Source: Pantoea sp. Nvir
GTDB taxonomy: Bacteria; Pseudomonadota; Gammaproteobacteria; Enterobacterales; Enterobacteriaceae
Direction: 5' to 3'
Assembly: GCF_009829915.1 (NCBI RefSeq)
Contig: NZ_SZZW01000008.1
Location: 4,707 to 36,706, forward strand
Length of the DNA stretch: 32,000 bases
In this document: in pieces, positions 1 to 32,000 of the stretch
Position numbering within the stretch: position 1 is the stretch's first letter
Layout: every line of letters starts with the position of its first letter
Made by a program: the position numbers and the translations under genes
The notes under the pieces: generated by a model
The model's input: the letters and a program-made list of their open reading frames with translations, nothing else
Told to the model about the DNA's origin: nothing
Database searches by the model: none

Positions 1-1080
1 ATTTATGAAATTTTCTCTTTCGATACGAATTTTGTTAGAATAAATTTGTGATATTTTATGAGGAGAATGAAAAAGAAAATATTTCTCAAGAGGACATGTA
101 GATCCGGGGATATCAGCTTCAACAGCTCCTGCTTTATTTAATTGTTCAACAAATTGTTTGATATTAATTATAAATTGGTTCTGATTAAATAATATTGGTA
201 ATGCATACCAAGCAGGATTAGCTTTTTCCGGTACTCGGACAACTTTTAGACCTTTAATTGCATCGATACCTTGTTTCATCAATAATGCAGTTTCACGTTT
301 TTCTTCCATCATCTGCTCAAAATAATCCATTTGTGGAAGAACAACCGCAGCTGCTAAAGGATGCATACGTAAATTTAAGCCTGTGCCAGTTGTAGAAAAA
401 TCTTTTAAGTCTTCGTAGCAGACCTCTTTTATAGCACGTTTATTAAAATGTCCAACAAGAACTGCTCTTTCGTACATTCTACGATGTTTCGTAGCAAAAA
501 AACCACCTTCTCCAGAAGTTAAAATTTTCTTTCCCTGAAAACTCCAAGCCGCACCATCAGCAAAACTACCTACTATTTTCCCATCCCATGTTGCACCATG
601 AGCATGCGAGCTATCTTCAAGTAAGAGTAGGTTATGTCTAGAACAAATATCCATGAGCGCGTCAAGATCACATGGAATACCCCACATATGAGTAATGACT
701 ACAGCTTTAGTTTTAGAAGTGACTAGAGATTCAACCGCTTGAGGGTCAATATTTCCGTTGTCACCACAATCCGCAAATTTTAGTTCAGCACCTAACTGAT
801 GAAGTGGTGCACAAGTAGCAAAAAACGTATAGCTAGGTACTATTACCTCATCTCCGTGAGTAATTCCTGCACCATAAAACATAGAGAATAAGGCAGTGGT
901 TCCAGAATTTACTGCAATGGCGTTTTGTACATTAAATTTTTCTTTAAATTTTCTCTCCAAACGTTCATAGATACCACTATCGTCATAGATTGATATCTCT
1001 TCCATCAGCTGAGTTTGAACACTAGAGCATATCTCATTAGTAATCTTAGGGTGAATAAACTTTGAATATTTAACATTCAT
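1..1080 (-). CDS. DegT/DnrJ/EryC1/StrS-family PLP-dependent aminotransferase (amino-sugar/aminocyclitol type); partial, 3' end runs off the left window edge
   Basis: Not in the supplied track because there is no stop inside the window. My reverse-complement translation from the ATG at 1080..1078 stays open for all 360 codons down to position 1: MNVKYSKFIHPKITNEICSS...AVNSGTTALFSMFYGAGITHGDEVIVPSYTFFATCAP...LLLEDSSHAHGATWDGKIVGSFADGAAWSFQGKKILTSGEGGFFATKHR... The NSGT-AL motif, the E-D-x-x-H/Q-A-x-G motif and SFxxxKxxxxGEGG (PLP lysine) are family hallmarks. AAGGAA lies about 9 nt upstream. The start is 14 nt after the stop of ORF 1095..2060, so the two form an operon. Confidence 0.8.
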   Translation of the reverse strand, partial: MNVKYSKFIHPKITNEICSSVQTQLMEEISIYDDSGIYERLERKFKEKFNVQNAIAVNSGTTALFSMFYGAGITHGDEVIVPSYTFFATCAPLHQLGAELKFADCGDNGNIDPQAVESLVTSKTKAVVITHMWGIPCDLDALMDICSRHNLLLLEDSSHAHGATWDGKIVGSFADGAAWSFQGKKILTSGEGGFFATKHRRMYERAVLVGHFNKRAIKEVCYEDLKDFSTTGTGLNLRMHPLAAAVVLPQMDYFEQMMEEKRETALLMKQGIDAIKGLKVVRVPEKANPAWYALPILFNQNQFIINIKQFVEQLNKAGAVEADIPGSTCPLEKYFLFHSPHKISQIYSNKIRIERENFIN

Positions 1081-1094
1081 AATAAATGTTCCTT

Positions 1095-2060
1095 TTAATC
1101 TGTTAATTTATTATATTTACTACTTTCAAAAGCTTTTTCTAGAACACGCATCAAAGAAATTGAGCTATTTAAATTTCTTTCAAACCCTGCTTCTCCCCCC
1201 TCAAAGAGAAATTCTTTATACATTCTAGAAAATGATGAAATATCTTTAACTTTTATAGCATAAATTATCTCTTGCTTTTTGTTCTTTACAACAACTTTTT
1301 TCTTATTTGCATAAAATATTTTATTTTGTCCATAAACAGTAATATCTTCATGCTTTTGCAAAGCTACACATGATATATATGCAATTATGATAACCTTGTC
1401 GCATTCGAGTTCAACAAACGCAATATCGTCTACATTATACTCTCCATTAGAAGAGTTAATTAACCTAGCGTGGTTAATTTTAATTTCCTTTCCATTAAAT
1501 AAATAATTAATAATATCTACAACATGGTGTCCCATGTCTAACCATACACCTCCTCCAGATGTAGAGAACTGACTTCTCCATCTTCCATTTGGATTCCTGC
1601 TAGGAATTGTATATCTAATATCTATCTGAAATATTTTTTCTTGCGTTTCATATATTTTATTTTTTAGAATTTCATATGCTAGTGTATATCTTTTCTGGCA
1701 TACTGTAAGTATCTTAAAATCACGATCACGTGATAAATCACTAAAAATTTTCGATTGAGATAATGTTAAAGCAAATGGTTTTTCTTTAATAACTTTCATT
1801 GGAAAGTTACTACAGTAACTAAGTACCTCATAATACATTGCATGGGGTAATGCAATTACAACCGTATCGGGTTTTATTAAACTAATTAATTCTTTATAAC
1901 TTAAGAAACTGGGTACATAATAATTAAGAAGATTCCTTACATTATTTATGTTCTCTTGTAATAAATCACATACTCCATAAATCTTTACTCCTAATGAATC
2001 TATAGCCGGTATATGTTCTTTTATGACAATATTACCACATCCGATAATAGCAAGTTTCAT
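1095..2060 (-). CDS. Gfo/Idh/MocA-family NAD(P)-dependent oxidoreductase (sugar/inositol dehydrogenase-like)
   Basis: 321-aa ORF. It has an N-terminal Rossmann motif (MKLAIIGCGNIVIKEHIPAI) and the family-typical EKP motif (VIKEKPFALT). A perfect AGGAGG sits 5 nt upstream of the ATG (plus-strand cctcct at 2066-2071). Confidence 0.8.
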   Translation of the reverse strand: MKLAIIGCGNIVIKEHIPAIDSLGVKIYGVCDLLQENINNVRNLLNYYVPSFLSYKELISLIKPDTVVIALPHAMYYEVLSYCSNFPMKVIKEKPFALTLSQSKIFSDLSRDRDFKILTVCQKRYTLAYEILKNKIYETQEKIFQIDIRYTIPSRNPNGRWRSQFSTSGGGVWLDMGHHVVDIINYLFNGKEIKINHARLINSSNGEYNVDDIAFVELECDKVIIIAYISCVALQKHEDITVYGQNKIFYANKKKVVVKNKKQEIIYAIKVKDISSFSRMYKEFLFEGGEAGFERNLNSSISLMRVLEKAFESSKYNKLTD

Positions 2061-2367
2061 ATTAACCTCCTAATTTTATGGTAAGGGAATACCCTTTTCT
2101 ATATAAATAATATATAAAAAAGTAATATAATAGATGAGATATTATTTACTTTTTACGTAAATTTAAATTCTTTCTAATAAAGAAAGAGATTTAACATCTC
2201 TATTTTTTAACATTAATTTATATAAAAATAATTTGATACTTATCATATGTTTAAAGAGGGATTTCATATAAGATCAACAATATATTAGAGTAGTAATTAT
2301 TCTATATTGCAGATCATATATAAAATAATTAAAAAATTAAAGTGCTTTTATAACTTAAAACTATCTA

Positions 2368-2400
2368 ATTAAAAATAAGAATTTAATTCTTATTTTTAAT
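2368..2400. repeat. 33-bp perfect palindrome (16-bp arms, 1-nt centre) in the divergent intergenic region; candidate operator
   Basis: attaaaaataagaatt-t-aattcttatttttaat was checked base by base. The half-site aaaaataagaatt recurs exactly at 3160-3172, about 100 bp upstream of the 3276 ATG. Confidence 0.75.
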
Positions 2401-2845
2401 CTTTCAATAAAAAGCAATGTAGTTCTATATAAATAAGATATATAAATTATATCATTTATATTATATATGATATTTTTTATTTTTATGTACAGAAACTGTA
2501 TCTTCGATATTTTTTTTCATAAAAAAAGAAAATTATTTCTTTATTTTAACAGTACTAAATATGATCTAGCTAAATAAAATAATTTAAAATATTTTAATAA
2601 ATTACTATTCTAAATTTATTAGTGTACTCTCCCTTTTTAAAAGGGATTCACAAATCTAGAGGATTTTTTAAAATTAAGATTGTATAATAAAATGTTATCA
2701 AAAACCTTTATTTCTGATATACCACACTTTTTATAAAAGTAAATTACATTAAATCACTGTTATTAACTATCAAAATGATTTCTTATTTTTACTTAGTTTT
2801 GTATTGAATCTTATTCAAGTTTTTTATTGTATGTTAATTCTTGAT

Positions 2846-2889
2846 AGATAATAGACTATCTTCTTGAATAAGAAGATAGTCTATTATCT
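2846..2889. repeat. Perfect 20-bp inverted repeat with 4-nt loop (stem-loop or protein-binding palindrome)
   Basis: Left arm agataatagactatcttctt is 2846-2865, loop gaat, right arm aagaagatagtctattatct is 2870-2889. There is no flanking T-run on either strand, so it is not a classic terminator. Confidence 0.8.
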
Positions 2890-3275
2890 CACTATATAGT
2901 AATCTTATTGGGTTCACAAGTTATTTATTATTATTTTTTGACAAGCCTCAAAATTGCTTTATTAAAAAATCAGTATTAATAATATTTTGTAAAAAATAAA
3001 AACATATCAATAATTTGATAAGAAAATTTTACAGTATAAAAACAATTATTTATTTAATATAAAAGTTATTATAAAAAAGAAAAATCAGTGATATGTAATT
3101 AATTCTTACATATCTATTTTTAGAGATAGATTATATCATATGATATTCTCTCTTACTTTAAAAATAAGAATTAAATAATATACTACATATCGTAGTTTGA
3201 TAGTATTTTCAATATTCAGGAAAGTATATTTGTATTATACCATCTATAAATCTTTTAGTATTTAGAGGAAAAAAT

Positions 3276-4031
3276 ATGCGATTAATGATTAAATCTAGTT
3301 TAGCACTTTATGAAATTAAACGACGTTTTACTTATCTTAATGAGTTTTATTATAATGAAAATAATTTTTTTCGGAAATCTTCTAATTTTTTACAATTTGT
3401 CCGAGATGAAGGATTATTCTCTATACTAATTCATGAATTATTAGCTAATGAAAATTATTTAACTGAAATTGCATCTAATTCATATAAGCACGTGAATCAT
3501 TTTTCTAAAATTGTTTTAATTAACGACACAAATAAAAATAACTGCCGCCTAACGCTACATATTTGGAAACCCCCATTTACTAAAAATGAAATTAATCAAG
3601 AGCTTATTCATGATCACCGTTTCAGTTTTTCTTCTTATGTTCTTTGTGGGACGCAGATACATGAAATTTTTTATGAATCTAAGAAAAGACCAATTTCTAA
3701 AGTTCGATTTCAAAAATATAAATATCTTCCGTCCATTACAGGGAATATCCATGACTGTTTTTTTGAGAAAGATGTCTACCTGAATAAAATTGCAGAAAAG
3801 ACCGTTAGTCGTGGCAATATATATACTATGCGCAGTGACGTTATTCATCGTATAGTGTTTCCTACTGGTAATGAACCTATCATTTCATTTTTAGTAAGGG
3901 GAAGACAAAAAAAACATTATACTTACACATATAATACATTTTATCCTCGTAAACATACGTTATTTAACGTTCCAATGTATACAACGAACGAATTACGTGA
4001 GTTACTGAAATATACTTTAGAAAAAATCTGA
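3276..4031 (+). CDS. Hypothetical protein, cupin-fold 3-His metalloenzyme-like (cysteine-dioxygenase-like HxH...H pattern)
   Basis: 251-aa ORF with GAGGA 7 nt upstream. The segment RLTLHIWKPP...ELIHDHRFSFSSYVLCGTQIHEIFYE resembles the CDO/COG5553 double-stranded beta-helix motif (xIHDHxxSxxxxxxLxGxL). A distal His lies in DVIHRIVFP. The functional call is weak. Confidence 0.45.
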   Translation: MRLMIKSSLALYEIKRRFTYLNEFYYNENNFFRKSSNFLQFVRDEGLFSILIHELLANENYLTEIASNSYKHVNHFSKIVLINDTNKNNCRLTLHIWKPPFTKNEINQELIHDHRFSFSSYVLCGTQIHEIFYESKKRPISKVRFQKYKYLPSITGNIHDCFFEKDVYLNKIAEKTVSRGNIYTMRSDVIHRIVFPTGNEPIISFLVRGRQKKHYTYTYNTFYPRKHTLFNVPMYTTNELRELLKYTLEKI

Positions 4032-4043
4032 GAATATAATATT

Positions 4044-4871
4044 ATGAGTCTTATTGTTCATAAAGAAGGTTCAGTGCATGAACGGCATGGTGCATATAAT
4101 ATTTTTCGTCAACTAGCTGTGAAGATTTTTGCTGATCATATTGATGATATTCAGTATTATAAGTGGCTTGACGAAATTCCTCATAAAGTGAGTAATCTTT
4201 TCCCTTCTGTAGAGTTTAAAGAACACGATTGGGTAAGAGTTAATCCACCTTTGAATACAGCCGTATATTACGACACTCCTAAATATAATATACTTCCTAC
4301 CGGTTCCTTATTGAGAACATCTTGTAGTAAACTTACCCATGCTTTTTGTGCTTTTAAGATGCCTGAGGATACAACAGGTAACCGCTTGGATAGGCGTCAT
4401 GTATTTGTAGGTAAAGAAAAAGCTATTATCCAGAATGATCCTGGTAGTAAGGCCGCTGTCAGTATTGTTAAAAAACTTATTACCCGTAGCGACGTTGATC
4501 AACCAGGTACTTTTCTTAAGCTAACTACTGGGATTTCACCAAAAAAATTGATTCCCTCCATGATGTTAAAGGGTTATCGTACAACATTTTATGTTCTTAT
4601 AGATGGCTATGATATCCTACGATGTTCTCTCGATCGTTCCTCGGTATGTGATATTCGTTTTAGTAATTATACAGAAGATCTAAGTACTTGGAAAAATTTC
4701 CGAGAAATTGAGTTATCGCTTTATCCAAGAATTGCAGACACCATTAAAGGCGATCCCCGAGTTATTCAAATTATTAAATTCTTACGGGATTCTCTTATTA
4801 AAAGGTTTAATACAAATGTTATTTATAATATAAAGTATCAGCGTGGTATGACATTGCTTGGTAAATATTGA
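4044..4871 (+). CDS. Hypothetical protein; C-terminal half faintly CYTH/triphosphate-tunnel-like
   Basis: 275-aa ORF starting 13 nt after the previous stop, so likely in the same operon. The segment TFLKLTTGISPKK...KGYRTTFYVLIDGYDILRCSLDRS...FREIELSLYP resembles the CYTH strand pattern K-x-R-x-x-[FY]...lD...f-x-EIE. No N-terminal ExExK motif is seen, so function is unassigned. Confidence 0.5.
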   Translation: MSLIVHKEGSVHERHGAYNIFRQLAVKIFADHIDDIQYYKWLDEIPHKVSNLFPSVEFKEHDWVRVNPPLNTAVYYDTPKYNILPTGSLLRTSCSKLTHAFCAFKMPEDTTGNRLDRRHVFVGKEKAIIQNDPGSKAAVSIVKKLITRSDVDQPGTFLKLTTGISPKKLIPSMMLKGYRTTFYVLIDGYDILRCSLDRSSVCDIRFSNYTEDLSTWKNFREIELSLYPRIADTIKGDPRVIQIIKFLRDSLIKRFNTNVIYNIKYQRGMTLLGKY

Positions 4872-5078
4872 AATTTTCTTTCAAAAAATGCCATGCTTTC
4901 CGATAGATTATAAGTATCTATTCAAATCTATAAGAGATAAAAAATTAATTGCGCTTATTTTTAGTCTTGGGCGAAATAGTTTTCTATTTTTTTGTTGATC
5001 TTTATTTTTAATATTTTAAAAAAATTAATTATAAATTATTGCTTCAGTATTATCTTTTAGATAAATTAGGATTCATGA

Positions 5079-5717
5079 ATGTCTGATACTGCTCTTATGT
5101 TATTTAAACCAGAGTTTAATCTTATAGAACGCAGAAGATTTTATCCGCTTATCCGGGACTATCTTACTCTTTTTAACCTCTCTGTTGAGAAAGAGTGTGA
5201 AATATGTACTAGAGATGAAAAAGAGCTTCTTTTCGATTGTGTTTATTCTAGACTTCTTAAAAATGCTCGTAGTAAGTATGAGGATAATTGTATAGGAGGA
5301 TACACTTATTTAGCATTAAAAGCTCAAATTACTGATGAGCAGCTTTTCCGCGAATGGGTTTCTCCACAGAATATAGCTCTGAGTCTCAAAGAAGATTGCT
5401 ATTATCTACAAAAGGATGGACAGAAAGTTATAAATCCTTTCTGTCCATATCAGAGAAGGTTGTTCACTGAAAGTACCACGTCGGTGCATCTTTTTCTTCT
5501 CAGCAAAAATAGTTCTTTATCATGGTCGGAAATTAAACCACTTTTTTAGGGGGATCCTATACAGTTTGGTGAGAACCACAGTGGGATACGTTCACATCTT
5601 AGTCAATGTAGCTGGTATACTTCTTCTACTAATGGCCTCCATTTATCAGCATCGTGTGCTGATGCTTATAAAGAAACTCATGAGGTGATGACATTTTTTA
5701 CTAATAGAGGTTTGTAG
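5079..5717 (+). pseudogene. Nucleoside-diphosphate-kinase-like gene interrupted by one in-frame TAG (5547-5549)
   Basis: The track ORF 5079..5549 (156 aa) begins ALMLFKPEF, compared with the NDK motif TFSIIKPNA. The same frame continues after the TAG with GDPIQFGENHSGIRSHL...TNGLHLSASCADAYKETHEVMTFFTNRGL*, stopping at 5715-5717. This part aligns to the NDK C-terminus (LLGATNP...GTLRADY...[20 protein letters not shown]). The NxxH catalytic-His motif therefore lies downstream of the stop. AGGA lies upstream of the 5079 ATG. Confidence 0.55.
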
Positions 5718-5725
5718 TTCGTAGT

Positions 5726-6280
5726 ATGAAAAAAGAACTTATTCTTATCCGACACGGCCATTCAGAGTGGCAGGCTGATACTACATCTGATGATAAAAAC
5801 AGTCATCTAACAGATAGAGGAATAAGGGAAGCGAGAAAATTGTATAATATGCTTACTGAGTATACGGACTTTACTAATTTTTATTTAGTGAGTAGTCCTT
5901 TACATCGCGCTGTAGAAACTAGTCGCCTAGCTTTACCTCCCTCTCTTTTTTCGTCAATCTTTTTTGATAAGAGTTTTTGTGAAGCATCTTTTCACGTACG
6001 ATCTGAACTAATTTTATCAAAGGATTTTTATCCTGAATTAAAAGGCTCACTAAGCCAAGAATATCTAAATTTTAAGTCAGCTATTAAAACAGCATTGGCC
6101 CGTGTGCTCGCTGTGCATGATCGTGTCATGATTTTTACTCATGGTGGAGTTATCAAGACTATTCTACGTCTTCACTGTGGCTCTGATGCATTCTGTACAC
6201 AGATTGACAATTGCTCAGTTACGCACTTTATAAAAAATAAATATGTATGGTTACTTCGACGAGTTAATTATAGATACTAG
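5726..6280 (+). CDS. Histidine phosphatase superfamily (branch 1, phosphoglycerate-mutase-like) protein
   Basis: 184-aa ORF. It carries the RHG motif (LILIRHGHSEW), LTDRGIREA, SSPLHRAVETS and a distal THGG, which together form the canonical catalytic core pattern. It starts 8 nt after the NDK-like frame ends. Confidence 0.8.
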   Translation: MKKELILIRHGHSEWQADTTSDDKNSHLTDRGIREARKLYNMLTEYTDFTNFYLVSSPLHRAVETSRLALPPSLFSSIFFDKSFCEASFHVRSELILSKDFYPELKGSLSQEYLNFKSAIKTALARVLAVHDRVMIFTHGGVIKTILRLHCGSDAFCTQIDNCSVTHFIKNKYVWLLRRVNYRY

Positions 6281-7102
6281 GTTAGATTGCAGTCGTGTCC
6301 ATAATATTAAATCTTTATTTATAAATTGTATTATTTAGTATTTATCTGAAATTTTATGCCGAATACTGCATTTAGTTATTTATAAAAAACTTTAGAAAAC
6401 TATATATTTACTTATAAAATTAATATGACTCCCTTCATAAGGGAATCATATATACTATATGACTTTTTTTAAAAAAAGTAAAAGAAGTTACTTCTTTCTG
6501 TAGTAAAGAAAAGTAATTTTATGACATACTTAGTATATATATGAAAAAATAATTATAATTATGTTGTAAAGTTATATAACTTTACTATTATGATCTGTAG
6601 TTATGATTAACTAGAATTAATTTCATATAAAATTCATAATTTTTATGTCCCATTAAATTTAATTTGGAAAATATTTCCTATTAAAAATTAATTTAAATTA
6701 AAGTATTTTTTATTAGTTTGAAAAACTATACTTTTTATATTAAAAAGTGGTTTTGTTAGATGAGATTAATGATGGAAAATATGGAAATATATAGGTCTTA
6801 ATGTATTTCCCATTGATTATGAACTTCTTTAAAAAAGAAAATAAAGGGTTATTGATATGAAAATATCTGTAACCGTGCATATATACTGAAAATTAATGAT
6901 TTAATCAGTAGTTCAAAGAGAGATTTAAATAAATTAGTTTAAATTGTTCATGTATTTATTTACATTTTTTTAAAAATTTTCTTTCCTTTTCTAGAGTGAT
7001 TCACTATGCCACGAATTTTCTTAAATAGTCTTCTAGAGAAGCAACCTCTACTTAAGAGTACTAGTAGTGTTTGGATTTTATTTTTTCACTCTAGTACTAT
7101 TG

Positions 7103-7111
7103 TTATCCACA
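7103..7111 (+). promoter_or_regulatory. Consensus DnaA box TTATCCACA (origin 1)
   Basis: Exact 9/9 match, lying at the outer edge of the origin-like region upstream of repA-1. Confidence 0.75.
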
Positions 7112-7123
7112 GTTTTACAGGTT

Positions 7124-7172
7124 AGATCCAATAATTAGACCAATAAGATCCTATATAGTACCAAATAGATCC
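7124..7172. repeat. Three phased AGATCC (GATC/Dam) repeats of origin 1
   Basis: AGATCC occurs at 7124, 7146 and 7167, with spacing of 22 and 21 bp. The repeats lie between the DnaA box and the iterons, as in P1-type oriR. Confidence 0.65.
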
Positions 7173-7219
7173 CCGTAAGCTGTAGGCCGCACTGTACTTG
7201 GCTTAAAGGCTTATCCTGA

Positions 7220-7324
7220 TGTGTGCTGGCGGGATAAAAATGTGTGCTGGCGGGATAAAAATGTGTGCTGGCGGGATAAAAATGTGTGCTGGCGGGATAA
7301 AAATGTGTGCTGGCGGGATAAAAC
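7220..7324 (+). repeat. Five directly abutting 21-bp iterons (tgtgtgctggcgggataaaaa) of replicon 1
   Basis: Units are at 7220, 7241, 7262, 7283 and 7304. Four are identical and the fifth ends ...aaaac. The array ends 50 bp upstream of the repA-1 ATG. Confidence 0.9.
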
Positions 7325-7374
7325 TACTTTTAGTGCATTCTTTGAATTCTTTTTTAAAGAAATGAGATAACTCA

Positions 7375-8241
7375 ATGATAGATAAGTTTTTTATAGCTGA
7401 TGCACTCTACGGTGATATGGTCAGTAAAGAAAAACAGCTCACAGTTAATTCGAACAATACTGTTCAGCCAGTTGCACTCATGCGACTTGGGGTCTTTGTT
7501 CCAAAGCCGACTAAATCACAGGGTGAGAACAACATTGTTGATGCATCTGAGTTATTTTCTCAGCTTGAACTTGCAAAAGCTGAGGGGTATGACAATATCA
7601 ATATCTCTGGTCCGCGCCTGGACATGGACTGTGATTTTAAAGTTTGGATAGGCATAATCTACGCGTTTAGTAAAGGTGGTATGAATACAAATAAGATTGA
7701 ACTCAAGTTCACAAAATTTGCAAAAGGTTGTGGCTTTTCAGCAAAGCGTATAGATGGTCGTCTACGTAGTTCTATCCATGATTCTTTGGGTAAGCTGAGG
7801 AATAAGTCTATCTCATTTAAACGTGGCGCGGATGTACGAGGAAGCTATCAAACTGGTTTATTAAAAACTGGTTACTTCGATGCTGACAGAGATATCATTC
7901 AACTTGAAGTAGATGAAAAGCTTTGGGAGCTGTTTCAGCTAGACTATCGAGTGTTACTGCAACAGTACGCTATTAAAGCTCTTCCGAAGAAAGAGGCTGC
8001 ACAGGCTATATACACGTTTATCGAGAGCTTACCAGCTAATCCAGTACCTGTGGGTTTCCAACGTTTACGTGAACGCCTATCGTTAACTAGTACTGTAAGC
8101 GAACAGAACCGTACGATAAAAAAGGCGTTGGATCAACTTCAACATATTGGATATCTGAAATTTTCTTTATTTCGCAAAGAGCGGGAGAATTTTTTAATTA
8201 TTCATAAAAGAAACCCAAAATTAAAACAATTGGATTTATGA
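7375..8241 (+). CDS. repA: Plasmid replication initiator RepA, P1 RepA / RepFIB family (replicon 1)
   Basis: 288-aa [33 protein letters not shown] and EAAQAIYTFIESLPANPVP match the remembered RepFIB RepA sequence ([19 protein letters not shown]..., [32 protein letters not shown]). The gene is flanked by iterons. Confidence 0.9.
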   Translation: MIDKFFIADALYGDMVSKEKQLTVNSNNTVQPVALMRLGVFVPKPTKSQGENNIVDASELFSQLELAKAEGYDNINISGPRLDMDCDFKVWIGIIYAFSKGGMNTNKIELKFTKFAKGCGFSAKRIDGRLRSSIHDSLGKLRNKSISFKRGADVRGSYQTGLLKTGYFDADRDIIQLEVDEKLWELFQLDYRVLLQQYAIKALPKKEAAQAIYTFIESLPANPVPVGFQRLRERLSLTSTVSEQNRTIKKALDQLQHIGYLKFSLFRKERENFLIIHKRNPKLKQLDL

Positions 8242-8244
8242 AAG

Positions 8245-8260
8245 TGTGTGCTGACGGGAT
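8245..8260 (+). repeat. Downstream iteron copy of replicon 1 (15/16 match, direct orientation)
   Basis: tgtgtgctgAcgggat lies immediately after the repA-1 stop. Confidence 0.7.
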
Positions 8261-8404
8261 GTACAGTTGCTTTGTTGAATACAAAGAAGTGTGACTACAT
8301 AACAAAACTCTCCTTATAAACACTGTTACATGTGCAATCAGAGGTAGTTAAGACATTAACAACCCACTTTTATACTTATTCATTTTGCTTAGAAATTAAT
8401 ATAC

Positions 8405-8420
8405 ATCCCGCCAGCACACA
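8405..8420 (-). repeat. Downstream iteron copy of replicon 1 (16/16 core, inverted orientation)
   Basis: atcccgccagcacaca is the reverse complement of tgtgtgctggcgggat. Confidence 0.75.
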
Positions 8421-8945
8421 TTTAAGATTCTCGTCAAACTATGACCCTAAGTTACAACTATTTATTTGATAAGAGTATTTTTTCCATTGTAAGATCGCAC
8501 AGTTGAGAAAATACAGATTTGTATAGTAAGGTGTAGAGACCACTAAACGGAGGCATATTATAGAGCTGATACTAAATACTCTACAGCAAAAGCACAGTAC
8601 TACTAAGTAGTGCAAAGGATATTATAATTTCAAATTATCCTTATATTTTGTGATATACTGACTAAAGTATCTTATAATCCCCTGTTTTAAACAGCTAAAC
8701 ACGTAAAACTTAAGTTTATAGTTACAATAATGCCTTATTTACCACGTTAACACCTTCAGTCAATGTTATATGATAGATAGGATTGTCATCAAAATTGATC
8801 GCGAGTGTGTATTTTGAAAAAAATTAAAAACCAGTTACAGTATACCCTGGTGCCATAACTAAAATATGACGGTACACCGTTAATAATTTAACTTATATGA
8901 TATAGGTTAAATTCGAAAAGATAAATGCGACAATATGGTGAAACC

Positions 8946-9572
8946 ATGTTCATCAGAGCTTATTTAAGGGCGTCAACAGAAGATCAGTTTGCCGATCGGG
9001 CAAAAAAAGTCTTAGAACAATTTGTTCAAGAACGAGGGCATAAAATAGCTAGTTACTATAGTGAAAATGTGAGCGGTACAACGCTTGACCGTCCGGAATT
9101 GGGGCGGTTACTAATGGATAGCCATCACAACGATATTTTACTAGTAGAACAAATAGACCGACTAACCCGTCTAAGCAACAGTGACTGGATAACAATGAAA
9201 AAACAGATTGAGCAACATAAGCTCCGCATTGTCAGTCTGGATGTTCCTACCTCATGGCAGGCACTGTCGGATAAAGAACCCTCACAAACTGATCCAATAA
9301 CACACGCCGTTATTACAGCTATCAATAACATGCTAATTGACTTAATGGCAGCGATGTCACATAAAGATTGGTTAAGCCGACGTCAAAGGCAAAAACAGGG
9401 GATAGAGCGGGCACATATGCTAGGTAAATACCGAGGAAGACGTGCCGACCACGATCGGCACCAGAAAGTCTTGTACTACCGACAGGTTAAAAAACTAAGT
9501 ATACGGGAAACTGCAGACGCCACAGGATACAGTACCTCCCAAGTATGCTGGTCTGGTATCCGTTCCACTTAA
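8946..9572 (+). CDS. Serine recombinase (resolvase/invertase family)
   Basis: The track ORF starts at 8925, but the family-typical start is MFIRAYLRASTEDQ (catalytic-Ser motif Y-x-R-x-S-x-x-x-Q) at the 8946 ATG. Also present are DRPELGRLL, LLVEQIDRLTR and a C-terminal HTH-like LSIRETADATGYSTSQV. Confidence 0.85.
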   Translation: MFIRAYLRASTEDQFADRAKKVLEQFVQERGHKIASYYSENVSGTTLDRPELGRLLMDSHHNDILLVEQIDRLTRLSNSDWITMKKQIEQHKLRIVSLDVPTSWQALSDKEPSQTDPITHAVITAINNMLIDLMAAMSHKDWLSRRQRQKQGIERAHMLGKYRGRRADHDRHQKVLYYRQVKKLSIRETADATGYSTSQVCWSGIRST

Positions 9573-9740
9573 TTGGTTAAACCACAACCTAGTGCACTTG
9601 CACAACAGAAAATAAGTCTTAGAATGTGGAGAAAATATTTTTTCTAGTAAAAAAATAAAAATTATCTTTCTTTAACAAAAAGAAAATTATTTATGCATCC
9701 ACAGCAACACATAATAAAGTTCTAAAAAAGAAAGGTCTTT

Positions 9741-11012
9741 ATGGAAAAGCTATCCTACGCGTTTGAAAACAGCACATCTGCTTGGTCTACCTATCTCCAG
9801 CAAATCGACCGTGTTGCACCCTATCTTGGCGAACTGGGGTGCTGGATAGATACACTTCGCCACCCAAAACGCGCTCTGATCGTTGATATTCCTTTGCAAA
9901 TGGATAACGGCACTATCCGCCATTTTGAAGGTTACCGCGTTCAGCATAATCTTTCGCGCGGACCTGGGAAAGGCGGTGTTCGCTATCATCCCAATGTAGA
10001 TCTTAACGAAGTAATGGCTCTTTCCGCGTGGATGACTATTAAGTGCGCTGCAGTCAACCTGCCTTACGGAGGCGCCAAAGGAGGCATTCGATGTGATCCT
10101 TTTGCACTATCGGAAAGCGAACTAGAGCGCTTAACTCGCCGTTACACCAGTGAGATCGGCATCATAATTGGACCACAAAAGGATATTCCTGCACCTGATG
10201 TTGGTACCAACAGTAAGGTAATGGCATGGATGATGGACACCTACTCTATGAACAGTGGTACGACAGTGACCGGTGTGGTAACAGGTAAACCTATTCACCT
10301 CGGCGGCTCGCTGGGAAGAGAGAAAGCAACTGGTCGCGGCGTGTTTATTACTGGCCGTGAAATGGCGCGGCGTGCGAGCATTCCTATTGAAGGTGCTCGT
10401 GTAGCGGTACAGGGATTCGGCAACGTCGGTAGCGAGGCAGCGCGTCTGTTCAGCGAAGCCGGCGCCTCTGTAGTAGCAGTTCAAGATCACAGCGCCACCC
10501 TTGCTAATCTGAACGGTATTGATATGGCTGCGCTGACACGCTGGCAACAACAGTATAAACAGATCCGCGATTTTCCAGACGCGCAAGAGATTGATGGAGA
10601 GGCATTCTGGACTACTCAGATGGATATCTTGATACCGGCGGCAATTGAAGGGCAAATCACACGTGCGCGAGCCGAAACACTAAGCTGTAAACTTTTACTA
10701 GAAGGTGCAAACGGCCCTACTTATCCTGAAGCAGACGACATGCTGGCCGCGCGCGATATTATCGTAGTACCAGATGTCGTCTGTAACGCGGGAGGTGTTA
10801 CAGTAAGTTACTTCGAATGGGTACAGGACATGGCAAGTTTTTTTTGGAGCGAGGAAGAGATTAATGCACGAATGGATAAGATCATGACTGACGCCATAGT
10901 ACATGTCTGGAACAAATCTAAAGAGAAGAGTTGTTCGCTGCGTACAGCAGCCTATATCGTTGCGTGTGAGCGTATTTTAATAGCACGCAAAGAACGCGGT
11001 ATTTATCCTTGA
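9741..11012 (+). CDS. Glutamate dehydrogenase (Glu/Leu/Phe/Val dehydrogenase family, about 420-aa class)
   Basis: 423-aa ORF with [21 protein letters not shown] (catalytic Lys region) and the dinucleotide fold [11 protein letters not shown]. Confidence 0.9.
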
Positions 11013-11066
11013 TAAAAAAGCTGAATACAGTAAGCCCGATTTTTAGAAATCGCACATGACTACCGT

Positions 11067-11125
11067 CAGTAGCGCAGTGCTAGTAGCCACCCTACATTTA
11101 GGTGGCTACTAGCACTGCGCTACTG
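11067..11125. repeat. 25-bp perfect inverted repeat with 9-nt loop between convergent genes (probable bidirectional terminator or REP-like element)
   Basis: cagtagcgcagtgctagtagccacc (11067-11091), loop ctacattta, ggtggctactagcactgcgctactg (11101-11125). No T-tract follows on either strand. Confidence 0.6.
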
Positions 11126-11180
11126 CGACTACGTAATCTCTGGATATACCACTGACAAAGCCATTAGGCATAACATCACG

Positions 11181-14100
11181 TTATTCCGTTGTCTTGCGAT
11201 TACTCAGGGAAGCTTTAACAAACTCAGCAGCGCGTTTTCCTGCTAAGAATGCATGGTCCGAATTATAATACTCCCACTCGCTGTAACGTCCTGAAAGATA
11301 AATACCCTGAGTTGCCAACCAACTGCGAATCAAATGTACATTTGCCTGACGATAGTGGTCATATACCACATAAGCATAAGGCATATCTACCTCATTTGCA
11401 GTAATAATAACATCTTCAGTACGAAGAATACCAACACGAATACAGTCGTCAATACAGCGCTGAATCAATGCGTCACCTTCACAAGGTAAAGGTTGCTCAG
11501 TGCGGTAGGTGATCTCACAGATGAGGCCAAAGCATCCTGCTGGATTACATTCCGGGCTGGCATTCCCTTGTAAAAAAATGCGGTGAAACAGAGTATCTCC
11601 TGGATAGTAAATCCAGTGTTTATCGCTTAGAGCTTCGCGCCCAATACCGAGATTAACACAGCGCACTGAAACGTGATTTAGTAATAACGCAGCTTTCTGA
11701 ATAGCTTCTGGCACGCAATTGCCCATCAGTTGCACTAGTTCAGGTAGCGGTAGTGTGCTGATCATTTGCTCATAGCGATAATGACGACCATCCTTAGTAA
11801 TAACATCACGATTTTTTAGCTGGATCTCAACGATCTCAGATTGAGTATCTAGCGCGCATTTAAGATAAGGTAGGAAGCCGTTCATTAATGCCTGAAAACC
11901 GCCACGTTTGGGATAACCAAAACGTGCATTAGGTCCGACAGGATTGTCCAGCGGCATCAGCGCACCAGAAATAATTTGTTCTAAATTAGGCATTGGAACT
12001 CGCTCACCGAGCCAAGATGTCTCTATATTAGCAAGCGACATCTTCCACAGTTTACGATTATAAGGAATTGCAAAATGACGCGCAATGCCTCTTCCCCAAG
12101 TACGGAAGATAAATTTTTCAAAATCTTCACCGGTGTTTTCTGCCTCCCCTGCCGATTTTGTCGCTTCAGCGTTAAACATACCATCTGAGCAACACACCGC
12201 CTGTCCTGTTGTATTCAACAGTGTGGTATTCCGAGTGCCATGTATACCGTAACAAGCTTCTACTGCTCCCAATATACACTCACTAATTACCTCTGCCGGT
12301 AACCCATATAATGATGACTGAAAAGGGTAACGAGTAAAGACATTATGGCTATAAACCCAAGCTTCACGCGTTTGCCAATGCAGGTTATCACCAAGTAGTT
12401 TTTCATAGAGTTGTAAAACATAAGGATCTTTTGAAAACATGATATGACCGGCATAATCAAAGGTAAATCCTTTTTCTTGAATTGAACGACACCAACCGCC
12501 CGGCGTTTCATTTTTTTCTAGTAATACCGCGCCTTCACCGTAGTGGTAACCTATGCTTAAGCCGGTTGGTCCTGCACCTAGAATCAGACATTCAACAGGA
12601 CGTGATGGCACCATATGTATCGGCTTATTAGTATCTAGACTCTTATTATAGGAAATAGTTTGAACAACTTTTTTATTTCGTAGACCAGCAATATGCTCTT
12701 GCATCCGCTCAACGGTACTATCCCAAGAAGTTTTAGCAATAATTATTGCCATTTTTGCTGCCTGTTCTCTACGAGCTTCTTCGCTGAGATCTAAAACATT
12801 TTCGCAAGCATTTATAAAATCTTGCGTAGTGTCAACAATATTGACCACATCATTAAAATGGCGCACTATATCCGGGACCGCCGTGCTAACAATTGGCAGT
12901 TGCGCAGCCATATACTCCAGTACTTTAGTAGGGCTAATAAAACGAGTTGAGGTATTTAGCACAAAAGGTATCAGGCAGATATCCCATCCTACTAAGAAAT
13001 GGGGTAAGGCCTCGTAGGGCTGTTGACCGAACCAATGAAGATTAGTTCGCTGGGGCAGCGTGTTGGGATCTATTTTTACCACTGGACCGACCATCACTAT
13101 CTGCCATTCAGGACGGGCATCAGCCAGCGCTCCAATCAGTGCAATATCCATACGTTCGTCAATTACACCGTAATAGCCTAATCGTGGGCTCGGAAGAGTC
13201 TGCTGTAGCGGATGACCGTTACTACGGTCAAGCGCCTGCTCAAAATGAGCGGCATCGACACTACTAGGAAAACAATACACGTTTTTGTGTCGATGCTTTT
13301 TCGCTTCATATAGGCTGGTACCACCGGTAAACACAATATCAGCACAGTTAAGTAATTCTGATTCGCGTTGTTGAAGCTGTTGAGGTGCCATATGGAAAGC
13401 AGAAAGTTCATCCATGCAGTCATAAATAATGGCTCTGGGATTAAAGCAAGTTAACAACGGCAGCGCCATTGGAGTATAGAACCAAATTAACGGCTGTTCA
13501 TCTTTCTCCAGCAGTAAAGTTAATAAGGGTTGTAATACTATTATTTGGCTATCATGGAAACCTGGAGCGTCAACATCTGTATGTGGTTCAATAACGGTTA
13601 CGTTCGGTGCGGCTACGTAAGTATGTAGCCCTGCTTCACCGGGTTGATAAACTGGCTCCTCAATAAAGAGAACGCGGTAGTATTGAGCGAGGCGAGATAA
13701 TAAATGCTGTGGACGTTGAAAAACGAAACCCCAGCGCAGATGACTAAATACCACTAAAACAGAATGTTTCATAAAGGACTCCTGTGGCCTGATAGACGAT
13801 GATAGAAAAAATTGAAATCGGTGCAGTGTTCTTTGGGATTGCCGCAAAGCTGCAGCTGTGGGTTGATGTAACAGACGTGTAAAATCAGAGGCAATGTCCC
13901 AGAGTCCGCTATGCGGCCAATATTGGGGATCTTCCCAAAGAGGACTGTCAAGAATAGGATAAATACATATCCCTTGGATATCGCAGCCATTAAGCTGTGC
14001 CTGAGCTACTTGTGCAGCAATATGGTTTATCCAAGCTGGTCGGCCACTTCCGACATGGCTGGTTTCTGAGAGCAGAATCGGGCGTTGATAACGTTGTGAT

Positions 14101-14969
14101 AAGTTTACTAGCATTTTGTGCAACGGCATGCGACGAGTATCGCCTAGATGCCAATGCAGACGCAGATTAGAGTTAGTTTCCCATTGATTAGCGTGATAAT
14201 AATTAGCGCCGATAATATCAAGATAGCGTGGCATGCCGCCCAGTTCTGGCTCACACATACCAACTAGCATATCCCATGCTTGAAATTGCGCAGCATTAAG
14301 GTCAGCGGTACGCTGGTGACAGTGATCGCTGTCTTCATCGGGGACTAAATAGATGATAGGATCACAATGAAGAAACCGCGCCCGCGGGTCAACGAGCCAA
14401 ATGGCTTCGCAGCCCGCTAAAGTAGCCCGTACTAGTTGACGCTTAATCGCATTTGAATCGTCATGGTGGTAATTGCCAAACAGTCCATCAGAGAGTCCCC
14501 AACTCAGAAAAGAGATCTCATTCATAGGGGAATAAATAGGCGAGCAAGCGTACCACGGTTTTAAAAACTTGGCGACACGCCGGCAAAATTCCGCAAATCT
14601 TAGAATAAAATCATCAGAAAAAAGATCAAGATTTTTTGGCCAACCGTAGTGGCAAAAAGTCCAGTTGATCTGTATTCCTAGTTTATAGGCCGCCTCCATT
14701 TTACCTTTGATAGTAGCGAAGGTCTGTTTTGGATCTACTTCCATTTGCCTCCAACCGATACTTTCTCTCACGGTAATAATGTTAAAATGTTTTAAAGCAA
14801 CATAGTCATTGTAAAACTGCGTTTGATGATCATTCAGTATATCCATTACCAGCGGTCTTCCTTCAGTATTGATATGGTCAGCACCTTCATAACCGGCCTG
14901 CCAGAAACTAGAAAAAGACAAAATCACACCCTCCTGTAAAGATTCAGGAAAAAACATCCATATTTCCAT
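11181..14969 (-). CDS. Tri-modular ORF: N-terminal clan-A TIM-barrel glycoside-hydrolase-like module (aa 1-399), GT-B glycosyltransferase module (aa 400 to about 770), C-terminal FAD-dependent UDP-galactopyranose-mutase/amine-oxidase-like module (aa about 786-1262)
   Basis: A single uninterrupted 1262-aa ORF. The GH-like module has NEISFLSW and LLSETSH, candidate acid/base and nucleophile Glu. The GT module begins MKHSVLVVFSHLRWGFVFQRPQHL at the ATG 13772..13770, which is preceded by AGGAG with a 6-nt spacer. The FAD module has ECLILGAGPTGLS...LLEKNETPGGW (GxGxxG plus E...GG). Confidence 0.8.
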   Translation of the reverse strand: MEIWMFFPESLQEGVILSFSSFWQAGYEGADHINTEGRPLVMDILNDHQTQFYNDYVALKHFNIITVRESIGWRQMEVDPKQTFATIKGKMEAAYKLGIQINWTFCHYGWPKNLDLFSDDFILRFAEFCRRVAKFLKPWYACSPIYSPMNEISFLSWGLSDGLFGNYHHDDSNAIKRQLVRATLAGCEAIWLVDPRARFLHCDPIIYLVPDEDSDHCHQRTADLNAAQFQAWDMLVGMCEPELGGMPRYLDIIGANYYHANQWETNSNLRLHWHLGDTRRMPLHKMLVNLSQRYQRPILLSETSHVGSGRPAWINHIAAQVAQAQLNGCDIQGICIYPILDSPLWEDPQYWPHSGLWDIASDFTRLLHQPTAAALRQSQRTLHRFQFFLSSSIRPQESFMKHSVLVVFSHLRWGFVFQRPQHLLSRLAQYYRVLFIEEPVYQPGEAGLHTYVAAPNVTVIEPHTDVDAPGFHDSQIIVLQPLLTLLLEKDEQPLIWFYTPMALPLLTCFNPRAIIYDCMDELSAFHMAPQQLQQRESELLNCADIVFTGGTSLYEAKKHRHKNVYCFPSSVDAAHFEQALDRSNGHPLQQTLPSPRLGYYGVIDERMDIALIGALADARPEWQIVMVGPVVKIDPNTLPQRTNLHWFGQQPYEALPHFLVGWDICLIPFVLNTSTRFISPTKVLEYMAAQLPIVSTAVPDIVRHFNDVVNIVDTTQDFINACENVLDLSEEARREQAAKMAIIIAKTSWDSTVERMQEHIAGLRNKKVVQTISYNKSLDTNKPIHMVPSRPVECLILGAGPTGLSIGYHYGEGAVLLEKNETPGGWCRSIQEKGFTFDYAGHIMFSKDPYVLQLYEKLLGDNLHWQTREAWVYSHNVFTRYPFQSSLYGLPAEVISECILGAVEACYGIHGTRNTTLLNTTGQAVCCSDGMFNAEATKSAGEAENTGEDFEKFIFRTWGRGIARHFAIPYNRKLWKMSLANIETSWLGERVPMPNLEQIISGALMPLDNPVGPNARFGYPKRGGFQALMNGFLPYLKCALDTQSEIVEIQLKNRDVITKDGRHYRYEQMISTLPLPELVQLMGNCVPEAIQKAALLLNHVSVRCVNLGIGREALSDKHWIYYPGDTLFHRIFLQGNASPECNPAGCFGLICEITYRTEQPLPCEGDALIQRCIDDCIRVGILRTEDVIITANEVDMPYAYVVYDHYRQANVHLIRSWLATQGIYLSGRYSEWEYYNSDHAFLAGKRAAEFVKASLSNRKTTE

Positions 14970-15490
14970 ACATTCAACGATATTTCTGTCATAGCAAAAG
15001 AATCGAATAGAGCCGAAAACGATATCTTTACTAATTATTTCTGTATGCGAAAATTTAAAGTTTGTGTGTAATTGAAGAAGTTTGAATTCAAGAAAAACTT
15101 TATCCGGTAAGCAGATAAAAAAGAATCTATAAATTACTAGTTTCAGTGAGCGAACACTTTTAATTGGAGTATAACTCTCCTTACTCTTCCCACAAGAAAT
15201 TCAAGAAAAAGAAAATTGAATCATTCTATAAAAAGCAATTTGTACTCACGGTATACTTACGAGCCCTAGTATCTATATGTTTATATAGTTCAATATCCTA
15301 AACGGCTAGAGCTATTCCATTAGAAATAGCAGAATACATGCTAATAAAACTACCTTATCATGTAGAGAAAGCACATCCTATCTGTACTGAGTGGGGTGAG
15401 ATGTTCTAAACCAAAAGCTGTGTAAAATTTTTTATCTTTTATATATCTGGTAATTGAAGCTTGTGCAACTAGTATAAAGAGCACATTTGT

Positions 15491-17803
15491 ATGAAAAATC
15501 AAAATAAAGATATTGGTATTGTGCCTTATGGAGGCCCGGCAGGTGGATGGGGTGCGCTGAAAGCGGTGGTAGATGCGATTCGTGGGCAGATGTCAGTTAA
15601 AGAAAATATAATTGCGCTGTTTAAAGTCAATCAGCCTCAGGGATTTGACTGTCCCGGTTGTGCTTGGCCCGATCCACAATATCATTCATCCTTTGAGTTT
15701 TGTGAAAACGGTGCTAAAGCTGTCTCTTGGGAAGCTACTAGCAAGCGAAATACACCAGAATTTTTTGCAGCTCATACCGTTAGTGCACTGTGGAAACTTA
15801 ATGCATTTGAGCTAGAAGGAGAAGGGCGACTGACGCATCCCATGAAGTATAATTCAACCAGCGATACCTATCAGACCATTCAATGGGAAACGGCCTTTCG
15901 CGAGATTGGCACACTTTTACGAAACTACATTGATCCCAACAGTGTAGAATTTTATACTTCGGGACGTACTTCTAATGAGGCTGCATTTCTCTGGCAACTT
16001 TTCGCCCGTGAATATGGCACCAATAACTTTCCTGATTGTTCTAATATGTGTCATGAACCGACTAGCGTCGGGCTACTGCAATCTATAGGCATCGGCAAAG
16101 GTACAGTGAATCTGGAAGATTTTAATCACTGTGATCTAGTGCTCTGCATTGGCCATAATCCCGGCACTAATCATCCGCGCATGCTGGCGACACTACGCGA
16201 AGTTTCCAAACGCGGTAAAAAAATCGTAGCGATAAATCCTCTACGTGAGCGTGGGCTGGAGCGTTTTACCCTACCACAGAGCCCGATTGAGATGTTATCA
16301 ATGAGATCAACACAGATAGCGTCTATGTACTATAAAGTGCGAGTCGGCGGTGATGCAGCGATGCTAAAGGGCATAATGAAGTGTTTGCTGGTAATGCATA
16401 AAGATAGGATATCATTAAAAGAGCAAGGCGTGCTGGATGAAACTTTTATAAAAGAGCATACCGAAGGTTTTGACGCTCTAAAAGCAGACCTTGATGAAAC
16501 AGAATGGTCATATATTTTTAAGGTTTCAGGTATGACGTTCGCAGATCTTCAAAATATTGCTCACTTATACGCCACAGCGGAAAACACTATCATTTGTTAT
16601 GGCATGGGAATAACGCAGCATCAACACGGTACGCAAAACGTTCAGCAGATCGCTAATCTTTTACTATTACGTGGCAATATTGGCAAACGCGGCGCAGGAA
16701 TCTGTCCGTTGCGCGGTCACTCAAACGTACAGGGCGATCGTACCGTCGGCATTACAGAAAAACCGCCGCTGTGGATGCTAAATAATATCGAAAAGGTGTT
16801 TGGTTTTAAGCCTCCGCACAAACATGGACACGGCGCGGTAGCAGCCATACAGGCAATACGCGACGGCAAGGCTAAAGCGTTATTGTGTTTAGGCGGTAAT
16901 CTAGCGGAAGCTATCTCTGATCCACAAGTAACTTTTAAAGCAATGCGCACACTCGATTTAGTAGTGCATATTGCAACTAAGCTTAACCGCTCTCATCTAC
17001 TTCTCGGCAAGCACAATTACCTATTTCCAGTACTGGGCCGTACTGAAGTTGACCGACAAGCATCAGGCGTGCAGAGCATTACAGTAGAAGATTCCATGTC
17101 GATGGTACACGCATCCCGAGGGACACTGATGCCTGTTTCACCACATCTTAAATCAGAACCGGCGCTAATAGCTGATCTAGCGAAAGCGACGCTGCTCAAT
17201 TCACGTGTAGACTGGAAGAAAATGGTGAGCGACTATAGCCTTATTCGAGATGCTATTGAAGCGATCATCCCTGGTTTTGATAATTTTAACAAGCGTATCC
17301 TGATACCAGGTGGTTTCCGTTTGCCAATTGCGGCCTCGCAACGTAAATGGCTAACGCCCAGTAGCAAAGCTCAGTTTAAAGTAATGCAGGGAATAAATGA
17401 AGACCCATGTTCGCTGAAGTGTCATGATTTGGTACTAACTACGCTGCGTAGCCATGACCAGTATAATACTACGCTCTATGGTTTGAATGACCGATACCGC
17501 GGTGTTACGGGTCGTCGTGATGTGCTGTTTATAGCGGCAGCTGAAGCAGAAAAACGACAGTTACGTGATGGCGATAAAGTCAATATAATAACGCTCGATA
17601 ATGAAGGTAACCGCACCAAGCGGCGACTAGATAACCTTACGCTTGTAGTGTATGACATGGCGCCAGGATCGGTAGCAGCTTACTATCCGGAAGCTAACAT
17701 TATGGTACCACTTGAAAGCTATGATAACGAAAGTGGTACTCCCTCCTATAAAAGCATCCCCGTAGTGTTAGAGCTAATAGACACTTTAGGAGTACTTCTC
17801 TAA
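15491..17803 (+). CDS. ydeP: FdhF/YdeP-family molybdopterin (bis-MGD) oxidoreductase
   Basis: 770-aa ORF, collinear with my remembered E. coli YdeP sequence: GGWGA, FDCPGCAWPDP, SGRTSNEAAFL.QLFAREYG.NNFPDCSNMCHEPTSVGL, GICPLRGHSNVQGDRTVGITEKP, RSHDQYNTT.YG..DRYRGV. Confidence 0.9.
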   Translation: MKNQNKDIGIVPYGGPAGGWGALKAVVDAIRGQMSVKENIIALFKVNQPQGFDCPGCAWPDPQYHSSFEFCENGAKAVSWEATSKRNTPEFFAAHTVSALWKLNAFELEGEGRLTHPMKYNSTSDTYQTIQWETAFREIGTLLRNYIDPNSVEFYTSGRTSNEAAFLWQLFAREYGTNNFPDCSNMCHEPTSVGLLQSIGIGKGTVNLEDFNHCDLVLCIGHNPGTNHPRMLATLREVSKRGKKIVAINPLRERGLERFTLPQSPIEMLSMRSTQIASMYYKVRVGGDAAMLKGIMKCLLVMHKDRISLKEQGVLDETFIKEHTEGFDALKADLDETEWSYIFKVSGMTFADLQNIAHLYATAENTIICYGMGITQHQHGTQNVQQIANLLLLRGNIGKRGAGICPLRGHSNVQGDRTVGITEKPPLWMLNNIEKVFGFKPPHKHGHGAVAAIQAIRDGKAKALLCLGGNLAEAISDPQVTFKAMRTLDLVVHIATKLNRSHLLLGKHNYLFPVLGRTEVDRQASGVQSITVEDSMSMVHASRGTLMPVSPHLKSEPALIADLAKATLLNSRVDWKKMVSDYSLIRDAIEAIIPGFDNFNKRILIPGGFRLPIAASQRKWLTPSSKAQFKVMQGINEDPCSLKCHDLVLTTLRSHDQYNTTLYGLNDRYRGVTGRRDVLFIAAAEAEKRQLRDGDKVNIITLDNEGNRTKRRLDNLTLVVYDMAPGSVAAYYPEANIMVPLESYDNESGTPSYKSIPVVLELIDTLGVLL

Positions 17804-18431
17804 AAAAGAGTAGAATCAATATTAAATTTATTTGATTATTCCATTTTTTATCAGTCTTTTAGACTGAACCTAATTGGACTTGGATATGCTATGTAAGCAT
17901 TATTTCTGCTTCTTTTCTGAATATTTATTTGCAAAAGTTTATTTTAAATATTTTTATAAAAATGCAGTAATTACTTTAAATTTTAAGGCCTATAAGCTAA
18001 TTGCATATTTGCGTGGAGGGGAGTTTTGTTAAAAACATCTGGGCGAAGCTTCTCGAGATATGAAGTTAAGGTACTTCTATCCCCTCTTGAATGCAACCTT
18101 AATCAAAAAAACTAAGTAATAAAAATGTTTTAAATTTTCATATTAGAACTTTTATGATCTGATTATGCATAATGTTTATTGTGCAACTATTCTATTAGAA
18201 TGACCGTATAAGTTGTGTTTTAACTGGTTTAATAAGAATACTCTGAAGCATATGAATCGTTAAAAACTTATTGCACCTCTGGAAATAATCTTCAAGGTCA
18301 ATTAGGTATATTCTTAGTGGAAAGAAAAACACTCGGCGGAATGATGCATGACAACCTGGGGGGATTATCAATGCCCTTTCAATCACTGTGAAAATAAAAA
18401 TTAGGCGCCAGGTTAAATAAAGTAAAGACGA

Positions 18432-18452
18432 GCGCACACTATTTGTGTGCGC
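18432..18452 (-). terminator. Rho-independent terminator of fumC
   Basis: The hairpin is gcgcacac-tattt-gtgtgcgc. On the minus strand it is followed by TCGTCTTTACTTTATTT. It lies about 80 nt downstream of the fumC stop. Confidence 0.6.
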
Positions 18453-18533
18453 CTGTACATTCCTGAACTATCAAACAGACAAGATATACATCTTGTGATA
18501 GAGTTTTGCGATTTATAGTAAAAATGAGCAAGA

Positions 18534-19955
18534 TTAGCTTCTTCGTTTAGATTCACATGAAGGCTTTATGCTACTGAGCATATCATTTGGATTGACCCAA
18601 GCATTAAATTCCTCTTCAGTCAAATATCCTAGCTGTAGCGCCGCTCTCTTTAGTGTTAGTCCTTCTTTATGCGCTTTTTTCGCGATTTCTGCCGCTTTGT
18701 CGTAACCAATATGAGGATTAAGCGCAGTTACCAGCATCAGTGACTTATTGAGCATCTGCGTGATGCGATCACGATTCGGCTCAATACCGATCGCGCAGTG
18801 ATGGTTAAAGCTGTCCATACCGTCAGTTAGTAGACGTACCGACTGCAGAAAGTTATGGATCACCATTGGACGAAAGACGTTCAATTGAAAATTACCAGAG
18901 GCTCCACCGATATTAATGGCTACATCATTACCCATTACCTGACAGCAAAGCATAATTAGCGCTTCACATTGGGTCGGGTTAACCTTGCCAGGCATGATGG
19001 AACTACCTGGCTCGTTTTCTGGAATAGATAGTTCGCCGATACCGCAGCGTGGCCCAGAAGTCAGCCAGCGTACATCATTGGCGATCTTCATTAATGAAGC
19101 TGCTAGTCCCTTTAATGCACCGTGTGAATGTACTAGCGCATCGGTAGTGGCAAGAGCTTCAAATTTATTTGGCGCAGTAATAAATGGCTGTCCTGTCAAC
19201 TTAGCTAGTTCTTTCGCCACTCGCATAGCATACTCAGGATGAGTATTTAGTCCAGTTCCAACGGCGGTACCACCCAGAGCTAGTTCTGCTATGTGAGGGA
19301 TACTTTGTTCAATATGTTCAAGACTATGTCCCAGCATTGCTACCCAGCCAGAGATTTCCTGTCCTAAAGTCAATGGTGTTGCATCTTGCAGATGAGTACG
19401 GCCAATTTTTACAATATCTTTAAAGTTTTCAGCCTTTTCGTTTAGCGTCTGCTTAAGCATCTGAATTTGCGGGATAAGCTTTTTGCGTAGCGCAAGAAGC
19501 GCTGCTACGTGCATCGCTGTCGGAAAAACGTCGTTTGAACTCTGGCTTTTATTCACATCATCGTTAGGATGAACAAGACGAGAGATGCCGCGTTCACCAC
19601 CAAGAATTTCGCTAGCACGGTTAGCTAATACCTCGTTCATGTTCATATTCGTCTGAGTACCGGACCCTGTCTGCCAGATCACCAAGGGAAATTCACCTTT
19701 GTGTTCGTCAGCTAGGACTTCATCAGCAGCTTTCATAATTGCATCGGCCCTATCTTTAGGTAATAGGCCCAATTCACAATTTATAGCCACGGCAGCGCGC
19801 TTAGTTTGCGCTAGTGCGTAAATAAGCTCAATAGGGATTTTTTCAGTAGAGATACGGAAATATTTCAATGCACGCTGAGTTTGTGCGCCCCATAACTTGT
19901 CTGCAGGTACCTCAATGGGCCCGATTGAATCTCGCTCAATGCGATTATCTGCCAT
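18534..19955 (-). CDS. fumC: Class II fumarate hydratase
   Basis: 473-aa ORF with the [16 protein letters not shown] signature and near full-length similarity to E. coli FumC. AAGGAG lies 6 nt upstream of the ATG. Confidence 0.95.
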
Positions 19956-21120
19956 GTTTAGTTCTCCTTTAGAACAGGTTGCGGCGTCATGGTTCGCCCG
20001 GTTCTAAAGATGAACACGGACGTTCAAAATTCTTATATGCAAAAATTGATCAATATATTGTAGAATTACCTTAAAGGAACTTTCTAGTATTTAGAATCTT
20101 TTCGGAGGATATACCTAGAAATTTAGTTAAATGATTTTTTTCTGCAACCGTGCAAAAAAATCAATTTACCAGCTTAGAAGTAAATGACATACTAAATGAT
20201 GGTAGCATGGGGTGTGTTTTTCTTTATCCAGTTGATTACTTACGTTTCCTATCTACATCTGCTGAAATCTTTTGCTCCAATATCTGTTTTCATTCTGCTT
20301 AATGAGAGAATATTAGTTCCTCTTTAACTGAAACTGAATAAAAAGGGATATGTTATGTATGTATTATCAATAGTTTAAAAACGACACATCCTTGTAGCTT
20401 TATATTTAGTTTTTTGCTCCGTATGAACTTTTATATCGAGTTTTTTATAGCCCCTTTTATCTTTATTACCGCACTAACCGGTATCTTTTTTTTATGTACT
20501 GACGTTCTAGATAGAAAATAATTTCTAATCATCTGCATTGATTACAGAAGACAAGGTACAATGAAACCGCTTAGACTGACAAAACATTCATGTTCTAGTT
20601 TTTTTATCTTTACCAGGCACTGTCATATGAGTCTTAGCTTAGTGTTATTGTTCAAATACGCAAAGATCTTAGGTGGTTGACGCTACTGTAGGCACCATAC
20701 TAGATGTATAGTACTCTGGATATTACCATAACTCCACATCCTAATGACTAGGTCATGCCTTCGATACCAGATAAAGTATCAGGCGTTAACTGGGATAGCG
20801 TACTGGAAGCTGTACGCTACAACGAATGGCATCTATTGCTACGACAGTCGAGTCTGTGAACAGTTATAGAAGTTGATCACAATTGGCTAAGCCACAACAT
20901 TGATACCGTTTCTATCGATCTAATTAATTTTTCTGTTATTGATCACATAAAGTTCGCGTATTTTTCGTTAACATTAGAGTTAACCAATTAGGTCGTTAAA
21001 ACCCACATAGGCGTACTCTTTATTTTGTCAAGATAGCTAATATTGGCATTTTTTAACTTTGGGATATGTACTATCATTATGCTAGGCTACTTTATGTGTT
21101 AGCTTAGCTGTAGTTCGGGG

Positions 21121-21615
21121 ATGATTACACATAATCCGGCGCAAACTCTATTGAATTCTTGGCTTGTGATGCCGTACTACTCACAAGGTGTGATAGTAGT
21201 ACTCGCACTCAGGTTTGTTATGGTAGTGCCAATATTGAGTAGTAGTTTGCTTATTTCTTTAGCCCGCGGGTTGCTACGTTGGCGTAACGAACAGTTTATA
21301 TATATGTCACAACCAGAAACTCTTCCAAATAAGCAATCACCACTGAGCATTGTGCGCAGGCGATTTTTCGAAAAACAGAAAAGCAAAAGCTATTTTTTGC
21401 GCAGTGTGGTGATTTTATGGCTCATCATTGGCACAGTAATAGGAAAAGCAATTATTAGCGGCGTTATTGATCAATATAAAATCGTCATCAGCGAATGGTC
21501 GCTGATGATGTATGTTACTCAAGGGTTAATGATTGTTCTCTATACTTCAGTCTTTACTGGTTTGATGTCCATTCCACTCTGGTATTTTTTCCTCGGCAAA
21601 AACAATCAGGAATAG
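21121..21615 (+). CDS. Hypothetical small membrane protein (start uncertain)
   Basis: 164-aa ORF with 3-4 hydrophobic helix-like segments (VIVVLALRFVMVVPILSSSLLISLA; SVVILWLIIGTVIGKAIISGVI; LMIVLYTSVFTGLMSIPLWYFFL). No family was recognised. An internal start at MSQPE is possible. Confidence 0.4.
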   Translation: MITHNPAQTLLNSWLVMPYYSQGVIVVLALRFVMVVPILSSSLLISLARGLLRWRNEQFIYMSQPETLPNKQSPLSIVRRRFFEKQKSKSYFLRSVVILWLIIGTVIGKAIISGVIDQYKIVISEWSLMMYVTQGLMIVLYTSVFTGLMSIPLWYFFLGKNNQE

Positions 21616-21780
21616 GGCACATAGTACGATAGGTATCTTCCTATCTACAGCTGAGAACAATAATTCGTCAAAAAATAAATTTTTAGCTTAATTTAAGACC
21701 ATTAGATAACCGAGTTTTAATGATGGCTTGATCTCTTTATGCTACCTTGTGTGCAAGCACTTGTAAAAAGAACCGCTATC

Positions 21781-22689
21781 ATGACCATTTTTGCCGAAAG
21801 AGAACACACAACTATTCACAACGAGCCTTTGATGTTTTTCTATAATATCGAGAAGCGTCTTGATCAATTGCTACCAGTTGAAAGCGAACGCGACTGCGTA
21901 GGTCTTGCCATGCGAGAAGGTGCACTGGCTCCAGGTAAACGTATTCGCCCAGTACTACTAATGTTGGTTGCACGCGATCTTGGTTACCACGATGATCACA
22001 CTGGACTGCTCGATTTTGCGTGTGCGATTGAAATGGTGCATGCTGCCTCTTTAATCCTTGATGATATTCCTTGCATGGATGACGCCAATGTACGCCGCGG
22101 TCGTCCAACTCTTCATCGTCAGTTCGGTGAATCAGTTGCGATTCTAACGGCAGTAGCGCTGCTGAGCCGTGCTTTTGGTGTAATTGCACTGGCAGAAGGA
22201 CTTAATAGTCATGTGAAAACTCAAGCTGTTGCTGAGCTTTCACATGCTATCGGGATTCAGGGCTTAGTTCAAGGTCAGTTTCGTGATCTGACAGAAGGAA
22301 GTCAACCGCGCAGCGCCGATGATATCCAGATCACTAATCACTTTAAAACTAGCACGCTATTCGGTGCGGCAATGCAGATGGCTTCGATTGTCGCCAGTAC
22401 ACCGCTAGAATCTCGTAAAAAATTGCAATATTTTGCAGTGGATCTCGGTCAGGCATTTCAGCTTTTAGACGATATGATAGATGGATTAAGCGATACTGGT
22501 AAAGATGCTCATAAGGATGTAGGTAAATCGACGTTAGTAAATATACTAGGCACTAAAGTTGTAGAAAAGCGCCTGCGTGATCACCTAAGATTTGCTGATT
22601 ACCATTTAGCTTCAGCTTGCAATAATGGCTACGCCACTAGGAGTTTTGTGCGAAGCTGGTTTGATAAAAAACTCGCTATAGTAGATTAA
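21781..22689 (+). CDS. crtE: Geranylgeranyl diphosphate synthase CrtE
   Basis: Strong collinear similarity to the remembered Pantoea ananatis CrtE: RLDQLLPVE.ERD.VG.AMREGALAPGKRIRP, VHAASLILDD.PCMDDA..RRGRPT, GQAFQLLDD..DG..DTGKD, WFDKKLA.V. The track ORF starts at 21739, but MTIFAE at 21781 gives the expected 302 aa. Confidence 0.9.
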   Translation: MTIFAEREHTTIHNEPLMFFYNIEKRLDQLLPVESERDCVGLAMREGALAPGKRIRPVLLMLVARDLGYHDDHTGLLDFACAIEMVHAASLILDDIPCMDDANVRRGRPTLHRQFGESVAILTAVALLSRAFGVIALAEGLNSHVKTQAVAELSHAIGIQGLVQGQFRDLTEGSQPRSADDIQITNHFKTSTLFGAAMQMASIVASTPLESRKKLQYFAVDLGQAFQLLDDMIDGLSDTGKDAHKDVGKSTLVNILGTKVVEKRLRDHLRFADYHLASACNNGYATRSFVRSWFDKKLAIVD

Positions 22690-22992
22690 ATTGGCATTTT
22701 GTATCTAAGTTATTAAGGAGACTAATTTTGAATATTTGATCAGATAGGATAGCACTATACACGTGGTTTATTTGGTATGACCACTAGATATAGATTCAGA
22801 AGATATAACTTGGATATAAGCTAGCGATATATTTTATAGTTAATTTTAACAAGTTAATAAAAATTTATATTTTTATGATAGTGAAAAAGTTTTATTTTAT
22901 TAGTATTTTTCATAAATTTTCCCATAAATTATGTAGTTGCCGTGTTGCCTATCATCCATACTCATAAAATAATTATTTTTACTTATTGAAAG

Positions 22993-23916
22993 TTAGTACC
23001 GTGAAGGTACCCCTTTAGGACGTGTTTTAAAACGTCTATGTAGCCACATATACTGTTCTGGCGCACATAAAACAGCTTTTTCTACTACGGCATTCATACG
23101 TCTGACGATGTCGAAACTTAATTTACCCTCTAGTTCATGGCTAATTTCTGGCAAAATCAGCAACTCATAGCCCTTATTTCCAGGCAATCGGCGAGGTATA
23201 AAAGGCAATACAGCAGGAGCAGCACTACGAATTAAAATAACGGTACCTGCTGTCGTCGCTGCTTGCTGTACAGCAAAGAAGGGGACGAAAATGCTACCAC
23301 GAGGCCCGTAATCATGATCCGGGGCATACCAAAGAATCTCATCCTGCTTAAGTGCACGGATCATACCTTTCAGATCGTAACGGTCCAGCATAGTCTTATT
23401 TGACCGTAGACGCCCCCAAGTTTGTAGCCAATCTAGCAATGGATTATTATTAGGACGATAGACTCCGATACCTGGGTTAAGCATACCAAATATTCGTGCT
23501 CCTAACTCAAGTGTTAGGAAATGCATTCCAACTAGCAGAACGCCCTTCTTTGGGTCACGCGCTTGCTTCATATTTTCATATCCAGTCACAGTAAACCATT
23601 TTTTTACCCGCCAATCTGGCCAAAACCAGGCCATCCCAGTTTCCATTACAGCCATGCCAACTGATTCAAAGTTATTTTTTAGTAGTCGTGCTTGTTTATT
23701 AGCAGGCATCTCAGGGAAACAGAGCTGAATATTGCATCTGGCTATATCAACGCGCTGCGGCATCATACGCCAAGCTAATTTACCCATTCCCTTACCGATA
23801 ATGCGTATGATCGGATAAGGCAACAATACAAGGAACCAGAGTAAAATAATACCTAACCAGTAAGGCCAGTAGTACGGATGCAATAATGATGGTGTAAATT
23901 TGGCTATTTTAGTCAT
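22993..23916 (-). CDS. lpxL: Lipid A biosynthesis lauroyl (Kdo2-lipid IVA) acyltransferase
   Basis: Collinear with E. coli LpxL/HtrB: KF...[108 protein letters not shown]. The likely start is MTKIAKF (23916); the track start is 23937. Confidence 0.9.
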
Positions 23917-24812
23917 AATTAGATATCTTTTTTTCAAAAAATAAAACTAAAACATTATAAGCGGAGAAGTATAATAGATAAAAAACTTTAGAAAAACTAT
24001 CGTAAATATTTTTCTGATTAACAGAGTAAGAAATCCCTAGTTAATGCATCTGTATTCTTATGAAAATACATTCCTTTATTATCATAGACGCATATTTCAT
24101 ATGACATAAAAATGTTTTGAATTTACTTAAATTTTATAAAAAATATATATTTTTTCTTCTTTATAAATTAAATCTTAATTACGTGTGTATAAATTAACTT
24201 TATTAAAACATTCATTATTAATATAATAATTCCTTATATCATAATATACATTAATTAAATATTTACAAGATGTTTGATATGTTAATAAATGTTGTTCTAA
24301 CATAATTTAAAATTCAGACTGTGTCTTTGAATTTATCTGTTTTAGTGTGTCTTAGATAACCCACTATAATCGGCGATACCGAATAGTTAGGTGCAGTATC
24401 ATATCATATATGATCAAGTACCGATATTTTGTAAAACATATCATGTATGAATATTCATTCATATAATTGAATAATTATCTTCTTGTATCTTCTGTCAATC
24501 CTCTGACGTATAATCCCAGAGAAGTAGTGCCTTTTTACTTGAACTTCGCTAGATTGCGCGTAGCCTATTATATAGGCCTATACAGTTCATGCAAAAGGAG
24601 TTATATAAACATGCCAGTCTAATGCACGAAAAATTTTAAGAATCATTAGTTAATTAATGTATCATCCATCACGCGTGACTGAAGACTAATTTAAGCTTGG
24701 CATGAGCAGCAGAAAGTAGGCACAGTTGTTAAATCCACGTTAAGCTGGGTTCCGAAAATAGCGAGTATCAGGTTGATCAACTCCTACAAGCACACCCCAC
24801 AAGGAGACGTGC

Positions 24813-25601
24813 ATGAATAGAGGCGTGAAAATTCATACTGCGGAGCAAATCGAGCAGGCACGCGCTGCAGGTCATGCCGCTGCGCAGGTTCTGGCGATGA
24901 TCGCCCCACATGTTCGTATCGGCATTACTACTGAAAAACTGGATGATATTTGTTACGATTTTATTGTTAATAAGCTTAAGGTAATTCCTGCCAATATTGG
25001 TTATCAAGGGTACATACGCACCATCTGCACTTCTGTGAATCATGTAGTGTGTCATGGCATTCCCTCAGGCAGGATACTGAAGAAAGGGGATATTGTTAAT
25101 ATTGATGTTGGCATCATTAAAGATGGCTGGTATGGCGATACGAGCCGCATGTATTTTGTCGGAGAACCTTCTGTACGTGCAAGAAGGCTGGTCAATATTA
25201 CATATCAGTCTATGGTGGCAGGCATTAAAACTGTTAAGCCTGGTGCAACACTTGGGGATATTGGAGCAGCGATCCAGTACGTAGCGGAAGGCGCAGGCTT
25301 CTCAGTGGTACGAGAATATTGCGGGCATGGTCTTGGTCAAATCTATCATGACGAGCCACAAATCCTTCATTATGGGACTTCGGGTGAAGGGATAGTACTA
25401 CAGCCTGGTATGATTTTCACCATTGAGCCAATGATCAACGCTGGTAAAGCTGGCACTACAGTGCTATCTGATTACTGGACAGTTGTGACAAAAGATCGTT
25501 CTCTTTCTGCACAGTGGGAACATACAGTGGCGGTAACCGAAATTGGATTCGATCTGCTGACGCCTTGGCCCGATGGCACTGGCAATTATCCTGATATTTA
25601 A
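24813..25601 (+). CDS. map: Type I methionine aminopeptidase
   Basis: 262-aa ORF with VCHGIP, GDIVNIDV, DGW.GDTS.M, FSVVREYCGHG.G, FTIEPM.NAG and KDRSLSAQ.EHT, collinear with E. coli Map. AAGGAG lies 7 nt upstream. Confidence 0.9.
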   Translation: MNRGVKIHTAEQIEQARAAGHAAAQVLAMIAPHVRIGITTEKLDDICYDFIVNKLKVIPANIGYQGYIRTICTSVNHVVCHGIPSGRILKKGDIVNIDVGIIKDGWYGDTSRMYFVGEPSVRARRLVNITYQSMVAGIKTVKPGATLGDIGAAIQYVAEGAGFSVVREYCGHGLGQIYHDEPQILHYGTSGEGIVLQPGMIFTIEPMINAGKAGTTVLSDYWTVVTKDRSLSAQWEHTVAVTEIGFDLLTPWPDGTGNYPDI

Positions 25602-25711
25602 TTTTAAGAGAACAGAATTGTGCTGATCATACCTCTTCCCTCTAATGTCAATACGGGATACCATCCGGCAAAGTATATGAAGGGAAAGGTCAGTATGGTT
25701 GATTTAATATG

Positions 25712-25737
25712 CTCTGCTTGGTAAGCCAGAGTTTTTG
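25712..25737 (+). terminator. Rho-independent terminator downstream of map
   Basis: ctctgctt-ggt-aagc(c)agag forms a stem with one bulge and is followed by TTTTT (25732-25736). Confidence 0.55.
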
Positions 25738-26191
25738 CGGACAACCGTATCACAAACTACCGTATCAACTAATAGATACTCTAATTTTGCCGTACACGAA
25801 CTATATTTTTTCTCATTACCTGGATTCTCATTACCTGGAAAGGTGACACCATTGCTTTAGCAGCATGCCGCTACTTAATTTTTACGGATTATTTATGATT
25901 TCATTAATTGAAAGTTAGTCTATTCTTTACAGAGTGAGTGATGAAAATATTTATATGGTGACAATTTTATTCGCCAGCTAAATGGAAGAGAGATCACTTA
26001 TATATGCGGTATTTAAGAAATAGATCTAGTCGTTATCAATCATTACGAAGATATGTAAATATATAATAGCATGAGTAGGTCTGACACAGGGAATTTTTGC
26101 ATCAGGAGAGCTAGCGTCCCTCCCCCCCCTCCGTAGTAAGGTGTAACGTTTTAACTTTAATAGCATGACGGCACGCTCTAGGTATTCAAAA

Positions 26192-27163
26192 TTACGAGCG
26201 GTTTGCTGCGATTATTGCCAATCGATCCACACCGCGCTGTTCCAGCAGCATGGCTGCTTTCGCCGCTTGAATACCACTAGCACACACCAGTACCACGCGT
26301 CTATTGGCTGGAGGTTGCCACTGTTCAATTGCGAATAGCGGGATGCGTTGAACAGATTCTGCTACGCTGTACGGAGCCTCTTGACGACTGCGTAATTCAA
26401 TGATGCAGTCATCCGCCTTCAGCATATTACAGTCAATAAAAGGGATCGCTGAATTCACCGGTTCCTCCGCGTTGTCAAAGCGAAAAGATCGGAAGTGCCA
26501 CTGGATGAAATCACAGTTCACTAGGCTGCCAAGAGGGGACGGCGAGAATTTTAGCAGGACGCTAAGCGCCATTTGCGCTTGAAGTGCTCCCAATGTTGCC
26601 ACTGCTGGACCCATTACGCCTGTAGTATTACAGTTGGCAGTCGTAGAAATAGGTAAGCAGGGGAAAACAGCGCGGTAGCTGGGTGCAGAGGCACAAAATC
26701 CACCTACATACCCCTGTCGGCCCAATACAGAAGCGCTAATCAGCGGAATACCAAGCTGTTGACAAGCGTCGGATAGAGTATAGGTCACAACAAAATTATC
26801 CGCTGCATCAATCACTAGATCAACATCTTGAAGCGCTTGGGCAACTGTGCTTATACACAATGCCTGCTGACGTGCTTCTATTATGCAATCATGGTTGCGC
26901 GCTCCTAAAGCTCGCACAACACACAATGCTTTCGACTGGCCAATATCATTAAGAGTATAGAGAGTCTGGCGATGCAAATTGTGCAGCTCTACTACATCAT
27001 CGTCCCAAACGCGCAAATACCCAACGCCTGCACCTGCCAACAGCGGTAACAGAGTTGAACCTAGACCACCCGCACCTACCACTAGTACATGCGCAGTACT
27101 AAGCGCTTTTTGCCCCTCTTCACCAATTTCTGGTAGCATCTGCTGCCGTTGATAACGATTCAT
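26192..27163 (-). CDS. thiF: ThiS adenylyltransferase ThiF with C-terminal rhodanese-like domain
   Basis: 323-aa ORF. The N-terminus has RY.RQ..L.EIGEEGQ..L....VLVVGAGGLGS (the ThiF/MoeB fold). About 80 extra C-terminal residues carry a rhodanese-like pattern (IIELRSRQE...RRVVLVCASGIQAAKAAMLLEQRG). Confidence 0.85.
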   Translation of the reverse strand: MNRYQRQQMLPEIGEEGQKALSTAHVLVVGAGGLGSTLLPLLAGAGVGYLRVWDDDVVELHNLHRQTLYTLNDIGQSKALCVVRALGARNHDCIIEARQQALCISTVAQALQDVDLVIDAADNFVVTYTLSDACQQLGIPLISASVLGRQGYVGGFCASAPSYRAVFPCLPISTTANCNTTGVMGPAVATLGALQAQMALSVLLKFSPSPLGSLVNCDFIQWHFRSFRFDNAEEPVNSAIPFIDCNMLKADDCIIELRSRQEAPYSVAESVQRIPLFAIEQWQPPANRRVVLVCASGIQAAKAAMLLEQRGVDRLAIIAANRS

Positions 27164-27177
27164 GACGTGTGATACCT

Positions 27178-27936
27178 TTAACCAAACTTGGCTAAGCCGA
27201 ATACAGGGGTCGAAGCGACCGCCATGTCACGTCGCTCCATCAGTCCAGCAGAATATGCCTGAGAACCTGCACTTATTGCAATTGCAAATGCGCTCGCCAT
27301 TGCCACTGGATTATGGGCTTTGGCGACGGCAGTATTAAGAAGAATAGCATCAAATCCCAGCTCCATTGCTTGGGTCGCCTGGCTGGGAGCACCAATACCT
27401 GCATCAATTATCAAAGGAACACCTGGAAACCAAGCACGTAAGCTGCGTAATGCATCAATATTGCGTAGCCCCTGGCCAGATCCAATAGGAGCCCCCCAAG
27501 GCATCAGCACGTTACAACCTACCGCTAGCAGCTTTTCAGCTATGACGAGATCTTCCGTGGTATAAGGGAATACCTGAAAACCATCTGCACAAAGGATACG
27601 TGCTGCTTCCACCAGTGCAAAAGGATCAGGTTGTAGCGTGTTAGCATTTCCAAGAACTTCCAATTTTATCCAAGGTGTACCAAAGAGCTCACGTGCCATA
27701 TAAGCTGTAGTGACTGCCTCTTTAACAGTATGACAACCAGCAGTATTAGGTAGCACGCGACGGTTGAGCTGACTAAGTAGTTCGCGAAACGCGCTACCCT
27801 GACGGCCTTCACGCCGGAGGCTGACAGTGATAATCTCAACGTCGGCGGCAAAGACTGCCTGTTGCAGAATCTCGGGTGAAGGATAGCCGGCGGTACCGAG
27901 CAGAAAACGCGAACGAGGTACAAAACCATAGAACAT
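27178..27936 (-). CDS. thiG: Thiazole synthase
   Basis: 252-aa ORF of typical ThiG length. Motifs: [44 protein letters not shown]. Confidence 0.9.
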
Positions 27937-27939
27937 GGT

Positions 27940-28137
27940 TTAACCTCCCTGCATAGGTAACAACACTTCCAGACAACACCCCACTTCCAGACGCTGGTTA
28001 TCATACTGGGCACGTGGCAGAAACTGGCCGTTATAGGCACTAACAACGCAAGTAGCATCAATTTGTCTTTCATGTAGTAGCGCCGCTACGGTTGCTACCT
28101 CTGTTTCAACTATCTGGCCATTGAGTTCAATTTGCAT
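27940..28137 (-). CDS. thiS: Sulfur-carrier protein ThiS
   Basis: Internal start MQIELNGQ... of track ORF 27940..28293. It encodes 65 aa ending in the obligatory C-terminal GG (LLPMQGG). The gene overlaps the thiO stop by 11 nt. Confidence 0.9.
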   Translation of the reverse strand: MQIELNGQIVETEVATVAALLHERQIDATCVVSAYNGQFLPRAQYDNQRLEVGCCLEVLLPMQGG

Positions 28138-29149
28138 GTTCTGACTCCTGACTAAGCAGTTGGATAAGCTGTTGTGCCATAGCAGGCGAAAGCAAAAATC
28201 CGTGCCTATACATACCATTAAGATAAAAAACTCCATCGCGATATCGAACTTCAGGCATGTTATGGCGATAAGCCGGACGTAGTCCTGTACCACTCTCTAA
28301 AATGCGCGCTTCGACCAACGCTGGATGAATTGCCCAGGCAGCACTGAGAAGTTCCATTACAGCGCGAGCACTAATTGGACTAGCATCATTGCTCTCTACC
28401 ATGGTGGAACCGAGCATGAAACGACCGCCAGCACGCGGTACTAAATAGCAGGGAAAGCGCGGATGTAGCAGCCGAATAGGACGGGTAAAATGGAGATCGT
28501 TGCATTCCAAGATAAGCATTTCACCTCGTACCGCACGCAATTCAGGCTGATGATCCGTAGCATAAATGCCTCTACAATCTATTATAACCCCATTGGGTTT
28601 TCCAGTATGAAACGCGACGCCGCCCTCTTTAAGGCGGGTCTGCAACTGAAGCAACGCATCACGCGGGTCCAAGTGTGCTTCACTAGGAAAAAAGAGACCA
28701 CGCACAAAACGCCCGGCTAATTCAGGTTCCAAGTCTGAAGGATCAACCCATTGATAACCGCACGTCACGCGAGCAAAACGCGTCAGCTCCGAAGTGTCCC
28801 GTGGAGACACCACCACTAGAGTACCCTTATGTACTACACCCTTAATCCTCTGTGACCACCAAGAGGCAGCGCATTGGCCTAAGTTGATAACTTGCTCCGG
28901 TGCGCTCTCTCCTTCGCAAAATGGAGCGAGCATCCCTCCAGCCCAGTGCGACGCAGAAGCTTCATTCCCAATGATGACCTCTAGGGATTCCCCTTGTTCA
29001 GCAAGCAGCGTGGCAACGCATAAACCAACAACGCCGCTTCCAATAACGGACCAGCTGGCCACTACCCGCGAGCAGCTAAACACAAAAACGTGAAAAAGAA
29101 ATAGTGGTTCACGTTGACCTTGACCTCTACATGCAAACTTATGATACAC
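28127..29149 (-). CDS. thiO: FAD-dependent glycine oxidase ThiO (true start uncertain, possibly GTG at 29062)
   Basis: 340-aa ORF with the dinucleotide motif VIGSGVVGLCVA at aa 35-46. The first 29 aa (MYHKFACRGQGQREPLFLFHVFVFSCSRV) look non-native. A GTG at 29062 would give MASWSVIGSG. Gene order thiO-thiS-thiG-thiF with tight junctions supports the call. Confidence 0.8.
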   Translation of the reverse strand: MYHKFACRGQGQREPLFLFHVFVFSCSRVVASWSVIGSGVVGLCVATLLAEQGESLEVIIGNEASASHWAGGMLAPFCEGESAPEQVINLGQCAASWWSQRIKGVVHKGTLVVVSPRDTSELTRFARVTCGYQWVDPSDLEPELAGRFVRGLFFPSEAHLDPRDALLQLQTRLKEGGVAFHTGKPNGVIIDCRGIYATDHQPELRAVRGEMLILECNDLHFTRPIRLLHPRFPCYLVPRAGGRFMLGSTMVESNDASPISARAVMELLSAAWAIHPALVEARILESGTGLRPAYRHNMPEVRYRDGVFYLNGMYRHGFLLSPAMAQQLIQLLSQESEHAN

Positions 29150-29467
29150 AAAGGGAAATCATGGGAAGCAGCGAAACAGTGGTTTTATATCCCTTAGCAA
29201 ACAGCAAAAAAGACACATCACTAGCAATATCACCTTTCAGTTCGGAGATCTCTAAACCAAGCCCTGTATTATTATGCTTTCCGACCTGTGGACTAATCTT
29301 TTCAATTGTAGAGTAATTGCCTAGTTGGTGCAAGCGCATTATGTTAATCACATATTCAATCTGTGGTTTTATTTCAGCTGTTGAACAACTAAGAGTTGGT
29401 TCCCGTTATAACGACAGATATGAAAAATATAATTAAAACAATATCAAAAACCTACTATTAACATAGC

Positions 29468-29500
29468 AACCACCCCATGTATTTTATACATGGGGTGGTT
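29468..29500. repeat. 14-bp perfect inverted repeat with 5-nt loop (stem-loop)
   Basis: aaccaccccatgta-tttta-tacatggggtggtt. No adjacent T-tract. It lies in the non-coding stretch between thiO and replicon 2. Confidence 0.6.
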
Positions 29501-30221
29501 ATGGTGATTAAAAATTAATAACTAGATTTAAAAAATCCACTGCTTATCATGAATATTTCCAAGGTATTTTAATTTTTAAATTGAATACCTTAACTATAAT
29601 CATCATATGCACTCTATATGATAAACTGCTGCATGAAGCTTGATATCACACAAAAATGATTTGTCAAAGAGCGTAGCGTGAAACAGCAAAACGATCAAAT
29701 ACTGGTTCAGATTAAAGTAAATTATAAAACTACCTTAAAATTGCTTACATCTATTCCGACTAGATTATTGTCTGCGGTGAAACCTTTTGTTATTTTTGCT
29801 GATCTAGATAATAGATCAATTAGACGGTCTGGAATTTTAGCTCATAACTTCTCGTCCACGAGCACTTCAACGAATTAATTTCACGTGCTCCACTGACATA
29901 CTTTTATGCTGATTTTACAATTAATATTTAAGAACCACCATCAAAAATCGCACAAAATTCCGGATGGCAATCATAGTACTTAGATATACTGTGGTGATGA
30001 ATAGATATCAATAAATAATATTATCATGCGATATTGTATACTTGGTTACACTATCTGAACATCAGAGTTAATATGTTGGAACGAGTAAGTTCCTTCGCTT
30101 AAATTTGGTGAAATTTCCTTTTATGTAATGTTTTTATGTGCCTCAATTTGTGCAGTTTTACGGCTCTGATTTTCTATAAGTTAAATAAAAATGACTGTTA
30201 TTATTTTGGTTAGTTCATAAT

Positions 30222-30802
30222 CCACTGTAATCAGTGGATGCAGGATAATAACTAATAGAAAATATTCAAGAACTATATGTTTCTGTTCCGAGAACTATAT
30301 GTTTCTGTTCCGGATGAAAGCCAGGTAATCAATAGTCAAGAGATAAGAAAAATTATCTGAAGCGGGATAGTTTAAGTTTAGAAGATAGAAAGATTCACTG
30401 TAATCAGACGCATCAAATAATAAATCATAATAAGTAGTCAAGAATGGTCACTAATTCAAGTAACTACAAATTCGTTAACAGATATATCGTAGGAACATTC
30501 ACTGTAGTTAACATCACAAAAATACAGAGGATAATCTTAAAAAGACAAATAAAAATAATTAGTTATCATCAATAACCGTAGCTAGTAATTCCACTATATA
30601 AAAAACCAGAGCTCGTTAGCATAAAGATATAAGATAGCGAGAAATGGCTAATCAGTACATATTGGCATAATTTTTATTCATTGAATTAAAATAATTTAAA
30701 TGACTAAATTCCTATTATTAAAGAAAAATTAAATACGGAAATAGGGCGATTTTAATATCTGTACACTACAGTAAATTTACAAAATCACTGATTACAGTGA
30801 AC
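30222..30802. repeat. Dispersed downstream iteron copies of replicon 2 (incA-like control locus)
   Basis: Core tgatta(c/t)agtg(a/g)a is found at 30788-30802 (direct, ctgattacagtgaac), 30394-30407 (inverted, perfect ctgattacagtgaa) and 30222-30233 (inverted, ccactgtaatca). Degenerate inverted copies lie at 30498-30510 and 30590-30598. Confidence 0.65.
30269..30312 (+). repeat. Perfect tandem duplication, 2 x 22 bp (agaactatatgtttctgttccg)
   Basis: The units at 30269-30290 and 30291-30312 are identical. Confidence 0.9.
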
Positions 30803-30810
30803 ACCATCTG

Positions 30811-31752
30811 TCAATCATTAAAATTAAGTGTGTTGATCAATTCTATATTTTCAAAATTGCTTATCCCATCGAGCTTCGGCGTGCGACTATGGATGATAAA
30901 AAATACCGAACACCCGCGTTTGCCTTCTGAATAATCTAGATAACCTATTTTTTTCAATTGCTCCATAGCACGCCGCACGACATAATTTTGTGTGGTTATT
31001 TTAGACCCTAAATTCAAACGTATGCGAAGACGTGCCAGTGAAATAGGTGCTGGATTTATCGGAAGACTCTCAAGGAACGTATAGAGTGCTTGGGCAGATT
31101 CTTTGCGCTTGAGTTGGGATATTGCCCTAAGTTGCAGTAAAACTTTATGGTCGAAATTATATAATTCAAACAATTTAGGATCGGACTGAATTCTGACCAC
31201 ATCTTTTTCTCGATCGTAGTAGGCTGATTGCACTAAATGAGTATGATAAGCCTTACCATTTCCTTCAAAAGATAAAGTGTTAGTCGATATACGGCGTAGG
31301 GAAGCATCGAGTCTTTTACGTAATGCTGCCGACGAGTTGGCCGAAGGGATGCCACACATTTTTACAAAATCTATAAAGGGCAAGGTAACAGTGTCCCCTT
31401 GAGTGGGATAACGTGAAAAGGATTGAATTATTCCAGCCCAAGTTTTAAAATCGTTATCCATGTCCAACCGTGCGCCGGTAATGATTACCTTCTCATAACC
31501 CTCTGCTTTTACTAGTGAAAGATTCTTTAGTTCCTTAGTCGCATCAGTAGACGCCATCACACCAGATTTACCGCGTGCTGTTGATTTCAATGTCGGGACA
31601 AATAGCCCCAGCCGCATCAAAGCGACAGGCTGAACAGTGTTATTTTTGTTAGGATGAAGCTGAATAACTTCACCGCCATTTTTGGTTACCAACAGAAAAT
31701 TTTTAAGCAATTCTTTGTTTTTAATATTTTCATCTGACATAACATGAGACAT
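30811..31752 (-). CDS. repA: Plasmid replication initiator RepA, P1 RepA / RepFIB family (replicon 2)
   Basis: 313-aa [90 protein letters not shown] and [11 protein letters not shown] lie closer to the remembered RepFIB RepA than the first copy does. The start could be the M at 31740. Confidence 0.9.
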
Positions 31753-31780
31753 CCATTCCTACGAATGAGAAAATTATTCT

Positions 31781-31879
31781 CTAACTATAGTGAACACTAT
31801 CACTGATTATAGTGAATATTTTACAGAATATAGTGAATTATTTACTGATTATAGTGAACTGTTTGCTGATTATAGTGGA
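31781..31879 (+). repeat. Five iterons of replicon 2 (consensus ctgattatagtgaa, 21-22-bp register)
   Basis: Cores start at 31781, 31803, 31824, 31845 and 31866, with spacing 22, 21, 21, 21. They lie immediately upstream of the minus-strand repA-2 start. Confidence 0.85.
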
Positions 31880-31889
31880 CATCATCGCC

Positions 31890-31920
31890 GCCGCAGGCCT
31901 TGTCAGATAAGGCCTGCGGC
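31890..31920. repeat. GC-rich 12-bp perfect stem with 7-nt loop between the iterons and the GATC cluster
   Basis: gccgcaggcctt-gtcagat-aaggcctgcggc. Confidence 0.6.
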
Positions 31921-31927
31921 AATCAGG

Positions 31928-31976
31928 GATCTATTTGGATCTATTTTAGATCTATTTGTGATCATCTATTAGGATC
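31928..31976. repeat. Five phased GATC (Dam) sites of origin 2
   Basis: GATC occurs at 31928, 31938, 31949, 31960 and 31973, embedded in repeated gatctattt-like units. Confidence 0.75.
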
Positions 31977-31989
31977 TAATTCTTGTATA

Positions 31990-31998
31990 TGTGGATAA
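31990..31998 (-). promoter_or_regulatory. Consensus DnaA box (TTATCCACA on the minus strand), origin 2
   Basis: tgtggataa is an exact reverse complement of the DnaA box. It sits at the outer edge of origin 2, mirroring origin 1. Confidence 0.75.
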
Positions 31999-32000
31999 GT

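What the first reader, a model, noticed from the sequence alone, without database searches (positions are those of the whole stretch)
1..7100. Extremely AT-rich accessory island abutting a plasmid origin: likely foreign gene cluster of unknown function
Seen in sequence: composition changes sharply. My hand counts give 7/60 G+C at 2101-2160 and 12/60 in coding 3421-3480, against 34/60 at 10381-10440. All six genes left of about 7100 are AT-rich, have strong AT-context SD sites and are separated by 1.1-1.2 kb AT spacers full of palindromes. None belongs to the core-metabolism set on the right of the window.

Established: such compositional discontinuity next to a replication or recombination module is typical of horizontally acquired DNA.

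Inference: the island (Gfo/Idh/MocA oxidoreductase, DegT aminotransferase, cupin, unknown, NDK-like, histidine phosphatase) is a co-acquired functional unit. It is possibly a small-molecule (amino-sugar, aminocyclitol or nucleoside-type) pathway. It continues beyond the left edge of the window.
Basis: partly seen in the sequence, partly recalled or inferred. Interest (0 to 1): 0.8.

Follow-up and report, generated by a model that had tools for sequence, protein, structure and literature searches.

The report
Two nucleoside-antibiotic-type cassettes on symbiont plasmid
The AT-rich block is real. It is old plasmid cargo shared by stink-bug gut symbionts, made of an operon matching a known aminonucleoside-antibiotic pathway and a three-enzyme set that resembles, without a direct sequence comparison, the genes needed for nucleocidin fluorination.

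Summary
The window comes from the reduced-genome Pantoea gut symbiont of the stink bug Nezara viridula. The composition step is real. Bases 1-7100 are 28.6% G+C and the rest is 41.2%. Island genes have GC3 of 0.19-0.30, against 0.34-0.44 for genes to the right.

The island is not a recent import and not one unit. It holds two cassettes with separate distributions.

- **Cassette A (window <1-2060, minus strand; continues left).** It matches adgB-adgC-adgD-adgE of Photorhabdus (pur10/pur4/pur7/pur3-type). In Photorhabdus this operon makes 3'-amino-3'-deoxyguanosine. The same operon sits on plasmids or small contigs of at least five other stink-bug symbionts.
- **Cassette B (3276-6280, plus strand).** It encodes a three-histidine cupin, a triphosphate tunnel metalloenzyme, an NDK-like pseudogene with an in-frame TAG, and a histidine phosphatase. 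Cupin, tunnel enzyme and phosphatase resemble the three genes required for 4'-fluorination in nucleocidin biosynthesis, by fold, residue spacing and neighbouring genes. I could not compare the sequences directly.

Both cassettes are already 10-17 points below their neighbours in G+C-rich relatives. That inherited offset explains the step here.

One long spacer holds an eroded regulator gene. The other holds the plasmid origin.

Cassette B plus the origin is syntenic with plasmid pBMSBPS4 of Ca. Pantoea carbekii. Cassette A is syntenic with pBMSBPS2.

The parts
1..1080 (-). adgC/pur4-like DegT-family aminotransferase. Residues 1-360 of 399 are in the window; the last 39 lie left of base 1.
   Evidence: NCBIfam DegT-family hits. 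74% identical to the Ca. P. carbekii pBMSBPS2 gene. 72% identical to the Photorhabdus kayaii adg locus. The full 399-aa gene is seen in second-strain contig L010.
1095..2060 (-). adgB/pur10-like Gfo/Idh/MocA oxidoreductase, the predicted NAD-dependent NTP 3'-dehydrogenase.
   Evidence: Three Pfam GFO domains above cutoff. 65-69% identical to stink-bug symbiont orthologues and 53% to P. kayaii. N-terminus MKLAIIGCG against MKLVIIGCG encoded by the published adgB cloning primer.
2061..3275 (.). 1215-bp spacer at 17.6% G+C between the two divergent cassettes. It holds a remnant of a YidZ-like LysR regulator at about 2169-2309 (minus strand) and perfect hairpins at 2368-2400 and 2846-2889.
   Evidence: tblastn of the Plautia type-B symbiont LysR, residues 255-301, gives E = 0.004. 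The match is collinear with, and directly upstream of, the oxidoreductase, as in L013-L016. Inverted repeats. No promoter enrichment.
3276..4031 (+). 251-aa three-histidine cupin, thiol-dioxygenase-like, resembling nucleocidin Orf(-3).
   Evidence: AF2 pLDDT 88. Foldseek matches mercaptosuccinate, cysteine and 3-mercaptopropionate dioxygenases, E down to 2.8e-6. Invariant Y70, W97, H112, H114 and H191 have the same 27/15/2 spacing as Tyr73, Trp100, His115 and His117 of S. calvus Orf(-3).
4044..4871 (+). 275-aa triphosphate tunnel metalloenzyme (CYTH-like) fold, resembling nucleocidin Orf2.
   Evidence: AF2 pLDDT 95, pTM 0.91. Foldseek matches YgiF 5a60 at E 1.8e-10, class IV adenylate cyclases, VTC and thiamine triphosphatase. 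43 invariant residues, rich in Arg, Lys, Asp and Glu.
5079..5720 (+). NDK-like gene interrupted by an in-frame TAG at 5547-5549. Probably a recent pseudogene.
   Evidence: The 215-aa P. alfalfae homologue aligns straight through the stop at 57.6% identity. The TAG replaces a near-invariant Gln. The same TAG is in a second strain. Only the NGLHLSAS loop matches NDK (hhalign, 21 columns, probability 12%).
5726..6280 (+). 184-aa histidine phosphatase, branch 1, resembling nucleocidin Orf3.
   Evidence: Pfam His_Phos_1, E 4.5e-20. RHG motif at residues 9-11. Adjacent to the tunnel-enzyme gene in every proteobacterial relative examined.
6281..7374 (.). 1094-bp spacer that includes the plasmid origin: an AT-rich stretch, a DnaA box at 7103-7111 and five 21-bp iterons at 7220-7319.
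   Evidence: Direct repeats. Perfect TTATCCACA. The iteron region aligns at 72% with the region upstream of repB in pBMSBPS4.
7375..8241 (+). Rep3/RepB-family (RepFIB-like) replication initiator, with further iteron copies at 8245-8260 and 8405-8420.
   Evidence: Pfam Rep3_N at 26 bits against a cutoff of 22.4. 48% identical to pBMSBPS4 RepB. Iteron scan.

Best explanation
The region is the cargo of an old small iteron (RepFIB-like) plasmid of stink-bug Pantoea symbionts. Here that plasmid is joined to remnants of the large Pantoea plasmid. The cargo is two independent, ancestrally low-G+C, mobile cassettes, and both appear to act on purine nucleotides.

**Cassette A (adgB-C-D-E type).**
- By homology to the Photorhabdus ADG operon and the puromycin genes, the pathway starts with oxidation of GTP (or ATP) at C3'.
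- The Nudix enzyme then removes pyrophosphate.
- The aminotransferase adds an amino group at the 3' position.
- The IMPase-family phosphatase removes the last phosphate.
- The product would be a 3'-amino-3'-deoxy purine nucleoside, most likely 3'-amino-3'-deoxyguanosine. This is a prodrug that is toxic to enterobacteria able to phosphorylate it.
- The gene identities are shown. The product, and a role in excluding competing gut or egg-surface bacteria, are inferred.

**Cassette B.**
- It encodes a three-histidine cupin, a triphosphate tunnel metalloenzyme and a histidine phosphatase.
- This enzyme combination resembles the trio genetically required for C4' fluorination of adenosine in nucleocidin producers.
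- I infer that it modifies the ribose of a nucleoside triphosphate. The tunnel enzyme would handle the triphosphate, the iron cupin would do the oxidative step, and the phosphatase would release the nucleoside.

**The AT-richness** is an inherited deficit of 10-17 G+C points plus the genome-wide drift toward AT. The long spacers are an eroded regulator gene and the origin.
For: **Source organism.** The 275-aa protein is 100% identical to a Pantoea sp. Nvir protein. Published genome figures for this symbiont are 1.425 Mb, 40.6% G+C and 68.9% coding density.

**Cassette A**
- The same four genes in the same order occur in pBMSBPS2, in second-strain contig L010, and in Pantoea sp. Eser, Cedecea sp., Ca. 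P. persica and the Plautia type-B symbiont. They also occur in Plautia symbiont plasmid pPstS2 and in P. kayaii.
- The published adgB-E cloning primers hit the P. kayaii locus at both ends.
- adgB-E expressed in E. coli yields ADG, and that BGC was noted to have low G+C (PMC9239236).
- Pur10, Pur4, Pur7 and Pur3 roles are taken from PMC11641026.

**Cassette B**
- Fold assignments.
- The trio is adjacent in Paramixta, Photorhabdus, P. alfalfae, Hahella, Pseudaestuariivita, a Rickettsia endosymbiont and a metagenome contig.
- The S. calvus knockouts and the Tyr73, Trp100, His115, His117 and His200 active-site set.
- The S. calvus neighbours are Nudix, oxidoreductase, cation:proton antiporter, APH and MFS genes. 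Similar genes recur near the trio elsewhere.

**Composition**
- Cassette B is 38-45% G+C against 55-58% for its flanks in P. alfalfae.
- Cassette A is 33-42% in Pantoea sp. Eser, whose genome is 55.2%. It is 38.8% against 51% in pPstS2 and 36.8% against 44.8% in P. kayaii.

**Constraint**
- dN/dS between symbionts is 0.11-0.29 for the core genes.
- Two SoNv strains differ by 87 indel columns, all of them intergenic.

**Synteny with pBMSBPS4**.
Against: - No chemistry or expression data exist for this organism.
- The exporter adgA and the LysR regulator are lost here. The exporter is fragmentary in the other symbiont loci.
- Identity to the Photorhabdus enzymes is only 51-72%, so the substrate (GTP or ATP) is not fixed.
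- I could not obtain the S. calvus sequences. The afdb50 library was unavailable, and the candidate representatives are unnamed metagenome proteins. The link to the nucleocidin trio therefore rests on fold, residue spacing and gene neighbourhood, not on a direct alignment.
- The third-histidine spacing differs: 77 residues here against 83 in S. calvus.
- The trio's biochemistry is unknown even in Streptomyces.
- Cassette B shows decay. The NDK-like gene has a stop codon here. In P. carbekii the tunnel-enzyme gene has a frameshift and the NDK-like gene is absent.
- Synonymous sites are saturated (dS above 1.2), so the dN/dS values are rough.
Confidence: 0.6

Rival explanations
1. The whole island is one co-acquired pathway. 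Cassettes A and B would work together on a single, doubly modified nucleoside.
For: - The cassettes are adjacent and divergently transcribed in this symbiont.
- Both are kept in Ca. P. carbekii.
- In S. calvus a Nudix gene and an oxidoreductase gene lie between the cupin and tunnel-enzyme genes.
- Both cassettes have relatives in Photorhabdus.
Against: - A and B are unlinked in all 15 other loci checked by tblastn, within the 6-10 kb of flank fetched on each side of each match.
- They sit on different plasmids, with different rep genes, in P. carbekii.
- adgB-E alone is enough to make ADG.
- The screen found three genes essential for fluorination, and the S. calvus Nudix and oxidoreductase genes were not among them.
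Confidence: 0.12
2. The island is decaying passenger DNA with no present function. It survives only because it sits next to an origin on a multicopy plasmid.
For: - A stop codon in the NDK-like gene is fixed in two strains.
- The tunnel-enzyme gene is frameshifted and the NDK-like gene is lost in P. carbekii.
- The regulator and exporter are eroded.
- Coding density is low and spacers are long, at 17-26% G+C.
Against: - Eight genes remain full length in a genome that has lost most of its ancestral content.
- dN/dS is 0.11-0.29.
- No indel falls in any gene between the two strains, while 87 indel columns fall in the spacers.
- Catalytic motifs are intact.
- The same cassettes are kept on different replicons (RepB, IncFII RepA, TrfA) in different symbionts.
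Confidence: 0.15
3. Cassette B is not biosynthetic. It would be a nucleotide-detoxifying, self-resistance or anti-phage nucleotide-depletion module, hydrolysing toxic or phage-needed nucleoside triphosphates.
For: - Tunnel enzymes usually hydrolyse triphosphates.
- Relatives lie near Abi_2, integrase, IS, YafO and RadC genes.
- A NucT/DrmC-like PLD nuclease gene is nearby.
- Nucleoside kinase, thymidylate synthase and cytidine deaminase genes are neighbours.
Against: - No PADLOC model matches.
- In alphaproteobacteria the trio sits in operons with regulators, exporters and further phosphoesterases, which looks like a metabolic cluster.
- In S. calvus the trio is needed to make a product, not for survival.
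Confidence: 0.2
4. Cassette A makes an amino sugar or aminocyclitol, either kanosamine by NtdC/A/B or RifL/K/M logic, or scyllo-inosamine by StrI/StsC/StrO logic.
For: - The oxidoreductase scores equally against UDP-GlcNAc 3-dehydrogenase and myo-inositol 2-dehydrogenase models, E about 1e-15.
- Among the aminotransferase's best solved relatives is 2-deoxy-scyllo-inosose aminotransferase, E 5e-38.
- The phosphatase belongs to the IMPase family.
Against: - All these scores are far below the family cutoffs.
- Neither pathway uses a Nudix enzyme.
- The four-gene set and its order match adgBCDE, with 51-72% identity to a locus tied to the experimentally verified operon by primer matches.
Confidence: 0.06
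5. The Nudix and IMPase genes are housekeeping MutT and SuhB, serving stress tolerance and DNA repair. This is the published annotation of the P. carbekii orthologues.
For: - Kenyon et al. 2015 annotate them this way.
- There are weak NCBIfam MutT hits, E about 1e-11, below cutoff.
Against: - The MutT hit scores 43 bits against a cutoff of 148.
- The phosphatase is closer to HisN (E 1e-49) than to SuhB (E 4.5e-13).
- Both genes are always embedded in the four-gene adg-type operon.
Confidence: 0.04

Closest known systems
adgA-E operon of Photorhabdus luminescens (3'-amino-3'-deoxyguanosine; Shahsavari et al. 2022, PMC9239236) and the pur10/pur4/pur7/pur3 core of the puromycin, A201A and cystocin clusters
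   Same: - The same four enzyme families occur in the same order: oxidoreductase, DegT aminotransferase, Nudix, IMPase-family phosphatase.
- Identity to the P. kayaii adg locus is 51-72%.
- The G+C content is low relative to the host.
- The cassette is small and self-contained.
   Different: - The exporter adgA and the upstream LysR regulator are lost here.
- The cassette is plasmid-borne in obligate insect gut symbionts rather than chromosomal in a nematode symbiont.
- The product and the nucleotide substrate are untested.
- There are no peptidyl or methylation tailoring genes as in puromycin.
orf(-3)/orf2/orf3 of the nucleocidin cluster of Streptomyces calvus and S. virens (Wojnowska et al. 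2023, PMC10946740)
   Same: - The same three folds occur: thiol-dioxygenase-like three-histidine cupin, triphosphate tunnel metalloenzyme and histidine phosphatase.
- The Tyr/Trp/His/His spacing in the cupin is the same.
- The tunnel-enzyme and phosphatase genes are neighbours.
- Similar accessory neighbours (Nudix, antiporter, MFS, APH) occur in family members.
   Different: - There are no sulfamylation, glucosylation or other nuc genes.
- An NDK-like gene is inserted between the tunnel-enzyme and phosphatase genes.
- The hosts are proteobacteria with no known fluorometabolites.
- Direct sequence comparison with the Streptomyces proteins could not be done.
[quoted passage not shown] 2015, PMC4350177)
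   Same: - They carry orthologous genes in the same order.
- pBMSBPS4 reads PLD, cupin, tunnel enzyme, phosphatase, roughly 1 kb of origin, RepB.
- pBMSBPS2 reads oxidoreductase, aminotransferase, Nudix, phosphatase.
   Different: - In this symbiont both cargos lie on one contig, together with gdhA and thi genes that P. carbekii keeps on two further plasmids.
- P. carbekii has lost the NDK-like gene and has a frameshift in the tunnel-enzyme gene.
- pBMSBPS2 uses an IncFII RepA.
Iteron-type RepFIB/Rep3 plasmid replicons
   Same: A Rep3-family initiator, five 21-bp iterons upstream and two more copies downstream, a DnaA box and an AT-rich stretch.
   Different: A second rep gene of the same family, 43% identical, lies on the same contig. 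No partition genes were seen next to this origin.

Membership tests
adg/pur-type 3'-aminonucleoside operon | Pur10/AdgB-like Gfo/Idh/MocA NAD-dependent NTP dehydrogenase | tested here: met
   GFO domains above cutoff. 53% identical to the P. kayaii adg locus. The N-terminus matches the primer-encoded AdgB N-terminus at 8 of 9 residues. Substrate not tested.
adg/pur-type 3'-aminonucleoside operon | Pur4/AdgC-like DegT aminotransferase immediately downstream | tested here: met
   DegT-family hits. 72% identical to the P. kayaii locus. The gene starts 14 bp after the oxidoreductase gene ends.
adg/pur-type 3'-aminonucleoside operon | Pur7/AdgD-like Nudix and Pur3/AdgE-like IMPase-family monophosphatase, completing the four-gene order | tested here: met
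   Both lie outside the window but are present in the 98.9%-identical second-strain contig L010 at 3982-4413 and 3129-3938. They are 53% and 51% identical to P. kayaii. Family hits.
adg/pur-type 3'-aminonucleoside operon | The locus used as reference is the experimentally verified BGC | tested here: met
   The published adgB-E cloning primers match L018 at 5448-5472 (3 mismatches) and 8292-8318 (1 mismatch), with none expected by chance. The species differs: P. kayaii rather than P. luminescens.
adg/pur-type 3'-aminonucleoside operon | Dedicated MFS exporter (AdgA/Pur8) | tested here: not met
   No MFS remnant was found in the window or in L010. Only fragments are present in L013, L015, L016 and L024.
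adg/pur-type 3'-aminonucleoside operon | Production of a 3'-amino-3'-deoxy nucleoside | not testable with these tools
   Needs heterologous expression and LC-MS.
Nucleocidin fluorination trio (orf(-3), orf2, orf3) | Thiol-dioxygenase-like cupin with three His plus Tyr and Trp in the active site | tested here: met
   Fold. Invariant Y70, W97, H112, H114 and H191 against Tyr73, Trp100, His115, His117 and His200. The 27/15/2 spacing is identical. The last interval is 77 against 83 residues, and a family member with 83 exists (P0138).
Nucleocidin fluorination trio (orf(-3), orf2, orf3) | Triphosphate-tunnel-metalloenzyme-fold protein next to a histidine phosphatase | tested here: met
   The two genes are adjacent in L005, L007, L021 and L022, and separated by the NDK-like gene in Erwiniaceae.
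Nucleocidin fluorination trio (orf(-3), orf2, orf3) | Significant sequence similarity to the S. calvus proteins WP_233452298, WP_142191278 and WP_233452302 | not tested
   The sequences could not be obtained. afdb50 was unavailable and cluster look-ups gave unnamed metagenome proteins. An actinobacterial tunnel-enzyme homologue from Kribbella, 40% identical, lies next to APH and Nudix genes.
Nucleocidin fluorination trio (orf(-3), orf2, orf3) | Embedded in a nucleocidin-type cluster (sulfamylation, glucosylation, PNP/APRT genes) and required for C-F bond formation | tested here: not met
   No such genes occur in the window or in L010. Fluorination is not testable here.
Nucleoside diphosphate kinase | NDK fold with the catalytic histidine loop NxxHGSDS | tested here: inconclusive
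   No Pfam or PDB sequence hit. One source names the Photorhabdus homologue 'NDK-like domain'.
Iteron (RepFIB/Rep3) plasmid replicon | Rep3-family initiator with tandem iterons, a DnaA box and an AT-rich region | tested here: met
Recently acquired genomic island | Composition differs from the host AND the block is absent from close relatives | tested here: not met
   The composition differs. However, the cassettes are shared with P. carbekii, the Arvelius symbiont and the Plautia and Euschistus symbionts. The acquisition predates this lineage.

The most novel reading that the evidence does not exclude
The cupin, tunnel enzyme and phosphatase trio is a widespread, uncharacterised enzyme system that functionalises C4' of nucleotides. 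It would be the same chemistry that installs fluorine in nucleocidin. Stink-bug symbionts would keep it, alongside an ADG-type operon, to make defensive nucleoside analogues that protect the egg smear and midgut crypts from competing enterobacteria. The proteobacterial versions would then offer simple, tractable models for solving the unknown nucleocidin fluorination mechanism.
Probability: 0.12. Interest if true: 0.9.

Novelty: new member of a known kind. Interest (0 to 1): 0.62.

Why it matters
- **Retained antibiotic-type operon.** Obligate, vertically transmitted stink-bug symbionts have lost most of their genes. Even so, several lineages keep an operon matching a proven nucleoside-prodrug antibiotic pathway, on plasmids with different replication genes. 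One of these is the most deeply sequenced of the four plasmids in Ca. P. carbekii.
- **Possible defensive role.** This points to competitor exclusion during egg-surface transmission, in addition to the accepted nutritional role. It also corrects the published MutT/SuhB reading of two of these genes.
- **Link to fluorination.** The second cassette resembles a trio whose only known phenotype is nucleocidin fluorination, and ties it to a broad proteobacterial family. That suggests a more general nucleotide chemistry and gives simpler systems in which to study it.
- **Limit.** I found no paper in the searchable library that makes either link.

Tried and rejected
**Searches that found nothing**
- Rfam at gathering thresholds and tRNA scans of the window.
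- PADLOC defence models for the island proteins and their neighbours.
- Pfam and NCBIfam for the 251-aa, 275-aa and NDK-like proteins. Only structure prediction was informative for these.
- Sequence and profile searches of the NDK-like family against PDB.
- Remnants of downstream genes of the full cassette B (371-aa gene, membrane protein, dNK, VOC) in the two spacers. Only the LysR remnant appeared.
- Alignment of the spacers between symbionts gave only low-complexity AT matches, apart from the iteron region.

**Ideas considered and dropped**
- Kanosamine and scyllo-inosamine pathways for cassette A. I held these until the adg/pur match explained the Nudix gene as well.
- Phytate or inositol-phosphate scavenging for the many phosphatases. 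I saw no obvious N-terminal signal sequence on the histidine phosphatase when reading it, the phosphatase is branch 1, and the nucleoside links are stronger.

**Analyses that were uninformative**
- dN/dS between the two SoNv strains. There are only 10 substitutions.
- Finding the S. calvus cupin by its residue-number fingerprint among 149 representatives. There was no exact match, and the candidate clusters are unnamed.
- The afdb50 fold library was not available.

**Not resolved**
- Whether the 13.2-kb second-strain contig is a separate circular plasmid. It has no terminal overlap, and it ends at window position 8722, just before the resolvase gene.

Full report
**Source and observation**

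The 275-aa protein encoded at 4044-4871 is 100% identical to a protein of 'Pantoea sp. Nvir'. This is the gut symbiont of the stink bug Nezara viridula. Its published genome is 1.425 Mb, 40.6% G+C and 68.9% coding (PMC8032781).

The composition step is real. Bases 1-7100 are 28.6% G+C and the rest of the window is 41.2%. Island genes have GC3 of 0.19-0.30, against 0.34-0.44 for the 14 genes to the right.

The two long spacers are 2061-3275 (17.6% G+C) and 6281-7374 (25.8% G+C). The right side of the window carries gdhA, thiO/G/F, an aspartase-like lyase, a molybdopterin oxidoreductase, a lipid A acyltransferase and a methionine aminopeptidase. These show 72-77% nucleotide identity to large Pantoea plasmids.

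**Anatomy of the island**

On the minus strand lie a DegT aminotransferase (<1-1080) and a Gfo/Idh/MocA oxidoreductase (1095-2060).

On the plus strand lie four genes:
- a 251-aa protein (3276-4031);
- a 275-aa protein (4044-4871);
- an NDK-like reading frame (5079-5720) cut by an in-frame TAG at 5547-5549;
- a histidine phosphatase (5726-6280).

The origin follows. It has a perfect DnaA box (7103-7111) and five 21-bp iterons (7220-7319). Next comes a Rep3/RepB-family gene (7375-8241), and two more iteron copies lie downstream of it.

A contig from a second strain (L010) is 98.9% identical over window 1-8722. It shows what lies left of the window: the end of the aminotransferase gene, a Nudix gene, an IMPase-family phosphatase gene and a PLD-type nuclease gene.

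**Cassette A is an adg/pur-type aminonucleoside operon**

The order oxidoreductase, aminotransferase, Nudix, phosphatase recurs in many places:
- the 6.3-kb plasmid pBMSBPS2 of Ca. Pantoea carbekii;
- Pantoea sp. Eser, an uncultured Cedecea, Ca. P. persica, and an 8.5-kb TrfA-replicon contig of the Plautia stali type-B symbiont;
- plasmid pPstS2 of another Plautia symbiont;
- Photorhabdus kayaii.

Identities to the SoNv proteins are 57-80% among the symbionts and 51-72% for Photorhabdus.

Shahsavari et al. (PMC9239236) showed that adgB-E of P. luminescens are homologues of pur10, pur4, pur7 and pur3. Expressed in E. coli, these genes yield 3'-amino-3'-deoxyguanosine. That compound is a prodrug which is phosphorylated to a GTP mimic. 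The authors also noted the low G+C of the cluster.

Their cloning primers match the P. kayaii locus at the start of the oxidoreductase gene and at the end of the phosphatase gene. This ties my reference locus to the verified operon. The enzyme roles come from the puromycin literature as summarised in PMC11641026.

In less reduced relatives, an MFS gene and a YidZ-like LysR gene precede the operon. In SoNv only a 47-residue LysR remnant survives, at 2169-2309. It has the expected position and orientation (E = 0.004). So at least part of the first spacer is an eroded gene.

The published reading of the P. carbekii orthologues as MutT and SuhB is probably wrong. The phosphatase is closer to HisN than to SuhB, and the MutT score is far below its cutoff.

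**Cassette B resembles the nucleocidin trio**

Structure predictions were confident. The 275-aa protein (pLDDT 95) has a triphosphate tunnel metalloenzyme fold; its best match is YgiF at E 1.8e-10. The 251-aa protein (pLDDT 88) is a cupin nearest to thiol dioxygenases. It has invariant Y70, W97, H112, H114 and H191.

Cupin, tunnel enzyme and histidine phosphatase are adjacent in these loci:
- a Paramixta plasmid;
- Photorhabdus hindustanensis;
- a Pantoea alfalfae plasmid;
- Hahella;
- Pseudaestuariivita;
- a Rickettsia endosymbiont;
- a metagenome contig.

The cupin family is large, with 1768 representatives at E <= 1e-3.

Wojnowska et al. (PMC10946740) found that three genes at the edge of the nucleocidin cluster are each essential for 4'-fluorination:
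- a cysteine-dioxygenase-like protein with His115, His117, His200, Tyr73 and Trp100;
- a tunnel-enzyme-fold protein;
- a histidine phosphatase.

The biochemistry of these three is unknown. The Tyr-Trp-His-His spacing (27, 15, 2) is identical to that in my family. The S. calvus neighbours are Nudix, oxidoreductase, cation:proton antiporter, APH and MFS genes, and similar genes recur around the trio elsewhere.

I could not obtain the Streptomyces sequences. This link is therefore strong circumstantial evidence, not a direct alignment.

The NDK-like gene is specific to Erwiniaceae and Photorhabdus. It resembles NDK only in the histidine loop. In SoNv a near-invariant Gln codon has become TAG, in both strains.

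**Why the island is AT-rich**

In G+C-rich relatives both cassettes are already low in G+C:
- Cassette B is 38-45% against 55-58% for flanking genes in P. alfalfae.
- Cassette A is 33-42% in Pantoea sp. Eser, whose genome is 55.2%.
- Cassette A is 38.8% against 51% in pPstS2, and 36.8% against 44.8% in P. kayaii.

The offset of about 12-13 points in SoNv is therefore inherited. Genome-wide AT drift has lowered everything together. The foreign origin is real but old.

**History**

Cassette B, the roughly 1-kb origin region and the RepB gene are collinear with pBMSBPS4 of P. carbekii, and the iteron region still aligns. Cassette A corresponds to pBMSBPS2.

The Arvelius symbiont carries cassette B, with an intact NDK-like gene, on a 6.9-kb contig with an IncFII RepA. 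The same cargo thus rides on different replicons.

A and B are unlinked in all 15 other loci checked by tblastn, within the 6-10 kb of flank fetched on each side of each match. This argues against a single unit.

**Are the genes maintained?**

dN/dS between symbionts is 0.11-0.29 for the core genes and 0.43 for the NDK-like gene. Synonymous sites are saturated, so these values are rough.

The two SoNv strains differ by 10 substitutions and 87 indel columns, and every indel is intergenic.

Against this, the exporter and regulator are gone. P. carbekii has a frameshift in the tunnel-enzyme gene and lacks the NDK-like gene. I read this as purifying selection on the enzymatic cores, with ongoing erosion of the accessories.

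**Mechanism, with steps marked**

- Shown: the gene families, their order, orthology to the adg locus, folds, composition history and synteny.
- Inferred for cassette A: it converts GTP or ATP to a 3'-amino-3'-deoxy nucleoside, by C3' oxidation, pyrophosphate removal, transamination and dephosphorylation.
- Inferred for cassette B: it modifies the ribose of a nucleoside triphosphate. The tunnel enzyme would bind the triphosphate, the iron cupin would oxidise, and the phosphatase would release the product.
- Speculative: that the products defend the egg smear or the midgut crypts against competing enterobacteria.

**Verdict**

The island is best filed as new members of known kinds: an adg-type operon and a nucleocidin-type trio. 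The host context is unexpected and apparently unreported, since my literature searches found no link.

Noticed in passing
window 5547-5549: An in-frame TAG replaces a near-invariant Gln codon in the NDK-like gene. Every invariant residue downstream of the stop is still present. The same stop occurs in a second strain assembly.
   Followed up: yes
window 7375-8241 and 30811-31752: Two Rep3/RepB-family replication genes, 43% identical, lie on one contig. Only the first has the TGTGTGCTGGCGGGAT iterons. This suggests a cointegrate of two replicons.
   Followed up: partly
window 8242-9572; L010 end: A serine resolvase gene (8925-9572) sits just right of the island and rep unit. The second-strain contig L010 stops at window position 8722, so the island may exist as a separate plasmid of about 13 kb in that strain, or the assembly may simply break there.
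   Followed up: partly
window 9741-29149: gdhA and thiO/G/F lie on the same contig as the island. In Ca. P. carbekii these genes are split over plasmids pBMSBPS1 and pBMSBPS3, so one SoNv contig holds content spread over four P. carbekii plasmids.
   Followed up: partly
window 7211-7375 (minus strand): A 54-aa ORF with repeated SRQHTFL is an artefact of translating the 21-bp iterons.
   Followed up: yes
window 11067-11125: A 60-nt near-perfect palindrome (93%) lies between the convergent gdhA and 1262-aa genes. It is possibly a bidirectional terminator.
   Followed up: no
window 2846-2889 and 2368-2400: Perfect AT-rich hairpins, with 20-nt and 16-nt arms, lie in the spacer between the two cassettes. 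Their function is unknown.
   Followed up: no
L013 2928-3365; L016 45-623; L024 16946-18094; L015 about 3118-3529: The MFS exporter gene upstream of the adg-type operon is fragmentary in every stink-bug symbiont locus examined. The LysR regulator gene is intact there.
   Followed up: partly
L018 5448-7014: The Photorhabdus kayaii adg locus appears to carry an internal deletion joining adgB (residues 1-189) to adgC (from residue 63).
   Followed up: no
L008 3049-3875: The tunnel-enzyme gene of Ca. P. carbekii pBMSBPS4 has a single frameshift near codon 125 and is annotated as two hypothetical proteins. The NDK-like gene is absent from that plasmid.
   Followed up: partly
L010 925-1467; L008 6318-6836: A NucT/DrmC-like PLD-family nuclease gene accompanies the island in both SoNv and P. 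carbekii. Its role is unknown.
   Followed up: no
window 11181-14969: A 1262-aa protein combines glycosyltransferase-like and flavin amine-oxidase-like domains. This is an unusual fusion and I did not examine it further.
   Followed up: no

Follow-up and report, generated by a model that had tools for sequence, protein, structure and literature searches.

Three genes related to the nucleocidin fluorination genes in a plasmid-borne cassette of the stink-bug symbiont Pantoea sp. Nvir

The stink-bug gut symbiont Pantoea sp. Nvir harbors a plasmid with four open reading frames, here termed A, B, C and D, on one strand between positions 3276 and 6280 of the window, i.e., the whole 32,000-nt stretch that was analyzed (NZ_SZZW01000008.1, positions 4,707-36,706; assembly GCF_009829915.1), to which all coordinates refer. 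This locus raises the question of whether the four genes form a unit and what such a unit might produce. An earlier note, made from the sequence letters, described an operon with a phosphoryl-transfer theme that consisted of a cupin, a CYTH-like protein, an NDK-like protein and a histidine phosphatase. The ORF listing agrees with the four same-strand genes and with the gaps of 207 nt (B-C) and 8 nt (C-D), whereas the A-B gap, given as 13 nt, is 12 nt by coordinates. The cited motifs are all present (H112-D-H114 and H191 in A; E221-I-E223 in B; L-F-K10-P11-E12 and N185-G-L-H188-L-S190-A-S...TFF in C; RHG and HGG in D), and their residues are invariant columns in the family alignments. Because full-length homologues number dozens to hundreds for each of A, B and D, and because the same gene order recurs in about 40 independent loci, a conservation of neighborhood that the note had proposed to look for, these invariant motifs stand above chance. 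The four family guesses also proved right at the level of fold or superfamily, by AF2 models and Foldseek for A and B, by profile comparison for C and by Pfam for D.

Gene D (5726-6280, + strand; 184 aa, intact) is a branch-1 histidine phosphatase, as its match to the Pfam family His_Phos_1 (PF00300) bears out (E = 4.5e-20, 72.6 bits with a cutoff of 21.7, residues 5-181 of 184). It has R9-H10-G11 plus a distal H139-G-G and reaches no NCBIfam equivalog threshold. Gene A (3276-4031, + strand; 251 aa, intact) gave no match in Pfam, NCBIfam or PDB sequence searches. Its AF2 model (pLDDT 92.6) is a predicted cupin barrel with a 3-His metal site and a thiol-dioxygenase-like fold, and Foldseek, one of the checks suggested earlier, supported the cupin assignment by ranking 8vni first (E = 7e-7), followed by CDO and MDO entries, so that the top matches are mercaptosuccinate, cysteine and 3-mercaptopropionate dioxygenases. 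Gene A shares with these enzymes the barrel and the 3-His site devoid of a carboxylate ligand, but it differs from them by having no CDO_I (PF05995) match at the sequence level in Pfam or NCBIfam, by a long N-terminal four-helix extension and by its many invariant Arg and Lys residues. The family counts at least 212 members, and none of Y70, W97, H112, H114 and H191 varies among 36 aligned sequences. The numerous Arg/Lys residues that the family alignment shows as invariant besides the 3-His set suggest that the substrate of A is anionic, possibly a nucleotide.

The CYTH-like guess for gene B (4044-4871, + strand; 275 aa, intact) was sustained by the fold and not by the sequence. The AF2 model (pLDDT 94.9), a predicted and not a solved structure, is an eight-stranded antiparallel β-barrel tunnel with the TTM/CYTH fold. 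Foldseek against the PDB returned YgiF (5a60, E = 3.6e-10), then CYTH proteins, VTC4, a class IV cyclase and ThTPase; the top matches were all TTMs, with probability 1.0 and a TM-score, normalized to the target, of up to 0.72. At the sequence level B is very divergent: no Pfam family matched at E ≤ 1, CYTH (PF01928) included, and hhalign against the canonical CYTH proteins of the same clusters gave a probability of 0.4%. The ExExK motif is absent from the N-terminus, where the sequence of the first long strand, N-I-F-R-Q-L-A-V-K, contains no Glu pair and includes the invariant Q23 and K27. Since both this motif and any similarity to CYTH sequences are lacking, a triphosphatase chemistry of B is assumed from the fold alone. 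The invariant basic (K27, R91, K105, R114, R118, R179, R193, K264, R267) and acidic (D77, D116, D197, E221, E223) residues alternate along the predicted strands (K27...R193; D77...E223). This pattern, the E-x-E strand near the C-terminus and the predicted closed tunnel are likenesses to YgiF, bacterial CYTH, CyaB, VTC4 and thiamine triphosphatase, while an additional N-terminal strand-helix unit sets B apart. The B family is tight and isolated from other families, and canonical CYTH proteins are encoded by separate genes in some of the B-containing clusters.

Gene C (5079-5717, + strand; 212 codons) is interrupted by an in-frame TAG at 5547-5549 and is either a pseudogene or the source of a truncated product, the ORF being 156 aa long without read-through. 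Its NDK-like character was upheld by a profile of C and its longer relatives, for which 32 of 32 PDB matches were NDKs aligned on N-x-x-H-x-S (best E = 2.5e-4), and by hhalign against the NDK of a Streptomyces cluster (74% probability); against Pfam NDK (PF00334) the C family stays below the gathering threshold (best E 0.0038, in 3 of 11 members). In these 11 sequences K10, R171, N185, H188, S190 and E199 never vary and Y56 hardly does. Together with an N-terminal K-P, they match Lys12, Tyr52, Arg105, Asn115, His118, Ser120 and Glu129 of NDK. Unlike NDK, C has a mid-protein insertion of 60-100 residues, and its relatives from other phyla reach lengths of 270-350 aa. The gene in the window further differs by stopping ahead of the catalytic His, as the TAG cuts off the last 56 residues, among them R171, N185, H188, S190 and E199, and leaves only K10 and Y56 among the conserved NDK-type residues. 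The same TAG occurs in a second, non-identical assembly of the Nvir symbiont, and at this position six orthologues encode Gln, by CAG or CAA; thus, it results from a single C-to-T change and is a real CAG-to-TAG mutation. Intact orthologues are found in Erwinia, Pantoea, Photorhabdus and Pantoea sp. Aalb, and examples of intact cassettes are those of Pantoea sp. Aalb, P. alfalfae and Erwinia piriflorinigrans. Gene C is a lineage-specific accessory gene, inactivated by the TAG in the Nvir symbiont.

The conserved, co-inherited and co-evolving unit is A-B-D. This trio occurs in about 48 loci of Enterobacterales, Alphaproteobacteria, Hahella, Actinobacteria, Acidobacteria, Bacteroidota and Clostridium. 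Among the 48 nonduplicate loci with B, A is present in 42 and D in 40; in about 40 loci D comes immediately 3′ of either B or C. The matrices of pairwise identity for A, B and D are mutually correlated (rho 0.77-0.87, 34 loci). The proposed four-gene unit thus stands as regards wide co-occurrence but not as regards C, which is no conserved member. Neither outcome that the note had named as refuting its idea, an assignment of A and B to families without a phosphate or nucleotide link or a failure of the genes to co-occur or be co-transcribed, was observed. A NUDIX gene adjoins A in 20 loci, and canonical CYTH, NDK, Gfo/Idh/MocA, HAD and Na+/H+ exchanger genes are recurrent neighbors. Streptomyces and Kitasatospora clusters include a coformycin-type pair of SAICAR synthetase and SDR, and in free-living Pantoea the clusters further encode a deoxynucleoside kinase as well as a protein of the VOC resistance type. 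Such neighbors, namely NUDIX, NDK, CYTH and the deoxynucleoside kinase, and the nucleocidin- and coformycin-type clusters lend support to the suspected nucleotide theme. The loci of the trio are frequently found on mobile elements.

The note also stated that no system of this composition had been described, which did not hold, since A, B and D are homologous to the nucleocidin-cluster proteins Orf(-3), Orf2 and Orf3. In this cluster, described from Streptomyces calvus and S. virens, orf(-3), orf2 and orf3 are needed for the 4′-fluorination of adenosine: S. calvus knockouts specifically lost fluorination, non-fluorinated congeners were still produced and sulfamylation was unaffected (Wojnowska et al. 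2023, PMC10946740). These experiments establish a requirement and not a catalytic role, and the folds given for the three proteins are the same as those of A, B and D (PMC10946740). Identities to the S. calvus T3018 copies in the best tblastn segments are 48% for B, 37% for A and 32% for D, and A aligns over its full length with the S. calvus copy. The latter has Tyr73, Trp100, His115 and His117 at the exact numbering published for Orf(-3) (PMC10946740), so that Y70, W97, H112, H114 and H191 of A correspond to Y73, W100, H115, H117 and H200 of Orf(-3). In both systems the TTM gene precedes the phosphatase gene, and the S. calvus copies of B and D are adjacent (locus L014, 9971-11440). The two differ in that A adjoins B in the window and lies four genes apart in the nucleocidin cluster, and in that the window, like other Enterobacterales, has the NDK-like gene between B and D. 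The host replicon also differs, being a low-GC plasmid of an insect symbiont, and there is no sign of fluorometabolite production for the window cassette. Inside this cassette no sulfamylation genes, nucGT, orf1-type Gfo, Na+/H+-exchanger-like gene or NUDIX gene were found, and the surroundings of the Enterobacterales loci yielded neither a fluoride riboswitch nor a CrcB gene. The sole biochemically defined C-F-forming enzyme, the fluorinase FlA (5′-fluoro-5′-deoxyadenosine synthase), also acts on an adenosine scaffold, but it is unrelated to the trio in sequence and fold and attacks C5′ of SAM; it is absent from nucleocidin producers (PMC10616807). A-B-D is a variant of a system known genetically from nucleocidin and biochemically unsolved.

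On the other side of the cassette lies a divergent operon. Its first gene encodes a Gfo/Idh/MocA oxidoreductase (1095-2060, - strand; Pfam), adgB/pur10-like and only distantly similar to the nucleocidin-type Gfo (orf1), and is followed by an adgC/pur4-like DegT/DnrJ/EryC1-type aminotransferase (1-1080, - strand), of which the window holds the first 360 of 399 codons, the gene continuing past the window start. In locus L050 the operon is complete, with NUDIX and inositol monophosphatase genes (Pfam) after these two, and the four families and their order are those of adgBCDE and of pur10-pur4-pur7-pur3 from the puromycin cluster; low GC is a further likeness. The adgBCDE genes of Photorhabdus luminescens are proven to make 3′-amino-3′-deoxyguanosine (ADG; PMC9239236). 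The sole direct sequence comparison is that of the AdgB N-terminus, MKLVIIGC from the published primer and MKLAIIGC here. The MFS exporter gene adgA was not seen in the neighbor operon. By analogy, we infer that the Nvir operon makes a 3′-amino-3′-deoxy purine nucleoside. The 1.2-kb intergenic region common to both operons (2061-3275, about 19% GC) is presumed to be the promoter and regulatory region of both; it contains a perfect 20-nt inverted repeat (2846-2865/2870-2889) and a 16-nt palindrome (2368-2400), and a promoter scan found no more sites than in shuffled sequence. A coupling of the cassette to the divergent operon, as the earlier note surmised, is plausible but not conserved: the adg-like operon is joined to ABCD in Nvir only. 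In related stink-bug symbionts each module is almost the sole cargo of plasmids of about 6-7 kb, with the cassette plus little else on pBMSBPS4 (7.6 kb) of P. carbekii and the four adg-like genes alone on its pBMSBPS2, while a 6.9-kb contig of Pantoea sp. Aalb has ABCD alone besides replication genes.

On balance, we lean toward the reading that the region is a plasmid-borne cassette for nucleotide-level tailoring that would lead to a modified purine nucleoside by a putative chemistry. The substrate would be a purine nucleotide, whose NTP pool might be maintained by the NDK-like protein or, in other lineages, trimmed by the NUDIX enzyme. Protein B would hold the polyphosphate in its presumably charged tunnel and then hydrolyze or cyclize it, A, as an Fe-cupin, would use O2 to oxidize the ribose, with C4′ as the likeliest position, and D would take off the last phosphate to free the modified nucleoside, which MFS, TauE-like or Na+/H+-exchanger-like transporters might export in fuller versions of the cluster; none of these transporters is encoded in the window copy, which speaks against this reading, as do the truncation of C and the joining to the adg-like operon in Nvir only. 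Together with the adgBCDE-like operon, the cassette would make the plasmid a small nucleoside-antimetabolite island, which stink-bug symbionts probably keep for competition or host protection. It is a bolder and rather doubtful proposal that the three proteins A, B and D suffice, whether or not the NDK-like protein takes part, to functionalize C4′ of a purine nucleotide and form the C-F bond in nucleocidin producers. If true, a portable cassette of three to four genes would encode a second biological fluorination, or a broader C4′ nucleophile-capture chemistry, spread over at least seven bacterial phyla or classes, including plasmids of 7 kb in obligate insect symbionts; these bacteria may deploy the product and the aminonucleoside as a defensive toxin. 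Such a small and widely scattered cassette offers a tractable route into the unsolved chemistry of nucleocidin fluorination.

The symbiont plasmids also bear on a different, less probable explanation, namely that the operon is a decaying relic, no longer functional in Nvir and riding on a plasmid kept for other reasons. The nonsense codon of C in two isolates fits this idea, as does the absence from the Nvir cassette of the MFS, TauE-like, kinase and VOC genes that free-living relatives have. In P. carbekii, moreover, B is frameshifted and C is degraded or gone, so that the pathway may be decaying in symbionts. However, the frameshift in P. carbekii consists of a 1-nt change within a run of A and could be a sequencing error or rescued by slippage, and the sequence of C past the stop is still well conserved, which makes the mutation a recent one. 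None of A, B and D is shortened or has lost an invariant residue, their dN/dS against other symbionts is about 0.09-0.2 (a rough value, as dS is saturated), and small plasmids have the cassette as main cargo in three symbiont lineages.

The proximity of the adg-like operon suggests another role, which we consider unlikely, that of self-protection or house-cleaning: B would strip the triphosphate, and D the last phosphate, from a nucleotide analogue that is toxic, for instance the triphosphate of the adg-like aminonucleoside. ADG is toxic only once converted to its triphosphate (PMC9239236), conversion of an NTP to a nucleoside fits the chemistry of a TTM and a histidine phosphatase, both modules are retained in Nvir and P. 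carbekii, and a VOC resistance-type gene lies beside the free-living versions. Nevertheless, the published P. luminescens cluster comprises adgA-E and none of the cassette genes (PMC9239236), and ABCD occurs without adg genes in Pantoea sp. Aalb and most loci. The specific loss of fluorination in the S. calvus knockouts, with congeners persisting, also speaks against detoxification, which would leave the conserved 3-His oxygenase-like partner unexplained.

A role in sulfur metabolism, with A as a true thiol dioxygenase that produces a sulfinate, a TauE-like exporter of sulfite or sulfonate and phosphate enzymes that handle a phosphorylated thiol, would agree with the folds nearest to A and with the TauE-family genes of Hahella and Enterobacterales clusters; it is most improbable, given that A has no Pfam CDO match, that the nucleocidin knockouts leave sulfamylation intact, that TauE-like genes occur in only about eight loci and not in the window cassette, and that nucleotide enzymes overwhelmingly predominate among the neighbors. 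Equally remote is signaling or anti-phage defense with B as a cyclase-like maker of a second messenger, for which the TTM fold of class IV adenylyl cyclases and the mobile setting of many loci might speak, but PADLOC gave no matches, effector-type genes are absent and the trio associates with transporters, coformycin-type genes and antibiotic clusters.

Downstream of D, a hairpin with a 13-bp stem (6423-6451) is a possible terminator; a 23-bp indel polymorphism adjoins it when two isolates are compared. The plasmid replication module follows (7219-8241, + strand), with a 21-bp iteron repeated five times (7219-7323) ahead of a Rep gene (7375-8241) that has a faint Rep3_N match. The iteron copy number varies between Nvir isolates.

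Pantoea sp. Nvir lives as a symbiont in the gut of the stink bug Nezara viridula, and the first 7 kb of the window have a GC content of only 19-35%. Four same-strand ORFs occupy positions 3276-6280, as the earlier note described: A (3276-4031, 251 aa, cupin-like), B (4044-4871, 275 aa, CYTH-like), C (5079-5717, NDK-like, with an in-frame TAG at 5547-5549) and D (5726-6280, 184 aa, histidine phosphatase), with intergenic gaps of 12 nt (A-B; 13 nt in the note), 207 nt (B-C) and 8 nt (C-D). The families assigned there to all four proteins were correct at the fold or superfamily level, as judged from Foldseek, a PDB profile search and His_Phos_1; B and C miss the sequence-level criteria of curated families. 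NCBI proteins under the name Pantoea sp. Nvir match A and B with 100% identity.

In single-sequence searches D alone was recognised: it matches His_Phos_1 with E=4.5e-20, has both the RHG motif and the distal His, and reached no equivalog threshold in NCBIfam. As single sequences A, B and C had no match in Pfam, NCBIfam, PADLOC or, by sequence, the PDB. Structure prediction followed by Foldseek, the check that the note had named for the 251-aa and 275-aa proteins, gave a cupin/thiol-dioxygenase fold for the former and a triphosphate tunnel metalloenzyme (TTM) fold for the latter. The model of A (pLDDT 92.6) is a cupin whose closest folds are mercaptosuccinate, cysteine and 3-mercaptopropionate dioxygenases, and residues H112, H114 and H191 are invariant in the 36 sequences aligned. 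The AlphaFold model of B (pLDDT 94.9, from an alignment of 32 homologues) matched TTMs throughout: YgiF at E=3.6e-10, CYTH proteins of bacteria, VTC4, class IV adenylyl cyclase and thiamine triphosphatase. B lacks the ExExK motif, and profile-profile comparison with the canonical CYTH proteins from the same clusters gave no sequence link (probability 0.4%). Many invariant Arg/Lys and Asp/Glu residues of B occur at alternating positions of the predicted strands, a pattern that, on the model, would be compatible with a charged tunnel. B is isolated at the sequence level: run against 1.84 billion cluster representatives, its profile retrieved only fragments besides two full-length representatives, and distant relatives were not detected. 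B homologues occur in several phyla, yet they fall into only two full-length representatives at 50% clustering, so that B is unusually strongly conserved for a patchily distributed, horizontally moving gene.

Gene neighbourhoods were mapped in three ways, by contig look-ups, a one-genome-per-species scan (40 loci) and tblastn mapping. This search for neighbourhood conservation, also proposed in the earlier note, found A in 42 and D in 40 of the 48 non-duplicate loci with B. The conserved unit is the trio of A, B and D, and C is accessory to it. Across 34 loci, rho between the pairwise-identity matrices of A, B and D is 0.77-0.87; because the pairs are non-independent, rho shows co-inheritance and is not to be read as a probability. 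The three genes form a tight, co-evolving trio reaching far outside the actinomycetes. Its hosts include Erwinia, Pantoea, Paramixta, Photorhabdus and Providencia among the Enterobacterales, where the trio forms compact operons; Alphaproteobacteria (a Rickettsia endosymbiont among them), Hahella, Acidobacteria, Chloroflexia, Chitinophagaceae and Clostridium; and Streptomyces, Kitasatospora, Nocardiopsis and Solirubrobacterales.

The recurring partners of the trio, C aside, are all nucleotide enzymes or transporters: a NUDIX gene adjoining A (20 loci), a canonical CYTH (11 loci), Gfo/Idh/MocA and HAD genes (11-12 loci), an ApaH-type metallophosphatase (5 loci), an NDK (4 loci), MFS and TauE-like transporters and, in free-living Pantoea, a VOC protein and a gene that PGAP names a deoxynucleoside kinase. 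The cassette of the window differs from its free-living relatives in lacking the MFS, TauE-like, kinase and VOC genes. Of the 48 loci, 21 have a Na+/H+-exchanger-family gene directly upstream of B, in hosts as far apart as Streptomyces, Alphaproteobacteria and Chitinophagaceae (L007-L009, L012, L014-L019, L021-L023, L025, L028, L030, L043, L045, L046, L048 and L049); the gene is absent from the window, and its product may supply or export an ion or halide for the trio. Some cassettes in Photorhabdus, Hahella, Streptomyces, Solirubrobacterales and Chloroflexia also adjoin a gene for a leucine-rich-repeat protein of about 270-400 aa (L001 11223-12035, L003 13499-14416, and about a dozen loci in actinomycetes and other hosts). 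Such a protein is unexpected in a metabolic cluster, and the similarity may be partly repeat-driven.

C aligns with longer proteins (270-350 aa) that fill the same slot in other phyla. The short form is restricted to Enterobacterales (7 loci), and the long form was found in 7 loci outside this set. A joint profile of C and its longer relatives matched nucleoside diphosphate kinases in 32 of 32 PDB matches (best E=2.5e-4), across the G-x-x-R...N-x-x-H-x-S...E motif; hhalign gave 74% probability against an NDK of a Streptomyces cluster that Pfam recognises, and Pfam NDK was matched weakly by 3 of 11 members of the C family. The NDK-like character proposed earlier is therefore upheld, but the gene is a pseudogene in the window. 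Its TAG is common to two non-identical isolates, the window and the second symbiont assembly (L050), and the matching codon in six orthologues is CAG or CAA (Gln), so that the stop is a real single C-to-T nonsense mutation (CAG to TAG). It cuts off the part of C with the catalytic motif, and since the 56 codons past it are still well conserved, the loss is recent.

The literature on TTM proteins in nucleoside clusters includes a study of Streptomyces calvus and S. virens in which three genes were each found essential for the fluorination of nucleocidin and dispensable for its sulfamylation, glucosylation and export (Wojnowska et al. 2023, PMC10946740). The product of orf(-3) has a cysteine/thiol-dioxygenase fold with His115, His117, His200, Tyr73 and Trp100, orf2 encodes a TTM fold and orf3 a histidine phosphatase, and complementation of orf2 succeeded only together with orf3 (PMC10946740). 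In S. calvus T3018 (L014) the A copy, when the Met of MVVQAV is counted as residue 1, carries Tyr73, Trp100, His115 and His117 at exactly the published positions, and the equivalents of the Orf(-3) residues in the window protein are Y70, W97, H112, H114 and H191. By best tblastn segments, the S. calvus copies are 48% (B), 37% (A) and 32% (D) identical to the window proteins. The earlier statement that no described system of this composition was known needs correcting, the trio being already known genetically as orf(-3)/orf2/orf3 (PMC10946740). The interpretation in the note was largely right, apart from this point, the accessory position of C and the state of its gene. No later work on the mechanism of the nucleocidin trio was found in the literature searched, whose coverage excludes subscription journals.

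The S. calvus genes are ordered A, NUDIX, a 175-aa ORF, Gfo, Na+/H+ exchanger, B and D, with SAICAR-synthetase and SDR genes nearby, and the same block, enlarged by an AdoHcyase-like gene, MFS and HAD, is found again in S. clavuligerus, S. cinnamoneus, Kitasatospora and others. The SAICAR-synthetase-like/SDR pair lies beside the trio in many actinomycete clusters, including that of the nucleocidin producer S. calvus (L014 716-2150; also L015, L018, L021, L045, L048 and L049), and is the coformycin-type signature. Deaminase inhibitors of the coformycin type usually accompany an adenosine analogue, and the pair hints at a co-produced adenosine-deaminase inhibitor. Two further assignments were set aside: the trio as halogenation machinery of the 2'-chloropentostatin/adechlorin cluster, whose chlorination is attributed to an Fe/2OG halogenase in the reference list of PMC13055916, and an aristeromycin- or angustmycin-type assignment of the Streptomyces clusters.

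The divergent operon next to the cassette (window 1-2060, minus strand) continues in L050 (6624-10084) and recurs in L054 and L055 (8025-11472). In L050 it is complete, encoding a Gfo/Idh/MocA protein (321 aa), a DegT aminotransferase (399 aa), a NUDIX protein (143 aa) and an inositol-monophosphatase family protein (269 aa), a set of families that matches adgB-E of Photorhabdus luminescens in composition and order. The latter are homologues of pur10, pur4, pur7 and pur3 and suffice in E. coli for 3'-amino-3'-deoxyguanosine (PMC9239236). Plasmid pBMSBPS2 of Candidatus Pantoea carbekii (L054) carries the four genes of this operon and RepA, and nothing else; its NUDIX and phosphatase genes were taken for the stress genes MutT and SuhB in the 2015 genome paper. 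The operon is also present on a plasmid of a Plautia stali symbiont.

The trio likewise is nearly the sole cargo of 7-kb symbiont plasmids. A 6.9-kb contig of Pantoea sp. Aalb has only the four cassette genes besides replication genes, with C intact, and P. carbekii pBMSBPS4 (7.6 kb) has A, D, a phospholipase-D-family gene, a split B and a degraded C. B is split there by a 1-nt length change in an eight-A run (GAAGAAAAAAAATTATTC, L038 4090-4110), which may reflect an error of sequencing, a genuine frameshift, or transcriptional slippage that restores the frame at this site, a rescue reported in other AT-rich symbionts. A phospholipase-D-family (Nuc-like) gene lies with the cassette on the Nvir plasmid (L050 11746-12288) as well as on that of P. 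carbekii (L038 803-1273 / L053 6318-6836), and the two copies share 52% identity. Between the symbionts dN/dS is about 0.09-0.2 for A, B and D and about 0.33-0.43 for C, rough figures given that dS is saturated. Together with the plasmid retention, these values indicate that the trio is kept under constraint in genome-reduced symbionts and that C is dispensable. These stink-bug symbionts retain two small nucleoside-antimetabolite modules, one of them adgBCDE-like, which suggests a role in defence or competition for a symbiosis generally regarded as nutritional.

A pathway can be proposed around what is shown, namely the folds, the conservation of metal and charged residues, the co-inheritance, the partner genes for nucleotide enzymes and, in Streptomyces, the genetic requirement for 4'-fluorination. 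Its substrate would be a purine nucleotide whose phosphorylation state is set by the NDK-like or NUDIX partners. B would bind the polyphosphate and then hydrolyse or cyclise it, and A, as an Fe-cupin, would oxidise the ribose, most likely at C4'; there, beside the ring oxygen, a radical or oxocarbenium could be trapped by a nucleophile such as fluoride. D would remove the last phosphate, and a transporter would handle the product or an anion. More speculatively, since a Gfo gene is a frequent partner, the pathway may include a 3'-keto-nucleotide intermediate, as in the Pur10/AdgB reaction. One rival to this nucleoside-modifying pathway is self-protection against toxic analogue triphosphates, which the TTM fold of B would suit and the specific requirement for fluorination speaks against. 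A decaying relic would agree with the state of C and less well with the constraint on the trio, and a role in sulfur metabolism recalls the folds nearest to A, set beside the nucleotide-enzyme partners. Signalling or defence is a further rival, and its anti-phage form was dropped in view of the antibiotic-like context and the lack of PADLOC hits.

The origin of the 4'-fluorine of nucleocidin is a decades-old question, for which the sole lead is genetic, from three Streptomyces genes. These "fluorination genes" are here recast as a widespread, portable module with a directly testable minimal form in Enterobacterales, where compact operons and 7-kb plasmids offer a minimal, E. coli-compatible test system, and the invariant residues and recurring partners constitute a comparative data set for the chemistry. 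Either the role of the trio is broader than fluorination, or organofluorine or other 4'-modified nucleosides are far more widespread than thought.

Downstream of the cassette, five perfect 21-bp iterons (ATGTGTGCTGGCGGGATAAAA, 7219-7323) precede a Rep gene (7375-8241), which marks the cassette region as plasmid DNA. The second symbiont assembly (L050, 13.2 kb) aligns with window 1-8722 apart from SNPs scattered along it, a 23-bp indel and an iteron array shorter by three copies. This 13-kb plasmid contig stops at window position 8722, beyond which the window runs into a resolvase gene, then megaplasmid-type genes (glutamate dehydrogenase, fumarase, polyprenyl synthase, ThiF and the FAD-oxidoreductase DAO) and then a second Rep3 gene; this arrangement (window 8722-9572 and 30811-31752) represents a cointegrate or else a join made in assembly. 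A megablast of the region against plasmids gave no match. Rfam, applied at the gathering threshold to the window and five related loci, detected neither a fluoride riboswitch nor one of any other class, and tblastn with an approximate E. coli CrcB query found no fluoride channel CrcB near any locus. The two divergent operons are separated by 1.2 kb of about 19% GC, in which a promoter scan gave no more sites than in shuffled sequence. This spacer contains a perfect 20-nt inverted repeat with a 4-nt loop (window 2846-2889) and a perfect 16-nt palindrome (window 2368-2400), both possible operator or terminator elements.

Follow-up and report, generated by a model that had tools for sequence, protein, structure and literature searches.

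Two P1/RepFIB-type replicons on one short-read contig of the symbiont Pantoea sp. Nvir, probably representing two small plasmids that share a resolvase-gene remnant

The P1 prophage plasmid (IncY), with its oriR/incC-repA-incA layout, and the RepFIB plasmids are the closest described counterparts of the two replicons considered here. Within Pantoea, the core genes of LPP-1, the large universal plasmid of the genus, of which the 582-kb pPAG02 of P. agglomerans is an example, include thiOSGF, crtEYIBZ and parAB (PMC3505739). The related Ca. Pantoea carbekii carries four separate small RepA plasmids (pBMSBPS1-4), closed by inverse PCR and covered at 610x to 7,487x, which lack partition genes and have gdhA, thiamine genes, or NUDIX plus inositol monophosphatase genes as cargo (PMC4350177). 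Pantoea sp. Nvir is a gut symbiont of the stink bug Nezara viridula, and its genome was assembled with Unicycler from MiSeq 2x300 reads alone, with hand curation in Bandage (PMC8032781).

The window, that is the whole stretch of 32,000 nucleotides analysed here, lies on a 42,233-bp contig of the Nvir assembly (US sample), which holds both RepA genes and both copies of a resolvase gene, P0001 included. For comparison, a Dutch population 99.8% identical to Nvir was available as the MEGAHIT assembly GCA_960934465.1 (k up to 141; PMC11195473). By its sequence, the window holds two genuine theta replicons under iteron control, both of the P1/RepFIB (Rep_3) family. The two ends of the block enclosed by the origins have in common a DnaA box, GATC repeats, a GC-rich spacer, five iterons spaced at 21 bp, repA and downstream iterons, in that order; an earlier sequence-only reading had described this shared P1-type order, and all of the elements listed there were found at the positions given. 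Its assignment of both ends to the P1 layout likewise holds, since the two origins can be aligned base for base and column by column with the annotated oriR of P1. They also align with pPAG02 and with free-living Pantoea relatives, every conserved block being kept. The two RepA proteins, judged by eye to be under half identical, share 43% identity over 267 aa when aligned pairwise, and the iterons of the two replicons are, as had been claimed, unrelated in sequence. Both repA ORFs are intact and are identical in the US and Dutch populations.

Replicon 1 is on the forward strand at the left. Its DnaA box, a perfect TTATCCACA at 7103-7111 (+), falls in the alignment on the DnaA site annotated in P1 oriR, and the 32 kb contain only one other perfect copy, that of origin 2 at 31990-31998 (-). 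Three AGATCC (Dam/GATC) repeats follow (7124..7172, +; AGATCC at 7124, 7146 and 7167, GATC at 7125, 7147 and 7168) and align with the Dam heptamers of P1. The equivalent of incC consists of five identical 21-bp iterons at 7219-7323 (+) with the core TGTGTGCTGGCGGGAT, which differs from the P1 iteron by one base; taken as TGTGTGCTGGCGGGA, this core matches copy 11 of the P1 iterons exactly. Seven good matches to the core were obtained against 0.1 expected by chance, and five iterons are also present in the origins of free-living Pantoea relatives. The gene repA1 (7375-8241, +) encodes a Rep_3-family initiator of 288 aa (Pfam PF01051, Rep3_N) with 69% identity to P1 RepA along almost the entire protein. 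Its identity to RepA of plasmids in free-living Pantoea is 83-90%, on which ground replicon 1 was rejected as a foreign element. A reduced incA-like region (8245-8420) comes next, with two iterons, at 8245-8260 (+, 1 mismatch) and 8405-8420 (-, 0 mismatches), compared with nine in P1 and 6-11 in Pantoea relatives.

Replicon 2 is read on the reverse strand at the right. The five GATC repeats and the DnaA box of its origin (31927..31998, -; GATC 31928-31973, box 31990-31998) align with those of P1 and pPAG02, and nowhere else in the window are GATC sites packed as densely over 70 bp as these five (Poisson P ~8e-6). The GC-rich spacer (31890-31920, -) contains a predicted 12-bp hairpin (dG -16.5 kcal/mol, z -6), which in the alignment sits where P1 has its own GC-rich spacer. 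Five iterons spaced at 21 bp, with the core TTCACTATAATCAG, occupy 31781-31879 (-), and pPAG02 has this iteron in its origin as well. The Rep_3-family initiator gene repA2 (30811-31752, -; PF01051, Rep3_N) encodes 313 aa, or 309 aa if translation starts at the alternative ATG at 31740; its product shares 88% identity with the pPAG02 Rep protein and 48%, over nearly the full length, with P1 RepA. About three dispersed iterons lie downstream within 30221-30801, at 30221 (+), 30394 (+) and 30788 (-), as does a 22-bp perfect tandem repeat at 30269-30312.

Several differences from P1 are apparent. Each Nvir origin has one DnaA box and none on the repA side, whereas P1 has two in tandem; origin 1 has three GATC sites instead of four or five, and its five iterons are perfect copies, spacers included. 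The nine incA iterons of P1 are reduced to two in replicon 1 and about three in replicon 2. The parA, parB and parS loci of P1 are absent from the Nvir units. That no parAB adjoins either repA had been noted before and was borne out by the similarity comparison, which found no ParA or ParB across the window and the contigs composing both plasmid units.

Homology suggests that each replicon would work as in P1. DnaA would bind the outer box and RepA monomers the five origin iterons, which are expected to overlie the repA promoter and thereby to provide autoregulation, while the AT-rich, GATC-rich stretch would open and handcuffing by the downstream iterons would limit copy number. As parAB and most of the control iterons have been lost in both units, upkeep is probably achieved by raised copy number and not by active partition.

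The two replicons stand in unlike surroundings. Segment A (1..8839) is part of an AT-rich unit (30% GC) with sugar-modification genes and replicon 1, and segment B (9549..32000) is part of a reduced LPP-1 unit (41% GC) with replicon 2. Genes recognized in segment B (Pfam, NCBIfam) are gdhA, a GT-FAD fusion gene, a ydeP-like gene, fumC, crtE, a lipid A acyltransferase gene, map and thiFGSO, and crtY, crtI, crtB and crtZ follow on the same contig just past the window end. Unit B thus has the thiOSGF and crt genes in common with LPP-1 plasmids, along with the replicon. Unlike them, it has shrunk to ~28 kb with a scrambled gene order, it carries a truncated res-resolvase remnant, and it has lost parAB, which in pPAG02 is located downstream of repA. 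With this size and gene content, unit B is a reduced LPP-1 derivative, not a typical member. The gene sets of units A and B are also those of the RepFIB-like plasmids of Ca. P. carbekii; there, however, inverse PCR demonstrated separate circles, whereas in the deposited Nvir assembly two such plasmids are joined via a repeat common to both.

That repeat, R (8840-9548, +), measures 709 bp and represents the remains of a Tn3-family res-tnpR module; it lies at the junction of segments A and B and is the only sequence common to the two units. It did not figure in the sequence-only reading. MEGAHIT contigs 7 and 12 branch at exactly 8840 and 9548, Logan contigs of two separate runs break at these very positions, and more than 1,500 plasmid resolvase modules are homologous over exactly this interval. 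The resolvase gene copy in the window (8946-9572, +) has its C-terminal recognition helix cut at the R/B junction (...SQVC before it, WSGIRST and a stop after it), and the other copy (P0001/P0121) ends in ...SQVCRIQAFYSQEER, the same as in relatives. The catalytic motifs YLRASTEDQ and QIDRLTR align with the Tn3 and gamma-delta resolvases, PF00239 is matched, and the catalytic Ser and DRLxR motif point to a serine recombinase. Conservation 5' of the resolvase start codon covers 106 bp only; relatives have a short palindrome, perhaps the res crossover site, just left of the R boundary, and neither Nvir copy has it. The homologous module of pChi7122-2 adjoins a divergently transcribed Tn3-family tnpA, which Nvir R lacks, and no similarity to tnpA was found in any Nvir contig. 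Two direct repeats with a serine-resolvase gene and its upstream region, in the order A-R-B-R, recall a Tn3-family cointegrate or a multi-replicon IncF plasmid, although R, unlike the former, is a 709-bp remnant with one resolvase copy truncated.

The 42,233-bp contig is the A-R-B-R path through a figure-8 short-read assembly graph, and the window is the path from A through R to B. An AT-rich plasmid joined to a Pantoea-type plasmid had been proposed for this molecule; the composition of the halves (30% against 41% GC) agrees with two such sources, but a single molecule is not established, because the contig comes from a Unicycler assembly of short reads only and the join passes through R. For the same reason two small plasmids, not a dual-origin plasmid, are probably present. 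In the Dutch assembly, segment A corresponds to contig 9 (99.5-99.9% identity) and segment B to contig 7 (99.7-99.9%). Contig 12 (1,158 bp), which carries R and its natural 3' continuation, has a 141-nt overlap with each end of contig 9, and unit A therefore closes as a 14,088-bp circle; both ends of contig 7 run into R from the B flanks, giving a 27,881-bp circle for unit B. The two circles amount to 41,969-42,032 bp, within 0.5% of the 42,233-bp contig, and each of the four flank/R junctions is either observed or implied in the US as well as the Dutch data. Because a repeat of 709 bp cannot be phased with short reads, the two-circle Dutch layout is likewise a graph path only, and such reads do not distinguish a true cointegrate from a merge made during assembly. 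At both of its ends contig 7 breaks off exactly k-1 = 140 nt beyond the distinguishing base, and contig 12 continues through R. MEGAHIT, under what we take to be its default --disconnect-ratio of 0.1, would produce such a layout if unit B contributed less than ~1/10 of the depth at the junctions, in which case an obligate 1:1 cointegrate would be impossible, an argument that depends on these presumed settings and not on read counts.

The reading preferred here, which is given somewhat better than an even chance, is that A and B are mainly separate, compatible plasmids that lack partition genes, have R in common and perhaps fuse occasionally. Unit A (~14.1 kb, 30% GC) would bear replicon 1 as a close relative of P1 oriR, and unit B (~27.9 kb, 41% GC) would be an extremely reduced LPP-1 megaplasmid with the LPP-1 replicon that retains thiOSGF, crt genes, gdhA, fumC and map. 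Recombination inside R could fuse the two into a cointegrate and then split them again. Counting against two circles, Unicycler/SPAdes gave a single 42-kb contig for the US sample, Unicycler is unlikely to merge segments of very unequal depth, MEGAHIT left contigs 9 and 12 unmerged, and the res site in R may be incomplete, given the absence of the palindrome from both copies. If 2x300 pairs with inserts above ~0.8 kb spanned R, the 42-kb path would represent real A-R-B molecules.

Multi-replicon plasmids are common and cointegrates well known, and a genuine, stable 42-kb plasmid, with the US units permanently fused as A-R-B-R and both P1-type origins on one circle, is a possible though rather doubtful alternative that the sequence-only reading had also put forward. 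The presence of both RepA genes and both resolvase copies on a single contig as long as A plus B is in its favour, the more so as Unicycler normally merges only where depth and SPAdes paired-end paths agree. Resolvase-mediated resolution may moreover be impossible, as both R copies lack the putative res crossover palindrome and the resolvase copy at the A-R-B junction has lost half of its recognition helix; two RepA2-type genes also occur 2.2 kb apart in [Erwinia] mediterraneensis. On the other hand, any homologous recombination would split the two 709-bp direct repeats, the contig was assembled from short reads only and curated by hand, unit A closes on itself in the nearly identical Dutch symbiont, in a layout that implies very unequal depths of A and B, and the RepA plasmids of Ca. 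P. carbekii stay separate. It is improbable that only one replicon functions, the other (replicon 1, for example, with its single DnaA box, three GATC sites and two control iterons) being a decaying relic kept by fusion or hitch-hiking. The host genome is under reduction and both replicons are trimmed relative to P1 and free-living relatives, with one DnaA box, 2-3 control iterons where 6-11 would be usual, and no parAB, yet both repA genes have stayed intact and identical in two populations, each origin keeps all blocks conserved in P1, pPAG02 and free-living Pantoea, and each Dutch unit closes alone with a single replicon, which suggests that each replicon is able to maintain its own circle. 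The unequal GC content of the halves might also point to a chimera of DNA from two organisms, an explanation with hardly any probability left that the independent Dutch data effectively refute: both halves are binned with the same symbiont in each population, they show the same divergence (~0.1-0.2%) between the populations, the flank/R junctions are seen or at least implied in each of them, and RepA1 and RepA2 are both of Pantoea type.

Separate plasmids would also match the situation outside the symbiont. Both replicon types were found in six free-living genomes (five Pantoea and one Mixta sp.), on different contigs in each case, and the two types therefore coexist in these species, where they are probably separate plasmids.

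The published genome of Pantoea sp. Nvir, the symbiont of Nezara viridula, comprises 1.43 Mb at 40.6% GC in 11 scaffolds (PMC8032781). Both RepA genes, together with one resolvase copy recovered by a resolvase homologue search, are located on its 42,233-bp contig. As this assembly was built from MiSeq 2x300 Nextera reads alone, using Unicycler 0.4.8 and Bandage contig sorting (PMC8032781), the contig has no long-read support. An independent MEGAHIT assembly (k up to 141) of the symbiont of Dutch insects, GCA_960934465.1 (PMC11195473), is 99.8% identical; there, repA1 of the left replicon (replicon 1) is found on contig 9 (13,212 bp) and repA2 of the right, minus-strand replicon (replicon 2) on contig 7 (27,593 bp). 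BLAST against the window placed the terminus of contig 9 at 8722. Contig 12 (1,158 bp) overlaps this end by 141 nt, matches the window to 9548 and diverges thereafter, while its final 141 nt are those of the opposite end of contig 9; with overlaps at both ends, contigs 9 and 12 therefore form a 14,088-bp circle. Contig 7 starts with 140 nt equal to 8979-8840, joined to DNA upstream of crtY, and finishes with 9268-9548 followed by gdhA. Since both of its ends enter the same 709-bp repeat (R, 8840-9548), contig 7 forms a second circle of 27,881 bp.

Logan assemblies from two separate sequencing runs break at the same exact bases, 8840 and 9548. Apart from R, no similarity exists between the AT-rich unit A, which carries replicon 1 (1-8839), and unit B, which carries replicon 2 (9549-32000), and the circle sizes total 41,969-42,032 bp, within 0.5% of 42,233 bp. 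Taken together, the two circles, the sole common sequence and the size sum lead to an A-R-B-R structure for the source contig, its second R copy being inferred from P0001, the other resolvase copy of Nvir. The window displays the recombinant junction, in which R lies between the left flank of A and the right flank of B. Reduced RepA plasmids of stink-bug symbionts are already known, and neither cointegrates nor multi-replicon plasmids are unusual; what is new and useful here is the recognition of R and of the assembly ambiguity. Pending long reads, the public 42-kb Nvir "plasmid" is best annotated as two repeat-joined replicon units.

The sequence-only reading had placed both replicons on one molecule, as a cointegrate or a stable dual-replicon plasmid. 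They do share one contig, but a single physical molecule is not established, the contig being a short-read path through R. Because short reads cannot phase 709 bp, the one-molecule and two-circle layouts are both only paths through a figure-8 graph. A stable cointegrate of A and B in the US sample, the source of the Unicycler assembly, would agree with the fact that Unicycler normally joins segments only if depth and paired-end paths concur, and the res site may be defective. Direct 709-bp repeats are, however, prone to recombination, and Ca. Pantoea carbekii maintains its four small RepA plasmids separately, at 610x to 7,487x coverage and with overlapping gene content (PMC4350177). Both ends of Dutch contig 7 also stop exactly k-1 = 140 nt beyond a distinguishing base (the 8840 flank boundary at one end, the 9408 SNP at the other), unlike contig 12, which continues unbroken through R. 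The default disconnect step of MEGAHIT would produce such an arrangement for a branch whose depth falls below 1/10 of the local value. Given this default, the contig 7 stops and the continuity of contig 12 imply a depth of A greatly above that of B, with which an obligate cointegrate is incompatible. On this balance, mainly separate plasmids, possibly with a minor cointegrate, seem somewhat the likelier state, and a stable cointegrate in the US sample rather unlikely; the small share left beyond these two falls to other readings jointly.

A more doubtful suggestion is that the fused, dual-origin 42-kb form (US) and the two circles (Dutch) alternate by recombination in R. Two partition-less plasmids with essential genes in an obligate symbiont would then be switched between fusion and fission through a retained 709-bp Tn3 res-resolvase remnant, and the low-copy unit B, a remnant of the large universal Pantoea plasmid LPP-1 with thiamine and carotenoid genes and map, could be carried along by the P1-type replicon of higher copy number. 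Such alternation, if true, would amount to a population-level polymorphism aiding plasmid inheritance in genome reduction, and, for a reduced genome, to a tidy natural case of cointegrate dynamics.

R contains the proximal 106 bp of an upstream region and nearly the whole of a serine-resolvase gene, the catalytic motifs of which align with those of the Tn3 and gamma-delta resolvases. This module is 77-80% identical across exactly 8840-9548 in more than 1,500 enterobacterial plasmids. In pChi7122-2 it adjoins a divergently transcribed Tn3-family tnpA; no tnpA remnants were found beside either Nvir copy of R. The resolvase copy with the right flank of A ends in ...SQVCRIQAFYSQEER, like the rest of the family, and the window's copy is cut within the recognition helix (...SQVC/WSGIRST and a stop), which indicates that the junction of R with the right flank of B is a derived breakpoint. 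Another ~25 bp to the left of 8840, the left flank of A is weakly EcO128-like and that of B weakly pChi7122-2-like. A short palindrome (CCTATCGCGATAGG or CTTATCGCATAAG) lies directly left of the conserved module in relatives and may be the res crossover site; an alignment of five upstream regions found this type of palindrome in neither Nvir copy of R, with distal flank similarity persisting. R opens with a 38-bp inverted repeat, which was dropped as a candidate crossover site since relatives do not conserve it. The 9408 C>T change (8743 is listed alongside) occurs in the resolvase copy of Dutch plasmid B and not in that of Dutch plasmid A or the US copies; the Dutch R copies are thus incompletely homogenised. 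A stop codon at this site was ruled out, as translation gives an Arg-to-Trp missense change.

All of the origin elements listed in the sequence-only reading were confirmed at both ends of the block. Only two perfect TTATCCACA DnaA boxes occur within the 32 kb, one on the outer side of each origin (7103-7111, plus strand, and 31990-31998, minus strand). Origin 1 continues with three AGATCC motifs (7124, 7146 and 7167), five identical 21-bp iterons (7219-7323), repA1 (7375-8241) and extra iterons at 8245 (+) and 8405 (-), its iteron core giving seven good matches against 0.1 expected by chance. Read on the minus strand, origin 2 has five GATC sites (31928-31973), which form the densest GATC cluster of the window (Poisson P ~8e-6), a GC-rich spacer with a 12-bp GC hairpin (31890-31920; dG -16.5 kcal/mol, z -6), five iterons (31781-31879), repA2 (30811-31752) and dispersed iterons at 30788, 30394 and 30221. 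Unlike this folded spacer, the aligned GC-rich spacers of P1 and of the P. agglomerans plasmid pPAG02 have no visible palindrome, as judged by alignment alone. The iteron-bearing region downstream of repA2 also holds a 22-bp perfect tandem duplication (AGAACTATATGTTTCTGTTCCG x2, 30269-30312). In origin 1, the 21-mer iterons are perfect copies, spacers included; in P1 and all Pantoea relatives the spacers have diverged. Dutch contig 9 has only two of these copies compared with five in the window, which could reflect assembly collapse or a real copy-number difference.

The family to which both replicons belong is very well known. The P1-type layout proposed earlier holds for both origins, which align column by column with the annotated P1 record K02380 and share with it the DnaA box, Dam/GATC heptamers, GC-rich spacer and five iterons. 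Replicon 1 aligns with P1 and P7 at the DNA level from the DnaA box into repA, and its iteron core is the same as P1 iteron copy 11. RepA1 and RepA2 are 69% and 48% identical to P1 RepA, respectively, and 43% identical to each other in pairwise alignment, in line with the by-eye estimate of under half. Both match Pfam Rep3_N and neither matches an NCBIfam model; Rfam at gathering thresholds gave no match in the window. RepA1 is 83-90% identical to plasmid RepA proteins of free-living P. piersonii, P. septica, P. ananatis, P. allii (plasmid pB) and others, while RepA2 is 88% identical to Rep of pPAG02 (582 kb), the origin iteron of which is that of origin 2; these best RepA2 relatives came from the plasmid search, the contig scan of genomes being biased towards RepA1. 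A PLSDB megablast with either replicon returned no close record (best matches ~75% identical). In [Erwinia] mediterraneensis, two divergent RepA2-type initiator genes lie ~2.2 kb apart on one contig (NZ_LR026979.1, 6885-10867), a possible genuine case, in a free-living relative, of a dual replicon from this family.

The iterons of the two replicons are unrelated, and both replicon types occur on different contigs in six free-living genomes (P. piersonii, P. septica, P. rodasii, Pantoea sp. AS142, Pantoea sp. GD03673 and Mixta sp.), which makes the predicted lack of cross-handcuffing reasonable. P1 and pPAG02 have parAB downstream of repA, whereas neither Nvir replicon keeps it; searches with the P1 and pPAG02 proteins found no remnants in Nvir, extending the absence first seen next to each repA. 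Only two to three downstream control iterons are retained per Nvir replicon, and free-living RepA1-type plasmids, with the same five origin iterons, have 6-11. Deletion of incA in P1 leads to a higher copy number. By analogy, given the few control iterons left, both replicons are probably kept at raised copy number, which would offset the missing partition.

Replicon 2 is surrounded by thiO/S/G/F and crtE, with crtY/I/B/Z just beyond the window end. The LPP-1 core consists of thiO/S/G/F, crtE and crtY/I/B/Z, repA and parAB (PMC3505739). With these genes nearby and the RepA2 and iteron kinship to pPAG02, replicon 2 is the LPP-1 replicon, carried by a drastically reduced plasmid. A megaplasmid of roughly 300-800 kb has thus been cut down to ~28 kb in a stink-bug symbiont, keeping a P1-type replicon and thiamine and carotenoid genes and losing partition and most copy-control iterons, and a second P1-like mini-plasmid survives beside it. 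Plasmid B also carries housekeeping-type genes (22993-25601 and 9741-19955), namely map (methionine aminopeptidase), a lipid A acyltransferase gene, fumC, gdhA and a ydeP-like oxidoreductase gene, and a 1,262-aa glycosyltransferase/FAD amine-oxidase fusion (11181-14969), which make it chromid-like. A ~100-bp indel with an inverted repeat (11067-11136), between gdhA and the fusion gene, differs between the US and Dutch sequences.

The cargo of plasmid A (1-6280 of the window and 7604-12288 of MEGAHIT contig 9) includes a GFO/IDH/MocA oxidoreductase, a DegT-type aminotransferase, a NUDIX protein, inositol monophosphatase, a histidine phosphatase and a PLD-family protein; NUDIX and the inositol monophosphatase SuhB are likewise cargo on pBMSBPS2 of Ca. 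Pantoea carbekii. Three ORFs of plasmid A (3276-4031, 4044-4871 and 5079-5549), in local 1-kb windows of 25-35% GC, gave no Pfam or NCBIfam match. A palindromic inverted repeat was observed at 2846-2889 in a non-coding stretch of 19% GC, where one Logan contig breaks.
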